DNA from: Mytilus galloprovincialis
Lineage: Eukaryota
NCBI RefSeq assembly: GCF_965363235.1
Contig: NC_134842.1
Location: 34,040,757 to 34,104,756, forward strand
Length of the DNA stretch: 64,000 nt
Reading direction: 5' to 3'
Shown here: piece by piece, positions 1 through 64,000 of the stretch
Numbering within the stretch: the first letter of the stretch is position 1
Layout of the letters: each line of letters opens with the position of its first letter
Position numbers and translations under genes: made by a program
Notes under the pieces: generated by a model
What the model saw: only the letters and a program-made list of their open reading frames with translations
Database searches by the model: none
What the model was told of the DNA's origin: nothing

Positions 1-361
1 TTCATTTGAAAACCTCTATTTTTTGGCATAGGCACATATAAAATTAACTTTTGTCAAATTTTTATAAGTCTCATACATTAAGTATGCTATCATGTACTTT
101 GAATAGCTAATATATTATCCATTGAGACATTAAAAAGTGCAATTTGGTGTTTTTTGGGGATTTTTGAAGCCAAAATTTGAAAGTTGAAATTGTTCTATTT
201 CAACGTCACAATTCAGCAACCAAAGTTGAGATATAAAAAATGCCACATTTTCTATAATATATATCATATGGCTTTGAAACTTTGTAAACTGACTCATAAT
301 ACACTAAGCTTAACTCATGCCAAGTTTTATTGGAATTGGTCAAGTTTTTGGCCCCTAATAG

Positions 362-811
362 GCCCAAGACCACAATTAATGACCCCGCTTTTCGTTGTTC
401 ACGAATATAGTTCCCTTTAATTATAGTGTATTTTTTCTTTATTTTTTTTTCTTTCCCTTTCTCATTCATTTCTTAGCTTTTCTGGGGTGGAAATGAAAGA
501 AGAGAGCTGAAATAAACTTCTGGATGGTTTATTTTAACTGATTTTAATAAGGAAAGAGTGATTAGGCCAGGTGCAAAAAGGTTATATTTACACTTTTCGG
601 AACATCTCTTGACTTGCCTATAGGGGTATGGATGTGTATTGGCCAAATTTGTATGATGTAAAGATGCAATTTTTCTGAAAATTGCATATATTTTTGGACT
701 TGTACTGTACATTACACACACAAAAAATTAGACAAAAAGAATAGGCAATTTTTTTTTAATGCGACAAAACGTTATAAAGAAATGATAGAGGAATTAATTG
801 TGGTCTCGGGC
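362..811. mobile_element. MITE copy (450 bp) inside a satellite unit. 5' terminal inverted repeat GCCCAAGACCACAATTAAT; 3' end ATTAATTGTGGTCTCGGGC. Flanked by CTAATAG / CTAAGAG, a 7-8-bp target-site duplication with one mismatch.
   Basis: Long and short units differ by exactly this 457-bp block (element plus one copy of the duplication). Short units show the empty site gcccctaatag|gtgcatttc. 8-bp duplications are typical of the hAT superfamily. Confidence 0.8.
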
Positions 812-3410
812 CTAAGAGGTGCATTTCAGCAAATTTTGAATTTATACTTTGACAACTTCTCTGAATGATCTATTGGTATTGATTTGTCAAACTATATGAG
901 AAGAAATGATTTCCACTTTTATTTGATAGAAATTTGTAAAAAAAAGTCACTTTTCAGCTGATATGCCCAAAAAGTAGCTTTTTCACTTTTTTCAATATTT
1001 TTGCAAAAGCAGTAATAATTTTTCCTTAATTTTTCTCTGACATTTTTTTTCTGATATTTATTTGTGTTTGTGGTATTTATTTCATGTGTTTTACTCATTT
1101 GTGAACTCTGAACACAAAGAAAAGTGGATAAAAGCATTAAAAGAGTGCAAAATGTGCTGTTTTAATAGTCTAGGTCTAACGGTCCGTACGAAGCAAGTGA
1201 AATATGAAGTTCTATGCACTTAAAAATTTTATTTCTTTAAACAGATTGCACTGAATCTATATCAAAAGCACTTATTACTGGTTGTTTAAACTTGTCTGTT
1301 TCACAGAATACCTTTATTTTCTTCTGTTGGATGGCTGGTGGTTAAAATTTTGGCATTTTAAGACTGAAATTTCATGCAGATTTTAAACAGTAAATTGAAA
1401 AAACTTTGCATCAGACCATACTGTCTACATATATAGTTAAAAGCAACAGTCTTGTAACATCCAGGCTTCATATTTGATCATATCTCAGCAAGGATTTGAG
1501 CAAAAAGAAGCATATTTCCATCTCCAATATCATTTATATGCAATTTAATATGGAAATATAGGGAACGGCCCAAATTGACAACTTGTTATTTTAAGCTTGA
1601 CATTGCTTAAGACCATGTAAAACTCATGTGTTATGCTCTTTGAAACTTATATTTACATCAAAAGAACATTTATGATATGTAAAATGTTTTGTTTTAACTT
1701 AACAACTTCAGAAAATTGTTGTAAGTGGAAAATATTACATTTCATATAAGGCCTCACTTCATTTGAAAACCTCTATTTTTTGGCATAGGCACATATAAAA
1801 TTAACTTTTGTCAAATTTTTATAAGTCTCATACATTAAGTATGCTATCATGTACTTTGAATAGCTAATATATTATCCATTGAGACATTAAAAAGTGCAAT
1901 TTGGTGTTTTTTGGGGATTTTTGAAGCCAAAATTTGAAAGTTGAAATTGTTCTATTTCAACGTCACAATTCAGCAACCAAAGTTGAGATATAAAAAATGC
2001 CACATTTTCTATAATATATATCATATGGCTTTGAAACTTTGTAAACTGACTCATAATACACTAAGCTTAACTCATGCCAAGTTTTATTGGAATTGGTCAA
2101 GTTTTTGGCCCCTAATAGGTGCATTTCAGCAAATTTTGAATTTATACTTTGACAACTTCTCTGAATGATCTATTGGTATTGATTTGTCAAACTATATGAG
2201 AAGAAATGATTTCCACTTTTATTTGATAGAAATTTGTAAAAAAAAGTCACTTTTCAGCTGATATGCCCAAAAAGTAGCTTTTTCACTTTTTTCAATATTT
2301 TTGCAAAAGCAGTATCCTTAATTTTTCTCTGACATTTTTTTTCTGATATTTATTTGTGTTTGTGGTATTTATTTCATGTGTTTTACTCATTTGTGAACTC
2401 TGAACACAAAGAAAAGTGGATAAAAGCATTAAAAGAGTGCAAAATGTGCTGTTTTAATAGTCTAGGTCTAACGGTCCGTACGAAGCAAGTGAAATATGAA
2501 GTTCTATGCACTTAAAAATTTTATTTCTTTAAACAGATTGCACTGAATCTATATCAAAAGCACTTATTACTGGTTGTTTAAACTTGTCTGTTTCACAGAA
2601 TACCTTTATTTTCTTCTGTTGGATGGCTGGTGGTTAAAATTTTGGCATTTTAAGACTGAAATTTCATGCAGATTTTAAACAGTAAATTGAAAAAACTTTG
2701 CATCAGACCATACTGTCTACATATATAGTTAAAAGCAACAGTCTTGTAACATCCAGGCTTCATATTTGATCATATCTCAGCAAGGATTTGAGCAAAAAGA
2801 AGCATATTTCCATCTCCAATATCATTTATATGCAATTTAATATGGAAATATAGGGAACGGCCCAAATTGACAACTTGTTATTTTAAGCTTGACATTGCTT
2901 AAGACCATGTAAAACTCATGTGTTATGCTCTTTGAAACTTATATTTACATCAAAAGAACATTTATGATATGTAAAATGTTTTGTTTTAACTTAACAACTT
3001 CAGAAAATTGTTGTAAGTGGAAAATATTACATTTCATATAAGGCCTCACTTCATTTGAAAACCTCTATTTTTTGGCATAGGCACATATAAAATTAACTTT
3101 TGTCAAATTTTTATAAGTCTCATACATTAAGTATGCTATCATGTACTTTGAATAGCTAATATATTATCCATTGAGACATTAAAAAGTGCAATTTGGTGTT
3201 TTTTGGGGATTTTTGAAGCCAAAATTTGAAAGTTGAAATTGTTCTATTTCAACGTCACAATTCAGCAACCAAAGTTGAGATATAAAAAATGCCACATTTT
3301 CTATAATATATATCATATGGCTTTGAAACTTTGTAAACTGACTCATAATACACTAAGCTTAACTCATGCCAAGTTTTATTGGAATTGGTCAAGTTTTTGG
3401 CCCCTAATAG

Positions 3411-3860
3411 GCCCAAGACCACAATTAATGACCCCGCTTTTCGTTGTTCACGAATATAGTTCCCTTTAATTATAGTGTATTTTTTCTTTATTTTTTTTTC
3501 TTTCCCTTTCTCATTCATTTCTTAGCTTTTCTGGGGTGGAAATGAAAGAAGAGAGCTGAAATAAACTTCTGGATGGTTTATTTTAACTGATTTTAATAAG
3601 GAAAGAGTGATTAGGCCAGGTGCAAAAAGGTTATATTTACACTTTTCGGAACATCTCTTGACTTGCCTATAGGGGTATGGATGTGTATTGGCCAAATTTG
3701 TATGATGTAAAGATGCAATTTTTCTGAAAATTGCATATATTTTTGGACTTGTACTGTACATTACACACACAAAAAATTAGACAAAAAGAATAGGCAATTT
3801 TTTTTTAATGCGACAAAACGTTATAAAGAAATGATAGAGGAATTAATTGTGGTCTCGGGC
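3411..3860. mobile_element. MITE copy (same element as 362-811)
   Basis: Identical sequence and flanks; long satellite unit. Confidence 0.8.
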
Positions 3861-6800
3861 CTAAGAGGTGCATTTCAGCAAATTTTGAATTTATACTTTG
3901 ACAACTTCTCTGAATGATCTATTGGTATTGATTTGTCAAACTATATGAGAAGAAATGATTTCCACTTTTATTTGATAGAAATTTGTAAAAAAAGTCACTT
4001 TTCAGCTGATATGCCCAAAAAGTAGCTTTTTCACTTTTTTCAATATTTTTGCAAAAGCAGTATCCTTAATTTTTCTCTGACATTTTTTTTCTGATATTTA
4101 TTTGTGTTTGTGGTATTTATTTCATGTGTTTTACTCATTTGTGAACTCTGAACACAAAGAAAAGTGGATAAAAGCATTAAAAGAGTGCAAAATGTGCTGT
4201 TTTAATAGTCTAGGTCTAACGGTCAGTACGAAGCAAGTGAAATATGAAGTTCTATGCACTTAAAAATTTTATTTCTTTAAACAGATTGCACTGAATCTAT
4301 ATCAAAAGCACTTATTACTGGTTGTTTAAACTTGTCTGTTTCACAGAATACCTTTATTTTCTTCTGTTGGATGGCTGGTGGTTAAAATTTTGGCATTTTA
4401 AGACTGAAATTTCATGCAGATTTTAAACAGTAAATTGAAAAAAACTTTGCATCAGACCATACTGTCTACATATATAGTTAAAAGCAACAGTCTTGTAACA
4501 TCCAGGCTTCATATTTGATCATATCTCAGCAAGGATTTGAGCAAAAAGAAGCATATTTCCATCTCCAATATCATTTATATGCAATTTAATATGGAAATAT
4601 AGGGAACGGCCCAAATTGACAACTTGTTATTTTAAGCTTGACATTGCTTAAGACCATGTAAAACTCATGTGTTATGCTCTTTGAAACTTATATTTACATC
4701 AAAAGAACATTTATGATATGTAAAATGTTTTGTTTTAACTTAACAACTTCAGAAAATTGTTGTAAGTGGAAAATATTACATTTCATATAAGGCCTCACTT
4801 CATTTGAAAACCTCTATTTTTTGGCATAGGCACATATAAAATTAACTTTTGTCAAATTTTTATAAGTCTCATACATTAAGTATGCTATCATGTACTTTGA
4901 ATAGCTAATATATTATCCATTGAGACATTAAAAAGTGCAATTTGGTGTTTTTTGGGGATTTTTGAAGCCAAAATTTGAAAGTTGAAATTGTTCTATTTCA
5001 ACGTCACAATTCAGCAACCAAAGTTGAGATATAAAAAATGCCACATTTTCTATAATATATATCATATGGCTTTGAAACTTTGTAAACTGACTCATAATAC
5101 ACTAAGCTTAACTCATGCCAAGTTTTATTGGAATTGGTCAAGTTTTTGGCCCCTAATAGGTGCATTTCAGCAAATTTTGAATTTATACTTTGACAACTTC
5201 TCTGAATGATCTATTGGTATTGATTTGTCAAACTATATGAGAAGAAATGATTTCCACTTTTATTTGATAGAAATTTGTAAAAAAAGTCACTTTTCAGCTG
5301 ATATGCCCAAAAAGTAGCTTTTTCACTTTTTTCAATATTTTTGCAAAAGCAGTATCCTTAATTTTTCTCTGACATTTTTTTTCTGATATTTATTTGTGTT
5401 TGTGGTATTTATTTCATGTGTTTTACTCATTTGTGAACTCTGAACACAAAGAAAAGTGGATAAAAGCATTAAAAGAGTGCAAAATGTGCTGTTTTAATAG
5501 TCTAGGTCTAACGGTCCGTACGAAGCAAGTGAAATATGAAGTTCTATGCACTTAAAAATTTTATTTCTTTAAACAGATTGCACTGAATCTATATCAAAAG
5601 CACTTATTACTGGTTGTTTAAACTTGTCTGTTTCACAGAATACCTTTATTTTCTTCTGTTGGATGGCTGGTGGTTAAAATTTTGGCATTTTAAGACTGAA
5701 ATTTCATGCAGATTTTAAACAGTAAATTGAAAAAACTTTGCATCAGACCATACTGTCTACATATATAGTTAAAAGCAACAGTCTTGTAACATCCAGGCTT
5801 CATATTTGATCATATCTCAGCAAGGATTTGAGCAAAAAGAAGCATATTTCCATCTCCAATATCATTTATATGCAATTTAATATGGAAATATAGGGAACGG
5901 CCCAAATTGACAACTTGTTATTTTAAGCTTGACATTGCTTAAGACCATGTAAAACTCATGTGTTATGCTCTTTGAAACTTATATTTACATCAAAAGAACA
6001 TTTATGATATGTAAAATGTTTTGTTTTAACTTAACAACTTCAGAAAATTGTTGTAAGTGGAAAATATTACATTTCATATAAGGCCTCACTTCATTTGAAA
6101 ACCTCTATTTTTTGGCATAGGCACATATAAAATTAACTTTTGTCAAATTTTTATAAGTCTCATACATTAAGTATGCTATCATGTACTTTGAATAGCTAAT
6201 ATATTATCCATTGAGACATTAAAAAGTGCAATTTGGTGTTTTTTGGGGATTTTTGAAGCCAAAATTTGAAAGTTGAAATTGTTCTATTTCAACGTCACAA
6301 TTCAGCAACCAAAGTTGAGATATAAAAAATGCCACATTTTCTATAATATATATCATATGGCTTTGAAACTTTGTAAACTGACTCATAATACACTAAGCTT
6401 AACTCATGCCAAGTTTTATTGGAATTGGTCAAGTTTTTGGCCCCTAATAGGTGCATTTCAGCAAATTTTGAATTTATACTTTGACAACTTCTCTGAATGA
6501 TCTATTGGTATTGATTTGTCAAACTATATGAGAAGAAATGATTTCCACTTTTATTTGATAGAAATTTGTAAAAAAAGTCACTTTTCAGCTGATATGCCCA
6601 AAAAGTAGCTTTTTCACTTTTTTCAATATTTTTGCAAAAGCAGTATCCTTAATTTTTCTCTGACATTTTTTTTCTGATATTTATTTGTGTTTGTGGTATT
6701 TATTTCATGTGTTTTACTCATTTGTGAACTCTGAACACAAAGAAAAGTGGATAAAAGCATTAAAAGAGTGCAAAATGTGCTGTTTTAATAGTCTAGGTCT

Positions 6801-7741
6801 AACGGTCCGTACGAAGCAAGTGAAATATGAAGTTCTATGCACTTAAAAATTTTATTTCTTTAAACAGATTGCACTGAATCTATATCAAAAGCACTTATTA
6901 CTGGTTGTTTAAACTTGTCTGTTTCACAGAATACCTTTATTTTCTTCTGTTGGATGGCTGGTGGTTAAAATTTTGGCATTTTAAGACTGAAATTTCATGC
7001 AGATTTTAAACAGTAAATTGAAAAAACTTTGCATCAGACCATACTGTCTACATATATAGTTAAAAGCAACAGTCTTGTAACATCCAGGCTTCATATTTGA
7101 TCATATCTCAGCAAGGATTTGAGCAAAAAGAAGCATATTTCCATCTCCAATATCATTTATATGCAATTTAATATGGAAATATAGGGAACGGCCCAAATTG
7201 ACAACTTGTTATTTTAAGCTTGACATTGCTTAAGACCATGTAAAACTCATGTGTTATGCTCTTTGAAACTTATATTTACATCAAAAGAACATTTATGATA
7301 TGTAAAATGTTTTGTTTTAACTTAACAACTTCAGAAAATTGTTGTAAGTGGAAAATATTACATTTCATATAAGGCCTCACTTCATTTGAAAACCTCTATT
7401 TTTTGGCATAGGCACATATAAAATTAACTTTTGTCAAATTTTTATAAGTCTCATACATTAAGTATGCTATCATGTACTTTGAATAGCTAATATATTATCC
7501 ATTGAGACATTAAAAAGTGCAATTTGGTGTTTTTTGGGGATTTTTGAAGCCAAAATTTGAAAGTTGAAATTGTTCTATTTCAACGTCACAATTCAGCAAC
7601 CAAAGTTGAGATATAAAAAATGCCACATTTTCTATAATATATATCATATGGCTTTGAAACTTTGTAAACTGACTCATAATACACTAAGCTTAACTCATGC
7701 CAAGTTTTATTGGAATTGGTCAAGTTTTTGGCCCCTAATAG

Positions 7742-8191
7742 GCCCAAGACCACAATTAATGACCCCGCTTTTCGTTGTTCACGAATATAGTTCCCTTTAA
7801 TTATAGTGTATTTTTTCTTTATTTTTTTTTCTTTCCCTTTCTCATTCATTTCTTAGCTTTTCTGGGGTGGAAATGAAAGAAGAGAGCTGAAATAAACTTC
7901 TGGATGGTTTATTTTAACTGATTTTAATAAGGAAAGAGTGATTAGGCCAGGTGCAAAAAGGTTATATTTACACTTTTCGGAACATCTCTTGACTTGCCTA
8001 TAGGGGTATGGATGTGTATTGGCCAAATTTGTATGATGTAAAGATGCAATTTTTCTGAAAATTGCATATATTTTTGGACTTGTACTGTACATTACACACA
8101 CAAAAAATTAGACAAAAAGAATAGGCAATTTTTTTTTAATGCGACAAAACGTTATAAAGAAATGATAGAGGAATTAATTGTGGTCTCGGGC
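7742..8191. mobile_element. MITE copy (same element)
   Basis: Identical sequence and flanks; long satellite unit. Confidence 0.8.
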
Positions 8192-9489
8192 CTAAGAGGT
8201 GCATTTCAGCAAATTTTGAATTTATACTTTGACAACTTCTCTGAATGATCTATTGGTATTGATTTGTCAAACTATATGAGAAGAAATGATTTCCACTTTT
8301 ATTTGATAGAAATTTGTAAAAAAAGTCACTTTTCAGCTGATATGCCCAAAAAGTAGCTTTTTCACTTTTTTCAATATTTTTGCAAAAGCAGTATCCTTAA
8401 TTTTTCTCTGACATTTTTTTTCTGATATTTATTTGTGTTTGTGGTATTTATTTCATGTGTTTTACTCATTTGTGAACTCTGAACACAAAGAAAAGTGGAT
8501 AAAAGCATTAAAAGAGTGCAAAATGTGCTGTTTTAATAGTCTAGGTCTAACGGTCCGTACGAAGCAAGTGAAATATGAAGTTCTATGCACTTAAAAATTT
8601 TATTTCTTTAAACAGATTGCACTGAATCTATATCAAAAGCACTTATTACTGGTTGTTTAAACTTGTCTGTTTCACAGAATACCTTTATTTTCTTCTGTTG
8701 GATGGCTGGTGGTTAAAATTTTGGCATTTTAAGACTGAAATTTCATGCAGATTTTAAACAGTAAATTGAAAAAACTTTGCATCAGACCATACTGTCTACA
8801 TATATAGTTAAAAGCAACAGTCTTGTAACATCCAGGCTTCATATTTGATCATATCTCAGCAAGGATTTGAGCAAAAAGAAGCATATTTCCATCTCCAATA
8901 TCATTTATATGCAATTTAATATGGAAATATAGGGAACGGCCCAAATTGACAACTTGTTATTTTAAGCTTGACATTGCTTAAGACCATGTAAAACTCATGT
9001 GTTATGCTCTTTGAAACTTATATTTACATCAAAAGAACATTTATGATATGTAAAATGTTTTGTTTTAACTTAACAACTTCAGAAAATTGTTGTAAGTGGA
9101 AAATATTACATTTCATATAAGGCCTCACTTCATTTGAAAACCTCTATTTTTTGGCATAGGCACATATAAAATTAACTTTTGTCAAATTTTTATAAGTCTC
9201 ATACATTAAGTATGCTATCATGTACTTTGAATAGCTAATATATTATCCATTGAGACATTAAAAAGTGCAATTTGGTGTTTTTTGGGGATTTTTGAAGCCA
9301 AAATTTGAAAGTTGAAATTGTTCTATTTCAACGTCACAATTCAGCAACCAAAGTTGAGATATAAAAAATGCCACATTTTCTATAATATATATCATATGGC
9401 TTTGAAACTTTGTAAACTGACTCATAATACACTAAGCTTAACTCATGCCAAGTTTTATTGGAATTGGTCAAGTTTTTGGCCCCTAATAG

Positions 9490-9939
9490 GCCCAAGACCA
9501 CAATTAATGACCCCGCTTTTCGTTGTTCACGAATATAGTTCCCTTTAATTATAGTGTATTTTTTCTTTATTTTTTTTTCTTTCCCTTTCTCATTCATTTC
9601 TTAGCTTTTCTGGGGTGGAAATGAAAGAAGAGAGCTGAAATAAACTTCTGGATGGTTTATTTTAACTGATTTTAATAAGGAAAGAGTGATTAGGCCAGGT
9701 GCAAAAAGGTTATATTTACACTTTTCGGAACATCTCTTGACTTGCCTATAGGGGTATGGATGTGTATTGGCCAAATTTGTATGATGTAAAGATGCAATTT
9801 TTCTGAAAATTGCATATATTTTTGGACTTGTACTGTACATTACACACACAAAAAATTAGACAAAAAGAATAGGCAATTTTTTTTTAATGCGACAAAACGT
9901 TATAAAGAAATGATAGAGGAATTAATTGTGGTCTCGGGC
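9490..9939. mobile_element. MITE copy (same element)
   Basis: Identical sequence and flanks; long satellite unit. Confidence 0.8.
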
Positions 9940-12528
9940 CTAAGAGGTGCATTTCAGCAAATTTTGAATTTATACTTTGACAACTTCTCTGAATGATCTA
10001 TTGGTATTGATTTGTCAAACTATATGAGAAGAAATGATTTCCACTTTTATTTGATAGAAATTTGTAAAAAAAGTCACTTTTCAGCTGATATGCCCAAAAA
10101 GTAGCTTTTTCACTTTTTTCAATATTTTTGCAAAAGCAGTATCCTTAATTTTTCTCTGACATTTTTTTTCTGATATTTATTTGTGTTTGTGGTATTTATT
10201 TCATGTGTTTTACTCATTTGTGAACTCTGAACACAAAGAAAAGTGGATAAAAGCATTAAAAGAGTGCAAAATGTGCTGTTTTAATAGTCTAGGTCTAACG
10301 GTCCGTACGAAGCAAGTGAAATATGAAGTTCTATGCACTTAAAAATTTTATTTCTTTAAACAGATTGCACTGAATCTATATCAAAAGCACTTATTACTGG
10401 TTGTTTAAACTTGTCTGTTTCACAGAATACCTTTATTTTCTTCTGTTGGATGGCTGGTGGTTAAAATTTTGGCATTTTAAGACTGAAATTTCATGCAGAT
10501 TTTAAACAGTAAATTGAAAAAACTTTGCATCAGACCATACTGTCTACATATATAGTTAAAAGCAACAGTCTTGTAACATCCAGGCTTCATATTTGATCAT
10601 ATCTCAGCAAGGATTTGAGCAAAAAGAAGCATATTTCCATCTCCAATATCATTTATATGCAATTTAATATGGAAATATAGGGAACGGCCCAAATTGACAA
10701 CTTGTTATTTTAAGCTTGACATTGCTTAAGACCATGTAAAACTCATGTGTTATGCTCTTTGAAACTTATATTTACATCAAAAGAACATTTATGATATGTA
10801 AAATGTTTTGTTTTAACTTAACAACTTCAGAAAATTGTTGTAAGTGGAAAATATTACATTTCATATAAGGCCTCACTTCATTTGAAAACCTCTATTTTTT
10901 GGCATAGGCACATATAAAATTAACTTTTGTCAAATTTTTATAAGTCTCATACATTAAGTATGCTATCATGTACTTTGAATAGCTAATATATTATCCATTG
11001 AGACATTAAAAAGTGCAATTTGGTGTTTTTTGGGGATTTTTGAAGCCAAAATTTGAAAGTTGAAATTGTTCTATTTCAACGTCACAATTCAGCAACCAAA
11101 GTTGAGATATAAAAAATGCCACATTTTCTATAATATATATCATATGGCTTTGAAACTTTGTAAACTGACTCATAATACACTAAGCTTAACTCATGCCAAG
11201 TTTTATTGGAATTGGTCAAGTTTTTGGCCCCTAAGAGGTGCATTTCAGCAAATTTTGAATTTATACTTTGACAACTTCTCTGAATGATCTATTGGTATTG
11301 ATTTGTCAAACTATATGAGAAGAAATGATTTCCACTTTTATTTGATAGAAATTTGTAAAAAAAGTCACTTTTCAGCTGATATGCCCAAAAAGTAGCTTTT
11401 TCACTTTTTTCAATATTTTTGCAAAAGCAGTATCCTTAATTTTTCTCTGACATTTTTTTTCTGATATTTATTTGTGTTTGTGGTATTTATTTCATGTGTT
11501 TTACTCATTTGTGAACTCTGAACACAAAGAAAAGTGGATAAAAGCATTAAAAGAGTGCAAAATGTGCTGTTTTAATAGTCTAGGTCTAACGGTCCGTACG
11601 AAGCAAGTGAAATATGAAGTTCTATGCACTTAAAAATTTTATTTCTTTAAACAGATTGCACTGAATCTATATCAAAAGCACTTATTACTGGTTGTTTAAA
11701 CTTGTCTGTTTCACAGAATACCTTTATTTTCTTCTGTTGGATGGCTGGTGGTTAAAATTTTGGCATTTTAAGACTGAAATTTCATGCAGATTTTAAACAG
11801 TAAATTGAAAAAACTTTGCATCAGACCATACTGTCTACATATATAGTTAAAAGCAACAGTCTTGTAACATCCAGGCTTCATATTTGATCATATCTCAGCA
11901 AGGATTTGAGCAAAAAGAAGCATATTTCCATCTCCAATATCATTTATATGCAATTTAATATGGAAATATAGGGAACGGCCCAAATTGACAACTTGTTATT
12001 TTAAGCTTGACATTGCTTAAGACCATGTAAAACTCATGTGTTATGCTCTTTGAAACTTATATTTACATCAAAAGAACATTTATGATATGTAAAATGTTTT
12101 GTTTTAACTTAACAACTTCAGAAAATTGTTGTAAGTGGAAAATATTACATTTCATATAAGGCCTCACTTCATTTGAAAACCTCTATTTTTTGGCATAGGC
12201 ACATATAAAATTAACTTTTGTCAAATTTTTATAAGTCTCATACATTAAGTATGCTATCATGTACTTTGAATAGCTAATATATTATCCATTGAGACATTAA
12301 AAAGTGCAATTTGGTGTTTTTTGGGGATTTTTGAAGCCAAAATTTGAAAGTTGAAATTGTTCTATTTCAACGTCACAATTCAGCAACCAAAGTTGAGATA
12401 TAAAAAATGCCACATTTTCTATAATATATATCATATGGCTTTGAAACTTTGTAAACTGACTCATAATACACTAAGCTTAACTCATGCCAAGTTTTATTGG
12501 AATTGGTCAAGTTTTTGGCCCCTAATAG

Positions 12529-12978
12529 GCCCAAGACCACAATTAATGACCCCGCTTTTCGTTGTTCACGAATATAGTTCCCTTTAATTATAGTGTATTT
12601 TTTCTTTATTTTTTTTTCTTTCCCTTTCTCATTCATTTCTTAGCTTTTCTGGGGTGGAAATGAAAGAAGAGAGCTGAAATAAACTTCTGGATGGTTTATT
12701 TTAACTGATTTTAATAAGGAAAGAGTGATTAGGCCAGGTGCAAAAAGGTTATATTTACACTTTTCGGAACATCTCTTGACTTGCCTATAGGGGTATGGAT
12801 GTGTATTGGCCAAATTTGTATGATGTAAAGATGCAATTTTTCTGAAAATTGCATATATTTTTGGACTTGTACTGTACATTACACACACAAAAAATTAGAC
12901 AAAAAGAATAGGCAATTTTTTTTTAATGCGACAAAACGTTATAAAGAAATGATAGAGGAATTAATTGTGGTCTCGGGC
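12529..12978. mobile_element. MITE copy (same element)
   Basis: Identical sequence and flanks; long satellite unit. Confidence 0.8.
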
Positions 12979-15567
12979 CTAAGAGGTGCATTTCAGCAAA
13001 TTTTGAATTTATACTTTGACAACTTCTCTGAATGATCTATTGGTATTGATTTGTCAAACTATATGAGAAGAAATGATTTCCACTTTTATTTGATAGAAAT
13101 TTGTAAAAAAAGTCACTTTTCAGCTGATATGCCCAAAAAGTAGCTTTTTCACTTTTTTCAATATTTTTGCAAAAGCAGTATCCTTAATTTTTCTCTGACA
13201 TTTTTTTTCTGATATTTATTTGTGTTTGTGGTATTTATTTCATGTGTTTTACTCATTTGTGAACTCTGAACACAAAGAAAAGTGGATAAAAGCATTAAAA
13301 GAGTGCAAAATGTGCTGTTTTAATAGTCTAGGTCTAACGGTCCGTACGAAGCAAGTGAAATATGAAGTTCTATGCACTTAAAAATTTTATTTCTTTAAAC
13401 AGATTGCACTGAATCTATATCAAAAGCACTTATTACTGGTTGTTTAAACTTGTCTGTTTCACAGAATACCTTTATTTTCTTCTGTTGGATGGCTGGTGGT
13501 TAAAATTTTGGCATTTTAAGACTGAAATTTCATGCAGATTTTAAACAGTAAATTGAAAAAACTTTGCATCAGACCATACTGTCTACATATATAGTTAAAA
13601 GCAACAGTCTTGTAACATCCAGGCTTCATATTTGATCATATCTCAGCAAGGATTTGAGCAAAAAGAAGCATATTTCCATCTCCAATATCATTTATATGCA
13701 ATTTAATATGGAAATATAGGGAACGGCCCAAATTGACAACTTGTTATTTTAAGCTTGACATTGCTTAAGACCATGTAAAACTCATGTGTTATGCTCTTTG
13801 AAACTTATATTTACATCAAAAGAACATTTATGATATGTAAAATGTTTTGTTTTAACTTAACAACTTCAGAAAATTGTTGTAAGTGGAAAATATTACATTT
13901 CATATAAGGCCTCACTTCATTTGAAAACCTCTATTTTTTGGCATAGGCACATATAAAATTAACTTTTGTCAAATTTTTATAAGTCTCATACATTAAGTAT
14001 GCTATCATGTACTTTGAATAGCTAATATATTATCCATTGAGACATTAAAAAGTGCAATTTGGTGTTTTTTGGGGATTTTTGAAGCCAAAATTTGAAAGTT
14101 GAAATTGTTCTATTTCAACGTCACAATTCAGCAACCAAAGTTGAGATATAAAAAATGCCACATTTTCTATAATATATATCATATGGCTTTGAAACTTTGT
14201 AAACTGACTCATAATACACTAAGCTTAACTCATGCCAAGTTTTATTGGAATTGGTCAAGTTTTTGGCCCCTAATAGGTGCATTTCAGCAAATTTTGAATT
14301 TATACTTTGACAACTTCTCTGAATGATCTATTGGTATTGATTTGTCAAACTATATGAGAAGAAATGATTTCCACTTTTATTTGATAGAAATTTGTAAAAA
14401 AAGTCACTTTTCAGCTGATATGCCCAAAAAGTAGCTTTTTCACTTTTTTCAATATTTTTGCAAAAGCAGTATCCTTAATTTTTCTCTGACATTTTTTTTC
14501 TGATATTTATTTGTGTTTGTGGTATTTATTTCATGTGTTTTACTCATTTGTGAACTCTGAACACAAAGAAAAGTGGATAAAAGCATTAAAAGAGTGCAAA
14601 ATGTGCTGTTTTAATAGTCTAGGTCTAACGGTCCGTACGAAGCAAGTGAAATATGAAGTTCTATGCACTTAAAAATTTTATTTCTTTAAACAGATTGCAC
14701 TGAATCTATATCAAAAGCACTTATTACTGGTTGTTTAAACTTGTCTGTTTCACAGAATACCTTTATTTTCTTCTGTTGGATGGCTGGTGGTTAAAATTTT
14801 GGCATTTTAAGACTGAAATTTCATGCAGATTTTAAACAGTAAATTGAAAAAACTTTGCATCAGACCATACTGTCTACATATATAGTTAAAAGCAACAGTC
14901 TTGTAACATCCAGGCTTCATATTTGATCATATCTCAGCAAGGATTTGAGCAAAAAGAAGCATATTTCCATCTCCAATATCATTTATATGCAATTTAATAT
15001 GGAAATATAGGGAACGGCCCAAATTGACAACTTGTTATTTTAAGCTTGACATTGCTTAAGACCATGTAAAACTCATGTGTTATGCTCTTTGAAACTTATA
15101 TTTACATCAAAAGAACATTTATGATATGTAAAATGTTTTGTTTTAACTTAACAACTTCAGAAAATTGTTGTAAGTGGAAAATATTACATTTCATATAAGG
15201 CCTCACTTCATTTGAAAACCTCTATTTTTTGGCATAGGCACATATAAAATTAACTTTTGTCAAATTTTTATAAGTCTCATACATTAAGTATGCTATCATG
15301 TACTTTGAATAGCTAATATATTATCCATTGAGACATTAAAAAGTGCAATTTGGTGTTTTTTGGGGATTTTTGAAGCCAAAATTTGAAAGTTGAAATTGTT
15401 CTATTTCAACGTCACAATTCAGCAACCAAAGTTGAGATATAAAAAATGCCACATTTTCTATAATATATATCATATGGCTTTGAAACTTTGTAAACTGACT
15501 CATAATACACTAAGCTTAACTCATGCCAAGTTTTATTGGAATTGGTCAAGTTTTTGGCCCCTAATAG

Positions 15568-16017
15568 GCCCAAGACCACAATTAATGACCCCGCTTTTCG
15601 TTGTTCACGAATATAGTTCCCTTTAATTATAGTGTATTTTTTCTTTATTTTTTTTTCTTTCCCTTTCTCATTCATTTCTTAGCTTTTCTGGGGTGGAAAT
15701 GAAAGAAGAGAGCTGAAATAAACTTCTGGATGGTTTATTTTAACTGATTTTAATAAGGAAAGAGTGATTAGGCCAGGTGCAAAAAGGTTATATTTACACT
15801 TTTCGGAACATCTCTTGACTTGCCTATAGGGGTATGGATGTGTATTGGCCAAATTTGTATGATGTAAAGATGCAATTTTTCTGAAAATTGCATATATTTT
15901 TGGACTTGTACTGTACATTACACACACAAAAAATTAGACAAAAAGAATAGGCAATTTTTTTTTAATGCGACAAAACGTTATAAAGAAATGATAGAGGAAT
16001 TAATTGTGGTCTCGGGC
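15568..16017. mobile_element. MITE copy (same element)
   Basis: Identical sequence and flanks; long satellite unit. Confidence 0.8.
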
Positions 16018-18606
16018 CTAAGAGGTGCATTTCAGCAAATTTTGAATTTATACTTTGACAACTTCTCTGAATGATCTATTGGTATTGATTTGTCAAACTA
16101 TATGAGAAGAAATGATTTCCACTTTTATTTGATAGAAATTTGTAAAAAAAGTCACTTTTCAGCTGATATGCCCAAAAAGTAGCTTTTTCACTTTTTTCAA
16201 TATTTTTGCAAAAGCAGTATCCTTAATTTTTCTCTGACATTTTTTTTCTGATATTTATTTGTGTTTGTGGTATTTATTTCATGTGTTTTACTCATTTGTG
16301 AACTCTGAACACAAAGAAAAGTGGATAAAAGCATTAAAAGAGTGCAAAATGTGCTGTTTTAATAGTCTAGGTCTAACGGTCCGTACGAAGCAAGTGAAAT
16401 ATGAAGTTCTATGCACTTAAAAATTTTATTTCTTTAAACAGATTGCACTGAATCTATATCAAAAGCACTTATTACTGGTTGTTTAAACTTGTCTGTTTCA
16501 CAGAATACCTTTATTTTCTTCTGTTGGATGGCTGGTGGTTAAAATTTTGGCATTTTAAGACTGAAATTTCATGCAGATTTTAAACAGTAAATTGAAAAAA
16601 CTTTGCATCAGACCATACTGTCTACATATATAGTTAAAAGCAACAGTCTTGTAACATCCAGGCTTCATATTTGATCATATCTCAGCAAGGATTTGAGCAA
16701 AAAGAAGCATATTTCCATCTCCAATATCATTTATATGCAATTTAATATGGAAATATAGGGAACGGCCCAAATTGACAACTTGTTATTTTAAGCTTGACAT
16801 TGCTTAAGACCATGTAAAACTCATGTGTTATGCTCTTTGAAACTTATATTTACATCAAAAGAACATTTATGATATGTAAAATGTTTTGTTTTAACTTAAC
16901 AACTTCAGAAAATTGTTGTAAGTGGAAAATATTACATTTCATATAAGGCCTCACTTCATTTGAAAACCTCTATTTTTTGGCATAGGCACATATAAAATTA
17001 ACTTTTGTCAAATTTTTATAAGTCTCATACATTAAGTATGCTATCATGTACTTTGAATAGCTAATATATTATCCATTGAGACATTAAAAAGTGCAATTTG
17101 GTGTTTTTTGGGGATTTTTGAAGCCAAAATTTGAAAGTTGAAATTGTTCTATTTCAACGTCACAATTCAGCAACCAAAGTTGAGATATAAAAAATGCCAC
17201 ATTTTCTATAATATATATCATATGGCTTTGAAACTTTGTAAACTGACTCATAATACACTAAGCTTAACTCATGCCAAGTTTTATTGGAATTGGTCAAGTT
17301 TTTGGCCCCTAATAGGTGCATTTCAGCAAATTTTGAATTTATACTTTGACAACTTCTCTGAATGATCTATTGGTATTGATTTGTCAAACTATATGAGAAG
17401 AAATGATTTCCACTTTTATTTGATAGAAATTTGTAAAAAAAGCCACTTTTCAGCTGATATGCCCAAAAAGTAGCTTTTTCACTTTTTTCAATATTTTTGC
17501 AAAAGCAGTATCCTTAATTTTTCTCTGACATTTTTTTTCTGATATTTATTTGTGTTTGTGGTATTTATTTCATGTGTTTTACTCATTTGTGAACTCTGAA
17601 CACAAAGAAAAGTGGATAAAAGCATTAAAAGAGTGCAAAATGTGCTGTTTTAATAGTCTAGGTCTAACGGTCCGTACGAAGCAAGTGAAATATGAAGTTC
17701 TATGCACTTAAAAATTTTATTTCTTTAAACAGATTGCACTGAATCTATATCAAAAGCACTTATTACTGGTTGTTTAAACTTGTCTGTTTCACAGAATACC
17801 TTTATTTTCTTCTGTTGGATGGCTGGTGGTTAAAATTTTGGCATTTTAAGACTGAAATTTCATGCAGATTTTAAACAGTAAATTGAAAAAACTTTGCATC
17901 AGACCATACTGTCTACATATATAGTTAAAAGCAACAGTCTTGTAACATCCAGGCTTCATATTTGATCATATCTCAGCAAGGATTTGAGCAAAAAGAAGCA
18001 TATTTCCATCTCCAATATCATTTATATGCAATTTAATATGGAAATATAGGGAACGGCCCAAATTGACAACTTGTTATTTTAAGCTTGACATTGCTTAAGA
18101 CCATGTAAAACTCATGTGTTATGCTCTTTGAAACTTATATTTACATCAAAAGAACATTTATGATATGTAAAATGTTTTGTTTTAACTTAACAACTTCAGA
18201 AAATTGTTGTAAGTGGAAAATATTACATTTCATATAAGGCCTCACTTCATTTGAAAACCTCTATTTTTTGGCATAGGCACATATAAAATTAACTTTTGTC
18301 AAATTTTTATAAGTCTCATACATTAAGTATGCTATCATGTACTTTGAATAGCTAATATATTATCCATTGAGACATTAAAAAGTGCAATTTGGTGTTTTTT
18401 GGGGATTTTTGAAGCCAAAATTTGAAAGTTGAAATTGTTCTATTTCAACGTCACAATTCAGCAACCAAAGTTGAGATATAAAAAATGCCACATTTTCTAT
18501 AATATATATCATATGGCTTTGAAACTTTGTAAACTGACTCATAATACACTAAGCTTAACTCATGCCAAGTTTTATTGGAATTGGTCAAGTTTTTGGCCCC
18601 TAATAG

Positions 18607-19056
18607 GCCCAAGACCACAATTAATGACCCCGCTTTTCGTTGTTCACGAATATAGTTCCCTTTAATTATAGTGTATTTTTTCTTTATTTTTTTTTCTTTC
18701 CCTTTCTCATTCATTTCTTAGCTTTTCTGGGGTGGAAATGAAAGAAGAGAGCTGAAATAAACTTCTGGATGGTTTATTTTAACTGATTTTAATAAGGAAA
18801 GAGTGATTAGGCCAGGTGCAAAAAGGTTATATTTACACTTTTCGGAACATCTCTTGACTTGCCTATAGGGGTATGGATGTGTATTGGCCAAATTTGTATG
18901 ATGTAAAGATGCAATTTTTCTGAAAATTGCATATATTTTTGGACTTGTACTGTACATTACACACACAAAAAATTAGACAAAAAGAATAGGCAATTTTTTT
19001 TTAATGCGACAAAACGTTATAAAGAAATGATAGAGGAATTAATTGTGGTCTCGGGC
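18607..19056. mobile_element. MITE copy (same element)
   Basis: Identical sequence and flanks; long satellite unit. Confidence 0.8.
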
Positions 19057-20354
19057 CTAAGAGGTGCATTTCAGCAAATTTTGAATTTATACTTTGACAA
19101 CTTCTCTGAATGATCTATTGGTATTGATTTGTCAAACTATATGAGAAGAAATGATTTCCACTTTTATTTGATAGAAATTTGTAAAAAAAGTCACTTTTCA
19201 GCTGATATGCCCAAAAAGTAGCTTTTTCACTTTTTTCAATATTTTTGCAAAAGCAGTATCCTTAATTTTTCTCTGACATTTTTTTTCTGATATTTATTTG
19301 TGTTTGTGGTATTTATTTCATGTGTTTTACTCATTTGTGAACTCTGAACACAAAGAAAAGTGGATAAAAGCATTAAAAGAGTGCAAAATGTGCTGTTTTA
19401 ATAGTCTAGGTCTAACGGTCCGTACGAAGCAAGTGAAATATGAAGTTCTATGCACTTAAAAATTTTATTTCTTTAAACAGATTGCACTGAATCTATATCA
19501 AAAGCACTTATTACTGGTTGTTTAAACTTGTCTGTTTCACAGAATACCTTTATTTTCTTCTGTTGGATGGCTGGTGGTTAAAATTTTGGCATTTTAAGAC
19601 TGAAATTTCATGCAGATTTTAAACAGTAAATTGAAAAAACTTTGCATCAGACCATACTGTCTACATATATAGTTAAAAGCAACAGTCTTGTAACATCCAG
19701 GCTTCATATTTGATCATATCTCAGCAAGGATTTGAGCAAAAAGAAGCATATTTCCATCTCCAATATCATTTATATGCAATTTAATATGGAAATATAGGGA
19801 ACGGCCCAAATTGACAACTTGTTATTTTAAGCTTGACATTGCTTAAGACCATGTAAAACTCATGTGTTATGCTCTTTGAAACTTATATTTACATCAAAAG
19901 AACATTTATGATATGTAAAATGTTTTGTTTTAACTTAACAACTTCAGAAAATTGTTGTAAGTGGAAAATATTACATTTCATATAAGGCCTCACTTCATTT
20001 GAAAACCTCTATTTTTTGGCATAGGCACATATAAAATTAACTTTTGTCAAATTTTTATAAGTCTCATACATTAAGTATGCTATCATGTACTTTGAATAGC
20101 TAATATATTATCCATTGAGACATTAAAAAGTGCAATTTGGTGTTTTTTGGGGATTTTTGAAGCCAAAATTTGAAAGTTGAAATTGTTCTATTTCAACGTC
20201 ACAATTCAGCAACCAAAGTTGAGATATAAAAAATGCCACATTTTCTATAATATATATCATATGGCTTTGAAACTTTGTAAACTGACTCATAATACACTAA
20301 GCTTAACTCATGCCAAGTTTTATTGGAATTGGTCAAGTTTTTGGCCCCTAATAG

Positions 20355-20804
20355 GCCCAAGACCACAATTAATGACCCCGCTTTTCGTTGTTCACGAATA
20401 TAGTTCCCTTTAATTATAGTGTATTTTTTCTTTATTTTTTTTTCTTTCCCTTTCTCATTCATTTCTTAGCTTTTCTGGGGTGGAAATGAAAGAAGAGAGC
20501 TGAAATAAACTTCTGGATGGTTTATTTTAACTGATTTTAATAAGGAAAGAGTGATTAGGCCAGGTGCAAAAAGGTTATATTTACACTTTTCGGAACATCT
20601 CTTGACTTGCCTATAGGGGTATGGATGTGTATTGGCCAAATTTGTATGATGTAAAGATGCAATTTTTCTGAAAATTGCATATATTTTTGGACTTGTACTG
20701 TACATTACACACACAAAAAATTAGACAAAAAGAATAGGCAATTTTTTTTTAATGCGACAAAACGTTATAAAGAAATGATAGAGGAATTAATTGTGGTCTC
20801 GGGC
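20355..20804. mobile_element. MITE copy (same element)
   Basis: Identical sequence and flanks; long satellite unit. Confidence 0.8.
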
Positions 20805-23393
20805 CTAAGAGGTGCATTTCAGCAAATTTTGAATTTATACTTTGACAACTTCTCTGAATGATCTATTGGTATTGATTTGTCAAACTATATGAGAAGAAAT
20901 GATTTCCACTTTTATTTGATAGAAATTTGTAAAAAAAGTCACTTTTCAGCTGATATGCCCAAAAAGTAGCTTTTTCACTTTTTTCAATATTTTTGCAAAA
21001 GCAGTATCCTTAATTTTTCTCTGACATTTTTTTTCTGATATTTATTTGTGTTTGTGGTATTTATTTCATGTGTTTTACTCATTTGTGAACTCTGAACACA
21101 AAGAAAAGTGGATAAAAGCATTAAAAGAGTGCAAAATGTGCTGTTTTAATAGTCTAGGTCTAACGGTCCGTACGAAGCAAGTGAAATATGAAGTTCTATG
21201 CACTTAAAAATTTTATTTCTTTAAACAGATTGCACTGAATCTATATCAAAAGCACTTATTACTGGTTGTTTAAACTTGTCTGTTTCACAGAATACCTTTA
21301 TTTTCTTCTGTTGGATGGCTGGTGGTTAAAATTTTGGCATTTTAAGACTGAAATTTCATGCAGATTTTAAACAGTAAATTGAAAAAACTTTGCATCAGAC
21401 CATACTGTCTACATATATAGTTAAAAGCAACAGTCTTGTAACATCCAGGCTTCATATTTGATCATATCTCAGCAAGGATTTGAGCAAAAAGAAGCATATT
21501 TCCATCTCCAATATCATTTATATGCAATTTAATATGGAAATATAGGGAACGGCCCAAATTGACAACTTGTTATTTTAAGCTTGACATTGCTTAAGACCAT
21601 GTAAAACTCATGTGTTATGCTCTTTGAAACTTATATTTACATCAAAAGAACATTTATGATATGTAAAATGTTTTGTTTTAACTTAACAACTTCAGAAAAT
21701 TGTTGTAAGTGGAAAATATTACATTTCATATAAGGCCTCACTTCATTTGAAAACCTCTATTTTTTGGCATAGGCACATATAAAATTAACTTTTGTCAAAT
21801 TTTTATAAGTCTCATACATTAAGTATGCTATCATGTACTTTGAATAGCTAATATATTATCCATTGAGACATTAAAAAGTGCAATTTGGTGTTTTTTGGGG
21901 ATTTTTGAAGCCAAAATTTGAAAGTTGAAATTGTTCTATTTCAACGTCACAATTCAGCAACCAAAGTTGAGATATAAAAAATGCCACATTTTCTATAATA
22001 TATATCATATGGCTTTGAAACTTTGTAAACTGACTCATAATACACTAAGCTTAACTCATGCCAAGTTTTATTGGAATTGGTCAAGTTTTTGGCCCCTAAT
22101 AGGTGCATTTCAGCAAATTTTGAATTTATACTTTGACAACTTCTCTGAATGATCTATTGGTATTGATTTGTCAAACTATATGAGAAGAAATGATTTCCAC
22201 TTTTATTTGATAGAAATTTGTAAAAAAAGTCACTTTTCAGCTGATATGCCCAAAAAGTAGCTTTTTCACTTTTTTCAATATTTTTGCAAAAGCAGTATCC
22301 TTAACTTTTCTCTGACATTTTTTTTCTGATATTTATTTGTGTTTGTGGTATTTATTTCATGTGTTTTACTCATTTGTGAACTCTGAACACAAAGAAAAGT
22401 GGATAAAAGCATTAAAAGAGTGCAAAATGTGCTGTTTTAATAGTCTAGGTCTAACGGTCCGTACGAAGCAAGTGAAATATGAAGTTCTATGCACTTAAAA
22501 ATTTTATTTCTTTAAACAGATTGCACTGAATCTATATCAAAAGCACTTATTACTGGTTGTTTAAACTTGTCTGTTTCACAGAATACCTTTATTTTCTTCT
22601 GTTGGATGGCTGGTGGTTAAAATTTTGGCATTTTAAGACTGAAATTTCATGCAGATTTTAAACAGTAAATTGAAAAAACTTTGCATCAGACCATACTGTC
22701 TACATATATAGTTAAAAGCAACAGTCTTGTAACATCCAGGCTTCATATTTGATCATATCTCAGCAAGGATTTGAGCAAAAAGAAGCATATTTCCATCTCC
22801 AATATCATTTATATGCAATTTAATATGGAAATATAGGGAACGGCCCAAATTGACAACTTGTTATTTTAAGCTTGACATTGCTTAAGACCATGTAAAACTC
22901 ATGTGTTATGCTCTTTGAAACTTATATTTACATCAAAAGAACATTTATGATATGTAAAATGTTTTGTTTTAACTTAACAACTTCAGAAAATTGTTGTAAG
23001 TGGAAAATATTACATTTCATATAAGGCCTCACTTCATTTGAAAACCTCTATTTTTTGGCATAGGCACATATAAAATTAACTTTTGTCAAATTTTTATAAG
23101 TCTCATACATTAAGTATGCTATCATGTACTTTGAATAGCTAATATATTATCCATTGAGACATTAAAAAGTGCAATTTGGTGTTTTTTGGGGATTTTTGAA
23201 GCCAAAATTTGAAAGTTGAAATTGTTCTATTTCAACGTCACAATTCAGCAACCAAAGTTGAGATATAAAAAATGCCACATTTTCTATAATATATATCATA
23301 TGGCTTTGAAACTTTGTAAACTGACTCATAATACACTAAGCTTAACTCATGCCAAGTTTTATTGGAATTGGTCAAGTTTTTGGCCCCTAATAG

Positions 23394-23843
23394 GCCCAAG
23401 ACCACAATTAATGACCCCGCTTTTCGTTGTTCACGAATATAGTTCCCTTTAATTATAGTGTATTTTTTCTTTATTTTTTTTTCTTTCCCTTTCTCATTCA
23501 TTTCTTAGCTTTTCTGGGGTGGAAATGAAAGAAGAGAGCTGAAATAAACTTCTGGATGGTTTATTTTAACTGATTTTAATAAGGAAAGAGTGATTAGGCC
23601 AGGTGCAAAAAGGTTATATTTACACTTTTCGGAACATCTCTTGACTTGCCTATAGGGGTATGGATGTGTATTGGCCAAATTTGTATGATGTAAAGATGCA
23701 ATTTTTCTGAAAATTGCATATATTTTTGGACTTGTACTGTACATTACACACACAAAAAATTAGACAAAAAGAATAGGCAATTTTTTTTTAATGCGACAAA
23801 ACGTTATAAAGAAATGATAGAGGAATTAATTGTGGTCTCGGGC
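23394..23843. mobile_element. MITE copy (same element)
   Basis: Identical sequence and flanks; long satellite unit. Confidence 0.8.
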
Positions 23844-26432
23844 CTAAGAGGTGCATTTCAGCAAATTTTGAATTTATACTTTGACAACTTCTCTGAATGA
23901 TCTATTGGTATTGATTTGTCAAACTATATGAGAAGAAATGATTTCCACTTTTATTTGATAGAAATTTGTAAAAAAAGTCACTTTTCAGCTGATATGCCCA
24001 AAAAGTAGCTTTTTCACTTTTTTCAATATTTTTGCAAAAGCAGTATCCTTAATTTTTCTCTGACATTTTTTTTCTGATATTTATTTGTGTTTGTGGTATT
24101 TATTTCATGTGTTTTACTCATTTGTGAACTCTGAACACAAAGAAAAGTGGATAAAAGCATTAAAAGAGTGCAAAATGTGCTGTTTTAATAGTCTAGGTCT
24201 AACGGTCCGTACGAAGCAAGTGAAATATGAAGTTCTATGCACTTAAAAATTTTATTTCTTTAAACAGATTGCACTGAATCTATATCAAAAGCACTTATTA
24301 CTGGTTGTTTAAACTTGTCTGTTTCACAGAATACCTTTATTTTCTTCTGTTGGATGGCTGGTGGTTAAAATTTTGGCATTTTAAGACTGAAATTTCATGC
24401 AGATTTTAAACAGTAAATTGAAAAAACTTTGCATCAGACCATACTGTCTACATATATAGTTAAAAGCAACAGTCTTGTAACATCCAGGCTTCATATTTGA
24501 TCATATCTCAGCAAGGATTTGAGCAAAAAGAAGCATATTTCCATCTCCAATATCATTTATATGCAATTTAATATGGAAATATAGGGAACGGCCCAAATTG
24601 ACAACTTGTTATTTTAAGCTTGACATTGCTTAAGACCATGTAAAACTCATGTGTTATGCTCTTTGAAACTTATATTTACATCAAAAGAACATTTATGATA
24701 TGTAAAATGTTTTGTTTTAACTTAACAACTTCAGAAAATTGTTGTAAGTGGAAAATATTACATTTCATATAAGGCCTCACTTCATTTGAAAACCTCTATT
24801 TTTTGGCATAGGCACATATAAAATTAACTTTTGTCAAATTTTTATAAGTCTCATACATTAAGTATGCTATCATGTACTTTGAATAGCTAATATATTATCC
24901 ATTGAGACATTAAAAAGTGCAATTTGGTGTTTTTTGGGGATTTTTGAAGCCAAAATTTGAAAGTTGAAATTGTTCTATTTCAACGTCACAATTCAGCAAC
25001 CAAAGTTGAGATATAAAAAATGCCACATTTTCTATAATATATATCATATGGCTTTGAAACTTTGTAAACTGACTCATAATACACTAAGCTTAACTCATGC
25101 CAAGTTTTATTGGAATTGGTCAAGTTTTTGGCCCCTAATAGGTGCATTTCAGCAAATTTTGAATTTATACTTTGACAACTTCTCTGAATGATCTATTGGT
25201 ATTGATTTGTCAAACTATATGAGAAGAAATGATTTCCACTTTTATTTGATAGAAATTTGTAAAAAAAGCCACTTTTCAGCTGATATGCCCAAAAAGTAGC
25301 TTTTTCACTTTTTTCAATATTTTTGCAAAAGCAGTATCCTTAATTTTTCTCTGACATTTTTTTTCTGATATTTATTTGTGTTTGTGGTATTTATTTCATG
25401 TGTTTTACTCATTTGTGAACTCTGAACACAAAGAAAAGTGGATAAAAGCATTAAAAGAGTGCAAAATGTGCTGTTTTAATAGTCTAGGTCTAACGGTCCG
25501 TACGAAGCAAGTGAAATATGAAGTTCTATGCACTTAAAAATTTTATTTCTTTAAACAGATTGCACTGAATCTATATCAAAAGCACTTATTACTGGTTGTT
25601 TAAACTTGTCTGTTTCACAGAATACCTTTATTTTCTTCTGTTGGATGGCTGGTGGTTAAAATTTTGGCATTTTAAGACTGAAATTTCATGCAGATTTTAA
25701 ACAGTAAATTGAAAAAACTTTGCATCAGACCATACTGTCTACATATATAGTTAAAAGCAACAGTCTTGTAACATCCAGGCTTCATATTTGATCATATCTC
25801 AGCAAGGATTTGAGCAAAAAGAAGCATATTTCCATCTCCAATATCATTTATATGCAATTTAATATGGAAATATAGGGAACGGCCCAAATTGACAACTTGT
25901 TATTTTAAGCTTGACATTGCTTAAGACCATGTAAAACTCATGTGTTATGCTCTTTGAAACTTATATTTACATCAAAAGAACATTTATGATATGTAAAATG
26001 TTTTGTTTTAACTTAACAACTTCAGAAAATTGTTGTAAGTGGAAAATATTACATTTCATATAAGGCCTCACTTCATTTGAAAACCTCTATTTTTTGGCAT
26101 AGGCACATATAAAATTAACTTTTGTCAAATTTTTATAAGTCTCATACATTAAGTATGCTATCATGTACTTTGAATAGCTAATATATTATCCATTGAGACA
26201 TTAAAAAGTGCAATTTGGTGTTTTTTGGGGATTTTTGAAGCCAAAATTTGAAAGTTGAAATTGTTCTATTTCAACGTCACAATTCAGCAACCAAAGTTGA
26301 GATATAAAAAATGCCACATTTTCTATAATATATATCATATGGCTTTGAAACTTTGTAAACTGACTCATAATACACTAAGCTTAACTCATGCCAAGTTTTA
26401 TTGGAATTGGTCAAGTTTTTGGCCCCTAATAG

Positions 26433-26882
26433 GCCCAAGACCACAATTAATGACCCCGCTTTTCGTTGTTCACGAATATAGTTCCCTTTAATTATAGTGT
26501 ATTTTTTCTTTATTTTTTTTTCTTTCCCTTTCTCATTCATTTCTTAGCTTTTCTGGGGTGGAAATGAAAGAAGAGAGCTGAAATAAACTTCTGGATGGTT
26601 TATTTTAACTGATTTTAATAAGGAAAGAGTGATTAGGCCAGGTGCAAAAAGGTTATATTTACACTTTTCGGAACATCTCTTGACTTGCCTATAGGGGTAT
26701 GGATGTGTATTGGCCAAATTTGTATGATGTAAAGATGCAATTTTTCTGAAAATTGCATATATTTTTGGACTTGTACTGTACATTACACACACAAAAAATT
26801 AGACAAAAAGAATAGGCAATTTTTTTTTAATGCGACAAAACGTTATAAAGAAATGATAGAGGAATTAATTGTGGTCTCGGGC
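26433..26882. mobile_element. MITE copy (same element)
   Basis: Identical sequence and flanks; long satellite unit. Confidence 0.8.
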
Positions 26883-28180
26883 CTAAGAGGTGCATTTCAG
26901 CAAATTTTGAATTTATACTTTGACAACTTCTCTGAATGATCTATTGGTATTGATTTGTCAAACTATATGAGAAGAAATGATTTCCACTTTTATTTGATAG
27001 AAATTTGTAAAAAAAGTCACTTTTCAGCTGATATGCCCAAAAAGTAGCTTTTTCACTTTTTTCAATATTTTTGCAAAAGCAGTATCCTTAATTTTTCTCT
27101 GACATTTTTTTTCTGATATTTATTTGTGTTTGTGGTATTTATTTCATGTGTTTTACTCATTTGTGAACTCTGAACACAAAGAAAAGTGGATAAAAGCATT
27201 AAAAGAGTGCAAAATGTGCTGTTTTAATAGTCTAGGTCTAACGGTCCGTACGAAGCAAGTGAAATATGAAGTTCTATGCACTTAAAAATTTTATTTCTTT
27301 AAACAGATTGCACTGAATCTATATCAAAAGCACTTATTACTGGTTGTTTAAACTTGTCTGTTTCACAGAATACCTTTATTTTCTTCTGTTGGATGGCTGG
27401 TGGTTAAAATTTTGGCATTTTAAGACTGAAATTTCATGCAGATTTTAAACAGTAAATTGAAAAAACTTTGCATCAGACCATACTGTCTACATATATAGTT
27501 AAAAGCAACAGTCTTGTAACATCCAGGCTTCATATTTGATCATATCTCAGCAAGGATTTGAGCAAAAAGAAGCATATTTCCATCTCCAATATCATTTATA
27601 TGCAATTTAATATGGAAATATAGGGAACGGCCCAAATTGACAACTTGTTATTTTAAGCTTGACATTGCTTAAGACCATGTAAAACTCATGTGTTATGCTC
27701 TTTGAAACTTATATTTACATCAAAAGAACATTTATGATATGTAAAATGTTTTGTTTTAACTTAACAACTTCAGAAAATTGTTGTAAGTGGAAAATATTAC
27801 ATTTCATATAAGGCCTCACTTCATTTGAAAACCTCTATTTTTTGGCATAGGCACATATAAAATTAACTTTTGTCAAATTTTTATAAGTCTCATACATTAA
27901 GTATGCTATCATGTACTTTGAATAGCTAATATATTATCCATTGAGACATTAAAAAGTGCAATTTGGTGTTTTTTGGGGATTTTTGAAGCCAAAATTTGAA
28001 AGTTGAAATTGTTCTATTTCAACGTCACAATTCAGCAACCAAAGTTGAGATATAAAAAATGCCACATTTTCTATAATATATATCATATGGCTTTGAAACT
28101 TTGTAAACTGACTCATAATACACTAAGCTTAACTCATGCCAAGTTTTATTGGAATTGGTCAAGTTTTTGGCCCCTAATAG

Positions 28181-28630
28181 GCCCAAGACCACAATTAATG
28201 ACCCCGCTTTTCGTTGTTCACGAATATAGTTCCCTTTAATTATAGTGTATTTTTTCTTTATTTTTTTTTCTTTCCCTTTCTCATTCATTTCTTAGCTTTT
28301 CTGGGGTGGAAATGAAAGAAGAGAGCTGAAATAAACTTCTGGATGGTTTATTTTAACTGATTTTAATAAGGAAAGAGTGATTAGGCCAGGTGCAAAAAGG
28401 TTATATTTACACTTTTCGGAACATCTCTTGACTTGCCTATAGGGGTATGGATGTGTATTGGCCAAATTTGTATGATGTAAAGATGCAATTTTTCTGAAAA
28501 TTGCATATATTTTTGGACTTGTACTGTACATTACACACACACAAAATTAGACAAAAAGATTAGGCAAATTTTTTTTAATGCGACAAAACGTTATAAAGAA
28601 ATGATAGAGGAATTAATTGTGGTCTCGGGC
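28181..28630. mobile_element. Last MITE copy. The satellite array ends immediately after its 3' terminal repeat (ggtctcgggcc then tatagg and unique sequence).
   Basis: Homology to the satellite monomer stops at about 28632. This last unit is slightly diverged (acacacacacaaaattagacaaaaagattagg). Confidence 0.8.
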
Positions 28631-28632
28631 CT

Positions 28633-29075
28633 ATAGGTGGCACGGTAGTATTTGCATTCCAGAATTTAGGTTGCTCTTTTGTGTACCCTACTTAGGTAAA
28701 TGTATCTAAACAGTGTGATTGGACAAAAAATACAGTATCAACTGAACATACTTTCCCAAACTGAGGGATGAATCAGGTGTAGAAAAATATGAAATAATTT
28801 TACATACAGATGAAAATGAATTTTTGAGAATTTTTTTAAATTTTGTATTCACTGCACCATAAAATACCTAAAAGTACTAGTGGCCTTAGGTTTTTAAAAA
28901 TAGCAAAAAAAGTAAACGGTCATGATACATATTCAAATTCATTTCTGAATAGTAAAATGAAAGTACTTCAGTTAACTGTGAATGTAGAATTTTTTGCAGT
29001 GTTAGAAAGTGGTGAAAATTCTAAAAAGGCTATCATTATCCCTTATGGGCCAGGAAATACTACCGTGCCACCTAT
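28633..29075. repeat. Pair of 22-23-bp inverted repeats, ATAGGTGGCACGGTAGTATTT (28633-28655) and its reverse complement (29053-29075), about 400 bp apart. An inner 11-13-bp inverted repeat GCCGGCGAGCG / CGCTCGCCGGC lies at 29085-29167.
   Basis: Reverse-complement identity read directly. Sits directly next to the satellite end. Confidence 0.6.
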
Positions 29076-29582
29076 AAATGTGCCGGCGAGCGAGATCGTT
29101 TGTGTTTCACTTTTCAAAGATAAAAGGATCGTTCTGGCTCCATATGCCTTTCCGCTCGCCGGCACAGAAACTTTTTCTCAGATCCTAGAGAGCCATTACG
29201 TAGCCAGCATAAGAGACACGTTAAATACAAGATTCAATGAACCTATCACCATAGGGGATAAAACTCTGATAAAATGTTATGTTTCATCTAGCTCAAACGG
29301 GGAAAAAATTGAAATGAATACATCTCTCAAGGCTATAGATGCTGTTAAAATGTTTGGTGCATATGTAAGCTTTGAGCTGACTGACAAGTTTGATTTATTT
29401 GTTTTAAATTTTGTTTTAAGAATTGTTTTCAATTAATAAAACATTTGAATGTATCAGAGCTTTTATTTAATATTAAGATTCACTAAATTTGATATTGAAA
29501 AGATCAACCAATTTCACTGTAATGGTTCTTCCTTGGTACAGGTCTTACAGTAGGCGTTCCTTACTTGCTTCAAGCAAGAGTT

Positions 29583-29862
29583 ACCTCCCATTTGCACAGT
29601 TATCTTATTTTATAATTGAAATAAATTTTTATACTTTTTTAAATGAAAAATAGTAGTTTTTGCAAATATTTCTAATAAATTTCTTTAAATGATATCTACT
29701 GTCTGATAAGATAGGATAAATTAGTATGTACATTTTTAATTCCACAAGATATAAAACATAATTTCATTAGTTTATTTTCTGAAAAAAAAGTATGCAGAAC
29801 AAAATATTAATATATTGCCAAAAAGTTTACATAAAGTATTCCAATTATAGGAAGATAACTCT
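29583..29862. mobile_element. Candidate small element, ~280 bp, bounded by the inverted repeat TCCCATTTGCA(C/G)AGTTATCTT
   Basis: 29583-29610 acctcccatttgcacagttatctt and the reverse complement of 29835-29862 match at 22 of 23 positions. Confidence 0.35.
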
Positions 29863-30439
29863 GCAAATGGGAGATAATTCATGCTTAAAGCATTATTGAT
29901 TTGATACAGGGAATTATTGATTATACATAGGTTTTAATACAACATGACACATCTCAGATCAAAACATGTCTCTTCTCAAAGGCTTCAGTATAAATGGGAA
30001 ATGTTTGAAATACCAAGGCCATTTCTCAGAATATAGTCATATCAAGTTTGTACATTGCTAAATTTCCTGTTTGTCATGTTTGCTCTTTCACTTAGATATG
30101 ACAGTATTGATCTAAAGTCACTGTTAATCAGTCCAGAACTTAAGCAGACTCTTGTGTTATTTTCTTTGTGTGTGTTTTTTTTCCTTGCTGTCTGGTAGGT
30201 TTTCTCAGAATCAGTTGACGCAAAACAAAGAAAAAAACAGACACGGCCTTACCAGGAAAAATACGACAGCCAATCAAAAGATATGTCATTAACAATCAAT
30301 TCTCCAAATAGCGAAAAACATCAAGGTATGACATGCAACAAAACCAGACAAGGTTCCTGACATATTTTTTTTTATCTCAACCCTCCTCCTTTTTAAAGCA
30401 TACTTCAGTAAAAGCCCAGAACTCTCAAAACACAGCTGT

Positions 30440-30680
30440 ATTATAGATCTCAGAAACCAAATGTCTATATAGTTAGGAACAGGGACTGTGAAAGCCTTTA
30501 AATATACCTGATAATATAAGCTATGTACAGGGGCTGTGGTATCATTTAAATACCTTGTAATAATTGCAAGGAACTAAAATAGCCTTTATACCTAAATACC
30601 TGGTAATACTAGCAAGATACAGGGGCTGATAATAATGCCCAGGTACAGATACTATAATAGCATTTAGAAGTTACATTGAA
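30440..30680. repeat. Degenerate ~45-50-bp tandem repeat, 3-4 units (acagggRctgtg...taaatacctNgtaata...)
   Basis: The motif acaggg(g)ctg ... aaatacct.gtaata recurs three times. Confidence 0.4.
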
Positions 30681-30852
30681 TGTCTATGATAATCAACTGA
30701 AATTGAGTAGTAAGTTTCCTGTCAAAATTCTTCAAATAATGGTCTATGTTACATATTTGTTTTTAGTTAATTATTTTGTACATTAATTTGGCCGTTAGTT
30801 TTCTTGTTTGAATTGTTTTACATTAGTCATTTTGTGGCCTTTTGTAGCGGAC

Positions 30853-30940
30853 TATGCTGTAAGGGCTTTGCTCATTGTTCGGTGACCTATAGTTGTTAAT
30901 TTCTGTCTCATTGGCAGTCATACCACATCTTCTTTTTTAT
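30853..30940 (+). repeat. SINE/MITE-like short dispersed repeat, family S1 (...gggctttgctcattgttgaaggccgtacagtgacctatagttgttaat...ggtctctggtggagagttgtctcattggcaatcataccacatcttc), partial copy
   Basis: Shares more than 80% of its sequence with copies at 34507, 48584, 61330 and 62502. Confidence 0.6.
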
Positions 30941-32126
30941 CTATACAATAAATTAACACAGTATACTGCTATTGTAGAGGTCAGTGATTTGTACTGGTTG
31001 AAGTCAGTCAGCTTTTTCATACTTCAACTTGGAGTATAATCTGACTACCAGCAAACTGTCGGGCTTCACATGATACTTTGCAGTCATCCAAATTAGTGTG
31101 TAGCATGTATTTTGTGTGTTGTTTCTTTTATTTATGAGGTATGTCATGTCCAGGGTTTTGGTACCCAGAAAAAAAAACTATCTTAATATTTAATCTTATG
31201 CCAGTGTGAAGTCAAAATAAATAGCCTGTTTGATGTTCTGTTGTGTTCAGTCTTTGTTCAAAAGATTTTATTACTTTAATTTCTTTTAAAGTATGTGGTT
31301 AGTGAATTTTTGTTAAGTTTAATATCTTGATATTTCTAAATATTGTAGTTTTTCTTGCTCACTAATAGAAAACAAATAGTACTGAAACATGTGAAATAAG
31401 AAGGTGATTATATTTAAATTTTTTATTAACTTTTCTGTTAAAAGTATTTTAATACCTTTTTTTTAAATCCACTACAACTAACCATACATTACATGATTTA
31501 TAACGATATATAATCACGATATTTACAGTTATGATTGTATTAGGTGCTTACAATAAGTCAATATAAAAGTGGCTGTATGTAAACAGTAAATAATATAAAT
31601 AACAGACATATATGACTTATTCACCACAGGAGTAAGACAATGATTATTGCACAAAAATTTTGTGTCCTTTTTTATGTTTTTAACAGTATATAAAAGTTAT
31701 TAAATAATCAAAACTAATAAAGATCAAGATTACTTTCTAATAATAATTTGGATATGAAAATGATATAAAACTATACAATGAAAATAGGAGAGCACTATAA
31801 ATTTTTATCACATACTTGGTCCATTACTTTTATCAGAATAATATTTTCACACCTCTTTCACTAAAATCCCAAAGTATCACTAGTACTCTCACATCTTTAC
31901 TTATCACTCAAACATTTTGTCCATTCAAATAAAAAAAAATAACAAAAAGAAACAAAATTATATTCAACAAAATACGGAAGAAGATAATGAAATAAATTCT
32001 AACGATATGTGTACAACAAAAAATAAACATAAATGTTTCACCACGGATTACATCAGTCAGTATGGTTACTAAAGGTCATAGTTCAAACTTTATTTTGGTG
32101 TTACGTCACAGTTTAACACTAAAGTC

Positions 32127-32464
32127 TAATCATCATCTTCCTCTTCAGACCTCCTGTTCCTCTTTGCTGGCATCATACCTCCAATTAATCCATTAGCCGT
32201 ATTAAACAGATTAATTGGTGTGCTACCGTCCGTGATTAAGGTGGATTTCAGGCCCAGGGACTGCAACATACGGACCTGTTGGTCTGGTCCAGCCGAAGCC
32301 ATTGTTGCCAATGTATTTGCTCCAATAGCATCCACCATGTTCTTGAATTTTGTTGTCTCGATAGTAGACATTTCTTTTGATTTTGAAAGTTCCATATCAT
32401 TCTGCTCCCTCACATATTTAAGTTCTGCCTCTCTCGCCTGTGTAAGTCTTTCTAATTCAGATTC
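32127..32464 (-). CDS. MVP: Major vault protein, last coding exon (E12): [112 protein letters not shown], then stop
   Basis: The C-terminal motif [23 protein letters not shown] matches vertebrate MVP almost exactly. Acceptor tttgtag|GAATCT at about 32465. Candidate poly(A) signal AATAAA on the minus strand at about 32090-32095. Confidence 0.85.
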
Positions 32465-32877
32465 CTACAAAGTCAACAAAGAAATTGAAAATATGCCCTC
32501 AACTTTTGCATTATCAAGAGTAAACATGTACCTTGACATTTGGATTAGAAAAATAAAGTATTCAATTTGTAAGACAATTTTCATTAATTACTTTCAACTG
32601 CTTCCTAATAACTTTATTCCTAGTTGTTGTTTTATTAAAATATACTTTTAAAACTTTCTACAAGGTATGTGTTTTGTTCATTGTTGAAGAGCATACTGTT
32701 CTCTGTAGTTGTTTACATTCTTATCCATTGGTCTCAGCTTGAAAGTTACGCCATTGACAATCTTACAACATCTCCTTATTTTTTATATTATAACAGATAC
32801 TGTGGATTCTTTTCTTTTCATGGCTAATGGATACAAATATCCATGGATTGAGAAAGTCCAGACAAGCAATAGGAGAT

Positions 32878-32960
32878 TTGTAGTTTGTTGAACATTTAAA
32901 TTTGTGGTTTACTTGTACCCAGGAAATACACAATAATTGGTATCCCAGGAATAATAACTG
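32878..32960 (+). repeat. Dispersed repeat, family R2 (gttgaacatttaaatttgtggtttacttgtacccagg...)
   Basis: ~80% match to 39063-39140 (gttgaacatttgaatttgtagttcacctgtacccaca). The ORFs 32763-33047 and 39000-39257 share the translated motif WVQVN(H/Y)KFKCST. Confidence 0.4.
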
Positions 32961-33360
32961 ATCCGCAGTATGTATATGTTTAAGGATGTTCGCTCTTCTT
33001 GTTTTTGATTTTTTGCAAGATATTCGGAATCCTCTGGTTTTATCCATGTAAGGCCATTAAAAATTTTGCCCTTACCTCTACTTTTCTTTTCATAATTTGA
33101 TTACAAATAGTTTAAAATGTCATATATGAAAATCTTACAAAATCCTTGTTATTTTTTATTCGTTTTTGAAAGAAAAAAGGTGCAAATGTTAAGTGTATGA
33201 AAAATCTAGAGAGAATTAATTCCCGCCAAATTTTCAATGGCTTATATCTAGAAAACAAGCACACGGGCCATTCATTTTTTTCTGCTTTTTTAGTTTCATT
33301 ATTTATATACTGTCAATTTATAATATTCTTTTAAAAAGCTGGTTATTTAGGATATAACTG

Positions 33361-33495
33361 TATTGTATTTTAAGCTCCGATGGCATCAATTGGGGATTTG
33401 ATGGTCGCAAATTAAGTTTACTGGCGACGCGTTAGCAGAGACAGTAAACGGGTATTTGCGACCATCAAATCCCCAATTGATGCCATCGGAGCTTA
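33361..33495. repeat. Perfect 52-bp inverted repeat (tattgtattttaagctccgatggcatcaattggggatttgatggtcgcaaat / reverse complement) with a 31-bp loop. Foldback element in MVP intron 11.
   Basis: Arms 33361-33412 and 33444-33495 are exact reverse complements. A related mini-palindrome, catagcatcaattgtcaattgatgccatg, sits at about 33600-33630. Confidence 0.85.
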
Positions 33496-33765
33496 AAATA
33501 CAATATTGTTATCTCCATTCTAATGAAACTGACAGAAAACAACGTTAAAACCTGTATTCAAAATATGTCATATGCCGTCTGCGCTTGCGCGTACGTCCCA
33601 TAGCATCAATTGTCAATTGATGCCATGTAAATAAGTGACGTTATCCAATCAAAATGAACGTTACAAACATTGTTGCATTAGAATTTGAAATAGAGTAATG
33701 AACATCCTTAAATCACTGGGTGCATACCCTTTGATTCTGACAGGGCAACACATTATTCTACTTAC

Positions 33766-34009
33766 TGCTTCAATCTTCATGGCCTGTGATTTCAGTTTGG
33801 CTTGGTCTACAGCTGCCTCGCCCTCAATCCTGGCAGCTTCAGCTCGGGACTGTGCCTCTGCTTTAGCCTGACCAGTACTCTCTACTGCAGCACTGTTTGC
33901 CTGTAATTCTAACAATTGTTTCCTAGATTTCTCAGCTTCTGCTTCATCTGATATCTTTTGTCTCTCTAATCTTCCTTTAGCTTCCTGTTCTAATCTTTCT
34001 GCTTCATGC
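33766..34009 (-). CDS. MVP: MVP exon E11, coiled-coil cap-helix region: (R)[81 protein letters not shown]
   Basis: Strong similarity to the MVP region ...[37 protein letters not shown]...[10 protein letters not shown]. Acceptor ttttcag|GCATGAAGC; donor GCA|GTAAGT. Confidence 0.85.
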
Positions 34010-34506
34010 CTGAAAAAAAATATAGATTGATAAAATTCTCCATTTACATTCATTCATTTGTGTTCTGCATATAGCTTCCAAGCATGATAAGAATATAATT
34101 CTTTTGTTTCTGAACAACCATGCAAATCATGTACAGGTTCCCAACAATAGGGAGCAGGACCCATTCTATTCATTATGGTATGTAAGTTGAAACAAATTTA
34201 GTAACCAACTTTTTGCAACTGTTCATGAATCATGTTTTGAATAAAAAATTTAAACATTTAGCAGGAAATTTTCAAACATAATTTGGGCAAATATACATTG
34301 CTGTGATATAAATATATATTGCTGTGATATAAACATACATTGCTGTGATATAATTATATATTGCATTTTTCTAGAACATGGTAAGTCAATATCTGTATAA
34401 GCTCACTAGCTTATAGTCAACCGTCAGGCCAGGCGGTTATAAAAATTTAGAGTATAATTTTCGTACTCAAACTCAGAATTCACTTTATAGCTTACTATGC
34501 AGTATT

Positions 34507-34612
34507 GGTTTTGCTCATTGTTGAAGGCCATACGGTGACCTTAATTTGTTAACTTTTATGTAATTTGGTCTCTGGTGGAGAGTTGTCTCATTGGCAATCA
34601 TACCGCATCTCC
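34507..34612 (+). repeat. S1 SINE/MITE-like repeat copy in MVP intron 10
   Basis: ggttttgctcattgttgaaggccatacggtgacc...ggtctctggtggagagttgtctcattggcaatcataccgcatc. Confidence 0.6.
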
Positions 34613-34738
34613 AATTTTATAAATATTCTACAGTCATCTTGAATTGAACTGTGTTTTAATGACTACTTTGCAGTAGTCTCCTGTACAATAATTGTGTGTT
34701 TTTAAGATACCAGTATAAGTTTCCATAGAGTTATCTAC

Positions 34739-34950
34739 CTTGCAGCAGCTTCCTGTGAGTTTGTTGTGATTTCAATGGCCAGTTGTACAGATTTCTGTAA
34801 GGCATCTCTTGTTCTCTGATCTACAGGCTCAACAGATTGGATATCAATACTGGTGAATACCAAGTTGTTTTGTGGGAATTTGAAAACTTCACGTACTTTG
34901 TCTTTGTCATCAAAACCAAACACAGAAGATCTGATGATCCTTGCAGAATT
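34739..34950 (-). CDS. MVP: MVP exon E10: [70 protein letters not shown]
   Basis: Matches the MVP shoulder region (...NSARIIRTAVFG...[36 protein letters not shown]). Acceptor tatgttacag|AATTCT; donor AG|GTAGAT. Confidence 0.85.
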
Positions 34951-35537
34951 CTGTAACATAAATGTGCAAATTTCTTAATTCTGAATTTTTCTGTCCACAG
35001 TAGATAATTTTCAGTTTGTACTGATTAATTGTGATCAAAATTTTTGTTTTTTATGGCATAATATATTTTTTCTTCATTTGATAGGATTGATTCACTCCTT
35101 GCCGAGGGTGGTAAAGGGTTATTTTCATGCAAAGTGTTTTGCCATTTTTATTTCACGTGCAGCTGTGAAAAAGGTTCGTTCTTCAGTGTTTCGTGAAATT
35201 GGTAATAAGATCAACGAGCAGGAAACTTGTAATTGTTCGTTCATCTTGAAATGGCAATTTTATTTCACGTTCAGATACCCTCCCTCTATATGCCCCTCCT
35301 TGCTCTGATGAGAAAAAATTACATTATGCAGTGATATAAACATGAAGTTTCCCATCTATCAATATGCCTCATGGAACACCAAAGGATATTCAAGAGTGGT
35401 TCTCTTACGCTCTTGAGTTTTTAGCACCACCCCTGGATTTTGAGAAAAGTTTGGAAAATAGTTCTTTAGTATAATTTTGAAAGACAATTTTTAGCTCATG
35501 TTTATTTGTTCATAAAATTAAAATGCAAGGTTAAATT

Positions 35538-35600
35538 CTATGCCATTTTGTCTCTGGTGGAGATTACTCAAATTGCCAATCATACCACACATTTACTTTT
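35538..35600 (+). repeat. Partial S1 repeat copy
   Basis: gtctctggtggagattactcaaattgccaatcataccacaca. Confidence 0.45.
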
Positions 35601-35764
35601 ATTTGCGCAATATTTATGAATATTTTCTCAATAGCTAAAACAATTTTTATATGCGTAATATTTATGAATAGAACAATAATTTTATGAGTTTGACCTATAA
35701 AAGAATTTCAGTGGTAATACCTGTGTCTATTAAGATCTACACTTGTACAGATTATTAATCATAC

Positions 35765-36107
35765 CTTGTGGAAATCATCAAACTGTACTTGAGCCACGGC
35801 TCCTCTAATCCGGGAGGCAATGGCCTTGCAGGCATCCCCAACAAAATCAGGTACACTGAAAATCTTAGATGCCTCAGTCTTATCTTCTTTATTTTTAATA
35901 TCAAAGTGCCAGTTGTATGACAGCTGAAGTGACAATCTAGCGTGATCGGCTGTTTCTACGGTGATAATGTCAGTACAGAAATCAGGTCCAAGAAGTAAAC
36001 ACAATGATTTGATAACATTTTGTTTCTTTGGTTTACCTCCAGAGAGACTAAGCTGTGTGAATTGTTCATCTGGACCCAACATAACTAATTCTGGACCAAA
36101 CACAACT
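35765..36107 (-). CDS. MVP: MVP exon E9: (R)[114 protein letters not shown]
   Basis: Near-identical to the MVP blocks [34 protein letters not shown] and [22 protein letters not shown]. Acceptor cctttatag|AGTTGTG; donor AAG|GTATGA. Confidence 0.9.
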
Positions 36108-36189
36108 CTATAAAGGAAAGAAAATTACAAGTGGTATTATTTCTATGTAACTAACTTCTGTGCAATCATCATCAATTGTTTGATACTTA

Positions 36190-36973
36190 GACCCTGTTCA
36201 CATTAGCATTTTTTTTATCGATCTAATTTGAATCGATCTAAATAAAACCAGTTAGCGTTCACATTATCTTTAATCATATCGATCTCTATCGGTCTAATAT
36301 GAACCACTGCGTTCACACTACAATTAAAAACGCAATCAATCTAACCTTTTTGCCCGTAAAACTGTAAACACTGTGTATTATAAATGTTATAAATAGAACT
36401 GATTTATCAAATGCATGTGCTGATACACTGATACACACACTTGGAAAAAAAAATTGGATAAAGTTATTGTTTCTCTTGAATCACAATTTAAAATTTTGAT
36501 ACTGGTGTTATTGCAGTTTTCTTTAATTTTGAAAAAAATAACTGTAGAAACGAAGTTACAACACGACGCCGGAAATACTGCGGTTCCTGCAAAGTAAAAA
36601 AAATCAACATAAGAAAAGAAGACACAGATTTCGAAAATCTATGCTATGGCGAAGACAACATGTTTACAGTTTGTTTTAAAGGTCTTTTAACAGAGAACTA
36701 TGGGTTAAACAACGAACCTATGTGATAGTTTTGCCGCTATACATGCGCATACGTTATTTTCGATTCAATCGTACTAGTTTAAACCGATCTCTGCGTTCAC
36801 ATCTAAAGTAAGATCGGTTTACTTTAGATCGATTCAAACTAAATTACCTCTTTTGGTGTTTTAGTTTAGACCGATTGAAGATCGATTCAATGCGTTCACA
36901 TTAGCCCTTAAACCGATCTAAAGTGAACCGGTCTAGTTTAAATCGATAAAAATGTCCTAGTGTGAACGGGGTC
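36190..36973. mobile_element. MITE-like non-autonomous DNA element (~785 bp) in MVP intron 8. Terminal inverted repeats GACCCTGTTCACATTAGC / CTAGTGTGAACGGGGTC; flanked by TA dinucleotides.
   Basis: The reverse complement of the 3' end is GACCCCGTTCACACTAGG, 15 of 18 matching the 5' end. TA at 36188-36189 and 36974-36975 suggests a Tc1/mariner-type target-site duplication. The interior has cgatc(t)aaa / gttcacat sub-repeats. Confidence 0.6.
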
Positions 36974-37488
36974 TAATTTTCTAGGATTTCAAGGGTATTG
37001 ATTAAATTTGTGAATTTTAAGTTTTCAATAAAATACAAATTTTGCCAAAATTGTCTGAATCAATCAACAATTATCAAAGATTTACATAAAGAACTTTGTT
37101 TGTTTCTTTCTAGATATTTGATTCCAGTTTCAGCAAAATTTGCCATACCATAGTGGTCAGATTTAATTAATTGAGAAAGCAGGAGTAACCATAAAGAACC
37201 ATTGATATTCAGCAGGAAAACTGGCATTTCTTGTTGATTAAGATTGATGTCTAACATACTTGGAACCCGCTGAGTTTGAACTCGCAACCTTAAATCGAAA
37301 GATTGTGATGATTGTATATGAACCTCTTAGACCATTAGGCCACTAAAGCCCTGAAGAAGTTGGTTTACAATGTGTACTTTCTACTCAATCAATATTCATA
37401 GATTGTTATGAATCAAATGACTAGCCTGATTCTGCTCATGGCCTGTTGGATATGGGAATGTATACACTGAGTATGAAAAACTATTTAC

Positions 37489-37727
37489 CTGGCTTTCTTT
37501 TCTTTATAATCATAAATCTGTACTGCAGCATTGTGTGGAACTCTGAATGTGACAACACGAGTCTTGTCGCGTGGTTTGGATGAATCACTTGATTTGGACC
37601 TATCACTCCTGTCTGCCATAGGGTCTTTTCCTTGGGCAAGAAGGGTCTCAACTGCAGGAGGAAGTTCTTTGGCCCATAATTCCTCATCTTGGTTTAACAT
37701 ATAGGTTTCTCCAGTTACAGCTCTGAC
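37489..37727 (-). CDS. MVP: MVP exon E8: [79 protein letters not shown](R)
   Basis: Matches MVP ...[29 protein letters not shown]...[19 protein letters not shown]. Acceptor ttatag|GTCAGAG; donor AG|GTAAAT. Confidence 0.85.
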
Positions 37728-38162
37728 CTATAATATGTATAATGTTAATCTTAGTCAAAACTTCACTAGTGTAAAGACAATATCAAACGTTGATGGATGA
37801 TGGGAGATGTTACTATTTAAATGGTTTGTGTGTTCTCTCAATAATGATATACAGTACCCAGTGTATTTTAAAAACATAACAATACATCAAATCTTAATTT
37901 ATAATTTTTGGTCAAAATAGAGATCCCCGGTGTTTCATAACATACACAAAATTCTCGGAATTGTTCAGTTACAAAATAGGTTGTTTTTTGTTTAACAAAA
38001 TTCATGAAAAAATCCTCACTTCAAAAAATAACTTCATTTTGCTAAATATTCCATTTAAAAAAGATTTTTTATCTTTCTTTTGAATTTAAAAAAAAAATGA
38101 ATTTGTTATTGTTGATTTCAAGTTTTAATGTTAGTATATATATATATATGTGTAACACCAAC

Positions 38163-38312
38163 CTTTCCAGTTTTAATATCTCTGACATAGATTCCCTCAT
38201 TTTCGTCCAATGGGATTGCAGTTCTCTTCATGATGACCTCGACCTCTACAGGTGGTACATATTCTGCTGGTCCCCTGATCATCCATTTATCTCCTGGTTT
38301 CCTTTCAACATC
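38163..38312 (-). CDS. MVP: MVP exon E7: [50 protein letters not shown]
   Basis: Matches [48 protein letters not shown]. Acceptor tatttaag|GATGTT. The donor AAG|GTTGGT is weak but needed to join E8 and give the TGKVRAV motif. Confidence 0.8.
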
Positions 38313-39062
38313 CTTAAATAAAAAGTTTGATAATAAATAACTTTGTTGTCACAAAAAATCTTTCCCAACAGAATCTTGATTTTGTAAATCTTGTTTTGAC
38401 TATCTTTTTATGTGCTAGTATGAAAAGAAATGACTTCTGAAGACTTAAACTGATAGTATTTATAAAACTACCAACAGTTCTACATTAAAAAGCAGCCATA
38501 AAAGTATAAAGTTGAAATGAAAAACTTGTTAGTGCAAAAACTTAAGTCAATAAGCATGGTAAATGCACTGAGAAAAACTTTGTCAAAGGACTGAACTTGT
38601 ACTTCATGAAAAATATTTTATTGCTCATGCAGAGATAGAACCCCTTTGAAGCTACATTAAGGCTATATGTTGTAAACTCGAAATAAATCATCTTTAAAGC
38701 CAGATTAAGTACACAGAAAACAGGTATCTATTAGTAAAGGAGTTTGATGAAATGTGTTTTGAAATTTGAATGAATAGAAATCTCAAACATGTAAGTCTTG
38801 AAAATGTAAAAAATGAAAATACTATTATGTTCAAGCAGATATGGCATGAATACCAAGCAAACTTATTAATAGACAGCTTTGAAAATATCAAGAATGAGCA
38901 TCTCTAATTAAATCAATTTGAGGCTAATAAGTTATTTATTATTCCTTTATTTTAAGGGATACATAATGATCAATTTTCGTTGATGGAGGATAATTTGCAT
39001 TAAAGTGGATATTTTATTTCTTGGTATTGCCAATCTGTGCTTTTGAAGTCATTAAAAAATTT

Positions 39063-39140
39063 GTAATGTGTTGAACATTTGAATTTGTAGTTCACCTGTA
39101 CCCACAAAACCCATGAAAGTTGGCATCCAATGAATAATAG
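39063..39140 (+). repeat. R2 dispersed repeat copy in MVP intron 7
   Basis: See 32878-32960. Confidence 0.4.
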
Positions 39141-40430
39141 AGTATTGCTTCTTATTGTCCAGTGGCAAGTATTACATAGATATTGGGAACAATAAAAGGC
39201 TAATGAGATATGAATATTAGATGACAGCATGAAAATAACTGATTTATTTTGTATCAAGAATTTGTTCTTGAAAATTAAGCTTATTAATATTTATTATGTA
39301 TCAAGAAGTTCTTGAAAATAACTTATTCAAATCCTTGATTTTAAAATTTCTTTTGAAAACTTGAACAAAAGATTATTGAAATAATATATTCAAACAACAC
39401 TGAATTTTTAAATATCTATTTACAAAGCGAAGTCACTGTGACTTACTTTTGTATAAACAGTATAGGAATCTCCCAATGGAATTGATGTTGAAATATGAAC
39501 CTAATATAAAGCATACTTATGTTATTGAAGCACACATTATAAGAAATCTTTTGTTATTATTTAGTACATTTATACAAATTGTAGCACTTTGCAATGCAAA
39601 CAGCTGAATTACATATCATTCAGGAAATCTACAAATTAACAACTAAATTATGTTTTGAAAAAGTTAAATGTCTTTGTTTATTGAACTATAAATAATTTGT
39701 TCTTTTTTCATTGTCTTTAATTAATCGATCTAGTTTCATATAAAAAGCATGGTTTGTTTTCATGATTCCCTTTAATGATGAGAAAAAACACTGGACAATT
39801 TAAGGCATTAGCAAAACACATTAGTAAAACACATTAGCAAAACAGGGATTAAAGGACAAACACACATTGAAAACACTAGATAATCAAAGGAAGCACTTCC
39901 TATTCTGAAGCAGCTAGCACATTACTTATATCTAATGTGTATGACAAGAATCACAGTTAGATCAAAGCACTGAAAGCATTAAGTGCACTTGCTGACTTAC
40001 TTTTTCATCAGGCTGAAATAAACAAAAAGGTAATATTCACCTTTTCTCTTCTCTGCTTTACACTTTAATGTTATTTGACATTTTACCATTTCAGAATCTA
40101 CCAGTAATGCATTTTGGGTAAAAACAAATTAAAAATGCCAAAAATGCAATTTGTTTTTCCAGAAAATAATGGATTTCCAACCAAAGGTGTAATGTAAACT
40201 TTACTTAGGTGTTTGAACAGCTTAAAATACCTTAGAGTCCCTTAGATCCTGAAATGGCAAATTAGTCAAAGAGAGACAGGCAGAATTAACATAAGCAGAC
40301 TTTTAATATTATGGTATACAACAAAATATTAACATGCAGAGTAAATAAATGTTATACAACAAAACAATCTAATCTTTTGACATAACTTTGAAAAATATAT
40401 GTTCACTGCATAGTGTACTGAATTTAAACA

Positions 40431-40910
40431 CTTCTATAAACCAGATGCTCTGCAGGGCACAGCTTTATACGACCGCAGAGGTTGAACCCTGAACAGTTGG
40501 GGCAAGTATGGACACAACATTTAAGCTTCATACAGCTCTGAATTTAGATTGTGATTAAATAGTTGACACAACATAGGTTTCTGACACAGAATGAATGTGG
40601 TCTAAGAACTTAAACTTAAAAAGTTAAAAATTTTAAATTGGACATTTACCTATTATGATCCAATATCCAAAATCTTAATACATGGTTAGATTCAGCATAT
40701 CATAAAACCACAAGAATTCAATTTTAGATAAAAACAATTTATGTTCAATTTTAGACCCTTTAGACCTCAATGTGGACCAATTTGATAACTGGGCGCAAAT
40801 ATTAAAAATCTAAATACATGGTTAGTTTTAGCATATTGAAGAACCCCATATATTCAATTTTTGTTGAAATCAAACAAAGTTTAATTTTTGACCATTTGGA
40901 CCTTAAAGTC
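40431..40910 (+). mobile_element. Fragment of the composite tandem-array element family (see 53881-55848): conserved head (ccagatgctctgcagggcacagctttatacgaccgcagaggttgaacc...) plus ~108-bp units. In MVP intron 7.
   Basis: Head at 40431-40620 is more than 90% identical to the heads at 51862, 52977, 53881 and 56683. Followed by units of the ttggaccctttggacc...tttaatt type. Confidence 0.7.
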
Positions 40911-41444
40911 ATGAAACGAGTGACTAGTGAAAAATAATGTTTATCCAATTCTTGAACCAATGCATGTATATATCATAAACTTAGTCTTCTGTGCACGATT
41001 TTATCATTTTTGACGCAAATATATTGTAGAATCGTCAATTTTTTCTCTCTCTGTCTGTTAAGATTTAACAAATATGGCTGGCTCGAAGTTAACCGATTGT
41101 CACCTTATACTAAACAAACAACAAAAAAGCATGGGTATTGAGCTTGTGTTTAACATGTACAATCAGATAATTGTTTATTTTAATGACAAATCCAAGCGAA
41201 TAGCGATCACCGGAATTTTTATGAGGAGGGTCACGCTAAGGTCACTATGCATACGGAAAATATGTCTGCAAATTGCTTCCTGGAAGCAAGCAATTAAAAA
41301 AAAAGTAAACTTCTTCTAAATGTGGACAAATTAAAGAATTTTCTTCAGAAAAAAGTATATGTGCATAAGTTATATAATGAAAACTATCCATTTAGTTATA
41401 AAAACATATGTATATTTTTTTTTAATTTGAGGTTTCAATTTGAA

Positions 41445-41700
41445 AACGGGACAATATTGTGCAATTGAATATTTCTTGTTATTGCGCAAAACTGTGTAAT
41501 TGAAAATTTCTTGCTATTGCACAATACTGTGCAATTGAAATTTTTTTGCTATTGCACAATACTTAATATAATAATTTTGGACCCTGATTTGGACCAACTT
41601 GAAAACTGGGCCCATAATACATGTTTAGATTCAGCATATCAAAGAACCCCAAGAATTCAATTTTTGTTAAAATCAAGCTAATTTTAATGTCAAGGCTTGT
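41445..41700 (+). repeat. Fragment of the same family: 35-bp array (caattgaaaatttcttgctattgcacaatactgtg, ~4 units) plus tail (ttaatataataattttggaccctgatttggaccaacttgaaaactgggcccataat...)
   Basis: Matches 52423-52755 and 57224-57540. Confidence 0.7.
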
Positions 41701-42039
41701 TTTTTGAAATAATCATGAAATTCAGTCTCTTTTCTGATTTTTTTCTTTGTTTTGGTATTTTGTAGTCATCATAGTCATGCTTTTTAGGAAATTTATGTTT
41801 TATTGATGGAAATGCAGTGACCTGATAAAACCACCCATCTATCTACAAGTAACTGACAAACTGTATCATACACACATGACTTATACCCTGTTAGTTTTGC
41901 AGACACAACTGTAATCTATGTTATAGATGCAAGATCCAGACAGATATCTGCCAGCTACCCTAGAGGCCTATACTCAAAACACACAAATCTCATTATCACT
42001 TTTCCCATACTTTTTATTAAATATATGTGGGATACTTAC

Positions 42040-42165
42040 AGCATCTGTATCTTTGAATGATTCTGTAGCTCTGAGTATAACACCTTCATCTTCTCCAAGT
42101 ACATAGACATTCTGGATTCCTCTCTCAAATCGTTCTCCAGGTAACAAAAAGAAGGAACACTCACC
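42040..42165 (-). CDS. MVP: MVP exon E6: GECSFFLLPGERFERGIQNVYVLGEDEGVILRATESFKDTDA
   Basis: Matches MVP [34 protein letters not shown]. Acceptor ttggtag|GGTGAG; donor GCT|GTAAGT. Confidence 0.85.
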
Positions 42166-42481
42166 CTACCAAAAATACATTGAAATTAGTAATACTACTA
42201 CCAAATGTATCTTTCTGCATCATAAAGGGAAGCAATTGTCCCCTAATAAAGAAAATATGAACCTTTTGCTATCAAATCTTCTTTATCAAAAAGAAACATC
42301 AAATTCCAACCAAAAAGTTATGTAGAATTTTAAATGTATCTTATTTTGAAGTACACACCAAGTTTGCATTACTTTCACAGTTCCCACAGTAAAGTAAAAA
42401 TTGACATTGAATATTGTATTATAATCATGATAATAGAATAAATAAAGGGGTAAATTCCCATGAAACAATTTTTCCCCATAC

Positions 42482-42592
42482 CTTGACTAATTTCTTTCTA
42501 CCAAGTTGTGGTCTGCCATGCTCATCTGAAGGGTCAAGGATTATACAGTATTGTCTGCTGGTTAATGTGGTAATATTCACTACTCCAACTAC
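42482..42592 (-). CDS. MVP: MVP exon E5: [37 protein letters not shown]
   Basis: Matches MVP [37 protein letters not shown]. Acceptor atttcag|GTAGTT; donor AAG|GTATGG. Confidence 0.85.
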
Positions 42593-43021
42593 CTGAAATA
42601 AAATAAAGTCACCTTCTTTAAAGTCAGAAGCTGGACAGCCATAAATAAATATTCCTTATTAAAAATCAAGGTAAATCATTTCAATCATGGTTATCAAAAA
42701 TGATCCCTGTGCAATCAACTGAGGTTTTACAAATTAAAACAAGGAAAAATGTTACCAAATTTTTTAAGAGATTATTTTTAAGGATTAGTCCTTTTCAGAC
42801 AATTTTGTACAATTTATAATTCTTTTAAGCTTTGCGTAAGTTTGACACTTTTCCCCATAATTTGGTTACTAAATAGTATAAATTGTTCCCTTTTATCAGC
42901 TGGTTTACAGTAATGGAAAACATTTCATTCACTGGTAAGGACATGTACAGTGAGAAAGCATTGATCACATAGAACAATGGCTACCTCATTATCTGGTATT
43001 TCACACCAGTGCAATACATAC

Positions 43022-43147
43022 CTCTTCATACACATTAGGTATGTGTGTTTCTGTGTCTGTCATTTTGATCAACCATTCCTCTCCGTTCTTTCTGGTTACA
43101 CCAAAGTCGTCTTTAAATGTTCTCAAGGACCTCATATGAAGGGCTTT
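43022..43147 (-). CDS. MVP: MVP exon E4: KALHMRSLRTFKDDFGVTRKNGEEWLIKMTDTETHIPNVYEE
   Basis: Matches MVP [41 protein letters not shown]. Acceptor tcttgcag|AAAGCC; donor GAG|GTATGT. Confidence 0.85.
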
Positions 43148-43498
43148 CTGCAAGATGTGAAAGAAAATATTTAATAACTTTAATATACATATTTCCACCA
43201 AACATATTTAAGAATCATCAATTAAAGGAGTACTGTATATTTTTTGTATGATTTACTCTTTATTCTATATATTTTTCTCCTCTCAATAACATGTATTATA
43301 GATAGTAACCTTTCTTAAGGTATCCTAGATTCTTTCCTAAACAAATATCAATTGCCATCTATTTTTTTCTAAATTCAAAATCTACCTAAATTTTGTGGTG
43401 ATACAATAATGTCCATGAATCATTTCACTGTAAATATTACTTTTTTTATTTTCATGTCTCCACAAAAATATTTTGTTGGTCTTATACAGCTTCTTTAC

Positions 43499-43850
43499 CT
43501 TATCTGTTAGAACATAGGCATTGACAACATCCACAACTTCTTCATAGGCTCCTGGGAGGTAAGCTCCAGTCTTCTTCACCAGCCATTCCTCACCAGTCAC
43601 CCTAGCAACACCTTGTCTATCAATAGTCTCCTTCCTGGCCCTCAGTCTAATGGCCTGGTTCGGTCTAATGACTGTGGCCCTGACAGTCTCCTCAATAACA
43701 ACCTCTTTCCTTGGGATATATGTTCCTGGTCCTTCAAATAGCCACTCATCCCCAGCTGTTCTCTTTTCTTCATCATCATCTTCAAAGTCTAGAATAGCTC
43801 TGAGCCGAAGAGCTGAGTTGGCTGCTACCACTTTTAAGGGAGTTACAACC
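43499..43850 (-). CDS. MVP: MVP exon E3: [117 protein letters not shown]
   Basis: Matches MVP [24 protein letters not shown]...[23 protein letters not shown]...RVTGEEWLV. Acceptor tttatag|GTTGTAAC; donor AAG|GTAAAG. The upper boundary is uncertain by 1 bp. Confidence 0.85.
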
Positions 43851-44609
43851 TATAAACAATAAGGGAGATAATAAAATTTGCTGCTAACACTTTTCACGTC
43901 ATAATAAGCTAGGCCTAATATTATGAATATCAAAAAATGAAAATTTAAATCATACATTGTTAACCTTGAAGATACTAGTTTAACTATCAAACAAGTCATT
44001 ATAATTTGGAGAACGACATTTAAAGGTGTGTGATATCAAGTATAACATCTAAGACATCTTACTTCCTTGTCACTCTACTGATCAATGTTGATTTAATAAC
44101 AAATCTTAAATGTTACCTGTACTGGATAGACAATGATAGAAACAAGACCTTGTAAACATATGATTACTTCCTTTTCAATTTCAATTTTACAAATTTTGTT
44201 TTCTTCATCCTGGATGATTTTCTCATGCATATGTAACGAAACCAAGACTATTTAAGTTTCAAAAAAGTCAATTTTCTCAGATCTCATTCAAACTATATCT
44301 GTGAATATTTCAAAAGCAGATGTTATCATCTGACTAGCAGATAAATGCTTACAAAATCCCTTGCAATGGAGCAATTATGCCAGATTTTGCGATTTTCATT
44401 GAATAAGATATACGAAATATTTTGGTGGTGATTGTTATGGTGGATTCAACCATTTTATCAATACATTTGCATGTTAACTTTTATATAGGAGGAATTTATT
44501 TGGACAATTTTGTTCTATCCAAGAAAATAAGCAAAAATTTACACCCTGCGAAAATAAGTGCCATACGGTAATACATGAAAACAAAGTGTAGCATAATGGT
44601 ACATCATAC

Positions 44610-44805
44610 TTGTTTTAGTATTTCCCCAGGGTACAGTGGGAAAGGATCCTGTGCCAATCTTATCTCCTGGTCAGCATGTACAAGTTTGGCCTGTCCACTT
44701 TCGTCAAAGACAACTTTACATTCTTTGTCTTTCAGTACTGGGTTTTCAATAATACAATAATGCCTTGGGGGGACAGTGATCATACGCTCTGGTCCATATA
44801 CAACT
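44610..44805 (-). CDS. MVP: MVP exon E2: (R)[65 protein letters not shown]
   Basis: Matches MVP ...[21 protein letters not shown]...[25 protein letters not shown]. Acceptor ttacag|AGTTGT; donor CAA|GTATGA. Confidence 0.85.
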
Positions 44806-45190
44806 CTGTAAGTAAAATTGCACATATGATACACGTTTTACAGTAGCTTTTCCCTTTGGATTACAATAATAGCTTAGAGAAATGTAAGAATAATAATTTA
44901 TTGTATCTATGATGAGTTTATTTAAACATGTAAAAAAAAACTTCAAATATAATTTTCATTAACTATAAACAATTTCTTCATTTTGTGATTAAAAATGGCA
45001 GAATAATATCAAGAAATGTTCATTGTATATAATGAACACTAGTAGTGATTACACATGGCCTTACATTAAAAAGAAAGGTCTATGGAACTTTTTCTAGTTC
45101 TGTATTTTCAAGGTTCCGATCAAACATATGTCCAAGATATGTAGGTGGTCCTTTTGTTACGTGGAAGCACTCTATAGAAAAAGTCCTTAC

Positions 45191-45330
45191 CTTTCATTGT
45201 CTTGTCTAATGAAGGTCTGTGGACCTATCTCTAGTCTTGTGATGTTAAGATTTTGGTCCAATACATGTAGATAGTAATATGGTGGTATTCTGTAGATAGG
45301 TTCATCTGCTGATCTCCTTGGTGCGGACAT
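45191..45330 (-). CDS. MVP: MVP exon E1 with start codon: [46 protein letters not shown](R)
   Basis: Matches the MVP N-terminus [35 protein letters not shown]. ATG on the minus strand at 45330; donor AG|GTAAGG at 45190. Confidence 0.85.
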
Positions 45331-46077
45331 GATGATGGTGGATGTATAACAATATTATCTATAATTTAAATAACTTTGTTAATTAATGGTTTTACCCTGG
45401 TTAACTTTATGTTTTATATTTTGTCATATATATACATGTATGTGACACCATTCAGAAAATGCTAGGTTTAGCTTTGATGGGACAACACTGGTGGACTGTT
45501 GTGTGTACATTTAAAGAGAACACTGGTCAACTGTGACTTGTCAGATGTTAGCAGAATTTATTAATTTCAGACATTTTTTATTCTGCATTTAAGTGTGTTT
45601 CTGTGCAAACTAACCATCAAATAAATAAAACAAGAATGTATCCATACATGTAGTTACACAGATGCCTCTACTCAGACAGACTGACAAACGGACAAATGGA
45701 CACACAAAGCAAAAAACATACTGCCCCTAGGTGGGGTATACAAATTATAGATGTCTTATTACAAAAATGTATCATTGTAATGAAAGTTTATGCAGGTATA
45801 GCATTTAGGAAAGACAATATAAAAGTTTAATTTCCAAGATACATGTACCAATGCTAAGATGGACAAGAAATGGAAGTGTTTAACGACCTTGACTGGCTCT
45901 TCAGCCCTCGCACTGTCGGCTCAAGATGGACAGTGTCTTTCTACATAAGTCTGAGAGAGATAACAACTGACAGGCTTGCAATCTGCAGATCTATCCAATA
46001 CAATATATTTGGACCAAATGACCTAATATACCCTCAGGCCCTGGGGTGACTTATAACATTACATTAACATAAAATGA

Positions 46078-46120
46078 AGATGACAGATGAAGGGTGGGAG
46101 TTGTTTCATTGGCAATCATA
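46078..46120 (+). repeat. Short S1 repeat fragment (gggtgggagttgtttcattggcaatcatatgatc)
   Basis: Matches the S1 3' half. Confidence 0.4.
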
Positions 46121-48583
46121 TGATCTAGATATGCTAGATTAACTATCTATTATACCTTATCAAACCTATAACATATCTTTAAGAAATCATAAATTCTAAA
46201 AGCAAAAGAAAAATTGTGAAATATACCTAACAATTGTTATTCCTTAATTCAGCATTAATTTTTGTCCTACATTTTGAACCTCACTTTAAATTTTACTGTT
46301 TAGAATACAGGGAAACAAATAAATGCATCATATATCTTTTGCCTAATTTGATAAAAATGTGTGAAAAAATAAGGCATATATATACATGATAATATAAAAT
46401 ATGTCAAGAACCTACCTGAAAAAATGCTGACGCTAATGAATGGATTGGTTGGTTGGATACAAGCCAAACATAATATTCACAATAAGTACACTTTAACCTT
46501 CCCAAGTTAATCAATATATACCCAACCAAGCATTCAAGTTATTTACTAGGATAATATATACATATTGATTTTAATGATTAGAATTTGACATACACATGTA
46601 TTATAAACAATTATGTTTAGATAACTGTGTACCTTTTAATATCTGATAAAACATGTTAAAAGTTGCATTTGGCCCAGGAAAATTCATAATAGTCCAGGCT
46701 ATATTTCCTTTCATATTAAATTGATTCCTTGTGCTATCTTTATTTGCCATTATTTCATTGGGTAAAATCATGTCCTTGTATTTATACAAATGTGTAAAAA
46801 AAAAAAATCCGTCTACAGGCTTAATTGTTTTGTACTTTGGATGATGAGTAGGTCATCTTCAGTAATTAATCAGCTTGTGAAAATTAGTAATGTTTGTCTT
46901 GTTAAGTTGTAACAGAATTTTTTTCACAGAATTATATCTTAATTTTAATTGTACATCAAAAATTTTAAAATTCACTATAAAACAAAATAATTTTTATCAT
47001 ATGACATATCTAAATTTTTTTCCCAATTTTCTTAAGACTACAATTAGTTAAAATAAGTAACTAACCTTACAAAAAATTTACTTTTAGTTGGTAACTTATT
47101 AAATTGTTCCTGCAGATTAATACTCCATGTAAATGTAGGTCAAATGCTATAGCTAAATACTAAGTCAGGCTACATTATTAACCTCAAACAGTAGAAAAAT
47201 GTGTACAGCTACCATCTAAACATTTTCCTAAATAATTTACTCACATAAAAGTTCTCCAATTTATGGGTAATAAAAATGCTGGCTCAAACAAATATCTGAC
47301 CTTAGTCAGCACTGAGTGGTGCAATACACAGTAAAGTCTAAAATTAGAAATGGGGATTTCACAACCAGCTTACCTATTTACGTCAATTGGATTTCTCATG
47401 TGTGCTGGTTATGACAAGTTATACTGTTGTATAAATTGAATTGATATTATGCATATGGATGATTTTTGTTGGGTTTTACAAGTACTGAGATAAAATTCAA
47501 AACTTAAATAGTGTTTACAGCAAAATTTTATCCATATCAAAATTAATATTTTTATAATGTAAACATTTTGTACTATTCCTTTTGTATTCAGTTGACATAA
47601 AAGATAAACAACATTTACATTACAATCCCTTTTTTGTTTCTTTGAGAAGGAATATAAATATGATTAAACTTAAACCACCAGATCTGATTTTGGATGCATA
47701 GGGTGTGCATTTTCTTTATCATAATTAGAATTTCTGAAATGGAAATTGCTTTCTTACTGCAAGGTCAAAACTAATTAATTTATGATTCAAGGCCAATTCT
47801 GAAGCATCCCCATGGTACATGTGTGAATTATATTGAAGTTAATGGGGTACAAATAGGAAAATTCTTATTTATTCATTGTGACACATTCATTTTTGACATG
47901 AAAATGTAGTTTTAAATGAATTTAGCTCCTAGATAGGTCCACCTGTATGCCCGATTTTCACACATGTTGTTCCTTGGCCAGTTATCTTCAAACATGTCTC
48001 AGATTTTCAAAAACAAATTTACACCCAATGAAATTTATTCTTTTATGAGTTTGCAAACTTCATGGAAGGTTTATGAGAGAATGAAATACAATAAGGAAAA
48101 TCTGAAACACGTTTTTGGAGGTAACAAACTGTGTTGTATAAAAATCTAAAAAATATTTTGGGTTGCTATGAATAATAAAGAAGATAATTCCATTCAAGCG
48201 TGGACATCACGACTGTAGCAACTTATTACATAATAATTTATCACCATTTGAAAGATTAATCTTTATTCTTTCTTTTGGGAGCTCAATTATACAATTCAAA
48301 GCTGGATGATCTATATACATTACATCAGCATGATCAGTTTATAGTAAGTCTGACATGTCTGATTGGGGGTGAAAAAATCTTTGTATTGTGCTACCATAAT
48401 TTATCTTCTTGCTGAAGTACCAGATAATTAATAAATGATTAGGCTATCCACATTTCTTTATAAATTAAAATGACAGACTTCAGAGCCTTAAGCATTATTG
48501 CAGATTCACGATTTTACATTCATCTCAGGACAGTTTATCTTCAGTATATATATAGCAACATGAGCTATTCATGATGATCATAA

Positions 48584-48680
48584 GGGTCATTGTCGAAGGC
48601 CGTACAGTGACTTATAGCTTTTAACTTTACATCATTTGGTCTCTGGTGGAGAGTTGTCACATGGGCAAATCATGAGCCTT
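48584..48680 (+). repeat. S1 SINE/MITE-like repeat copy
   Basis: gggtcattgtcgaaggccgtacagtgacttatagc...ggtctctggtggagagttgtcacatgggcaaatcatgagcc. Confidence 0.6.
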
Positions 48681-48837
48681 CAGATGACCAATTTAAGTGC
48701 CACACTGACAGTTAGTCAAGTTGGAGGCAACAGAAAAACCCTTGACTAGGGATAAAATGATAATTTTCTAAAATGAAAATTTGACAGAAAATCTTTCTTT
48801 AAATTATTTGTTTTGTTTTAAAACGTAACATACACCT

Positions 48838-48845
48838 GTACATGG
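48838..48845. repeat. Target-site duplication GTACATGG (left copy) of the hAT element
   Basis: Identical 8-mer at 51807-51814, directly abutting both terminal inverted repeats. Confidence 0.85.
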
Positions 48846-48854
48846 CAGACATGG

Positions 48855-49015
48855 GGTCAATTACATTTGAAAGTAATTAATTACATTCAATTACAATTAC
48901 AAAATCTTCAATTAAATTACACATTACATTTGACTTTTTTTACCAATGTAATTAATTACATTCCAATTACTTGGCAAATGTAATTAATTACTTCAATTAC
49001 ATTTGAAAGGAAATT
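48855..49015. promoter_or_regulatory. hAT sub-terminal repeat cluster (probable transposase-binding motifs AATTACA / TGTAATTAATTAC); a mirrored cluster lies at 51615-51800
   Basis: Multiple direct and inverted copies of caattaca / gtaattaattacat within ~170 bp of each terminus. Confidence 0.5.
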
Positions 49016-49142
49016 TAAGATAAAACATTGAAAACATGCATTTATTCTATGATATGTACATAAGTATTATACATTGCTCTATAGTTATAACAATTAGACA
49101 GTGTTCAACTAGTATATACATTTTTGTATTGTGTCATATAAC

Positions 49143-50571
49143 TTATTTAAGCATTTTCCCATTACATTTGACCATCATCAGCTTTTCAAATGTTCCATCA
49201 GCCAGTCTGCACCTTTCCGGCCTAAATGTTTTTCCAGCAGTGCTAAATAAGCGTTCAACTGGTGCAGATGTGGCTGGAATAGCTAAATATTGCACTGCTA
49301 ACTTAGCTAGACGTGGTAAACGTTGACAGTTACTATGCCAATACAAAAGAGGGTCTTTTGACATATCAATACAATTATCTGACAAGTAATCATCCATTTC
49401 TGAACTTACAGAAATCCCTGAAGGGTTTCTTTTTCTTTCCACTGATGGGGCTGGCATGAAACTGAAAAGATCATCATTTTTTGCTCGCTTACATGGGGGA
49501 GAATTTTGATCACAAGGGGGCTCAGATGATGTAGGGACTTGACTAAGTTTGTCCTTAACAACAGCTAAACACTGATCAATCTGTTCAGTTTCACACCATC
49601 TGGTCTTAAATCTTGGGTCTAAAAAGCTAGCAAGAATATATGCTTCATCCTCTACAAACTGAAACAATCTTTCTTCAACAGAAGATTTCAATGATTTTAT
49701 CATTTTACAATTATAGTCAACTGATATAAGTTTTAACTGGTGTTTTAATCCAAGTGTTACAGGAATTGGCAAGCTAGCAGTTACAGTTTTTTCACCTTGG
49801 ACAAGGACTGTAGCTTTGTCAAAAGGTTCAAGTATAGTACATAATTCAGAAAGCAGTTTTCTCTCATAGGATGAAAGCTTAGTTTTACAGTCTATTTTGT
49901 CCAATTCTAATTCTGGCACATTCAAAACTGAGCAAATCATATGCAGTTGTGAATTCCATCTTGTAGCATTAGCAGCTTGCAATCTTTTATAATCTTCAAG
50001 GATTTCTGAAGCAATAATAGATTTCCTAACAAAACTGACAATATTTGATGCCTTTGTAATAACAGTTTTAAGGTGGGGTGAACAATCTTTCAGGCCATCC
50101 TTAACAACCAATTGTAAGGTGTGTGCAAAGCATCTTGAATGTTTGGGTAAGCAGTCGGATAAATGTAGCCCAGTCCAAAATAAAGTGGCCTGTGATTCCC
50201 AAAAATCCTCTCATTTGTCTACTAGACCAGAGATCAATGGTTAAACACACACTTTCAGCTCTTTTAAGAGTATTTACAAGGTTATTTTTTATTTCAACCG
50301 ATTTTTCATGTAGAAGTTTCGAAGATAAATGCTTTCTGCTAGGCACTTGATACTTAGTGTCAGCTTTTTCCATCAAGTTTTTAAATTCTTCACTTTCGAC
50401 AATAGAGAGTGGTAAAAGATCCCCAGCTATGAACATTATAAGAGCATTTGTCATTTCTAACTGTTTTGGATCAGACGGTGAATATTTTACACTTTTTTTT
50501 ATGCATTGTGTCAATGTTGGTTGAATTTCTTTATTCTCAGAATGCAGAATGTACAAATCTCTGTGTTTTCT
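49143..50571 (-). pseudogene. hAT transposase core plus hATC dimerisation domain, with a frame disruption at about 50100-50115. The segment between the HFI..W block and the CFAHTLNL block, which normally carries the second catalytic D, appears to be missing.
   Basis: ORF 50101-50691 (frame A) ends ...GITGHFILDWATFIRLLTQTFKMLCTHLTIGC*. The +1 frame continues ...RCFAHTLQLVVKDGLK... through ...SVERLFSTAG...MMVKCN (ORF 49143-50111). Acceptor ttttcag|AGAAAACAC at about 50572. Confidence 0.6.
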
Positions 50572-50951
50572 CTGAAAATTACAAAAGGCCTTATTTAATA
50601 TCTTGAAAATATTAAATTGTTTTAATTTACCTATTGAAATTTTACATTTATTTAAATTTATTTGATTGTAAATGATACAAAAAAAGAGCACTATTTTTTA
50701 TTTTTTGAAATGATTTTCATTTTTATCCCAGCTTATTCAAATTATTTATCTTAAATAAGTGATTTAGAAATCTGACTTCTTAAAACAAAAATAAACTTTA
50801 GTTTTAATCACAACTAATTAATTTAATAAACAAAATATTTTCCAAATTTAAATGTAAGCTATTAGAGGATATAAGATAAATGAAATCTGATTAGAAATGA
50901 AAAAGAAGCATTATGAATTTATTAATTTTTAAAATTCTTATATAGTATTAC

Positions 50952-51128
50952 CTTCATATGTGTAACAAAGTTGGATGTAACTTTATAACTTCCACTAATG
51001 AGGGTGCCACAATGCATACATTTTCCTTTGAAAGTATTTCCATTTTGGAAGTCATCAGGAACAGTAAAATGTTCCAGTACACTCTTGGAGCTCATTTTTA
51101 AATCTGATAAAATGTTTTCTTTCAACAT
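50952..51128 (-). CDS. hAT transposase exon 1 encoding a BED-type zinc finger (FKGKCMHCGTLISGSYKVTSNFVTHMK); donor AAG|GTAATA
   Basis: C-x2-C ... H-x4-H is completed by RKH in the next exon. In-frame ATGs at 51128 and 51095. Intron of ~380 bp to the acceptor at about 50572. Confidence 0.6.
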
Positions 51129-51806
51129 TCATATATATAGTGAACAAATTTTGCAAGTGATATTTTGTCATATGCATTATCCCTTCAAGAATTTAAACAT
51201 GTACCTATAGGCCCTAGGGGTATATTTATCTCTCTCTAATTAGCCTTATATCTGTTTAACATAACTGTTATAAAAACAGTCATTATATAGTTTGTAATAA
51301 AACAAATAGCCAGAGGTTATATTTATTGGTTATTTAAGTCCTTGAATAAAGTTAATTATGTTAAATCAATGTCTTAAAATATCTATCTAAATCTACTAAT
51401 TAAGGTCGAGACAGTGACTTCCTAGTGGTTTCTTTTAAAATTATGGCATGTGTCTACATTTTTTTTATCATTCAATACAAAATGAAGAATCTACCATGGT
51501 TGTGCTAATACAGAAAGTATACTGTGAAGGCTTTTCTTTGTCAGCTTACAACATTTGTTAAGATTATTGCTTTTAATAATTTTTTGAGAAAACACAAGAT
51601 TTAATCTTTTGATCCAAAATTTCAAATGTAATTGACTTGTAATTGAAAAGTAATTGTCAATTACAGGCAATTTTGGCTATGTAATTAATTACATTCAATT
51701 ACATGTAATTGAAAAAATGCTCAATTACACATTACATTCAATTACATGATAAATTGTAATTAATTACAGTCAATTACAATTACATATTTCAATTACCCCA
51801 TGTCTG

Positions 51807-51814
51807 GTACATGG
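51807..51814. repeat. Target-site duplication GTACATGG (right copy) of the hAT element
   Basis: See 48838-48845. Confidence 0.85.
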
Positions 51815-51861
51815 TGTAGCTATGACCGGGGAACTCACATTTAAAACAGGAATAACTACAT

Positions 51862-52755
51862 TTAATAACCAGATGCTCCACAGGGCGCAGCTTTATACGA
51901 CCGCAGAGGTTGAACCCTCACGGAACGGTTGGGGCAAGTATGGACACAACATTCAAGCTGGATTCAGCTCTAAATTTGGATTGTGATTAAATAGTTGACA
52001 CAGCATAGGTTTCTGACACAGAATGAATGTGGTCTAATGAACTTAAAATATTTTTTTTGCCTTTGAGCAATTCACTATGCTGTTGAATATTAATCCTCTC
52101 AAAAAAATGTTTGAAGAAATTTTCTTTTTATTTATGACATCTGGAATGAGAAAAATTTAACCCCCCCTTTTTTTCACATCCCCCTTTCCCTTTTTCCAAA
52201 ACTGATCTCAATTCAAATTTCTAATGGAGTTTGCAACAATAACTACTCATTTAAATACATCATAAAATATTAAAATGTAAAATAAAGTGCTTGTTATCAC
52301 TGAATGGTAAAGATTGTTTTAATATATCAGTTGGTAGTAAAAGTGAATATACATTGTATATTGTATAAAACAATGATTTAAGTTGATTCAACTACTATTC
52401 TGGACAAAGAAAGATAACTCCAATTGAAAATTTCTTGCTATTGCAAAATATTGTGCAATTAGATATTTCTTGCTATTGCACAATACTGTGCAATTGAAAA
52501 TATTTGCTATTGCACCATACTGTGCAATTGAAGATTTCTTGCTATTGCGCAATACTGTGCAATTAAAAATTTCTTGCTATTGCACAATACTGTGCAATTG
52601 AAGATTTCTTGCTATTGCTGAATACTGTGCAATTGAAAATTTCTTGCTATTGCACAATACTTAATATAATAATTTTGGATCCTGATTTGTACCAACTTGA
52701 AAACTGGGCCCATAATAAAAAATCAAGTACATGTTTAGATTCAGCATATCAAACT
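51862..52755 (+). mobile_element. Partial copy of the composite element: head + body + 35-bp array (52423-52660, 7 units) + start of the tail
   Basis: Head ccagatgctccacagggcgcagctttatacgaccgcagaggttgaaccc... is more than 90% identical to the other heads. Confidence 0.7.
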
Positions 52756-52976
52756 AGAGGCTCTCAAGAGCCTGTGTCGCTCACCTTGGTCTATGTGCAT
52801 ATTAAACAATGGACACAGATAAATTCATGACAAAATTGTGTTTTGGTGATCATGATGTGTTTGTAGATCTTACTTTACTGAACATTCTTCTTGCTACAGT
52901 TATCTCTATCTATAATGAACTTGGCCCAGTAATTACAGTGGAAAATATATTCTACAAAATTTACAAAAATTTACAA

Positions 52977-53512
52977 CCAGATGCTCCGCAGGGCGTAGCT
53001 TTATACGACCGCAGAGGTTGAACCCTGAACGGTTGGGGCAAGTATGGACACAACATTCAAGCTGGATTCAGCTCTAAATTTGGATTGTGATTAAATAGTT
53101 GACATAGCATAGGTTTCTGACACAGAATGAATGTGTTCTAATGAACTTAAAATTTTTGTTTTCTCTTAGAGCAATTCACTATGCTGTTGAATATTAATCC
53201 TCTCAAAAAAATGTTTGAAGAAATTTTCTTTTTTATTTATGAAATTTCAAATGAGAAAAATTGAACCCAATTTTTTTAATCACATCCCCCTTTCCCTTAT
53301 TCCAAAACTAATCTCAATTAAAATTTCTAATGGAGTTTGCAACAATAACTACTCATTTAAATACATCATAAAATATTAAGATGTAAAAAAACTGCTTGTT
53401 ATCACTGAATGGTAAAGATTATTTTAATTTATCAGTTGGTAGTAAAAGTGAATATACATTGTATATTGTATATAACAAAGATTTAAGTTGATTCTGGACA
53501 AAGAAAGATATA
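52977..53512 (+). mobile_element. Partial copy (head + body) of the composite element
   Basis: Same head and body sequence, truncated before the arrays. Confidence 0.7.
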
Positions 53513-53880
53513 CGACCGCAGAGGTTGAACCCCAGTTGGGGCAAGTATGGACACAACATTTAAGCTGGATTCAGCTCTAAATTTGGATTGTGATAAAATA
53601 GTTGACACAGCATAGGTTTCTGACAGAGAATGAATGTGGTCTAATGAACTTAAAATATTTTTTTGGCCTTTGAGCAACTCACTATGCTGTTGAATATTAA
53701 TCCTCTCAAAAAAATGTTTGAAGAAATTTTCTTATTATTTATGAAATCTGAAATGAGAAAAATTTAACCCCCCCCCTCATTTTTTTTTACATCCCCCTTT
53801 CCCTTTTTCCAAAACTGATCTCAATTCAAATTCCTAATGGAGTTTGCAACAATAACTACTCATTTAAATACATCATAAAA
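53513..53880 (+). mobile_element. Partial copy (head + body, truncated at both ends), abutting the next copy
   Basis: Begins atacgaccgcagaggttgaacccc. Confidence 0.65.
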
Positions 53881-55848
53881 GGCGTAGCTTTATACGACCG
53901 CAGAGGTTGAACCCTGAACGGTTGGGGCAAGTATGGACACAACATTCAAGCTGGATTCAGCTCTAAATTTGGATTGTGATTAAATAGTTGACATAGCATA
54001 GGTTTCTGACACAGAATGAATGTGTTCTAATGAACTTAAAATTTTTGTTTTCTCTTAGAGCAATTCACTATGCTGTTGAATATTAATCCTCTCAAAAAAA
54101 TGTTTGAAGAAATTTTCTTTTTTATTTATGAAATTTCAAATGAGAAAAATTGAACCCAATTTTTTTAATCACATCCCCCTTTCCCTTATTCCAAAACTAA
54201 TCTCAATTAAAATTTCTAATGGAGTTTGCAACAATAACTACTCATTTAAAAACATCATAAAATATTAAGATGTAAAAAAACTGCTTGTTATCACTGAATG
54301 GTAAAGATTATTTTAATTTATCAGTTGGTAGTAAAAAGTGAATATACATTGTATATTGTATATAACAAAGATTTAAGTTGATTCTGGACAAAGAAAGATA
54401 ACTCCAATTAAAAAAAAATCTTGCTATTGCACAATATTTTGCAATTAGATATTTCTTGCTTACTATTCTGGACAAAGAAAGATAACTCTAATTAAAAAAA
54501 AATTTGCTATTTCACAATATTGTGCAATTAGATATTTCTTGCCATTGCGCAATACTGTGCAATTGAAAAGACTTGCTATTGCACAATACTTAATATAATA
54601 ATTTTAGATCCTGATTTGGACCAACTTGAAAACTGGGCCCATAATAAAAAATCTAAGTACATTTTTGGATTCAGCATATCAAAGAACCCCAAGATTTCAA
54701 TTTTTGTTAAAATCAGACTAAGTTTAATTTTGGACCCTTTGGACTTTAGTGTAGACCAATTTGAAAACAGGACCAAAAATGAAGAATCTACATACACAGT
54801 TAGATTTGGTATATCAAAGAACCCCATTTATTCAATTTTTGATGAAATCAAACAAAGTTTAATTTTGGACCCCGATTTGGACCAACTTGAAAACTGGGCC
54901 AATAATCAAGAATCTAAGTACATTTTTAGATTCAGCATATCAAAGAACTTAACTGATTCATTTTTTGTCAAAATCAAACTAAGTTTAATTTTGGACCCTT
55001 TGGACCTTAATGTAGACCAATTTGAAAACGGGACCAAAAGTTAAGAATCTACATACACAGTCATGACAGTTAGATTCGGCATATCAAAGAACCCCAATTA
55101 TTCAATTTTGATGAAATCAAACAAAGTTTAATTTTGGACCCTTTGGGCCCCTTATTCTGTTGGGACCAAACCTCCCAAAATCAATACCAACCTTCCTTTT
55201 ATGGTCATAAACCTTGTGTTTAAATTTCATAGATTTCTATTTACTTATACTAACGTTATGGTGCGAAAACCAAGAAAAATGCTTATTTGGGTCCCTTTTT
55301 GGCCCCTAATTCCTAAACTGTTGGGACATTAACTCCCAAAATCAATACCAACCTTCCTTTTGTAGTCATTAACATTGTGTTTAAATTTCATTGATTTCTA
55401 TTTACTTAAACTAAAGTTATTGTGCGAAAACCAAGAATAATGCTTATTTGGGCCCTTTTTTGGCCCCTAATTCCTAAACTGTTGAAACCAAAACTCCCAA
55501 AATCAATCCCAACCGTTCTTTTGTGGTCATAAACCTTGTGTCAAAATTTCATAGATTTCTATTAACTTAAACTAAAGTTATAGTGCGAAAACCAAGAAAA
55601 TGCTTATTTGGGCCCTTTTTGGCCCCTAATTCCTAAAATGATGGGACCAAAACTGCCAAAATCAATACCAACCTTCCTTTTGTGGTCATAAACCTTGTGT
55701 TAAAATTTCATAGATTTCCATTCACTTTTACTAAAGTTAGAGTGCGAAAACTAAAAGTATTCGGACGACGACGACGACGCCAACGTGATAGCAATATACG
55801 ACGAAAAATTTTTCAAATTTTGCGGTTGTATAAAAACTTATGAAAATT
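53881..55848 (+). mobile_element. Full-length composite non-autonomous element (~1.97 kb): head with sub-terminal inverted repeat TTTATACGACCGCAG; unique body; degenerate 35-bp array (~54405-54590); ~108-bp array (54600-55140); ~160-bp array (55140-55750); (GAC)n; 3' terminus ...TTGCGGTTGTATAAAAACT. Possibly Helentron/HINE-like.
   Basis: The 3' inverted repeat (reverse complement agtttttatacaaccgcaa) pairs with the 5' tttatacgaccgcag. The internal arrays were read directly. The same architecture occurs at 56673-58703. Confidence 0.6.
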
Positions 55849-56672
55849 GTTAAAAAATGACTATAAAGGACAATAACTCCTTAAGGGGTAACTTCACAAT
55901 TTTGGTCATGTTGACTTATTTGTAGATCTTACTTTGCTGAACATTATTGCTGTTTACAGTTTATCTCTATCTGTTATAATATTCAAGATAATAACCAAAA
56001 ACTGCAAAATTTCCTTAAAATTACTAATTCTGGGGCAGCAACCCAACAACAGGGTGTCTGTTTTGTCTGAAATTTCAGGGCAGATAGATCTTTACCTGAT
56101 AAACAATTTATCTCTTGTCAGATATGCTCTAAATACTTTGGTTTCAGAGATATAAGCCAAAATCTACATTTTACCCCTATGTTCTATTTTTAGCCATGGC
56201 GGCCATTTTGGTTGGTTGGCAGGGTCACGCCACACATTTTTTAAACTAGATACCCCAATGATGATTTTGGCCAAGTTTGGATTAATTTGGCCCAGTAGTT
56301 ATAGAGAAGAATATCTTTTGTAAAAGATAACTAAGATTTACGAAAAATGGTTAAAAATTGACTATAAAGGGCAATAACTCCTAAAGGGGTCAACTGACCA
56401 TTTTGGTCATGTTGACCTTTTTGTAAATCTTACTTTGCTGAACATTATTGCAGTTTACAGTTTATCTCTATCTATAATAATATTCAAGATAATAACCAAA
56501 AACAGTAAAATTTCCTTAAAATTGTCAATTTAGGGGCAGCAACCCAATAACTGGTTGTCCGATTCTTCTGAAAATTTCAGGGCAGATAGATCTTGACTTG
56601 ATAAACAAATTTACCCAATGTCAGATTTGCTCTAAATGCTTTGGTTTTTAAGTTATAAGCCAACCAAAAATC
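55849..56672 (+). repeat. Two tandem ~330-bp core units (55849-56180 and 56340-56672) separated by a ~160-bp insert (ccatggcggccattttggttggttggcagggtcacgcc...). A partial core also precedes the head at 52756-52975.
   Basis: tatgaaaattgttaaaaaatgactataaaggacaataactcc...cagggcagatagatc...ataagccaa repeated at ~85% identity. Confidence 0.6.
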
Positions 56673-58703
56673 TCCGCAGGGCGCAGCTATATACGACCGC
56701 AGAGGTTGAACCCCAGTTGGGGCAAGTATGGACACAACATTTAAGCTGGATTCAGCTCTAAATTTGGATTGTGATAAAATAGTTGACACAGCATAGGTTT
56801 CTGACACAGAATGAATGTGGTCTAATGAACTTAAAATATTTTTTTGGCCTTTGAGCAACTCACTATGCTGTTGAATATTAATCCTCTCAAAAAAATGTTT
56901 GAAGAAATTTTCTTTTTATTTATGAAATCTGAAATGAGAAAAATTTAACCCTCCCCCCCCCCATTTTTTTTTTACATCCCCCTTTCCCTTTTTCCAAAAC
57001 TGATCTCAATTCAAATTTCTAATGGAGTTTGCAAAAATAACTACTCATTTAAATACATCATAAAATATTAAAATGTAACAAAAGGTGCTTGTTATCACTG
57101 AATGGTAAAGATTGTTTTAATTTATCAGTTGGTAGTAAAAGTGAATATACATTGTATATTGTATAAAACAATGAATTTAGTTGACTCAACTACTATTCTG
57201 GACAAAGAAAGATAACTCCAATCAATTGAAAATTTCTTGCTATTGCACAATATTGTGCAATTAGATATTTCTGGCTATTGCGCAATACTGTGCAATTGAA
57301 AATATTTGCTATTGCACAATACTGTGTAATTGAAGATTTCTTGCTATTGCGCAATACTGAGCAATTGAAAATTTCTTGCTATTGCACAAAACTGTGCAAT
57401 TGAAGATTTCTTGCTATTGCTGAATACTGTGCAATTGAAAATTTCTTGCTATTGCACAATACTTAATATAGTAATTTTGGATCCTGATTTGAACCAACTT
57501 GAAAACTGGGCGCATAAACAAAAATCTAAGTACATGTTTAGATTCAGCATATCAAAAAAGCCCAAAAATTCAATTTTTGTTAAAATCAAATTTAGTTTAA
57601 TTTTGGACCCTTTGGACTTTAATGTAGACCAATTTGAAAACGGGACCAAAAATTAAGAATCTACATACACAGTTAGATTTGGCATATCAAAGAACCCCAA
57701 TTATTCAATTTTTGATGAAATCAAACAAAGTTTAATTTTGGACCCCGATTTGGACCAACTTGAAAACTGGGCCAATAATCAAAAATCTAAGTACATTTTT
57801 TAGATTCAACATATCAAAGAACCCCAAGGATTCAATTTTTGTTAAAATCAAACTAAGTTTAATTTTGGACCCTTTGGACCTTAATGTAGACCAATTTGAA
57901 AACGGGACCAATAATTAAGAATCTACAGACACAGTTAGATTTAGCATATCAAAGAACCCCAATTATTCAATTTTTGATGAAATCAAACAAAGTTCAATTT
58001 TGGACCCTTTGGGCCCCTTATTCCTAAACTGTTGGGATCAAAACTCCCAAAATCAAACCCAACCTTCCTTTTATGGTCATAAACCTTGTGTTTAAATTTC
58101 ATAGATTTCTATTTACTTATACTTAAGTTATGGTGCGAAAAACAAGAATAATGCTTATTTGGGCCCCTTTTTGGCCCCTAATTCCTAAACTGTTGGGACC
58201 TCAACTCCCAAAATCAATCCCAACCTTCCTTTTGTGGTCATAAACCTTGTGTTTAAATTTCACTGATTTCTATTTACTTATACTAAACATTCTAAAGTTA
58301 TTGTGCGAAAACCAAGAATAATGCTTATTTGGGCCCTTTTTTGGCCCCTAATTCCTAAACTGTTGGAACCAAAGCTCCCAAAATCAGACCCAACCTTCCT
58401 TTTGTGGTCATAAACCTTGTGTCAAAATTTCATAGATTTCTATTCACTTGAACTAAAGTTATAGTGCGAAAACAAAGAAAATGCTTATTTGGGCCCTTTT
58501 TGGCCCCTAATTCCTAAAATGTTGGGACCAAAACTCCCAAAATCAATCCCAACCTTCCTTTTGTAGTCATAAACCTTGTGTCAAAATTTCATCGATTTCT
58601 ATTCACTTTACTAAAGTTAGAGTGCGAAAACTAAAAGTATTCGGACGACGACGACGTGATACCAATATACAACCAAAAAATTTTCAATTAGATTTATACG
58701 GTC
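56673..58703 (+). mobile_element. Second full-length composite element (~2.03 kb): head; 35-bp array (57224-57463, 7 units); ~108-bp array (57470-58010); ~160-bp array (58010-58625); 3' terminus ...ATTTATACGGTCGTATAAAAACT
   Basis: Same order of modules as 53881-55848. The 3' sub-terminal inverted repeat matches the 5' TTTATACGACCG at 12 of 12 positions. Confidence 0.6.
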
Positions 58704-59089
58704 GTATAAAAACTAAGGCAAGTCAGAATGTACCATTCATTGGTGGATTATTTGATACATGTATATACTATAATGAGATAGACCAATCGAAGTTTAATGC
58801 AGTTTTTATCACAAAATGTTTTTAAAGATATTTTAGAGCATCATCTTAAGCTTTGATGAGTTCTAATTGGTGACATCAAATTAGGTCTGACTTCCTGTGC
58901 TGCGTTTTGTGGAAATGTAATTCTCAAATAAAAACATGTTTTACCCTGCCACATGTTTAATTTCCCCTGTCCCAAGTCAGGAGCCTCTGGCCTTTGTAAG
59001 TCTTGTATGATTTTTAATTTAAGTTTCTTGTGTAAAATTCAGAGTTTAGTACATGTACGACACCCATTATCACTGAACTAGTCTACATA

Positions 59090-59265
59090 TTTGATTAGGG
59101 GCCAGCTGAAGGATGCCTCCTGGTGCAGGAGTTTCTTGCTGCATTGAAGATCCATTGGTGGCCTTCAGCTGTTGTCTGCTCTATGGTCAGGTTGTTGTCT
59201 CTTTGACACATTCCCCATTTTCATTCTCTATTTAAGGTCTTTCCCCTACATGGGAAAGACCTTAT
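59090..59265. repeat. Hairpin-rich segment: inverted repeat ccagctgaagg / ccttcagctg (59103-59170), an S1-like motif gttgtctctttgacacattcccca, and the palindrome aaggtctttcccctacatgggaaagacctt (59236-59265)
   Basis: Read directly. Confidence 0.4.
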
Positions 59266-59770
59266 TGTTTTTCTAATGTTTTTTTTTCTTTTTCTTCCAG
59301 CATTTGTTTGGCTCGCCCTCCTACCGCTTCTATTGGAGTTATCAATACCAAAATTAAACCATCGATAGACCTCAACATGAACTTTTACCAGATGAACTTT
59401 TGTAGAATTTCACCTTCCCCTTAAGAAGTTATCTCCCTTTTATTGATTTTTTTCAACATGGTCCCCCCAAAATGTGTTAAAAGATATCATGACTTTATTT
59501 GGACAATAGGTAGATCTAATCATGATGTATTACCATATGAGGCTGCCTAGGATTTCATCATCTACTTTGAGAGTTATATCCCCTTGAAGCAATTTCTTTT
59601 ATTTGCATTTTATGCAAAAAGTATTAGAGATAGAATTTAATTGAAAATAACAGCATGTAATAGAACAAATGGCAATGTTTATAAACATAAACAATTAATT
59701 TGTTATTAACCCTTATAAGGAGTTATTTCCCTTTAAAAATTAAAAATATTTTTTCAAAAATTTATATTCG

Positions 59771-60262
59771 AGAACCGGAAGTCATAGAGACTTGTAACCT
59801 TCACCAATAATCTTAAATTCTTATGACCTTTAATATGCACCCAAGGTCAAAGGTCACCGAGTGCAAAAAAAAATTACGCTGCAATTTCAAGCTTACATAT
59901 TAGGAAAACGATAAGACTTTGCTGCATACATACAGCGTATAAAATGTTCTTCTCGACGAGCTCTACATTTTATACAATAAGCCCAATAATGTCCGACCGT
60001 CTGTTCAAAAGTTACAACGGGATGATTGTTAAAAGTATAGTATTGTGTGTATATCTTTTTAAATGTAACAGATATCAACCTACTATAAAGTGCAAAGATG
60101 ATCAGTAATTCAAGACCTTCAATTTGAGGTCAATGTCAGGTCATGATGAAATTTCACCTTGACCTTCACAGTATACAATGACCTTGACCTTGTGAAAGTT
60201 GAAAGGTTAAGTGGTCCTGAGTTGAATGGTGCTAGTCCCATGTCTCTACGACTTCCGGTTCT
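59771..60262. mobile_element. MITE (~490 bp) with 21-bp terminal inverted repeats AGAACCGGAAGTCATAGAGAC / GTCTCTACGACTTCCGGTTCT
   Basis: Reverse-complement match at 20 of 21 positions. Target-site duplication not evident. Confidence 0.65.
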
Positions 60263-60639
60263 TAAGTTTAGTATTGCATCATATATTTGATAATTAATTG
60301 TGACCTTGGTGAACTTCGAAATTGTCCCAATTCTTTTTCTATAATGTTGTCTTTCTACTGTATATCATTTATCATTGAACAGATTTGAGATATCTATTGT
60401 CGTTTTAGAGATAATGCAGTTTGAAGTTTTGCGAGCGGAAGCATGTATTTCTGAATCAACAAGAGCTTACCACTAAAAATGTTTAAGAAATTAAAGAGGT
60501 TAATATAGTTATATGTTTGCCCAAATACCAAAAACATTCCATGGAAAATAACGCCAAAAATTTAATTTGAAATTTTCAAGTTTTGCATTGACTTTGTAAG
60601 TTTCATAACTTCTATTTATATAGTTGATATTGCATCATT

Positions 60640-61200
60640 ATTTGCACTTTGTCAAATGGGGTCATCTGATATATCAAATTGAAGGTCTCAATAAACTCTA
60701 CTTAAAAACGAAAATGTTAAACCCCCTTTTCATCCCAGGGGGACGGGTGGGGTCATTTAGTGCAAACATTCAAATTTCTCAGATGTTAAGGTTGTCGCAT
60801 ATCAAATGAAAGAACATAAAGCGTACATTTCAAATTTCAATTGACATCCCCAAAAAATTGGTTGGGTGGGGTCATTGAGTGCAAAACATCAATTTTCTTT
60901 TACGATAGGGTTGTTGTATATCAAATGAAAGGTCATGATGTGTACATTTGAAATATCAAATTCCCGACCTCCAAAAATTAGTTGGATAGGGTTATTAAGT
61001 GCAAAAATCAAACTTTCAAGAACATGGTGTTGTCGCATATCAAACGAAAGCTCATCTACTCTGTTCCATATATCATAATTCCGATCTCAAAAATGTAGAC
61101 GGATGAGGTCATTAAGTGTAAAAAGCGAAAAGTTTCAGAAGATGTGTTTGTCGTATATCAAACGAAAGGTCGTACAAAGTACAATACGAAAACATCACTT
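60640..61200. repeat. ~120-bp minisatellite, 4-5 diverged units (gtcatt.agtgcaaa...tgttgtcgcatatcaaatgaaagg...acatttcaaat...)
   Basis: Units start near 60688, 60808, 60928 and 61048, at ~75-85% identity. Confidence 0.7.
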
Positions 61201-61329
61201 TTACAGGAAAGACCTTTCAATTGTTTTACAAACAATTGAGATACTAGTTTAATTGATAGATACTAATGAATGGTTTCCTGAATTCAGGTAATCATCCACC
61301 AATTAATGGTTATTCCTGACCTGTTTAAA

Positions 61330-61455
61330 GTCCCAGGTATGGGCTTTGCTCATTGTTGAAGGCCCTACAGTGACCTATAGTTGTTAATGTCTGTCATTTT
61401 GGTCTGTTGTGGATAGTTGTCTCATTGGCAATCATACCACATCTTCTTTTTTTAT
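61330..61455 (+). repeat. S1 SINE/MITE-like repeat, near full-length copy
   Basis: gggctttgctcattgttgaaggccctacagtgacctatagttgttaatgtctgtcattttggtctgttgtggatagttgtctcattggcaatcataccacatcttc. Confidence 0.65.
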
Positions 61456-61801
61456 ATTAACATGCTTAACATCCGCTCTCTTTTTGACTTGTTATTGTAT
61501 GTTTAATTGATCCAATTTATTGTGTATTATACATACCTTTTGGGCTGCTTGTTTGTTATCTATATCGAACACACTTGCATTTTAAAAATGCATTAGGATT
61601 TTTAAAAGTAAAAACACATATTATACTAGATTCTTTATCATATTTATCTACATATTTTTTTAAGAACTTGAATAGTTCTCATTAATCTTCTTTTTTATTA
61701 TATATAATTGTTTTTATTGTATCATGAAAATTATTAATGTTGTAATGTTTATGCTCTTTGGGTCCCGTAATTGGAATAAAAATATCTTCTTCTTCTTGTA
61801 T

Positions 61802-62002
61802 GAGGCGGGATAGGACCTTTATCGGGACTTCGGGATCTAGTGTTTTTAAGCTCGGGATTTCGGGACTGACCCTTTCGAGATCTGGGAATTTTTTTTCTTC
61901 GAATTTCGGGACGTCGGGATTTACTTTATTTAAATTCGGGACCTCGGGATTTTGTGTTTTTAAGCTCGGGATTTTGGAATCAGGACCCATCCTATCCTCC
62001 CT
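61802..62002. mobile_element. Small (~200 bp) element flanked by a perfect 8-bp direct repeat CTTGTATG (61794-61801 and 62003-62010). Imperfect terminal inverted repeats AGGCGGGATAGGA / TCCTATCCTCCCT. Interior made of ~11-bp tandem repeats (tcgggacNtcgggattt, about 7 copies).
   Basis: The 8-bp flanking duplication and terminal repeats were read directly. Resembles a hAT-type MITE. Confidence 0.5.
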
Positions 62003-62128
62003 CTTGTATGTATGCAGTGTCAGCCTGTAATTCAGTTGTTGTAATTTGTTGTTGTGTTACATATTTCATATTATCGCACAGCAGATAAGTTATCACGTTG
62101 TGATTGGTTTGACGCCGTCACATAGTGA

Positions 62129-62349
62129 CCCCCTATGAGACTGTAGGGGGTTAGTAAATTTGATAGGGGGTTCATGACAATTCAATGGTGACTTCGTCTA
62201 TTAATGTTGTTGTGTTTCATTGTTTATTTTTGAACAAAACGTGGCGGAAAAAGTCCAGTATGCAATAAATTTGTTATAGGGTTAAGTACCGACTTCCTCC
62301 GGCCTCACCCTCTATGGATTTACTAACCCCCTATGGATCTGTAGGGGGC
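62129..62349. mobile_element. Foldback element (~220 bp) with 31-bp terminal inverted repeats, each itself a hairpin (CCCCCTAnnnnnnnnTAGGGGG followed by TTAGTAAAT)
   Basis: 5' end ccccctatgagactgtagggggttagtaaat. The reverse complement of the 3' end is ccccctacagatccatagggggttagtaaat. Confidence 0.6.
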
Positions 62350-62501
62350 AGTAGCGAACCATATAACTTATAATTTCTTTTACATTTATTATTGTGTACG
62401 TTTATAATTAAGCTGTTTAATTTCTAGTTTGAATTGTTTTTACATTTGTCATTAAATACATGTAGGTACCTTAAATAGCTACAAATGTAATTATGCAGTA
62501 T

Positions 62502-62625
62502 GGGCTTTGCATGCTCATTGTTAAACATGTTAACGGCTATGCAGTGATTTTTAGCTGTTAATTTCTGTGTCATTTGGTCTCTTGTGGAGAGTTGTCTCAC
62601 TGGTAATCATACCACATCTTATTAT
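62502..62625 (+). repeat. S1 SINE/MITE-like repeat copy
   Basis: gggctttgcatgctcattgttaaacatgttaacggctatgcagtgatttttagctgttaatttctgtgtcatttggtctcttgtggagagttgtctcactggtaatcataccacatctt. Confidence 0.65.
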
Positions 62626-63062
62626 TCCCCACCTATGATAGCAGATGGACATTATGTTTTCTGGTCCGTTCATCCATCGGTCAATCGGTCTGTCCCGGTG
62701 CTTCAGGTTAAAGTTTCTGGTCAAGGTAGTATTTGAAGAAGTTGAAGTCTAATCAACTTGAAACTTGTACAAATGTTCCCTATGATATGATCTTTGTTAT
62801 TTCAATGCCAAATTACAGTTTTGATCCCAACTTCATGGCCCACTGAACATAGAAAATGACAGTGTGAGTGGGGCATCTGTGCACTATGGACACTTTCTTG
62901 TTTATTTAGAGTCTATTGAGGCTGACAAAAAAGGAAATTCGACAATACCTTTTATTTTGAGTTCACATATATAATGTATATATATATATATATATAGTGT
63001 ACGTGTAATTGCATGAAAAATTATACTGCGTCTGCGACACAAAATTGCAATTATGCAAGTAC

Positions 63063-63158
63063 CTAGTCCAAATAATTATGACGTCTTGAAAGGCTATTAC
63101 AGCATGCGTCAAAGCATAAAAAAATAGCCTTCCAAAACGTCATAATTATTTGGACTAG
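63063..63158. repeat. Long hairpin: 35-bp inverted repeat (ctagtccaaataattatgacgtcttgaaaggctatt / aatagccttccaaaacgtcataattatttggactag) with a 26-bp loop
   Basis: Arms are reverse complements with 3 mismatches. Confidence 0.7.
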
Positions 63159-63650
63159 CAATTAAGTGCTCTGTTACTTTCGGTTCATTTTGCAGTGACA
63201 GAGTGTATCATGCCATGACAATATGTCAGACATTCAAGACAATAATTACAAATACTTCAAACGTTAACTGAATTGTTTACCTTTTCGAGGTTGAACTTCT
63301 TTGACTTTGTTCTGACCAGTTAACACTTTTTTCACAGGTTTCCGGTTTTACCGCAGTGTAGGCGTGGATTAACTGACCAATCAATGCATCAAGAAGTTAT
63401 TTTTAGCAATTACAACACTGGGAAAATCCCGATTCATGGTTACACAAGAGTTTTAAATAATCAATGTAGAAATAGCGCTTGCAGTTGATGATAGTATTTT
63501 ATGTCTGCTCAGAAAAATCGTCTGCATTCAGAAATTATAACAAGGCTTGCACTGTAAATGAACTGAAGGAACTAATATAATCAAGTGCTGCCAATTATTG
63601 ATAGGTAAATGCATATCTAACCATTATGCAAGAATTAAAGATAGACACAG

Positions 63651-63804
63651 GCCCGTAGCCAGGAATTTCCAAGGGGGGGTTCGTTGGACTCATGAACTCG
63701 ACTTTAACAGTCACAATTTGAACAAAACGTTGACTTTAACAGTGCTTACTTGATTTCAAGGGGGGGTTCGTCCGAACCCCCCGAACCCCCCCCTGGCTAC
63801 GGGT
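63651..63804. mobile_element. Small MITE-like element (~155 bp): terminal inverted repeats CCCGTAGCCAGG / CCTGGCTACGGG; inner inverted G7/C7 tracts (gggggggttcg / cgaaccccccc); internal direct repeats (cgactttaacagt x2; caagggggggttcgt x2)
   Basis: Read directly. Confidence 0.55.
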
Positions 63805-64000
63805 ATGAGACACACAAAACAAAATTTACGGAAGGGGGAGGGGCTGTAGATTTAAATCCTCAGAATTTTTTATTTATTTGCAAAAATGAAGTTTATATCA
63901 TTACTTAATTAAATACATGATTAAAAGCATGGCCAGGTCACCAGGCTTCTTTTAAGCTATAGGTCATACCAAATTTTCCAATGAAGGTGATACCCAGGTC

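Follow-up and report, generated by a model that had tools for sequence, protein, structure and literature searches.

The window, the whole stretch of 64,000 nucleotides analysed here, opens within a tandem array at positions 1-28633, which consists of 18 complete units and one truncated unit in the order LSLSSLLSLSLSLLSLSLL. The start of the window cuts the array at the left; thus, its left end lies outside the window, and its length is at least 28.6 kb. By k-mer self-comparison, all 20-mers in the first 28.6 kb recur about 15-18 times, with main repeat offsets of 1748 and 1291 bp, and no comparable repetition is present in the window from 29 to 64 kb. The k-mer analysis was used for the array in place of TRF, which gave no array match because the unit period exceeds its maximum period of 500 bp. 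An anchor 25-mer places the 19 unit starts at positions 1, 1758, 3050, 4799, 6090, 7381, 9129, 10877, 12168, 13916, 15207, 16955, 18246, 19994, 21742, 23033, 24781, 26072, and 27820. The complete units are arranged as LSLSSLLSLSLSLLSLSL and are followed by the truncated 19th unit, which is long (L), giving totals of 11 L and 8 short (S) units. This order exactly matches that given by a sequence-only reading made earlier, and its array of at least 28.6 kb, with 19 units of >99% identity, is confirmed by the k-mer comparison and the unit alignment. The order contains 15 runs versus 10.3 expected (P=0.018), an alternation in excess of random. All 19 units lie head to tail and are >99.9% identical, as is characteristic of a satellite or macrosatellite.

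The long unit is 1748 bp and the short unit 1291 bp. A representative L unit (7381..9128, + strand; unit alignment) comprises an A segment of about 355 bp, a 5-bp repeat, a 452-bp MITE, a second 5-bp repeat, and a B segment of about 931 bp; in a representative S unit (4799..6089, + strand), A is joined to B via one repeat copy. The two forms differ by a 457-bp indel, composed of a 452-bp core (GGCCC...GGGCC) and the 5-bp repeat, and alternative readings of the indel extend to a 448-bp core with a 9-bp repeat. The MITE is AT-rich, has no Pfam match, and folds as a panhandle (z = -4.8). Its TIR, TAGGCCCAAGACCACAATTAAT / TAGGCCCGAGACCACAATTAAT, is 22 nt long with 21/22 matching, and 22 TIR occurrences are present in the window versus 0.01 expected by chance. 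All copies lie on the + strand. Copy 1, with the 452-bp GGCCC...GGGCC core, is at 361..812; the TIR scan and copy comparison place copies 2 to 10 at 3410..3861, 7741..8192, 9489..9940, 12528..12979, 15567..16018, 18606..19057, 20354..20805, 23393..23844, and 26432..26883; and copy 11, at 28180..28631, occupies the extreme right edge of the array. In the other 35 kb of the window, no further satellite or MITE copies were found.

At the left of the MITE lies a direct repeat, TAATA (7736..7740, + strand, in the representative unit), which is extendable to CCTAATAGG when the bases at the boundary are included and is identical in 11/11 L units; at the right lies TAAGA (8193..8197, + strand), extendable to CCTAAGAGG and identical in the 10 internal L units. 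These flanking repeats mismatch at one base, T at the left and G at the right, in every L unit. Thus, the claim that a 450-bp MITE carries the same target-site duplication throughout stands insofar as the same repeats flank every L unit, but the two copies of the repeat differ from each other and the indel is 457 bp. Junction comparison also bears out that all 11 L units share one insertion point, and no difference separates the 10 internal MITE copies (100% identity). The array copies of the MITE have a single origin, as the sequence-only reading had proposed in preference to repeated transposition, since they share one site, the fixed T/G mismatch, and complete identity. In 8/8 S units, the junction equals the L sequence minus the element and minus one copy of the repeat. 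Seven S units carry the T version, GGCCCCTAATAGGTGCA, found by junction comparison at 2107..2123 (+ strand) and again at 5148, 6439, 14265, 17304, 22091, and 25130. The remaining S unit, U08, carries the G version, GGCCCCTAAGAGGTGCA, at 11226..11242 (+ strand), which matches the right-hand repeat of the L units.

The array is non-coding and genuinely tandem, with large units, and resembles a macrosatellite. The longest ORF of the unit has 87 aa and no Pfam match. Searching six-frame unit ORFs among 5.8 billion proteins gave no homologues save for two ORFs overlying MITE copies, and an exact look-up of 10 unit ORFs found none of them in the collection. No Rfam match at gathering thresholds was obtained for the unit; with that search empty, an rRNA, snRNA, tRNA, or histone-type gene cluster was rejected. 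TIRs around the 1291-bp unit, which would mark the unit as a transposable element itself, were sought and not found. The array adjoins the gene for major vault protein (MVP); its end is ~5 kb from MVP exons, a setting that looks intergenic and not centromeric. The array is situated ~5 kb downstream of this gene in an AT-rich eukaryotic genome. In a comparison of the MVP exons with public contigs, the best contigs share only about 86% exon identity, and their introns fail to align. Further along the window, at 49143-50691, is a hAT transposase remnant (Dimer_Tnp_hAT).

At the right edge, array homology ends at 28633, about 2 bp beyond the right end of the MITE, and segment B is absent after copy 11. 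Thus, the array edge and the MITE terminus coincide. This terminal copy is the only diverged one, with 3 private substitutions confined to its last 90 bp. A second, unrelated MITE-like element of 441 bp (28634..29074, no strand assigned) abuts the array end; it has a perfect 20-nt TIR, TAGGTGGCACGGTAGTATTT, and TA on each side. Neither this element nor the sequence after the array is a diverged segment B; that candidate was rejected as not significant (P = 0.03-0.9). The right terminus of the MITE may set the right edge of the array, and the MITE may have taken part in the creation or the truncation of the array.

Outside the indel, the unit alignment contains 4 substitutions, 2 homopolymer length changes, and one 8-bp insertion. 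Units differ on average at 1.6 of 1300 columns, with a substitution diversity of about 0.03%, and L units in the window cannot be told from S units at any site outside the indel. The homopolymer length changes and the small insertion make up 3/7 of the non-indel differences and are concentrated in U01-U03. A private substitution is common to U12 and U17, which are five units apart and are both followed by L L (an S-L-L context). A degenerate MITE copy was sought inside the S unit and was not found.

Three public contigs, all from other samples than the window, contain related sequences. Dispersed MITE copies, about 92.5% identical and with unrelated flanks, occur in two metagenome contigs, L006 and L007; the 452-bp element is, therefore, a real mobile, dispersed TIR (MITE) family, and copies outside the satellite, whose absence had earlier been set as a refutation test, exist. 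L006 holds a full MITE copy (92.6% identity) with flanks unrelated to the satellite; TGTT abuts GGCCC/GGGCC on each side (7 bp if an indel is allowed), and CTAATA/TAAGAGG are absent. L007 begins with a MITE right end and finishes with a MITE left end (92.5% identity). These ends enclose 3963 bp unrelated to the satellite; the idea that this interior is a diverged satellite unit was rejected, as there is no collinear similarity. They are flanked by CTAATA and TAAGAGG as in the array, the T/G difference included. The third contig, L005, contains the L unit itself, in the order A-MITE-B with the same junctions, at 96% identity (A, 94.9%; MITE, 96.3%; B, 97.5%). It also has the T/G mismatch of the flanking repeats, and its divergence is >100 times the diversity within the array. 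A TIR scan of genome contigs yielded three matches of 20-24 bp, all in bacterial MAGs; chance alone would give about 2, and no match extends beyond that length. A scan of viral contigs yielded no match.

The description of this MITE as hAT-like is unsupported. The flanking direct repeat in the array is 5-9 bp with one mismatch, and L006 has TGTT only. Reading an 8-bp duplication requires asymmetric element ends, lengths of 5, 7, and 9 bp are equally compatible, and an 8-bp duplication is not seen in L006. The hAT remnant in the window was considered as an autonomous partner sharing the TIRs and was rejected; near it, nothing within 3 mismatches of the 22-nt TIR was found. The piggyBac, Tc1-mariner, and PIF types, in which a TTAA, TA, or TWA duplication lies at the TIR and is restored in the empty site, were rejected as well. 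TA abuts GGCCC/GGGCC in the array and in L007, but a TA empty site would be 3 bp longer than the S junction, and the bases at the L006 MITE ends are TT/TG, not TA. A TAA reading reproduces only the U08 junction, and TTAA is absent from the MITE ends.

Together, these findings make it probable, though by no means certain, that the S units are recent derivatives of L units that have precisely lost the MITE and have been shuffled by unequal exchange. The established repeat unit would be a composite of 1291 bp of anonymous sequence and a 452-bp non-autonomous TIR element. The MITE would have entered the unit once, long ago, and then been amplified passively within it through unequal exchange in which each block spanned one to several units. 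In a homogenising array, according to unequal crossing-over theory, a neutral variant is fixed or lost on approximately the timescale of unit coalescence. The L form is old, and the L/S dimorphism is much younger, because L005 is 96% identical whereas diversity within the array is ~0.03% with no diagnostic site. A young dimorphism in an old MITE-bearing form suggests loss rather than gain. The flanking bases point in the same direction: CTAATA/TAAGAGG appear to behave as part of the element or as its preferred context, and since they are also present at L007, an S junction that carries them looks like a remnant and not a virgin site.

Precise loss could occur if the 5-9-bp direct repeats, which flank the hairpin-forming inverted repeats of the MITE, mispaired by slippage or recombined with each other. 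Resolution on either side of the T/G mismatch would then generate the T form (7 units) or the G form (1 unit), and the two S alleles match this prediction of repeat-mediated deletion. A parallel exists in bacteria, where Tn5 and Tn10 undergo transposase-independent precise excision by slippage between flanking 9-bp repeats, stimulated by their inverted repeats. As in these transposons, short direct repeats here lie just outside long inverted repeats and the product keeps one repeat copy; unlike the bacterial case, in which the process has been demonstrated, we infer slippage here from the product alone. The S units would now be shuffled among the L units, partly as LS dimers. Spread by unit-block exchange is indicated by the excess of alternation (P=0.018) and by the variant common to U12 and U17 in the same S-L-L context. 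Hence, the earlier proposal of spread by unequal exchange or gene conversion gains block evidence; however, it fails as the sole route, as it cannot place a MITE at the array edge.

Several considerations speak against loss. A junction with one repeat copy equals a never-occupied target site, which is the simpler reading of the window alone. The TGTT of L006, without CTAATA/TAAGAGG, argues for a target-site duplication over element tips. L005 may derive from a paralogous array or another species, and gene conversion halting where the heterology begins could preserve identity between L and S flanks over a long period. The polarity of loss rests on a population-genetic argument, not on an outgroup, S-type units being known from the window only.

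In the principal alternative, which is conceivable but doubtful, an S-only satellite came first, one MITE inserted with a target-site duplication, and the L form spread by unequal exchange or conversion, leaving S units as ancestral empty sites and the polymorphism in transit. The composition of the S junctions fits this history, as does the identity of all MITE copies at one site, and the L006 flanks differ from those in the array and directly abut GGCCC/GGGCC, as expected of target DNA. However, L units from different samples diverge by about 4% or more, whereas in the window nothing but the indel tells L from S, and a transient polymorphism should not outlive >100 times the coalescence depth of the array. 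Thus, the earlier interpretation of the S units as empty sites of a segregating insertion is at odds with the age of the L form. In addition, the supposed duplication has a fixed T/G mismatch, present in every L unit, in L005, and again at L007. Finally, the terminal unit has no right-hand homology, so exchange or conversion could not install the MITE there, and an extra truncation exactly at the MITE end would be needed.

It is also possible, although we consider it unlikely, that the MITE nucleated the array, that the flanking "duplication" represents the subterminal tips of the element, and that precise deletion, stimulated by the hairpin, is now clearing the MITE from the array. Two nearby MITEs in direct orientation, or an aberrant transposition using a MITE end, would first have duplicated the 1291-bp segment, and the array would begin and end at MITE termini. 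If this were true, one element would have founded a macrosatellite and then fallen victim to it, and a single locus would record both steps.

An assembly artefact, in which mis-assembly or over-polishing (for example, a mixture of two haplotypes) created the L/S interleaving or the array length, is improbable. Units of >99.9% identity do fall in the regime where assemblers and polishers err, and the small length differences concentrated in U01-U03 are of a kind that could arise in this way. However, L005, an independent short-read contig, reproduces the L unit and both MITE junctions; single-unit interleaving (1.3-1.7 kb) would have to occur inside individual long reads; and common private variants form a sensible block pattern. 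In rDNA arrays, units with and without R1/R2 are interleaved, and R1/R2 re-insert site-specifically and repeatedly. The present array likewise mixes inserted and uninserted units in one homogenised array, and two L007 MITE ends have the array's flanking bases, but 11 independent R1/R2-like insertions into a CTAAKAGG-like target, one per unit, are very improbable, since repeated re-insertion would give perfect duplications (T/T or G/G) rather than a constant T-left/G-right mismatch, the L006 flanks differ, and the 10 internal copies are 100% identical with co-homogenised flanks.

Transposons within satellites and satellites derived from transposons are well documented, so this is not a new category. 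The locus is valuable for its resolution: every occupied and unoccupied unit in the window can be read in order, a fixed mismatch labels both flanks, the short junction has two alleles, the terminal copy remains unhomogenised, and the long unit has an outgroup copy. In combination, these features make polarity (gain versus loss) testable in a natural array, and likewise mechanism, including block exchange, repeat-mediated deletion, and edge effects. Should other individuals bear out both the loss model and the edge observation, this locus would offer a compact natural system in which to measure how units turn over and how MITEs are removed from tandem DNA. In Messor ants, the MITE IRE-130 and the mariner element Mboumar are embedded in satellite DNA, several units share the same insertion position, and in vitro tests indicated no insertion hot spot, leaving amplification with the satellite as the alternative (PMC2581405). 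A MITE inside satellite units at the same position in several of them is common to both cases; unlike Messor, the present array has a larger unit (1.3-1.7 kb), identical copies, a full local order of occupied and unoccupied units, and a single-copy gene beside it. Acropora corals have tandem CMITE arrays of full-size MITEs and spacers, ascribed to replication slippage and not to transposition, and CMITE-IN and MSITE-type elements have extra bases outside their inverted repeats (PMC2872659), which CTAATA/TAAGAGG may resemble. However, CMITEs are about 100 bp and of the piggyBac type (TTAA), whereas the present element, which is unclassified, measures 452 bp; its array has a spacer of 1291 bp, comprises at least 19 units, and is dimorphic. 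Xstir and miDNA4 in Xenopus, and the "TE graveyard" composite monomers, contain transposon sequence in a tandemly repeated monomer, and short direct repeats and microhomology have been invoked for internal deletions and expansions in such MITE-to-satellite cases (PMC12628747). There, the tandemly repeated sequence comes from a MITE interior, or its monomers are mosaics of degraded transposons, whereas here an intact MITE with both TIRs is carried as a passenger.

The first 28.6 kb of the window are made up entirely of a tandem array. Self-comparison of 20-mers finds each 20-mer of this stretch in about 15-18 copies, with main repeat offsets of 1748 and 1291 bp, and indicates that the remainder of the window is no part of the array repeat. 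TRF does not report the array because the longest period it handles is 500 bp. GC content is about 30% across the window. Each unit contains one copy of a 25-mer anchor, whose positions mark 19 unit starts; the 18 lengths between them are, in order, 1757, 1292, 1749, 1291, 1291, 1748, 1748, 1291, 1748, 1291, 1748, 1291, 1748, 1748, 1291, 1748, 1291, and 1748 bp (U01 to U18). The 19th unit is truncated, yet it holds the complete insertion that distinguishes long (L) units from short (S) ones. The unit order, LSLSSLLSLSLSLLSLSLL (11 L and 8 S), is identical to the string reported by the earlier sequence-only reading.

In a MAFFT alignment of the units, L and S are told apart by a single block of 457/458 columns. 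Outside the indel there are three substitution sites (T>C in U12 and U17; T>C in U15; C>A in U03), two homopolymer length changes (A7>A8 in U01 and U02; A6>A7 in U03), and one 8-bp insertion in U01; a T/G site at the U08 junction is a further variant outside the block. Two units differ on average in 1.6 of 1300 columns, with a substitution diversity of about 0.03%, and the inserted segment is identical in all 10 of its internal copies. Together, the k-mer self-comparison, the anchor, the alignment, and the identical internal copies bear out the description of a near-identical L/S array. Of the eight variants that lie outside the MITE (the U08 junction included), five are in U01 to U03 (1-4798): the 8-bp insertion, one substitution, and the two homopolymer changes, of which A7>A8 counts once for U01 and once for U02. 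This cluster could reflect either an unseen left array edge nearby or a noisier assembly there.

The inserted segment has a 22-nt terminal inverted repeat (TIR), TAGGCCC(A/G)AGACCACAATTAAT, which occurs 22 times in the window, always within the array, compared to 0.01 expected by chance. The segment is AT-rich, folds as a panhandle (z = -4.8), has no match in a Pfam search, and encodes no transposase. L units read TTTTTGGCCCCTAATA then GGCCCAAGACCACAATTAAT across the left boundary and ATTAATTGTGGTCTCGGGCC then TAAGAGGTGCATTT across the right one, while S units read GGCCCCTAATAGGTGCATTT. The flanking direct repeat is 5 bp in its short reading (TAATA/TAAGA, with a 452-bp core) and up to 9 bp when boundary bases are counted (CCTAATAGG/CCTAAGAGG, with a 448-bp core). 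All L units have T in the left repeat copy and G in the right one. The S junctions, GGCCCCTAATAGGTGCA and GGCCCCTAAGAGGTGCA, have the T form in 7 units and the G form in U08 (11226-11242). The claim that the MITE in the array had a single origin holds, given the identity of the internal copies and the same T/G flanks in every L unit.

The window outside the array contains no additional MITE copy. However, a chance ORF of 82 aa within the segment has two protein matches among 5.8 billion, and these come from two public metagenome contigs. One, L005 (ENA ERZ27246563, 1093 bp), is a satellite unit of the long form that matches end to end at 96% identity, with both junctions unchanged. The other, L006 (ENA ERZ6864376, 3132 bp), matches the 452-bp segment only, at 92.6% identity, and its flanks are unrelated (CACTGTGTT before GGCCC and TGTTGGGAGG after GGGCC). 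A TIR scan of metagenome contigs yielded a third, L007 (ERZ887851, 4207 bp), which opens with the last 126 bp of one MITE copy (1-126) and closes with the first 118 bp of another (4090-4207), both 92.5% identical. The two same-family copies in L007 are in direct orientation and bracket 3963 bp of unrelated DNA, an interior with no relation to the satellite even at low stringency. This geometry (MITE, segment, MITE) is one that could seed a tandem duplication. The copies with unrelated flanks in L006 and L007 argue that the inserted segment is a member of a dispersed TIR family. Such dispersed copies, which the sequence-only reading had proposed as a check on the MITE, are thus present, in related samples rather than in the source genome.

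The description of the MITE as hAT-like is not supported, because the length of the candidate target-site duplication varies by locus (5-9 bp in the array; in L006, TGTT, or 7 bp with an indel allowed) and readings of the target as TA, TAA, or TTAA are each contradicted by at least one locus. The sole hAT sequence in the window, a transposase remnant on the minus strand (49143-50691; Dimer_Tnp_hAT, E = 1e-18) split into two overlapping ORFs of 322 and 196 aa, has no TIR resembling that of the MITE. The end flanks of L007, GGGT-CTAATA before GGCCC and TAAGAGG-CTGATT after GGGCC, repeat the same six and seven bases seen in the array, including the T on the left and the G on the right. These bases may be either subterminal tips of the element, like those reported in MSITE/CMITE-IN elements (PMC2872659), or an unusually long target preference. 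The L006 flanks argue for the opposite reading, in which the bases are plain target DNA, the comparison comprising three loci only.

The L005 unit bears on the age of the insertion. It differs from the window L unit by 3.9%, with identities of 94.9% in segment A, which precedes the insertion, 96.3% in the MITE, and 97.5% in segment B, which follows it. Since the divergence is spread over all three parts, the MITE, with its T/G mismatch, was in the unit before the two arrays split. Within the window, no position outside the indel separates L from S, at a unit difference of only about 0.03%. Neutral variants in an array subject to unequal crossing-over become fixed or disappear in roughly the time that units take to coalesce, so a dimorphism is unlikely to exceed the array's coalescence depth more than 100-fold in age. 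The simplest reconciliation, on balance a probable one, makes L the old form and S the young one, with S units descending from L units that lost the MITE. Precise deletion would occur by slipped mispairing between the 5-9-bp direct repeats just outside the 22-nt inverted repeat. Direct repeats in this position are the classical substrate for such deletion, as in the precise excision of Tn5/Tn10. Depending on which side of the T/G mismatch the event resolved, exactly the two S alleles observed would result. The sequence-only reading had instead taken the S units as ancestral empty sites, never occupied, among which the insertion was spreading. Although this idea is simple, matching a textbook TSD/empty-site pattern, and is favored by the L006 flanks, it is rather doubtful, and its direction is probably reversed, as L005 shows the L form to be old while L and S are indistinguishable outside the indel. 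A stable LS higher-order repeat would keep both forms but let L and S monomers diverge, and these have not diverged.

The L/S order has 15 runs, more than the 10.3 that random ordering would give (P = 0.018), and therefore LS dimers (3039 bp) are over-represented. A private T>C is common to U12 and U17, both S units, which lie five units (7826 bp) apart and are each followed by L L; a homopolymer variant is common to U01 (L) and U02 (S). The run excess and the shared variants fit unequal exchange that duplicates blocks one to five units long. The proposed spread by exchange stands to this extent, but it would not by itself account for the MITE at the array edge, since the distal part of a terminal unit is never replaced by crossing-over, while homology to the left and right is required for conversion.

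At this edge, the last unit tracks the array through the MITE, and the array ends 2 bp past GGGCC, at 28633. By a post hoc estimate, a boundary placed arbitrarily would come this close (a few bp) to the MITE terminus in less than 1% of cases. Among the MITE copies, only the terminal one has diverged: its three substitutions are confined to the last 90 bp, and two of them are clearly private relative to L005, L006, and L007. Such divergence is what one would expect at an old array edge beyond the reach of homogenisation. Segment B was also tested for hidden homology to the sequence past the edge, with no significant result. The position of the edge implicates the MITE beyond passive hitch-hiking. 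The array may have been truncated at the MITE end, adjacent deletions being a known effect of transposon ends. The alternative, a rather unlikely one, is that the MITE was present at the birth of the array, through exchange between two nearby copies or aberrant transposition, in which case the unseen left edge would also be a MITE end.

A second MITE-like element of 441 bp (28634-29074) sits exactly at the array edge, with unique sequence beyond it. It is unrelated to the array MITE, has no second copy elsewhere in the window, and has a perfect 20-nt TIR (TAGGTGGCACGGTAGTATTT) with TA on both sides, a Tc1/mariner (Stowaway-like) signature. Directly after it is a GC-rich 13-nt inverted repeat (29081-29169; GTGCCGGCGAGCG and CGCTCGCCGGCAC, with a spacer of about 60 nt), which falls within an ORF of 197 aa (28843-29436) with no match in Pfam.

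The locus belongs with previously described associations of satellites and transposons. Transposon insertions in satellite arrays, tandem repeats that MITEs carry or turn into, and composite TE-derived monomers have been reviewed (PMC12628747). In Messor ants, the IRE-130 MITE in satellite DNA bears mariner copies that occupy one shared TA across several units, no hot spot being seen in vitro (PMC2581405), and in Acropora, full-size MITEs plus spacers form tandem arrays, which the authors attribute to slippage rather than transposition (PMC2872659). Relative to these cases, the present array has a larger unit, intact and identical MITE copies, a fully resolved L/S order, two short-junction alleles, and an edge at a MITE terminus.

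About 5 kb from the array is a conserved, intron-containing gene for major vault protein (MVP) on the minus strand (~33.6-46 kb), with Vault repeats, Vault_3, and MVP_shoulder domains; the array lies past the 3' side of this gene, and the region is thus not obviously satellite-only. The MVP exons are 95-98% identical in protein and about 86% in DNA to the best public metagenome contigs, and the introns do not align. This gene, the base composition, and the metagenome sources suggest that the DNA, which is eukaryotic, probably belongs to a marine animal. A near-perfect hairpin close to the 3' part of the gene (33350-33516) has 63-nt arms with 95% complementarity and a 41-nt loop. Farther along, 51860-58714 contains several copies, 86-94% identical, of a series of tandem-repeat blocks (35 bp, 135 bp, and 161-170 bp) whose order is conserved; one pair lies about 4.8 kb apart. 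These blocks look like the non-autonomous transposons with internal satellite-like repeats described in bivalves. A short array of 117-119-bp tandem repeats (60750-61168) has about 75-80% matches, and a second near-perfect hairpin (63063-63158) has 36-nt arms with 94% complementarity and a 24-nt loop.

What the first reader, a model, noticed from the sequence alone, without database searches (positions are those of the whole stretch)
11215..11245. One MITE-free unit carries the 3'-copy variant of the target-site duplication (CTAAGAG instead of CTAATAG)
Every other short unit reads gcccctaatag|gtgcatttc. The unit at 10877-12167 reads gcccctaagag|gtgcatttc, which is the version otherwise found only at the 3' side of an inserted MITE. 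This is the signature expected from MITE loss by recombination between the two target-site duplication copies, or from gene conversion between L and S units. It is not the original empty site. It also argues that short units can arise secondarily from long ones.
Basis: seen in the sequence. Interest (0 to 1): 0.5.

Follow-up and report, generated by a model that had tools for sequence, protein, structure and literature searches.

The report
Short satellite unit carrying long-unit repeat variant
One short unit of a tandem repeat carries a base otherwise found only on the far side of an inserted 448-bp inverted-repeat element, which suggests it lost that element or copied the base from a neighbour; this is a tidy but ordinary example of repeat-array turnover.

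Summary
The window holds a 19-unit tandem array (1-28631) of long units (L, 1748 bp) and short units (S, 1291 bp). They differ by 457 bp: a 448-bp inverted-repeat element (M1) plus one copy of a 9-mer. All 11 L units read CCTAATAGG-M1; the ten internal ones read M1-CCTAAGAGG. Seven S units read CCTAATAGG. One S unit (S*, 11230-11238, G at 11235) reads CCTAAGAGG.

The array interior has only four other substitutions in about 28 kb, so an independent T>G at this one site has a probability of about 4e-4. The G was almost certainly templated by the 3' 9-mer of an L unit.

M1 deletion and short-tract gene conversion cannot be separated. A weak 5-unit periodicity places S* in an L slot.

The "target-site duplication / empty site" premise is doubtful. 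In 14 related metagenome contigs the T-left/G-right pair is fixed. It also flanks M1 next to an unrelated 3.95-kb segment encoding a Mutator-like transposase. The array ends at M1, and no S junction was found elsewhere. All short units may therefore be secondary. An assembly artefact is not excluded.

The parts
11230..11238 (+). S* junction 9-mer CCTAAGAGG in a short unit; the diagnostic G is at 11235.
10877..12167 (+). Its body is identical to the array consensus.
1..28631 (+). Tandem array of 19 units. It runs off the left end of the window. Unit order is L S L S S L L S* L S L S L L S L S L L(terminal). S = 1291 bp and L = 1748 bp.
9482..9490 (+). Example of the 5' 9-mer CCTAATAGG of an L unit, directly upstream of S*. 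The same 9-mer sits 5' of M1 at 354, 3403, 7734, 12521, 15560, 18599, 20347, 23386, 26425 and 28173.
9491..9938 (+). Example of M1, the 448-bp inverted-repeat element. Its termini are CCCAAGACCACAATTAAT and ATTAATTGTGGTCTCGGG (18 of 18 positions with one mismatch; 20 bp if the flanking GG/CC are counted). All ten internal copies are identical.
9939..9947 (+). Example of the 3' 9-mer CCTAAGAGG of an L unit. The same 9-mer sits 3' of M1 at 811, 3860, 8191, 12978, 16017, 19056, 20804, 23843 and 26882.
14269..14277 (+). Example of an ordinary S junction CCTAATAGG. The others are at 2111, 5152, 6443, 17308, 22095 and 25134.
28182..28629 (+). Terminal M1 copy, which forms the right end of the array. 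It is preceded by CCTAATAGG (28173-28181) and followed by CC plus an unrelated element, not by the unit body. It differs from the internal copies at three sites, all in its right-hand ~100 bp.
17443..17443 (+). T>C variant shared with 25269, exactly five units (7826 bp) away. It supports a 5-unit higher-order duplication in which S* occupies an L slot.

Best explanation
The G at 11235 was templated by the 3' 9-mer of a long unit. In L units the 448-bp element M1 lies between two imperfect direct repeats, CCTAATAGG on the left and CCTAAGAGG on the right. These repeats sit at the foot of the stem formed by M1's terminal inverted repeats.

Loss of M1 together with one repeat copy leaves a single 9-mer. 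The loss could occur by replication slippage across the hairpin, by microhomology-mediated repair, or by transposase-driven precise excision repaired on the repeats. If the join falls in CCTAA, 5' of the mismatch, the surviving copy reads G, which is S*. If it falls in AGG, it reads T, which is the ordinary S.

I take S* to be a separate, second loss of M1 from an L unit in this recently amplified array. It follows that short units arise from long ones, and probably all of them did.

Shown: the sequence states, the rarity of point changes, and the fixed T/G asymmetry in relatives. Inferred: the deletion mechanism, and deletion rather than conversion.

Confidence that the G is L-templated by either deletion or conversion is about 0.75. 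Confidence in deletion specifically is 0.45.
For: - S* equals an L unit minus 457 bp with no substitution.
- An independent T>G has a probability of about 4e-4 given four substitutions in 28.2 kb.
- G lies 3' of M1 in 10/10 internal L units and at 14/14 such junctions in related contigs that diverge 4-12%. T lies 5' of M1 at 14/14 junctions there. The asymmetry is therefore old and was available as a template.
- The M1 block folds with a terminal stem that runs through both 9-mers (dG -58.7 kcal/mol, z = -4.2). This is the geometry known to favour slippage between flanking direct repeats.
- With S* read as L, the right-hand 12 units are perfectly periodic (LLSLS). The shared SNP pair 17443/25269 is exactly one such period apart, so S* sits in a slot that is L in both other blocks.
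- Polarity: the array ends at M1. Related contigs show only L-L adjacency, including two 1888-bp circularly collapsed pure-L assemblies. No S-type junction ORF exists among 5.8 billion proteins, whereas L-type junction ORFs do.
- Known precedent: Mutator-like elements excise precisely about 90% of the time when 8-9-bp flanking repeats are present, and IS256 is lost by slippage that needs at least 8 bp of homology (PMC5225508).
Against: - The flanks carry no informative sites, so nothing directly ties S* to an L ancestor.
- The periodicity is weak (p about 0.07). The duplicated block may simply stop one unit short of S*, in which case the slot argument is empty.
- Gene conversion is evidently frequent in this array, since the units are identical, and it could write the G into an existing S.
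- A single assembly cannot exclude a consensus error at a site heterozygous for L and S.
- The absence of S junctions elsewhere rests on contigs found through an L-specific ORF, which is an ascertainment bias. All those contigs are about 5% diverged from this array.
Confidence: 0.45

Rival explanations
1. Short-tract gene conversion. An existing S(T) unit paired with the right junction of an L unit (M1-CCTAAGAGG-body). Heteroduplex ran through the body up to the heterology border 5 bp beyond the mismatch, and repair fixed G. No M1 was lost in this unit.
For: The units are virtually identical across about 28 kb, which implies frequent exchange or conversion. Branch migration naturally stops at the M1/body heterology, which places the T/G site inside the heteroduplex. 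The sequence outcome is the same as for deletion.
Against: The converted site is only 5 bp from the end of homology. No reciprocal product (an L unit with T on its 3' side or G on its 5' side) is seen in 11 L units here or 14 junction pairs elsewhere. In the 5-unit periodic frame the homologous slots are L, not S.
Confidence: 0.28
2. Assembly or polishing artefact. The individual is heterozygous L/S, or reads are mis-assigned, at this slot. The consensus dropped M1 but kept the G column from L reads.
For: Near-identical 1.3-1.7-kb repeats are hard to assemble. The difference is a single base exactly at an indel boundary, where gap placement is ambiguous.
Against: The assembly preserves other unit-specific variants, including 1-bp and 8-bp indels and single SNPs. 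L-junction reads align better to L units than to an S unit. No other junction shows any irregularity.
Confidence: 0.12
3. S* is a relict of the true ancestral empty site (the target was CCTAAGAGG). The 5' copy later mutated G>T in the founder L unit, and the seven S(T) units are the secondary ones.
For: In-window data alone cannot polarise T versus G. The logic that one S class must be secondary holds either way.
Against: CCTAATAGG has perfectly palindromic arms (CCTA/TAGG), and the sequence 3' of the terminal M1 also has T (CCTATAGG). S* is embedded in the youngest, fully homogenised part of the array, with no private variants as a relict might have. Related arrays are L-only.
Confidence: 0.05
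4. Independent point mutation T>G in an S unit that matches the 3' 9-mer by coincidence.
For: Point changes do occur in the array: three other events.
Against: The expected number is about 4e-4, or 1.4e-3 under the most permissive count. It also requires a transversion.
Confidence: 0.03

Closest known systems
Precise excision or loss of Mutator-superfamily elements and IS256 through their 8-9-bp flanking duplications (Muta1 of Aedes aegypti, Os3378 of rice, IS256; PMC5225508)
   Same: An element with terminal inverted repeats lies between 9-bp direct repeats. Its loss leaves exactly one repeat copy and no footprint. At least 8 bp of homology is available. In relatives a Mutator-like transposase gene lies next to M1.
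   Different: The two repeat copies differ at one base, so the two possible products (S and S*) can be told apart. M1 has 18-20-bp termini, not the >100-bp TIRs typical of MULEs. No autonomous element with M1's termini was found. Whether the 9-mers are a real insertion duplication is doubtful. Transposase involvement is untested.
TSD-microhomology repair of mPing (Tourist-like MITE) excision sites (PMC4561436)
   Same: A MITE is lost with restoration of a single copy of the flanking repeat, by repair that uses the repeat as microhomology.
   Different: mPing has a 3-bp TTA/TAA duplication and belongs to PIF/Harbinger. Here the repeat is 9 bp and imperfect, and the event lies inside a tandem array where homologous templates abound.
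Satellites built from transposable elements: double insertion producing TE tandems and then arrays (PMC5932611), Tetris (PMC4079207), and bivalve MITE/Helentron-associated tandem repeats (PMC3879986, PMC7492417)
   Same: The tandem array's monomer contains a complete TIR element. The array boundary coincides with the element. Array growth is by unequal exchange.
   Different: Here the monomer is M1 plus 1.28 kb of unrelated 'body', not TE-only repeats or repeats internal to a MITE. The array is a mosaic of units with and without the element.
Concerted evolution and gene conversion within tandem arrays
   Same: Units are almost identical, a shared variant lies at a fixed higher-order spacing, and a one-base patch matches a paralogous junction.
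   Different: The patch lies 5 bp from a heterology border, and no reciprocal conversion product is seen.

Membership tests
MITE (non-autonomous TIR DNA transposon) | Short (<~800 bp) and non-coding | tested here: met
   M1 is 448 bp. It contains only short chance ORFs, the largest 82 aa with no family. There is no Rfam or tRNA match.
MITE (non-autonomous TIR DNA transposon) | Terminal inverted repeats | tested here: met
   CCCAAGACCACAATTAAT pairs with the reverse complement CCCGAGACCACAATTAAT (one mismatch). The termini are conserved in all relatives while the interior diverges up to 12%. A terminal stem appears in the fold.
MITE (non-autonomous TIR DNA transposon) | Target-site duplication of family-specific length flanking independent insertions | tested here: inconclusive
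   In the array the flanking repeat is 9 bp, 8/9 identical. The only solo copy (L013) has a 4-bp perfect repeat, or 6/8. The same T/G 9-mers flank M1 beside an unrelated neighbour, which independent insertions would not produce.
MITE (non-autonomous TIR DNA transposon) | Dispersed copies at unrelated loci | tested here: inconclusive
   One solo copy lies in unrelated DNA (L013). There is no further copy in the 35 kb of non-array window. The host genome could not be searched.
Mutator-superfamily-derived MITE | 8-11-bp TSD | tested here: inconclusive
   The 9-bp imperfect repeat in arrays and the 8-bp (6/8) reading in the solo copy would fit the 8-9 bp reported for Muta1 (PMC5225508). The TSD status itself is in doubt.
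Mutator-superfamily-derived MITE | Shares termini with an autonomous element encoding a Mutator-like transposase | tested here: not met
   A 667-aa Mutator-like transposase (PF20700, E = 5e-65) lies next to M1 in L001 and L017. It lies between two M1 copies, outside M1's termini. The 3.95-kb segment has no TIRs of its own and no similarity to M1.
Repeat-mediated precise loss of a TIR element (slippage or microhomology repair) | Exactly one copy of the flanking direct repeat remains, with no footprint | tested here: met
   S and S* each retain one 9-mer. The L-to-S difference is exactly 457 = 448 + 9 bp.
Repeat-mediated precise loss of a TIR element (slippage or microhomology repair) | Where the two repeat copies differ, products can carry either variant | tested here: met
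   Seven S units carry T and one carries G, and they differ nowhere else.
Repeat-mediated precise loss of a TIR element (slippage or microhomology repair) | The product is derived from a filled (L) ancestor | tested here: inconclusive
   There are no informative flank sites. Only a weak positional hint comes from the 5-unit periodicity and from L-only relatives.
Satellite / tandem array with TE-containing monomer | Head-to-tail units of constant length over many copies | tested here: met
   There are 19 units with spacings of 1291 and 1748 bp. TRF missed the array because the period exceeds its 500-bp limit.
Satellite / tandem array with TE-containing monomer | Array boundary coincides with the TE | tested here: met
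   The right end of the array falls at the end of the terminal M1 (28629-28631). L006 appears to show a left end at M1, but that short-read contig could be chimeric.

The most novel reading that the evidence does not exclude
M1 together with its two 9-mers may be a portable junction module rather than a simple insertion. Pairs of M1 copies in direct orientation bracket different cargo: the 1.28-kb body here, and a 3.95-kb segment encoding a Mutator-like transposase and a His-Me endonuclease-like ORF in relatives. Such M1-bounded composites would be moved or recombined as units and would seed tandem arrays by unequal exchange between the M1 copies. S and S* would then be the two alternative resolution products of hairpin-mediated loss of the module.
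Probability: 0.15. Interest if true: 0.5.

Novelty: new member of a known kind. Interest (0 to 1): 0.25.

Why it matters
If real, S* is a natural marked product. The two flanking repeats differ at one base, so the array records which side of the repeat survived. This shows that element-free units in a composite satellite need not be ancestral 'empty sites'.

That bears on how L/S mosaics in satellites are read (insertion polarity and age estimates). It also gives a simple assay, the T:G ratio at short junctions across individuals, for the rate and strand bias of repeat-mediated element loss versus conversion.

The phenomenon itself, loss of a TIR element through its flanking repeats or conversion within arrays, is well known. 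The gain is a clean example, not a new principle.

Tried and rejected
1. The bodies either side of S* are identical to the L and S consensus, so there are no informative sites.

2. Other M1 or body copies in the remaining 35 kb of the window: none.

3. Search for S-type junctions elsewhere:
   - The 75-aa ORF spanning the S site hit only L-type junction ORFs.
   - The minus-strand S-specific ORF hit nothing.
It returned 13 chance 18-mers and one real locus, L017.

4. Idea that the 9-mers are 9-bp duplications made by insertion of the 'bodies' (body2 encodes a Mutator-like transposase): rejected. Body1 and body2 share no termini or TIRs, and both show the same G-left/T-right mismatch, which independent insertions would not give.

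5. Idea that the end of the body is a degenerate M1 right end, which would make the direct repeat longer than 9 bp: not significant (p = 0.38).

6. TA-duplication (Tc1/mariner-like) reading of M1: the predicted empty site CCCCTAATAAGAGG matches neither S nor S*, and the solo copy lacks TA flanks.

7. A local template for T>G inside the S unit: neither CCTAAGAGG nor its complement occurs elsewhere in the unit.

8. Organism identification: an exact look-up of the hAT-like ORF found nothing, and a literature search was uninformative. The resemblance of the 161/170-bp repeats at 55-58.6 kb to mussel ApaI satellites is from memory only and was not verified.

9. RNA-family and tRNA scans of one L plus S* stretch: nothing found.

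Full report
**What is there.** The first 28.6 kb of the window is one tandem array. Anchoring on the sequence just right of the variable site gives 18 hits spaced by 1291 or 1748 bp, with 1300/1749/1292 in the three leftmost units because of small indels. A 19th, terminal unit follows. TRF did not report the array because the period exceeds its limit.

Long (L) and short (S) units differ by exactly 457 bp. This is a 448-bp element, called M1 here, plus one copy of a 9-mer. M1 has termini CCCAAGACCACAATTAAT and ATTAATTGTGGTCTCGGG.
- L units read ...GGCC-CCTAATAGG-M1-CCTAAGAGG-TGCATTTC...
- S units read ...GGCC-CCTAATAGG-TGCATTTC...

The unit order is L S L S S L L S* L S L S L L S L S L L(terminal).

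**The observation.** It is correct in every particular.
- CCTAAGAGG occurs 11 times in the 64 kb: the ten 3' sides of internal M1 copies plus the short unit at 11230-11238 (G at 11235).
- CCTAATAGG occurs 18 times: eleven 5' sides of M1 plus seven S units.
- The repeat is 9 bp, not 7, because the neighbouring C and G also repeat.

**Is it more than chance?**
- The ten internal M1 copies are identical, and the bodies are almost identical.
- Outside the terminal M1, the whole array shows four substitution instances from three events: 4225 C>A, 17443 and 25269 T>C, and 22305 T>C. There are also a few indels in the three leftmost units.
- At that density, the expected number of S units carrying exactly T>G at exactly the one base where the two 9-mers differ is 8 x (4/28200) x 1/3, about 4e-4. 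It is about 1.4e-3 if any 9-mer and either direction is allowed.
- A global alignment needs no substitution at all for S*: it is an L unit with the 457-bp gap placed one base further left.
- I conclude the G was templated by the 3' 9-mer of an L unit. An independent SNP gets about 3%.

**What cannot be decided in the window.** The 1291 bp on each side of S* are identical to the consensus of both L and S units, so no tree can be built. Deletion of M1 from an L unit and short-tract conversion of an S unit by an L right junction give the same sequence.

One positional hint exists.
- If S* is read as L, the right-hand 12 units are perfectly periodic with period five (LLSLS).
- The only shared SNP (17443/25269) is exactly one such period (7826 bp) apart.
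- In that frame S* sits in a slot that is L in both other blocks.
- The periodicity alone is weak (p about 0.07 by permutation), and the duplicated block may simply end one unit before S*. I count this as roughly a 2:1 lean towards deletion.

**Evidence from related sequences.**
- The ORF that spans the S junction was searched against 5.8 billion proteins. It hit only a cluster of ORFs that run from the body into M1, which are L-type left junctions.
- Their contigs (L001-L012, from marine/aquatic metagenome assemblies) are about 95% identical to the body and 88-96% identical to M1. None comes from this array.
- Every one has CCTAATAGG 5' of M1 and CCTAAGAGG 3' of it. The T/G asymmetry is therefore old and fixed across at least three sequence subfamilies.
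- Six contigs show L-L adjacency, and two are 1888 bp, which is 1748 + 140. That length is the signature of a k = 141 assembly collapsing a pure L array.
- No S-type junction was recovered. The retrieval was biased towards L, so this is suggestive only.

**Doubts about the 'target-site duplication' premise.**

1. In L001 and L017, which come from two different assemblies, M1-CCTAAGAGG is followed not by the body but by an unrelated 3.95-kb segment. That segment encodes a His-Me endonuclease-like ORF and a 667-aa Mutator-like transposase (PF20700, E = 5e-65). In L017 it ends ...GGGT-CTAATAGG-M1. The same T-left/G-right 9-mers therefore accompany M1 beside a different neighbour, which independent insertions would not produce.

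2. The only solo M1 found (L013) lies in unrelated DNA. It has no such 9-mers, and its flanks share a 4-bp perfect repeat, or 6 of 8.

3. In the window the array ends at M1. The terminal copy (28182-28629) is preceded by CCTAATAGG. It is followed by CC and then a different 445-bp element with perfect 22-nt inverted termini (28632-29076). Its three private differences all lie in its outer ~100 bp.

4. L006 appears to show an array starting at M1. As a short-read contig it could be chimeric.

Taken together, L organisation looks older and more general than S. I put about 65% on all short units of this array being secondary. Independently of that, there is a firm logical point. S and S* differ only at the base where the two 9-mers differ, so they cannot both be an untouched empty site.

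**Mechanism.** The 9-mers sit at the foot of the M1 terminal stem. The predicted single-strand fold pairs the termini and continues into both 9-mers (dG -58.7 kcal/mol, z = -4.2). Direct repeats of at least 8 bp flanking inverted repeats are the classical substrate for three processes:
- transposase-independent slippage, as for IS256;
- transposase-dependent precise excision of Mutator-like elements, where about 90% of excisions are precise when 8-9-bp repeats are present (PMC5225508);
- repair on repeat microhomology after MITE excision (PMC4561436).

A join in CCTAA keeps the 3' variant (G), and a join in AGG keeps the 5' variant (T). Which process acted, and whether the neighbouring Mutator-like transposase family is involved, is inferred, not shown.

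**Rivals.**
- Conversion, 0.28. It is favoured by the evident homogenisation. It is disfavoured by the absence of any reciprocal product and by the periodic frame.
- Assembly artefact at a heterozygous L/S slot, 0.12. It cannot be tested without reads, although the assembly does preserve other unit-specific variants.
- S* as a relict ancestral site, 0.05.
- Independent SNP, 0.03.

**Comparison and novelty.** This is a new, unusually legible example of known processes: repeat-mediated loss of a TIR element or intra-array conversion, in a composite satellite. M1 meets the size and TIR criteria of a MITE. Duplication length, dispersal and an autonomous partner remain inconclusive or unmet, so I do not file it in the Mutator superfamily.

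The most novel reading still open is that M1 plus its 9-mers is a portable junction module bracketing different cargo and seeding arrays (probability about 0.15). Overall interest is low to moderate (0.25).

Noticed in passing
window 28173-28631: The tandem array ends exactly at the right end of an M1 copy, not inside a body. This terminal copy differs from the ten identical internal copies at three sites. All three lie in its outer ~100 bp, and one of them (gaTTagg) matches the state in a diverged subfamily.
   Followed up: partly
window 28632-29076: A second MITE-like element of 445 bp has perfect 22-nt terminal inverted repeats (TATAGGTGGCACGGTAGTATTT) with TA at both ends. It abuts the terminal M1 directly. 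No other copy is present in the window.
   Followed up: partly
window 29079-29166: A perfect 14-nt GC-rich inverted repeat (TGTGCCGGCGAGCG / CGCTCGCCGGCACA) with a 60-nt spacer lies immediately after the second element.
   Followed up: no
L001 1843-5484 and L017 125-4091: In related metagenome contigs, M1-CCTAAGAGG is followed by a 3.95-kb segment encoding a His-Me endonuclease-like ORF and a 667-aa Mutator-like transposase. In L017 that segment ends in CTAATAGG-M1. It has no TIRs and no similarity to the 1.28-kb body, apart from a weak local match near the right ends (p about 0.003).
   Followed up: partly
L013 2679-3119: The only solo copy of M1 found lies in unrelated AT-rich DNA. It is flanked by a 4-bp perfect repeat (TGTT in M1 orientation), or 6 of 8, rather than the 9-mers seen in arrays.
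   Followed up: partly
L010 1884-1963: A different deletion variant in a related array: the first ~28 bp of M1 are joined directly to body position ~514. This could be a real imprecise loss or an assembly chimera.
   Followed up: no
L001-L012 versus window 9491-11226: Among relatives, M1 is more diverged from the window copy (88-96% identity) than the adjacent body (about 95-96%), while M1's termini and both 9-mers are invariant. This suggests M1 interiors are exchanged with other genomic copies or evolve faster.
   Followed up: partly
window 9945-28631: The L/S order suggests a 5-unit higher-order repeat (LLSLS), supported by a shared T>C at 17443 and 25269 spaced exactly 7826 bp apart. The three leftmost units (817-5157) carry private indels, including an 8-bp insertion ATAATTTT, and look older.
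   Followed up: partly
window 33661-34053 and 43382-43831, minus strand: Exon-like ORFs of a major vault protein gene. The second matches the Pfam Vault repeat (E = 6e-36). The window is therefore eukaryotic, probably animal, euchromatin next to the array.
   Followed up: partly
window 49143-50691, minus strand: Two adjacent ORFs of a hAT-type transposase remnant, with a C-terminal hAT dimerisation domain (E = 1e-18).
   Followed up: partly
window 52421-52661, 54381-55751 and 57223-58631: A duplicated block of short tandem repeats with periods of 35, ~135, 161 and 170 bp. The 170-bp unit contains TTTTTGGCCCCTAAT, the same 15 bases that precede the variable site in the 1291-bp unit. From memory only, these resemble mussel ApaI-type satellites and tandem-repeat-carrying elements; this was not verified.
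   Followed up: no

What the first reader, a model, noticed from the sequence alone, without database searches (positions are those of the whole stretch)
28181..29075. The satellite array ends exactly at a MITE 3' terminus and abuts a 400-bp inverted-repeat (foldback) structure
The last unit is truncated precisely after ggtctcgggcc, the end of the MITE's 3' terminal inverted repeat. Unique sequence follows, beginning with a 22-bp repeat (28633-28655) whose inverted partner is at 29053-29075. An array boundary at a transposon terminus suggests the array was seeded or expanded by a transposition or end-joining event at the MITE end. The alternative is that the boundary is a breakpoint repaired at the foldback.
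Basis: partly seen in the sequence, partly recalled or inferred. Interest (0 to 1): 0.6.

Follow-up and report, generated by a model that had tools for sequence, protein, structure and literature searches.

The report
Transposon multimer ending at its terminal repeat
The 28-kb "satellite" is most likely a mussel Mutator-like DNA transposon whose two modules have been multiplied in tandem, and it stops at the "MITE" end because that 452-bp piece is the transposon's own terminal repeat, not a passenger inserted into a satellite.

Summary
A very homogeneous array of at least 28.6 kb ends at 28631, the last base of a 452-bp TIR-bounded element (A). Only "TA" is shared after that. Next comes a 445-bp element (B, 28632-29076) with perfect 22-bp terminal inverted repeats.

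The interpretation changes. In Mytilus edulis and M. coruscus genome loci, A occurs as two direct copies flanking a 3.95-kb segment (T). T encodes a Mutator-like transposase and a His-Me-finger endonuclease-like ORF. Each A-T-A unit stops exactly at the outer A termini, next to unrelated DNA. The window's 1291-bp monomer (M) shares only its ends with T, as a non-autonomous partner would. One contig reads A-M-A-T.

The array is therefore best read as (A-M)n-A, a multimerised non-autonomous composite transposon that ends in A by construction. Monomers lacking A are probably secondary losses.

The same layout, a transposase between direct repeats of about 400-450 bp, recurs in a distant M. edulis lineage and in Pinctada.

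The last 90 bp of the terminal A carry three private substitutions. That fits a real, old array edge, not an assembly artefact.

B is not a foldback. No other copy of B was found, and nothing shows that it made the boundary.

The array's left end, which would settle the matter, lies outside the window.

The parts
1..28631 (+). Tandem array (A-M)n-A. It runs off the left edge of the window. There are 18 full M modules (1291 bp, non-coding) and 11 A modules (452 bp). Units are more than 99.8% identical.
   Evidence: k-mer spacing peaks at 1748, 1291 and 3039 bp. Unit table and variant list. No RNA genes, tRNAs or long ORFs.
28180..28631 (+). Terminal A copy, the last module of the array. It is complete to its 3' TIR and has 3 private substitutions, at A positions 363, 381 and 389.
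   Evidence: Two of the three private bases are derived relative to all outgroup A copies. All three lie in the last 90 bp (P = 0.008).
28180..28199 (+). 5' TIR of the terminal A copy (GGCCCAAGACCACAATTAAT).
28612..28631 (+). 3' TIR of the terminal A copy (ATTAATTGTGGTCTCGGGCC). Its last base is the last unambiguous base of the array.
28173..28181 (+). Left 9-mer CCTAATAGG. It overlaps the first two TIR bases and is the TSD-like repeat found on the 5' side of every A copy.
28630..28638 (+). Right 9-mer of the terminal copy, CCTATAGGT (CC plus the first 7 nt of B). It takes the place of the internal CCTAAGAGG and is the predicted target-site duplication of the whole array.
   Evidence: Its likeness to the internal 9-mers is only marginal.
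26884..28179 (+). Last M module, identical to the array consensus. Its first ~47 bp and last ~150 bp are homologous to the ends of the transposase-bearing segment T in Mytilus loci. Its interior is unrelated to T.
   Evidence: It is 96.3% identical over its full length to the M copy in contig L010.
26432..26883 (+). Internal A copy, one of 10 identical copies. The others start at 361, 3410, 7741, 9489, 12528, 15567, 18606, 20354 and 23393, each 452 bp.
25132..25140 (+). Example of an A-less M|M junction with a single 9-mer, CCTAATAGG. Such junctions occur just before 2118, 5159, 6450, 11237, 14276, 17315, 22102 and 25141. The one before 11237 has the other variant, CCTAAGAGG.
28632..29076 (.). 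Element B: 445 bp, non-coding, with perfect 22-nt TIRs that begin and end in TA. It is MITE-like and a single copy in all data examined. It is a neighbour or target of the array, not part of it.
   Evidence: No other copy found.
28632..28653 (+). Left TIR of B (TATAGGTGGCACGGTAGTATTT).
29055..29076 (+). Right TIR of B (AAATACTACCGTGCCACCTATA).
29079..29166 (.). 88-bp hairpin with perfect 14-nt arms (TGTGCCGGCGAGCG / CGCTCGCCGGCACA), 2 bp after B. It is not related to the array.

Best explanation
The array is a multimerised, non-autonomous member of a Mutator-like (MULE) transposon family of mytilid mussels.

The family has an unusual layout. The autonomous element is A-T-A. T is a 3.95-kb internal segment encoding a Mutator-like DDE transposase and a His-Me-finger endonuclease-like protein. 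It is bracketed by two direct copies of the 452-bp module A. Each A has its own 20-bp TIRs. The outermost bases of the element are therefore the 5' TIR of the left A and the 3' TIR of the right A.

M (1291 bp) stands in for T in non-autonomous copies. It keeps only T's terminal ~47 bp and ~150 bp.

Shown: the window holds (A-M)n-A.

Inferred:
- The transposase acts on the two outward-facing A termini and moves everything between them as a composite.
- The number of A-M units grew by unequal exchange between the repeated modules. Transposase-driven alternative transposition is another possible route.
- A-less M|M junctions arose by loss of A between its flanking 9-mers, through excision or microhomology deletion.

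On this reading the array ends at the A 3' terminus because that is the right end of the transposon. The sequence to the right, starting CCTATAGGT in or at the left TIR of B, is the insertion target. B is an unrelated MITE-like neighbour.
For: 1. The spacer between two outward-facing A ends in L007 encodes a Mutator transposase (PF20700, E = 5e-65) and a PF05551 ORF.

2. Three Mytilus genome loci with different flanks (L008 M. edulis; L009 and L014 M. coruscus) each show A-T-A. Two of them show full direct A copies ending exactly at the TIR, next to unrelated DNA; the right-hand A of L014 is truncated.

3. L010 reads A-M-A-T, and its M is 96.3% identical to the window's M.

4. M and T are homologous only at their ends: about 150 bp on the left of A (P < 0.001) and about 40 bp on the right (P = 0.001-0.007).

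5. The 9-mers between A and M or T are the same in all loci. A plus its 9-mers is therefore ancestral and not a recent insertion into a satellite.

6. One A-less junction carries the right-hand 9-mer variant. That is expected if A was lost by exchange between the two 9-mers.

7. The layout recurs in diverged lineages: L012 (transposase 55% identical) and L013 from Pinctada (44%), where the repeat unit also has its own short TIRs.

8. The two A copies of one element are 97-99.8% alike, against 84-96% between elements.

9. The L009 composite is flanked by a 6-bp direct repeat, CCTTTT (P = 0.012).

10. The private substitutions of the terminal A lie only in its last 90 bp. This is the edge effect expected for an old, real array end.
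Against: - The left end of the array is outside the window. The key prediction, an A 5' terminus there with a matching target-site duplication, is untested.
- The TSD length is not settled. The filled/empty comparison allows 5 to 9 bp, because the TIR ends (GG/CC) overlap the repeat. The L009 repeat is only 6 bp and does not fit any one TSD length that also fits the window. L008 shows none.
- No transposase remnant is present in the window, and no transposition has been observed.
- Eight of 19 sites lack A. Unequal exchange between A copies alone does not explain this; a second process is needed.
- No solo A copies were seen, so A's independent mobility rests only on the in-array filled/empty sites.
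- All comparative loci come from other species or assemblies. The species of the window is not identified.
Confidence: 0.68

Rival explanations
1. M is an ordinary satellite. A is a MITE that inserted once into a monomer and spread with a 3039-bp higher-order repeat. The array edge was made by a transposase-induced break, a one-ended transposition or an end-joining event at the A 3' end, which deleted or replaced the rest of the array.
For: Filled and empty sites inside the array look like a clean insertion with a 5-9-bp duplication. The boundary is exact to within 2 bp. Adjacent deletions at transposon ends are a known outcome of aberrant transposition (general knowledge, not tested here).
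Against: The unit A plus 9-mers plus M/T ends is shared with transposase-bearing elements in other Mytilus genomes. A is therefore not a late passenger. The T/G difference between the two 9-mers is shared across loci, so the 'TSD' is old. Elements with a single internal segment also end in A next to unrelated DNA, so no extra event is needed.
Confidence: 0.15
2. The boundary was created by element B. Either B inserted at the TA next to A and a B-end-mediated deletion removed the rest of the array, or a break was repaired by microhomology between B's TIR (TATAGGTGGCA) and the normal post-A sequence (TAATAGGTGCA).
For: B starts at the first base after A. TA is present on both sides of B. B's first 11 nt resemble the empty-site sequence (10 matches with 2 gaps; P = 0.01 unconditioned).
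Against: Once a TA start is allowed for, the similarity is P = 0.04-0.12, and the sequence after B is no better. The sequence after B does not continue the monomer. This model needs two precise events at one point. B's mobility is unproven, since no second copy was found anywhere.
Confidence: 0.08
3. Assembly artefact or coincidence. The array is collapsed or mis-joined at a repeat end, or the boundary falls at the A terminus by chance.
For: Units more than 99.8% identical are hard to assemble. Other haplotypes could not be examined.
Against: The terminal A copy has three private substitutions clustered in its last 90 bp (P = 0.008), two of them derived. A collapse or mis-join of identical units would not produce that. 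The chance of a boundary within about 3 bp of an A end is roughly 0.3%. The same 'ends in A' rule holds at independent loci in two other genomes.
Confidence: 0.05

Closest known systems
Mutator-like elements (MULE / MuDR superfamily), including the 'MULE-Mollusca' and 'MULE-Cg' clades of Dupeyron et al. 2019 (PMC6446971)
   Same: The partner element encodes a Mutator-type DDE transposase (PF20700). A 9-bp duplication fits the filled/empty sites. Autonomous and non-autonomous partners share only their ends. A second ORF accompanies the transposase.
   Different: Typical MULEs have one pair of long TIRs. Here each end is a complete 452-bp module with its own short 20-bp TIRs, and the two end modules are direct repeats. 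Dupeyron et al. list the mollusc clade with TIRs 'None' and TSD 'not indicated', so this layout is not described there.
Plant MULEs with multiple or tandem TIRs (Ferguson and Jiang 2012, PMC3310237)
   Same: MULEs that carry extra copies of their terminal sequence and still transpose with a TSD.
   Different: In plants the extra TIRs lie in tandem at each end, so the ends remain inverted copies of each other. Nearly all of those elements are non-autonomous, and no long arrays are reported.
Compound transposons with directly repeated insertion sequences, and their tandem amplification in bacteria (Tn9/IS1, IS26 units). From my own knowledge; not tested here.
   Same: A short TIR-bounded element in direct orientation at both ends of a passenger segment. 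(IS-X)n-IS arrays start and end with the IS. Mutator transposases are related to the bacterial IS256 family.
   Different: Here the host is a eukaryote. The transposase lies in the passenger segment, not in the end module. The layout is conserved across transposase lineages only 44-55% identical, not an ad hoc composite.
LTR retrotransposon / TRIM tandem arrays, e.g. biv-TRIM in bivalves (PMC6934838)
   Same: Terminal direct repeats around an internal domain. The paper reports canonical elements, solo repeats and tandem arrays. An alternating tandem of repeat and internal domain has the same topology as (A-M)n-A.
   Different: There is no reverse transcriptase and the coding capacity is a DDE transposase. 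A has TIRs and GG...CC ends. Sizes differ (biv-TRIM repeats 202-218 bp, inner domain 77-80 bp). PBS and PPT were not looked for.
Transposon-derived satellites in bivalves and Drosophila: Helentron-borne repeats in Crassostrea (PMC7492417), DTC84 MITE in Donax (PMC3879986), Tetris in D. virilis (PMC4079207). Abstracts only, from the search.
   Same: Tandem arrays that originate from parts of a DNA transposon.
   Different: In those cases short internal repeats (about 150-200 bp) expand. Here whole modules of the element, end module plus internal segment, 1.3-1.7 kb, are multimerised to at least 28 kb.
Maize Ac/Ds macrotransposons and alternative transposition that produces tandem direct duplications. 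From my own knowledge; not tested here.
   Same: Termini of two separate element copies used together. The products are tandem duplications bounded exactly by element ends.
   Different: A different superfamily (hAT). Those are sporadic rearrangements, not a conserved family layout.

Membership tests
Mutator-like element (MULE) superfamily, for the whole A-X-A element | Mutator-type DDE transposase in the autonomous partner | tested here: met
   PF20700 at E = 5e-65 in L007. Intact 663-667-aa ORFs lie between A copies in L007, L008, L010 and L011. None is present in the window, so the window copy is non-autonomous.
Mutator-like element (MULE) superfamily, for the whole A-X-A element | Target-site duplication of 8-11 bp (usually 9) | tested here: inconclusive
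   The filled minus empty difference is 457 bp. It can be read as 448 + 9 (CCTAATAGG / CCTAAGAGG) but equally as 452 + 5. The L009 composite is flanked by a 6-bp repeat (P = 0.012). L008 shows none. The window's left end is not available.
Mutator-like element (MULE) superfamily, for the whole A-X-A element | Terminal inverted repeats, typically long (tens to hundreds of bp) | tested here: not met
   Only 20-bp TIRs, and they bound each A module. The two ends of the element are direct repeats. Non-TIR MULEs are accepted members (PMC6446971), so this does not exclude membership.
MITE (for module A) | Small, non-coding, with TIRs and a TSD | tested here: met
   452 bp, 20-bp TIRs with one mismatch, filled and empty sites inside the array.
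MITE (for module A) | Many dispersed solo copies at unrelated sites | tested here: not met
   Every A copy seen is attached to M or T: 11 in the window and 9 in loci L007-L010 and L014. None was found in the other 35 kb of the window or elsewhere in about 65 kb of Mytilus loci screened with A. The sample is small; a whole-genome census was not possible.
Satellite DNA (for the array) | Long head-to-tail array of non-coding monomers | tested here: met
   At least 28.6 kb, 18 or more units, over 99.8% identity, no genes. Whether there are many arrays per genome, or a heterochromatic location, is not testable here.
Foldback element (for B) | Long inverted repeats that make up most of the element | tested here: not met
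   Only the 22-nt ends are inverted, and the interior does not form a long hairpin.
Tc1/mariner-type (Stowaway-like) MITE (for B) | TA target duplication, TIRs, multiple copies | tested here: inconclusive
   TIRs are perfect. TA lies at both ends but is also part of the palindromic repeat. No second copy was found in the window, the fetched loci, viral contigs or protein-proxy searches.
Compound / composite transposon | Two copies of a TIR-bounded element bracketing a passenger, and the same composite found at several loci | tested here: met
   A-T-A at three different Mytilus loci (L008, L009, L014), with the same internal junctions. An analogous layout occurs in L012 and L013.
LTR retrotransposon / TRIM | Reverse-transcription hallmarks (RT or a related autonomous partner, PBS, PPT, TG...CA repeat ends) | tested here: not met
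   The internal segment encodes a DDE transposase and not an RT. A begins GG and ends CC and has TIRs. PBS and PPT were not searched for.

The most novel reading that the evidence does not exclude
This bivalve Mutator-like clade may move or replicate through an intermediate that regenerates its terminal direct repeats. That could be a circular or rolling-circle form, or a copy-out/paste-in form of one A+X period. Bacterial IS256 relatives of Mutator are, from my own knowledge, known to form circles. If so, A-X-A and long (A-X)n-A concatemers would be direct products of transposition and not of later unequal crossing-over. That would make it a DNA transposon with LTR-like ends that seeds satellite arrays in a single step. 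The accompanying His-Me-finger endonuclease might take part. The evidence neither excludes nor requires this. The near-identity of the two A copies within each element holds across lineages whose transposases are only 44-55% identical. That is the observation pointing this way.
Probability: 0.15. Interest if true: 0.85.

Novelty: new variant of a known kind. Interest (0 to 1): 0.55.

Why it matters
How satellite DNA is born from transposons is an old question with few clean examples. This case offers a readable intermediate. The same modules occur as a single autonomous element (A-T-A), as a mixed tandem (A-M-A-T) and as a homogeneous array of at least 28 kb ((A-M)n-A).

It also suggests that mollusc Mutator-like elements, listed as lacking TIRs, have short TIRs hidden inside ~450-bp terminal direct repeats. 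That layout would mislead standard TIR- and LTR-based annotation tools. Repeat modules could then be called separately as a 'MITE' and a 'satellite'.

For this finding, it means the striking boundary needs no special rearrangement.

Tried and rejected
1. Degraded monomer sequence continuing after B or after the 88-bp hairpin: nothing above shuffles.

2. Microhomology at the junction beyond TA: marginal to non-significant.

3. An RNA gene, tRNA or protein gene as the repeating unit: none.

4. ORF 29077-29436 as a real exon: no Pfam hit and no homologue.

5. Exact-protein look-ups with spurious ORFs of A and of B plus flank, to fetch other assemblies of the locus: not on record.

6. A chimeric pseudo-protein of A, B and flank frames against 5.8 billion proteins: no hit.

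7. Identifying the species from the MVP exon: the best contigs are only 84-87% identical at DNA level, so they come from relatives. The species remains 'a mytilid mussel, probably Mytilus'.

8. Viral-contig scans for the A and B termini: nothing.

9. Treating the L007 spacer as a diverged full-length homologue of M: rejected, only the ends match.

10. Reading T or M as a TIR element with its own ends: no TIRs at the M/T boundaries.

11. PIF/Harbinger (TAA) and Tc1/mariner (TA) readings of A's duplication: neither fits the 457-bp filled/empty difference.

12. biv-TRIM as the same element: rejected on size and structure.

13. A structural homologue of the transposase in the PDB by sequence: none.

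Full report
**1. What is in the window**

Positions 1-28631 form one tandem array that runs off the left edge. The k-mer spacings are 1748, 1291 and 3039 bp. The array has two modules.

- M is 1291 bp and non-coding. It has no Rfam family, no tRNA and only short ORFs.
- A is 452 bp with 20-bp terminal inverted repeats and one mismatch: GGCCCAAGACCACAATTAAT ... ATTAATTGTGGTCTCGGGCC.

A is present at 11 of 19 junctions, in the order F E F E E F F E F E F E F F E F E F F. Units are more than 99.8% identical.

- Filled sites read GGCC CCTAATAGG CCCAAG...CTCGGG CCTAAGAGG TGCATT.
- Empty sites read GGCC CCTAATAGG TGCATT.

The filled and empty sites differ by 457 bp. The TIR ends (GG/CC) overlap the repeat, so the duplication can be read as anything from 5 to 9 bp.

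**2. The boundary**

The last A copy (28180-28631) is complete. After it, internal copies read TAAGAGGTGC and the terminal copy reads TATAGGTGGC. Identity therefore ends at 28631, or at 28633 if the shared TA is counted. Further resemblance is not significant once a TA start is allowed for (P = 0.04-0.12). No monomer sequence is detectable to the right.

The roughly 400 bp between the arms do not form a long hairpin. This 445-bp element (B) is therefore TIR-bounded and MITE-like, not a foldback. No other copy of B was found anywhere I could look.

An 88-bp perfect-stem hairpin (29079-29166) and another inverted-repeat pair (29566-29892) follow. The flank is rich in small inverted-repeat elements.

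**3. The organism**

The right half of the window carries exons of a major vault protein gene on the minus strand, and a hAT transposase ORF. The closest relatives of the element described below are in Mytilus edulis and M. coruscus. The window is therefore from a mytilid mussel. The species itself appears to be absent from the searchable collections: MVP exon DNA is only 84-87% identical to the best contigs.

**4. The turning point**

A scan of metagenome contigs with the A terminus found one contig, L007. It starts with an A 3' end and finishes with an A 5' end, both about 92% identical to the window and in the same orientation. Between them lie 3963 bp. That spacer encodes a 667-aa Mutator-like transposase (PF20700, E = 5e-65) and a 154-aa His-Me-finger endonuclease-like protein (PF05551). 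The bases next to A are the same as in the window: CCTAAGAGG after A and TCTAATAGG before A.

The spacer is homologous to M only at its ends. The match covers about 150 bp before the next A (P < 0.001) and about 40 bp after the previous A (P = 0.001-0.007). The interiors are unrelated. This is the usual relationship between an autonomous DNA transposon and its non-autonomous partner.

**5. Genomic context in real assemblies**

The transposase's homologues led to genome loci.

- In M. edulis (L008) and at two M. coruscus loci (L009, L014), the transposase segment T is bracketed by two direct copies of A.
- The internal 9-mers are the same as in the window.
- In L008 and L009 each composite stops exactly at the outer A termini, next to DNA that differs from locus to locus. 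In L014 only the outer-left end could be read, because its right A copy is truncated.
- Contig L010 reads A-M-A-T, and its M is 96.3% identical to the window's M over the full length. M and T are therefore interchangeable internal segments in one tandem system.
- The two A copies of one element are 99.8% (L009) and 97.1% (L008) identical, against 84-96% between elements.
- The L009 composite is flanked by a 6-bp direct repeat, CCTTTT (P = 0.012). The older L008 copy shows none.

The layout is not peculiar to one family. A distant M. edulis lineage (L012, transposase 55% identical) and Pinctada imbricata (L013, 44%) also have the transposase between direct repeats of 400-455 bp. In Pinctada these repeats again have their own short TIRs of about 20 bp.

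**6. Interpretation**

The element family is A-X-A, with X = T in autonomous copies and X = M in non-autonomous copies. The sequence to the right is the host target. If the duplication is 9 bp, the target 9-mer CCTATAGGT spans the left edge of B.

Three steps are inferred and not shown:
- that the transposase uses the two outer A termini to move the composite;
- that the copy number grew by unequal exchange between modules, or by transposase-driven alternative transposition;
- that A-less junctions are secondary losses.

Two points support the last inference. The T/G difference between the left and right 9-mers is shared across most of the loci, so it is old. And one A-less junction (before 11237) carries the right-hand variant, as expected from exchange between the two 9-mers. 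By my own rough estimate, an independent point mutation to exactly that base has a probability of about 0.001, given the handful of variants in the whole array.

**7. Is the edge real?**

The ten internal A copies are identical. The terminal copy differs at three positions (363, 381, 389), all in its last 90 bp (P = 0.008), and two of them are derived relative to every outgroup copy. Unequal exchange cannot replace the outermost stretch of an array, so an old edge should look like this. A collapsed or mis-joined assembly of identical units should not. Other haplotypes could not be examined.

**8. Comparison with known systems**

By its partner's transposase, the element belongs to the Mutator superfamily. 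It does not have the usual long TIR pair.

- The survey by Dupeyron et al. 2019 lists the mollusc clades with TIRs 'None' or unclear, and TSDs not indicated.
- Plant MULEs with tandem extra TIRs are the nearest described MULE variant, but their ends remain inverted copies of each other.
- In topology the system behaves like bacterial compound transposons with directly repeated insertion sequences (my own knowledge). It also resembles LTR/TRIM elements that form tandems of repeat and internal domain.
- It differs from the bivalve Helentron and MITE-borne satellites, where short internal repeats expand.

My literature search was limited. Repbase could not be consulted, so prior description cannot be excluded.

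**9. Verdict**

The specific model, a passenger MITE in a satellite with a break at the MITE end or a repair at a foldback, is not supported.
- The best explanation has a confidence of about 0.68. Its main weakness is that the array's left end is unseen and the target-site duplication is unresolved.
- Novelty: a new variant of a known kind.

Noticed in passing
window 33661-44820, minus strand: Exons of a major vault protein gene (Pfam Vault, Vault_3 and MVP_shoulder; a coiled-coil cap exon at 33661-34053). The array ends about 4-5 kb beyond the gene's 3' end.
   Followed up: partly
window 49143-50691, minus strand: Two adjacent ORFs (322 and 196 aa) of a hAT-family transposase (Dimer_Tnp_hAT, E = 1e-18). 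This is probably one hAT element with a frameshift, unrelated to the Mutator-like family.
   Followed up: no
window 52421-52661 and 57223-57463; 54619-55751 and 57472-58631: Two copies of a composite repeat block: a 35-bp minisatellite, then 135-bp tandem repeats, then 161-170-bp tandem repeats. The 170-bp consensus contains GGGCCC (an ApaI site) and the motif TTTTTGGCCCCTAAT, which also lies just before every A copy in the array. It may be the classical Mytilus ApaI-type satellite carried inside a mobile element (my recollection, not tested).
   Followed up: no
window 29079-29166: 88-bp hairpin with perfect 14-nt GC-rich arms (TGTGCCGGCGAGCG / CGCTCGCCGGCACA), 2 bp after element B. It lies inside a 119-codon open frame that has no homologues.
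   Followed up: partly
window 29566-29892: Another MITE-like structure with 41-nt arms, 88% complementary, 245 nt apart. It is a single copy in the window.
   Followed up: no
window 30904-30959: A 56-bp stretch 82-84% identical to sequences in the M. edulis (L008:16703-16755) and M. coruscus (L009:7269-7310) loci, outside the A-T-A elements. Probably another dispersed mussel repeat.
   Followed up: no
L007:402-866 (+); L010:2998-3363; L011:2317-2682: A His-Me-finger / homing-endonuclease-like ORF (PF05551, E = 5e-11) sits next to the Mutator-like transposase inside T, on the opposite strand. Its role in this element family is unknown.
   Followed up: partly
window 818-3866: The leftmost units carry the only length variants of the array: an 8-bp insertion (ATAATTTT) in the M unit starting at 818, and single-base insertions in the first three M units. 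Elsewhere the units are almost invariant.
   Followed up: no
L013:3690-4138: In the Pinctada locus, a 449-bp near-palindrome (arms of 142 and 60 nt, 78-87% complementary) lies about 700 bp upstream of the left direct repeat of the Mutator-like element. This is a true foldback-type structure, unlike B.
   Followed up: no
window 60750-61168: Tandem repeats of 117-119 bp (about 2.5 copies, 75-80% identical), of unknown affiliation.
   Followed up: no

Follow-up and report, generated by a model that had tools for sequence, protein, structure and literature searches.

A single hAT element lies on the minus strand of the 64,000-nt stretch of Mytilus galloprovincialis DNA analysed here (contig NC_134842.1; hereafter the window), where it occupies positions 48846-51806 (2,961 bp). 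We interpret it, with a probability of roughly 0.93, as a non-autonomous, internally deleted member of a young family of Mytilus hAT DNA transposons. The copy in the window is 99.83% identical to full-length copies, from which it differs mainly by a 257-bp deletion. The mechanism of the element holds nothing unexpected: this is an ordinary cut-and-paste hAT transposon.

Element ends, target site and subterminal repeats

The features that delimit the element are the following:

48838..48845, unstranded: left copy of the target-site duplication (TSD) GTACATGG, next to the terminal inverted repeat (TIR)
48846..48857, plus strand: TIR CAGACATGGGGT, the element 3' end in transposase orientation
48859..49001, unstranded: subterminal cluster on the 3' side of the element, with AATTACA (9 sites), CAATTAC and the palindromic GTAATTAATTAC
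51627..51784, unstranded: subterminal cluster on the 5' side of the element, with 13 AATTACA sites
51795..51806, minus strand: TIR CAGACATGGGGT, the element 5' end in transposase orientation
51807..51814, unstranded: right copy of the TSD GTACATGG

The hallmarks of hAT elements are an 8-bp TSD and short TIRs of about 10-25 bp that usually start with CAG or TAG. Here, the TSD is perfect (8/8), has only two copies in the window and directly adjoins both TIRs; by chance alone, such an 8/8 direct repeat would border both TIRs exactly with a probability of about 4^-8. The TIRs are perfect over 12 bp, with two matches against 0.15 expected in 64 kb when up to one mismatch was allowed, and their pairing can be extended to 27 nt at 78% identity. 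An earlier, sequence-only reading had proposed the perfect 8-bp TSD and TIRs beginning with CAG, and both were recovered. It had also considered these TIRs unrelated to those of a satellite MITE, which holds for the 12-mer, confined to the element ends within the window. MITEs themselves are short (less than about 800 bp) and without coding remnant, and this class was ruled out for the window copy by its 2,961 bp, or 92% of the parent element. The 12-mer is also present at the 3' end of the related copies L001, L002, L003, L005, L006, and L007. The 3'-end TIR of L004 is interrupted by a 1-bp insertion, and the other related copies keep the 12-mer at every end present. A literature search with the 12-mer returned chance matches only, and no paper was found on this particular transposon family.

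Of the AATTACA motifs in the element, 9 lie within the leftmost 200 bp, 13 within the rightmost 200 bp, and one in the 2,561-bp interior. These clusters had been described as mirrored: they do exist at both ends, but the motif lies mostly on the plus strand at each of them (7+/2- on the left and 8+/5- on the right) and is not simply mirrored. A 29-nt direct repeat with 97% identity is also located near both ends (48873-48901 and 51756-51784). By analogy with other hAT elements, the subterminal repeats are presumed to be the binding sites of the BED finger of the transposase. The gene for the major vault protein is encoded on the strand of the element, and its first coding exon lies about 3.5 kb downstream of it. 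A scan for bacterial promoters and terminators yielded counts at or below the shuffled expectation, which has no bearing on a eukaryote.

The internal deletion and the coding remnants

Relative to the full-length element of 3,217 bp (L001 310-3526), the window copy presents a single gap of 257 bp (reference 1641-1897, i.e., L001 1950-2206), with 99.7% identity on one side and 99.9% on the other. Five substitutions and one 1-bp indel were counted over 2,960 aligned bp, all of them non-coding; three of the substitutions are located upstream of the ATG. Because the TSD is perfect and the copy is nearly identical to a full-length one, we judge the insertion to be recent, as had been suggested before.

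The deletion junction falls at 50166/50167, outside any homopolymer, and carries a 2-bp microhomology (TA). The deletion costs residues 195-279 (85 aa) plus 2 nt and results in a frameshift; strands beta3-beta4, helix alpha1, and the second catalytic Asp (D237) are lost with it. L001, L002, and L004 retain the missing segment with 100% conservation, and the ORF of the full-length copies L001 and L006 runs unbroken through the deletion site. An intron at the frameshift site was rejected: full-length copies read straight through this position, and blastn and tblastn searches found the 257 bp nowhere in the window. The sequence-only reading had favored an internal deletion over an intron, and the alignment to paralogues agrees, with its one gap. 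That reading had, however, placed a +1 frameshift at about 50105, a position that merely corresponds to the overlap of two ORFs and the end of the shifted frame. It had also estimated that 50-60 residues were missing, including the second catalytic D; the loss of this residue stands and the size does not, since 85 residues are gone. The complete transposase ORF of an autonomous element, catalytic triad included, is no longer present in the window copy.

The deletion may have originated through gap repair after excision: the anatomy of the junction suggests that synthesis-dependent copying would have been aborted and the ends rejoined at the microhomology. Ds derives from Ac by such interrupted double-strand gap repair. 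Alternatively, the gap could be an assembly or consensus artefact concealing a full-length, autonomous locus. Mytilus assemblies are highly heterozygous and rich in repeats, the odd duplicated flank of L002 may reflect an assembly problem, and L001, L004, and L005 have no matching TSDs. The junction in the window is nevertheless clean, with its microhomology and without a homopolymer. Moreover, many independent assemblies present analogous but different deletions, and we take deletion derivatives to be real in this family for this reason. We consider an artefact at this locus very improbable.

What is left of the transposase gene in this deletion derivative is as follows:

50952..51128, minus strand: exon 1, residues 1-59, with the start ATG at 51128 and the BED finger CMHC...H
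50572..50951, minus strand: intron of 380 nt, AAG/GTAATA ... TTTTCAG/AG, which splits the BED zinc finger
50167..50571, minus strand: 5' part of exon 2, residues 60-194, with the second His pair of the BED finger and the first catalytic Asp D172 (CLTIDLW)
50166..50167, minus strand: deletion junction with TA microhomology, from the alignment to full-length copies
50101..50103, minus strand: premature stop codon after 21 out-of-frame codons (TFIRLLTQTFKMLCTHLTIGC and stop)
49143..50165, minus strand: 3' part of exon 2, residues ~281-620, out of frame, with C292/H295 (CxxH), W350, and the hATC domain with E584

Both the BED zinc finger and the hATC domain that had been noted were recovered by Pfam: Dimer_Tnp_hAT (PF05699) with an E-value of 1.3e-18 on the ORF at 49143-50111(-), and zf-BED with an E-value of 1e-4 on the ORF at 50922-51128(-), improving to 1e-6 once the 380-nt intron was spliced. 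This intron is of the GT..AG type, its splicing rebuilds the C-x2-C...H-x4-H of the BED finger, and the gene models P0001, P0123, and P0121 share this splice; the intron was absent from the sequence-only reading. The 3' part of exon 2 ends with a stop codon at 49143-49145, and its translation is 100% identical to P0002, a 'ZBED4-like' Mytilus homologue. Among the motifs previously listed, CLTIDLWSS, GHFILDW, and RCFAHTLQLVV are all present in the window translations, and the C-terminal SVERLFSTAG should be read SAPVERLFSTAG.

The product of the window copy is predicted from its reading frames to be a 215-aa BED-finger fragment at most. The premature stop is located in the last exon and would not trigger NMD. 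Such a fragment might be expressed and, by occupying the subterminal repeats, repress the family in a dominant-negative manner, as KP does for the P element. In its favor, the window copy keeps an intact start codon, exon 1, intron, and BED finger, identical to those of active-looking copies. Yet nothing sets the window copy apart from many other deleted copies, and we regard this role as improbable.

The locus is annotated in RefSeq as XP_076109057.1 (P0001, 'zinc finger BED domain-containing protein 4-like'), a model that maps to the window copy at 100% identity as three exons. This match, together with the frequent domestication of ZBED genes (PMC3606216), would be expected of a domesticated 'ZBED4-like' host gene whose intron bridges the apparent frameshift. 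However, the second intron of P0001, of about 103 nt (about 50108-50006), lies within sequence that is coding in every full-length copy; it takes out CxxH, and D237 is missing as well. The locus also possesses perfect TIRs and a perfect TSD but no intact ORF, and multi-copy elements located elsewhere, in unrelated surroundings, match it at 99.8% identity. We give almost no credence to a host gene. Judging from the full-length coding sequence, the intron of about 103 nt was apparently invented by the annotation. More generally, at least a dozen RefSeq/GenBank Mytilus models are copies of this transposon or fusions to one, which is a matter of annotation hygiene; these mislabelled models carry names such as 'ZBED4-like', 'ZBED1-like', 'UFL1', and 'beta-galactosidase'.

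The transposon family and its mobility

The full-length element possesses 12-bp TIRs, generates 8-bp TSDs, and has two exons encoding a 620-aa transposase. Its layout comprises the BED finger, an RNase-H-like DDE core (D172, D237, E584) interrupted by an all-alpha insertion domain, CxxH and RW motifs, and the hAT C-terminal domain. In the AlphaFold model of the full-length protein (pLDDT 79.7), an acidic disordered linker of about 40 residues follows the second Asp. Across 29 homologues, D173, C228, and H231 (P0002 numbering) are invariant. P0002 contains the missing 85 aa and shows 100% identity to the window copy wherever the two overlap.

Intact elements were found in L006 and L001. L006, from M. 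edulis, is 3,217 bp long with a TSD of 7/8, and its intact 620-aa ORF was confirmed in the DNA. P0123 (XP_076093186.1) is a 620-aa RefSeq gene model of M. galloprovincialis that lies on another chromosome than P0001 in the same annotation. L001, a metagenome-assembly contig, carries an intact element with a continuous ORF and no matching TSD in its flanks, a mismatch that we attribute to the short contig assembled from a multi-copy repeat. L007 is full length with a TSD of 8/8 (TTGGCAAC) and a broken ORF; L002, L004, and L007 are all broken by a frameshift, a premature stop, or a nested insertion. The TSD is also 7/8 in L003, and none was found for L004 and L005. Multiple copies are 98-99.9% identical at unrelated loci, and identities of 99.1-99.9% are seen among Mytilus copies of at least two species. 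We regard the hAT family as very young.

Internal deletions that differ from the one in the window are present in at least 11 further Mytilus copies or gene models:

Copies: L003 and L005 (the deletion junction of L005 carries filler DNA)
Gene models: P0122, P0124, P0125, P0127, P0128, P0129, P0130, P0131, and P0133

These sister deletions fit the description of the window copy as a Ds-like derivative: its ends and subterminal regions are those of full-length copies, its first 301 bp and last 168 bp matching the 3,217-bp reference base for base, and an internal segment is gone. Because the ends and the subterminal repeats are unchanged and Mytilus genomes contain intact genes for the 620-aa transposase, the window copy can probably still be excised and reinserted in trans.

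We searched for traces of such movement. The 30-nt deletion junction (TTTTGGACTGGGCTACATTTATCCGACTGC) and the reconstructed empty site (ATACACCT-GTACATGG-TGTAGCTA) had no exact match in JGI metagenome contigs, where mussel DNA is scarce. No paralogous empty site spanning the insertion point was found in the window or in the retrieved loci. The repeat to the right of the element begins 45-50 bp past the TSD. The 40-aa junction peptide returned no candidates from the protein collection, and P0001, which contains this peptide, was also missed, probably through a word-index limit.

It is possible, and we suggest it tentatively, that the family is transpositionally active today in the hybridising M. 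edulis / M. galloprovincialis / M. trossulus complex and that the window copy is segregating and trans-mobilisable. If true, this would provide a naturally active mollusc hAT transposon, with one mobile insertion located 3.5 kb upstream of the gene for the major vault protein, and the 620-aa transposase with its 12-bp TIR ends could serve bivalve transgenesis or insertional marking. A contrasting view is that the copy is an immobile fossil: its ends are intact, but the transposase is silenced (e.g., by piRNA or methylation) or the deleted part is needed in cis, and the element decays in place. Direct signs of mobility were indeed not found, with no second locus bearing the same junction in collections that hardly cover mussels, and many copies are broken (L002, L004, L007). 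On the other hand, near-identical copies persist in at least two species, as do the intact ORF of L006 and the 620-aa model P0123, and near-identity with intact ORFs is what very recent activity of a family typically leaves behind. The cis requirements of other hAT elements (Ac/Ds, hobo, Hermes) reside in the terminal 100-250 bp, and these regions are unchanged here. We therefore regard a fossil as rather unlikely. Being very young, with its transposase intact and with many independent deletion derivatives, the family lends itself to studies of gap repair and insertion polymorphism in mussels, which are known for extreme presence/absence variation.

Classification and comparison with known systems

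Target sites follow the consensus nTnnnnAn in the Ac family and nnnTAnnn in Buster. The four TSDs that we recovered, in element orientation (CCATGTAC, TTGGCAAC, GATAACGT, and GCCACCAT), fit the Ac consensus only loosely, with A at position 7 in three of four and T at position 2 in one of four; none has the central TA of Buster. The nearest named relatives are ZBED1/ZBED4-like proteins, and the vertebrate members are 40-45% identical. These relatives belong to the Ac family (PMC3606216). Based on PMC3606216 and on automated protein names, our family is most likely placed in the Ac clade, which is also the source of vertebrate ZBED1 and ZBED4.

The closest parallel to the deletion derivatives is Ac/Ds of maize, which shares the 8-bp TSD, short TIRs starting with CAG, clustered short subterminal repeats, and non-autonomous copies that have lost varied internal segments of the autonomous element but kept its ends. 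In contrast, the Mytilus element is from an animal (a bivalve) and its transposase, with an N-terminal BED finger, is closest to ZBED1/ZBED4-like proteins; trans-mobilisation has been demonstrated for Ds, whereas we infer it for the Mytilus copy. The deletion derivatives of hobo, the P element, and mariner likewise have individual breakpoints, and the Mytilus junctions show microhomology (TA) or filler (L005); abortive gap repair is inferred for Mytilus from the anatomy of the junctions only. Vertebrate ZBED1 and ZBED4 have the same domain order as the Mytilus transposase, and automated annotation names the Mytilus copies after them. They are, however, single-copy syntenic host genes without TIRs or TSDs, whereas the Mytilus element is multi-copy with intact ends and its window copy is a pseudogene.

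Finally, Hermes of Musca domestica (PDB 2BW3, 4D1Q, 6DWW, 8EDG) is the sole relative in the PDB by sequence (E-value 1.5e-17) and the sole significant fold relative of the Mytilus transposase model (Foldseek E-value 7e-19, TM 0.63-0.72). The two differ in that identity is about 20%, the Mytilus protein has the acidic linker of about 40 residues, and the window copy is without the second Asp. The D-D-E, CxxH, and RW motifs of Hermes nonetheless align with D172, D237, E584, C292/H295, and W350 of the Mytilus transposase, E584 lying in SAPVERLFS where Hermes has SAASERTFS.

Element bounds and coding remnants

The positions of the target-site duplication (TSD), terminal inverted repeats (TIRs) and other repeats delimit a hAT element of 2,961 bp at 48846-51806, with its gene on the minus strand. 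The TSD, GTACATGG, has two exact copies in the 64-kb window (48838-48845 and 51807-51814). The TIR, CAGACATGGGGT, has its sole two matches in the window directly inside them, at 48846-48857 (+) and 51795-51806 (-) (one mismatch allowed; 0.15 expected), and an imperfect inverted repeat extends beyond it to 27 nt (78%). A direct repeat of 29 nt has one copy near each end (48873-48901 and 51756-51784; 97%), and the palindrome GTAATTAATTAC is likewise found at both. There are nine copies of AATTACA in the first 200 bp and 13 in the last 200 bp, against a single one in the remaining 2,561 bp. These clusters had been described as mirrored in the sequence-only reading; they are present at both ends, but the + strand predominates at each and they are not plain mirror images.

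Pfam matches were obtained for Dimer_Tnp_hAT in the ORF at 49143-50111(-) (E 1.3e-18) and for zf-BED in the ORF at 50922-51128(-) (E 1e-4 before splicing), which, with the perfect TSD and the TIRs, bears out the initial identification of a hAT element with intact ends. Exon 1, read on the minus strand, ends in THMK, followed by GTAATA, at 50952, and the acceptor TTTTCAG lies ahead of RKHRDLY at 50571. Removal of this 380-nt intron (50572-50951), which splits the BED finger and must be added to its earlier description, restores the C-x2-C...H-x4-H finger (zf-BED ~1e-6, profile positions 15-44 of 44); public gene models use the identical splice. The CLTIDLWSS...GHFILDWA frame continues through 21 unrelated codons to a stop codon (50101-50103), and RCFAHTLQLVVKDGL with all downstream sequence to the stop at 49143-49145 lies in a different frame. 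The window copy cannot encode an active enzyme, and its maximal predicted product is a 215-aa BED-finger fragment.

The element lies ~3.5 kb upstream of the first coding exon of a major vault protein gene, in the same orientation, and an unrelated repeat family starts ~45-50 bp past the right-hand TSD copy.

Features surrounding the element
35759-36103, minus: major vault protein exon, MVP shoulder and Vault_3 domains
43493-43846, minus: major vault protein exon, Vault repeats
44607-44807 and 45190-45327, minus: major vault protein exons, N-terminal
51860-52414, 52969-53494, 53509-53880, 53881-54384, 56672-57212 and 40439-40614; also locus L004, 4399-6370: copies of a ~550-bp repeat module
52421-52661, 54619-55751 and 57223-58631: tandem arrays after the modules (units of 35 bp, ~135 bp and ~161-170 bp)
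1-28640: higher-order tandem array (~28.6 kb)

The ~550-bp module, which opens with CCAGATGCTCC(A/G)CAGGGCG and shows 91-94% identity among copies, is presumably the "satellite MITE" named earlier. One copy is inserted in the intron of the hAT element at L004, so that the module too has moved recently. In the array at 1-28640, blocks of the first 3 kb repeat each ~3.04 kb (99.2-100% identity) and contain sub-periods of ~1.3 and ~1.75 kb. TRF did not detect the array, as its period is above 500, and there is no AATTACA within it.

The internal deletion and the transposase core

A protein search gave Mytilus proteins labelled "zinc finger BED domain-containing protein 4-like". Among these, a 556-aa homologue (P0002) is 100% identical to both coding pieces of the window copy and has 85 additional residues, MKSVMICCKRFKGRHTAESIRSEYEEVVTSFEIGFKIAAIVSDNASNMVKAFSIPGFDDFKVDHESSDEEIDDVDKEIEDDQSDD, between GHFILDWA and LHLSDCLPKHSRCFAH. 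Its metagenome-assembly contig (L001) carries a complete 3,217-bp element at 310-3526 with the same TIRs, our reference. The window copy aligns to it at 99.7% (1,644 bp) and 99.9% (1,324 bp) on either side of a single 257-bp gap, whose junction joins GGGCTA to CATTT at 50166/50167 with 2 bp of TA microhomology. Because 257 nt equal 85 codons plus 2 nt, the frame is shifted. The missing segment is 100% conserved across L001, L002 and L004, and neither blastn nor tblastn detected it anywhere in the window. Over its terminal 301 bp and 168 bp the window copy is identical to the reference; apart from the gap, it differs by five substitutions and one 1-bp indel, none of them in coding sequence (51505, 51408, 51161, 50890, 50685 and 49014). 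Paralogue alignment thus upholds the proposed Ds-like internal deletion. The frameshift had been placed at about 50105, near the stop rather than the junction, and the loss put at 50-60 residues, where comparison with P0002 gives 85.

The full-length spliced ORF encodes 620 aa, and its only PDB sequence match is the Hermes transposase (E 1.5e-17). TIDLW, VSDNASN, RCFAH, TRWNS and PVERLFS pair with the Hermes D, D, CxxH, RW and E motifs, giving D172, D237, C292/H295, W350 and E584. The second catalytic D, already suspected to be absent, is D237, within the deleted segment. An AlphaFold model of P0002 (29 homologues in the input; mean pLDDT 79.7, pTM 0.79) has a beta-beta-beta-alpha-beta core, as expected, together with an acidic linker that is disordered, a large insertion made up entirely of helices, and helices at the C-terminus, and Hermes was its sole significant Foldseek match in the PDB (E 7e-19 to 4e-15, TM 0.58-0.72). 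Judged from this model, the deletion (P0002 residues 131-215) removes strand beta3, helix alpha1, strand beta4, D237, the following helix and the greater part of the acidic linker. A separate M. galloprovincialis protein, P0125 (602 aa), lacks 18 aa in frame, all of them from the disordered acidic linker that follows D237, and may retain function, which suggests that the linker is dispensable.

Gene models and other copies of the family

The M. galloprovincialis RefSeq model P0001 (XP_076109057.1) contains the out-of-frame peptide ATFIRLLTQTFKMLCTHLTI, specific to the window copy, and maps to the window at 100% identity (51128-50952, 50571-50110 and 50006-49146); the window is therefore almost certainly its locus. 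P0001 is without D237 and the CxxH motif. Its mapping, from which the coordinates derive, requires a ~103-nt "intron" (~50108-50006) that is uninterrupted coding sequence in all full-length copies. This intron appears to be invented, and the model an artefact of frame rescue in a transposon pseudogene. Elsewhere, intronic hAT copies have been merged into host gene models of UFL1 (P0015; L002 22090-25400) and a beta-galactosidase (P0074; L005), both chimeric annotations.

Further loci were reached via gene models and then compared with the 3,217-bp reference.

Other copies of the element
L006, M. edulis: complete, 99.94% identical, 620-aa ORF intact; TSD GATAACGT / GATAACGA (7/8)
L007, M. edulis: full length, broken ORF; TSD TTGGCAAC (8/8)
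L003, M. edulis: internal deletion of ~760 bp; TSD 7/8
L005 (CAJPWZ010001697.1), M. edulis: deletion of ~1.2 kb, its junction containing filler bases; no TSD
L004, M. galloprovincialis: full length with nested ~2 kb insertion; no TSD
L002 (CAJPWZ010002417.1), M. edulis, within the UFL1 gene model: first ~140 bp missing

Pairwise identity among copies of both species is 97.5-99.9%. The 90% cluster of P0002 includes a RefSeq protein of 620 aa from M. galloprovincialis (P0123, XP_076093186.1; 2 aa different) and numerous short models of M. edulis, M. galloprovincialis and M. trossulus, which individually lose their match to the full-length protein at residue 75, 242, 257, 260, 285, 298, 333 or 360; P0125 and P0127 have smaller, in-frame deletions. 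The breakpoint of the window copy (residue 194) is shared by none of the cluster models compared.

At L004 (3290/8480) and L005 (13972/15990) the ends are complete and a matching 8-bp TSD is absent, possibly because copies recombined, flanks were deleted or the assemblies are chimeric; the 3' TIR of L004 has a 1-bp insertion. At L002, a ~105-bp duplicate of DNA beyond the 3' TIR takes the place of the first ~140 bp (22090-22200 vs 25293-25400; 39 bp identical, the rest similar). This arrangement may have come from abnormal transposition or repair, or from an assembly error that merged filled and empty haplotypes.

Mobility and origin of the deletion

The window copy has hAT anatomy and has lost a catalytic segment, and intact partner elements exist. 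This copy could be an immobile relic; with its termini unchanged, we consider it somewhat more probable (roughly 0.6) that it is still mobile in trans.

hAT elements are among the most frequent bivalve DNA transposons: 133 autonomous consensus sequences have been curated (PMC10294476), hAT/Tip100 is abundant in M. galloprovincialis (PMC4792442), and ZBED1 and ZBED4 are Ac family members (PMC3606216). Our literature search, with Repbase and Dfam outside its scope, found no paper on this particular Mytilus family, and the element is at most a new representative of a thoroughly known kind.

hAT transposases bind subterminal repeats, as in Ac/Ds, hobo and Hermes; cleavage proceeds through a hairpin on flanking DNA, and integration has an 8-bp stagger. 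When repair of an excision gap off a sister or homologous copy is abandoned part-way, joining of the ends via microhomology or filler yields a deletion derivative. The window deletion may have originated in this way, with which the TA microhomology, the filler at L005 and the many individual breakpoints are consistent.

Follow-up and report, generated by a model that had tools for sequence, protein, structure and literature searches.

The block at 51867-58712 of the window (the whole 64,000-nt stretch of Mytilus galloprovincialis DNA analyzed here) is a pile-up of copies of one ~2-kb element that carries three tandem-repeat arrays. We consider this non-coding repeat very likely to be a non-autonomous rolling-circle transposon of the Helentron-associated kind (HINE; similar to DINE-1, pearl and Cg_HINE), a superfamily placement supported on purely structural grounds: when the element is read on the minus strand, all testable structural hallmarks of HINEs are present. 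An earlier interpretation made from the letters alone (the sequence-only reading) had proposed a DINE-1/HINE-type Helentron derivative, and this proposal gains support from defined termini, an internal inverted repeat (IR) in addition to subterminal ones (subTIRs), a microsatellite, a palindrome at the 3′ end, apparent insertion at T-runs, no target-site duplication (TSD), and the lack of any open reading frame (ORF) with a Pfam domain. Elements of this kind have been well characterized in bivalves before, and the locus, a tidy but ordinary example, leaves current ideas on Helentrons unchanged.

By self-BLAST of positions 56640-58730 against the window, together with TRF and a repeat search, we mapped two ~2-kb full copies (D and E) and three truncated ones (A, B and C), the same inventory that the sequence-only reading had given (Table 1). 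Their common modular order was also confirmed, running on the plus strand from the head through a ~390-nt unique body and the 35-bp, 126/135-bp and 161-170-bp arrays to (GAC)4-5 and the terminus. Orientation, assigned by comparison with the published HINE and Cg_HINE layouts (PMC4067079, PMC7492417), proved to be the reverse of that first given: the plus-strand "head" is the 3′ end, with subTIR and palindrome, and the "tail" is the 5′ end, with subTIR, IR and microsatellite. Six occurrences of the invariant 18-mer AACCTCTGCGGTCGTATA were counted in the window, versus none in any of 100 shuffles.

Copy E has the variant GGAGATTTTTGGTT as its 3′ tip. Copy A, which holds a partial 135-bp unit, 6.9 units of the 35-bp array, the body and the 3′ end, is ~93% identical to all other copies, and A, D and E diverge by 7-12%; three subfamilies are represented within the cluster. 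Fragment B is 99.7% identical to D, while fragment C, patched between D and B, is of the E subfamily (97.6% identical to E, 90% to B and D); jointly, D, C and B make up a single insertion unit of 2.86 kb that has both termini. Copy D breaks off in the palindrome, ~20 nt short of its 3′ terminus, and C in the 3′ subTIR, which places both internal breakpoints of the unit inside the 3′ termination signal. The copies had been described as nested head-to-tail; they are indeed adjacent in one orientation, but partly rearranged and not simple nested insertions. Comparable abutting truncated copies are found on contig L003 and possibly on L027. Outside the cluster, family fragments suspected near 40431-40910 and 41445-41700 were confirmed at 40439-40909 and 41451-41688, the former within an intron of the MVP gene, whose identity was confirmed by exon search.

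Table 1. Positions in the window of copies, fragments and component parts of the element, and of neighboring family X.
Feature	Position	Strand	Remarks
Copy E, full long variant, 2051 bp	56662..58712	-	5′ end 58712, 3′ end 56662
Copy D, counted as full	53881..55836	-	complete 5′ end 55836, all three arrays and body
Fragment C	53508..53880	-	body and 3′ subTIR only
Fragment B	52975..53510	-	body and complete 3′ end (...GAGCATCTGGTT at 52975)
Copy A, older, 5′-truncated	51867..52753	-	complete 3′ end at 51867
Old short-variant fragment	40439..40909	-	complete 3′ end at 40439, 170-nt 3′ module, ~2 units of 135-bp array
Isolated family fragment	41451..41688	-	35-bp array x3.2 and one 135-bp unit
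5′ terminus and 5′ subTIR of E (TTTTTATACGACCG...)	58696..58712	-	
5′ terminus and 5′ subTIR of D (TTTTTATACAACCGCA)	~55820-55836	-	
(GTC)4 microsatellite of E	58644..58655	-	(GAC)n on plus strand
(GTC)5 microsatellite of D	55764-55778	-	
161-170-bp array of E, x3.9	57997..58631	-	TRF
161-170-bp array of D, x3.7	55157-55751	-	
135/126-bp array of E, ~4 units	57472..58012	-	262-bp higher-order repeat x2; TRF, repeat search
135/126-bp array of D	54619-55146	-	
35-bp array of E, x6.9	57223..57463	-	TRF
35-bp array of D, x2.7	54381-54590	-	plus 84-bp duplication
35-bp array of A	52421-52661	-	
Unique body of long variant in E	56836..57222	-	absent from short variant
3′ module of E, ~170 nt	56662..56835	-	common to long and short variants
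3′ subTIR CTGCGGTCGTATA(A/T)A in E	~56688-56702	-	
Palindrome GCTGCGC-CCT-GCGGAG in E	~56672-56687	-	
Spacer between E and D, family X (501-bp unit x1.66)	55837..56661	-	target of D-C-B insertion
Family X continuation beyond D-C-B	52754..52974	-	abuts truncated copy A

Unrelated sequence precedes the 5′ end TTTTTATACGACCGCAAA in 9 copies (D, E, L003, L011, L027 with two ends, L028, L031 and L032) and follows the 3′ end ...GAGCATCTGGTT in 11 copies (A, B, the 40439 fragment, L003, L011, L014, L029 with two ends, L030, L032 and L033). That 9 5′ ends and 11 3′ ends, in the window and in metagenome contigs, stop at the same base beside unrelated flanks marks the repeat as a transposon rather than a segmental duplication; the sequence-only reading had named copies that all end at different points as evidence against a transposon, and these independent copies share their ends. 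On the plus strand the element finishes with ...GTATAAAAA (55836 in D, 58712 in E). The "CT" that follows, previously counted as terminal, is flank, because other copies carry different bases there.

Read on the minus strand, the element begins with TT and, from nucleotide 3, the 14-nt subTIR TTTATACGACCGCA, an order seen in 9 independent 5′ ends. The inverted repeat postulated near both ends is real, extending over 23 nt at 87% complementarity with the perfect 14-nt core (L003, L011), and the complementary 3′ subTIR TGCGGTCGTATAAA starts 40 nt from the 3′ end. The internal IR CGTCGTATA is able to pair with the 5′ subTIR, and the two fold together at -10.5 kcal/mol (z = -2.35). At the 3′ end, the subTIR is directly followed by a 17-nt imperfect palindrome, GCTGCGC-CCT-GCGGAGC, 8 nt from the end, and the tip reads CATCTGGTT-3′ (...CTGGTT). 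This palindrome keeps the same fold register in three sequence variants, that of the 40439 fragment having a compensatory C-G to T-A change; with 3+3 bp flanking an internal mismatch, it is short and thermodynamically weak, being no more stable than shuffled sequence (z ~-0.7).

As the sequence-only reading had it, the minisatellites are internal, between the subterminal inverted repeats. On the minus strand, the IR is followed by (GTC)4-14, the 161-bp array (x3.7-3.9), the 126/135-bp array (x4), the 35-bp array (x2.7-6.9), the ~390-nt body and the ~170-nt 3′ module, with (GTC)n numbering 13-14 units in external copies. The three arrays are consecutive, not nested as first described, and the middle one, to which a period of ~108 bp had been given, has a period of 135 bp alternating with 126-127 bp in a higher-order unit of 261-262 bp (x2). 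Every 35-bp unit contains the palindrome ATTGCACAAT/ATTGTGCAAT, and no mutual relationship was detected between the 161-bp and 135-bp units. A short variant of 1064 bp (~1.06 kb) is without the 35-bp array and the body that are present in the ~2.0-kb long variant.

The four full copies agree in array order and are near-identical in unit counts. Each 161-bp monomer is closest to the monomer at the same position in other copies (94-100% identity, versus 85-91% between positions). This positional orthology holds across loci; the arrays are thus carried along as cargo of constant order and phase and did not arise at this locus, contrary to what had been suggested. The large satellite at the left of the window (1-28633; 28 kb, units of 1291/1748 bp), which had been tied to the element, has no sequence in common with the family. 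The joint movement of three unrelated arrays as fixed cargo bears on the origin of dispersed satellite-like arrays and of ApaI-type satellites in bivalves. ApaI sites form a ~160-bp ladder here, presumably reminiscent of the Mytilus ApaI satellites. Three satellites, of 169, 260 and 70 bp, were reportedly found in mussel HSP70 introns by Kourtidis et al. in 2006, and by their size we take them to resemble the 161-170-bp, 261-bp and 2x35-bp units of this family.

The unit recurs, bounded by the same ends, beside unrelated flanks at 40439 in the window and on at least 10 metagenome contigs. Between copy D and the metagenome copy L011, whose flanks differ, identity is 99.4% across 1956 nt, which suggests recent activity. 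No TSD was found in the complete copies L003, L011 and L032, whose flanks are GCAAGAA|...|TAGATTC, AATAATA|...|TTTTTAG and CAACAAG|...|AAAAAAA, respectively. Two paralogous empty-site comparisons put insertions at T-runs of family X, with exact use of a TT target masked by the element's own T5 at its start and TT at its end; in the sole comparison within the window, the 5′ junction has 6 additional bases (CATAAG) that are unexplained. Family X ends on the minus strand with GGCTCTTGAGAGCC-TCTAG and then T, that is, with a hairpin and CTAG as at the 3′ end of a canonical Helitron. The separate ~330-bp core said to be duplicated between copies is a real repeat (320 nt, 501-bp spacing, 86.6% identity), but it belongs to this different family.

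Searches for coding capacity found no ORF beyond array read-through in the element, whose 3′ module is full of stops in all frames, no Pfam domain in any of 33 database ORF clusters, and no Rep/helicase ORF in the window. ARAGORN predicted 0 tRNAs, and Rfam gave no family at the gathering threshold and none of relevance at E<=1. A metagenome scan with the terminal 18-mer returned 18 loci: L003, L011 and L014 alone carry the element, and chance occurrences of the 18-mer seem to account for the others. Viral contigs scanned with the 18-mer gave 0 matches, and the 3 matches from a scan of bacterial and archaeal genomes look like chance since none matched the element by BLAST. Literature string searches with the subTIR and other k-mers of the element produced no match.

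Among other explanations, a cut-and-paste MITE with terminal inverted repeats, mobilized by a DDE transposase and flanked by a 2-bp TSD, would suit the inverted repeats close to both ends and the T dinucleotides there, readable as a TT (or AA) duplication; look-alike bivalve elements (pearl, DTC84) were so classified in earlier papers (PMC3879986), only to be later reassigned to Helentrons (PMC4067079; PMC7492417). We regard this origin as very unlikely, given the subterminal, asymmetric placing of the inverted repeats (2 nt and ~25-40 nt from the respective ends), termini that are not inverted copies of each other (TTTTTATAC... versus ...CATCTGGTT), a palindrome at one end only, and no duplication beyond the T-runs in L003, L011 and L032. 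A non-autonomous canonical Helitron would share the general rolling-circle logic of asymmetric ends, 3′ hairpin and no TSD, and oyster equivalents are filed in Repbase as "Helitron-N", but the defining 5′-TC...CTRR-3′ ends, with insertion between A and T and no inverted repeats, are absent: the element starts with TTTTTATAC, ends with CTGGTT and has subTIRs, in contrast to family X next to it, which does end with hairpin, CTAG and T. Such an assignment thus seems highly improbable.

Hardly any weight falls on the idea that a repeat-rich block was only duplicated locally, segmentally or in tandem, and never transposed. The five copies do share one orientation and fit into 7 kb, and the identities of B to D and of C to E do indicate that some local copying occurred; as sole explanation, however, duplication is refuted by the shared ends at unrelated loci, and A, D and E differ as separate subfamilies do. 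Just as improbable is a SINE-like retroposon on the plus strand, in which a pol-III head would be paired with an A-rich tail following (GAC)n. While GGTTGAACCC in the plus-strand head resembles a B box and the terminus reads AAAAA, there is no similarity to tRNA, 5S or 7SL (ARAGORN; Rfam even at E<=1), a TSD is lacking and the element has subterminal inverted repeats. In addition, what the truncated copies of the cluster retain is the plus-strand "head" and what they lack is the "tail", whereas retroposons are usually truncated at the 5′ end.

If the element is a HINE, as we favor, a Helentron Rep-helicase(-endonuclease) supplied in trans would, by analogy with the family, recognize both ends; one strand would then be peeled off, starting at the 5′ end and stopping at the 3′ hairpin signal, and pasted into a T-run, where the target is not duplicated. 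The cluster comprises at least three separate insertions (A, D/B and E) of different subfamilies, in one orientation, in and beside family X, followed by one later rearrangement in which an E-like piece, C, was patched into D and the 3′ half of D re-copied as B. The rearranged unit might be a footprint of rolling-circle template switching, with patch C derived from the neighboring E-type copy, a suggestion we consider doubtful. Should failed termination and re-initiation on a nearby copy be regular, they would offer a direct route to longer tandem units, head-to-tail clusters and satellite seeding, and true template switching, together with near-identical copies at different loci, would make the family a currently active, tractable model. 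Annotators should regard everything from 51.9 to 58.7 kb, upstream of the MVP gene, as transposon debris and should not score it as genic or regulatory. The locus also provides an example, outside oysters, of a rolling-circle element that carries tandem repeats, with exact termini, two structural variants and signs of recent movement.

HINEs are defined by a 5′ subTIR of 11-15 bp located 2-4 nt from the 5′ terminus, a 3′ subTIR ~38-60 nt from the 3′ terminus followed by a palindrome 8-35 nt from it, T-rich or TT insertion with no TSD, and a non-coding core with a microsatellite and/or tandem repeats (PMC4067079). The mussel family resembles HINE/DINE-1 elements (Thomas, Vadnagara & Pritham 2014, PMC4067079) in subTIR length (12-15 bp) and position (2-4 nt from the 5′ end), with the 3′ subTIR ~40 nt from the 3′ end, in its palindrome (8-35 nt from that end) and T-rich ends, and in being non-coding, with unmodified targets and both microsatellite and tandem repeats, whereas its subTIR sequence matches none of the 15 families listed there. 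By description only, it is also like pearl (CvA/CvE/CvG), MgE of M. galloprovincialis and DTC84 of Donax trunculus, which have arms, inverted repeats near the ends, and a microsatellite beside a short array of ~160-bp core repeats; compared in the same way, MgE differs in being reported without a microsatellite (PMC3879986), whereas the family described here has (GTC)n. Sequence similarity of the 161- and 135-bp units to BIV160/Cg170-type core repeats of the pearl lineage was not seen in the one oyster cluster on which it was judged, Cg170/CL1 (dimer local alignment scored 18 versus 16.4 +/- 2.4 for shuffled sequence), and no 10-15-mers were shared with the oyster array table.

The layout also matches that of Cg_HINE of Crassostrea gigas (Vojvoda Zeljko et al. 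2020, PMC7492417), in which the left flank consists of subTIR, IR and microsatellite (GTCY types), the right flank of subTIR and then palindrome, and insertion is T-rich or TT with no TSD. Cg_HINEs have one array, exceptionally two, and an IR 1-12 nt from the subTIR, whereas the mussel family has three unrelated arrays (161, 126/135 and 35 bp) with a ~390-nt body and an IR ~20 nt away. The likeness, especially to the two-array Cg_HINE_10_13 and Cg_HINE_11_12, covers the flank layout, the GTC-type microsatellite, a central array of ~160-bp units, a 3′ subTIR immediately followed by the palindrome, apparently T-rich insertion sites, no TSD, and variable combinations of modules.

TRF, repeat finding and a self-BLAST of positions 56640-58730 against the window all recovered one modular repeat family at 51.9-58.7 kb, made up of full and truncated copies as the sequence-only reading had described, and the window holds six occurrences of the family's invariant 18-mer AACCTCTGCGGTCGTATA, versus none in 100 shuffles. 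Because the published layout of HINE (Helentron-associated) elements, including Cg_HINE, is matched point by point by the minus strand (PMC4067079; PMC7492417), that reading had the element back to front: its 'head' is the 3′ end and its 'tail' is the 5′ end.

Features of the window; boundaries of the element copies were adjusted by inspection of the sequence after TRF and BLAST
Feature	Window coordinates	Description
Left macrosatellite	1-28633	28.6 kb; units of 1291 and 1748 bp, differing by a ~457-bp segment
MVP exons	32126-44834 (minus)	PF01505 repeats
Further family fragments	40439-40909 and 41451-41688	within an MVP intron
Adjacent ORFs	49143-50691 (minus)	322 and 196 aa
A	51867-52753	3′ end complete, copy truncated
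X piece	52754-52974	different repeat family (501-bp unit)
B	52975-53510	body and complete 3′ end
C	53508-53880	only body and 3′ subTIR
D	53881-55836	full copy, 3′ tip short by about 20 nt
X spacer	55837-56661	different repeat family (501-bp unit)
E	56662-58712	full copy
35-bp units	52421-52661, 54381-54590, 57223-57463	each with a ~20-nt palindrome
ApaI sites	41608, 52706, 54635, 55145-55610, 58011-58491	GGGCCC
Other tandem repeat	60750-61168	~117-119 bp x3.5, 75-80% identity, unrelated to the family

In minus-strand orientation the element begins TT-TTTATACGACCGCA, with a subterminal inverted repeat (subTIR) that starts 2 nt from the end; the inverted partner of this repeat, CGTCGTATA, lies about 20 nt downstream, and the two pair at -10.5 kcal/mol (z = -2.35). 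Next comes a microsatellite, (GTC)n with 4-14 units, followed by the 161-bp, 126/135-bp and 35-bp arrays, a unique body of ~390 nt, and a 3′ module of ~170 nt terminating ...CTC-TGCGGTCGTATAAA-GCTGCGCCCTGCGGAGC-ATCTGGTT, in which the complementary subTIR runs directly into a 17-nt imperfect palindrome that ends 8 nt before the 3′ terminus. The last nucleotides of the element include CTCTGCGGTCGTATAAAGCTGCGCCCTGCGGAGCATCTGGTT. Inverted repeats near both ends had been noted from the start, and we found them to share a perfect 14-nt core, with 87% complementarity over 23 nt in total. The 3′ palindrome is short, with a stability not above that of shuffled sequence when folded; its folding register is unchanged in three sequence variants, one of which, the copy at 40439, shows a compensatory substitution of T-A for C-G. 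The element had no match among Rfam families or tRNAs, and none of its ORFs has a Pfam domain.

Additional copies were obtained by an 18-mer scan of metagenome contigs (L003, L011 and L014) and by a protein search with a spurious ORF running through the 135-bp array, followed by retrieval of the contigs of the matches (L026-L033). Rather than ending at different points, the copies share fixed termini: nine independent 5′ ends begin at the same T-run and 11 independent 3′ ends finish at ...CTGGTT, with unrelated sequences upstream and downstream, respectively. No target-site duplication was found in the complete copies L003 (1972 bp), L011 (2007 bp) and L032 (1064 bp). Copy D and L011 are 99.4% identical across 1956 nt while lying in different flanks, and for this reason the family appears to have been active recently. 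Within the cluster, B and D form a subfamily with L011 and L003 (98-99.7%), C and E form another (97.6%), and A is ~93% identical to all others. Assigned from its structure, this is very probably a structurally complete, recently active HINE-type family with three satellite-like arrays.

With A, D/B and E each from a different subfamily, the cluster records at least three insertions, all in the same orientation. D-C-B behaves as a single insertion unit bearing both termini; when it is removed in silico, the rejoined flanks align colinearly with a paralogous X unit of the spacer, and the insertion site is a T-run (CCATTTT^TCG), although 6 extra bases are present at the 5′ junction. The 5′ end of the element likewise falls exactly at a T5 run in an X copy on contig L031. 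Inside the unit, D ends within the palindrome, the patch C, of E type, extends from the body into the 3′ subTIR, where it breaks off, and B restarts at the junction of 35-bp array and body and continues to a perfect 3′ end. This arrangement looks like the product of template switching, or of repair, which we infer would have drawn on the neighbouring E copy. Truncated copies that abut one another occur on L003 too, and possibly on L027. Family X, the target of HINE insertions both in the window and on metagenome contig L031, ends on the minus strand in GGCTCTTGAGAGCC-TCTAG with T as the next base; this combination of a hairpin and CTAG resembles the canonical Helitron 3′ end.

The three arrays, thought from sequence alone to be nested, are consecutive, with periods of 35 bp, 135 bp alternating with 126-127 bp (a 261-262-bp higher-order unit, in place of the ~108 bp proposed earlier for the middle array), and 161-170 bp. 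Their order is identical and their unit numbers nearly equal in all four full copies, and each 161-bp monomer shares 94-100% identity with its positional counterpart in other copies versus only 85-91% with its neighbour in its own copy. Contrary to the earlier proposal, the arrays therefore did not arise at this locus; they were put together a single time, in an ancestor, and travel with the element as cargo. The palindrome of the 35-bp units, ATTGCACAATATTGTGCAAT, gives weak, chance-level miRNA-precursor matches in Rfam. Nor could the big left satellite be tied to the element: neither the HINE family nor family X has any sequence in common with it. Its 18 or more units are about 100% identical, which suggests that it was amplified very recently or else is an artefact of assembly.

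All 10 ApaI sites of the 64-kb window fall inside the element family and, within the 161-bp arrays, recur every 150-170 bp or so, which means that digestion with ApaI would yield a satellite-like ladder. The element may correspond to MgE, to the mg1-3 satellites or to the Mytilus ApaI satellites, a possibility for which the placement and spacing of these sites is the sole supporting observation.

Among neighbouring features, the major vault protein gene (MVP) was confirmed by Pfam PF01505, with its closest database ORFs (95-98% identical) on metagenome and Logan contigs. Between this gene and the cluster, the 322-aa ORF has a hAT C-terminal dimerisation domain (PF05699, E = 1.3e-18); with the adjacent 196-aa ORF, it represents either the remains of a hAT transposase or a gene that has been domesticated.

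In a short variant of the element the 35-bp array and the body are missing, leaving the 5′ module, (GTC)n, the 161- and 135-bp arrays and the 170-nt 3′ module; L032 (1064 bp), L029 and L030 are of this type, as is the fragment at 40439 in the window. Contig L027 (ena:ERZ6864376:c_000004312015) carries two 5′ modules ~900 nt apart, at minus-strand 182 and 1081, the second with a different interior (CGGATGCCCTTTTTCTCG...) after (GTC)n, which suggests that the 5′ module may also be combined with other cargo. No similarity to the oyster Cg170/CL1 repeats was detected, and the existence of long and short variants resembles the modular pattern described for Cg_HINE. HINE-type elements are already a well-described kind, of which this family is a further example.
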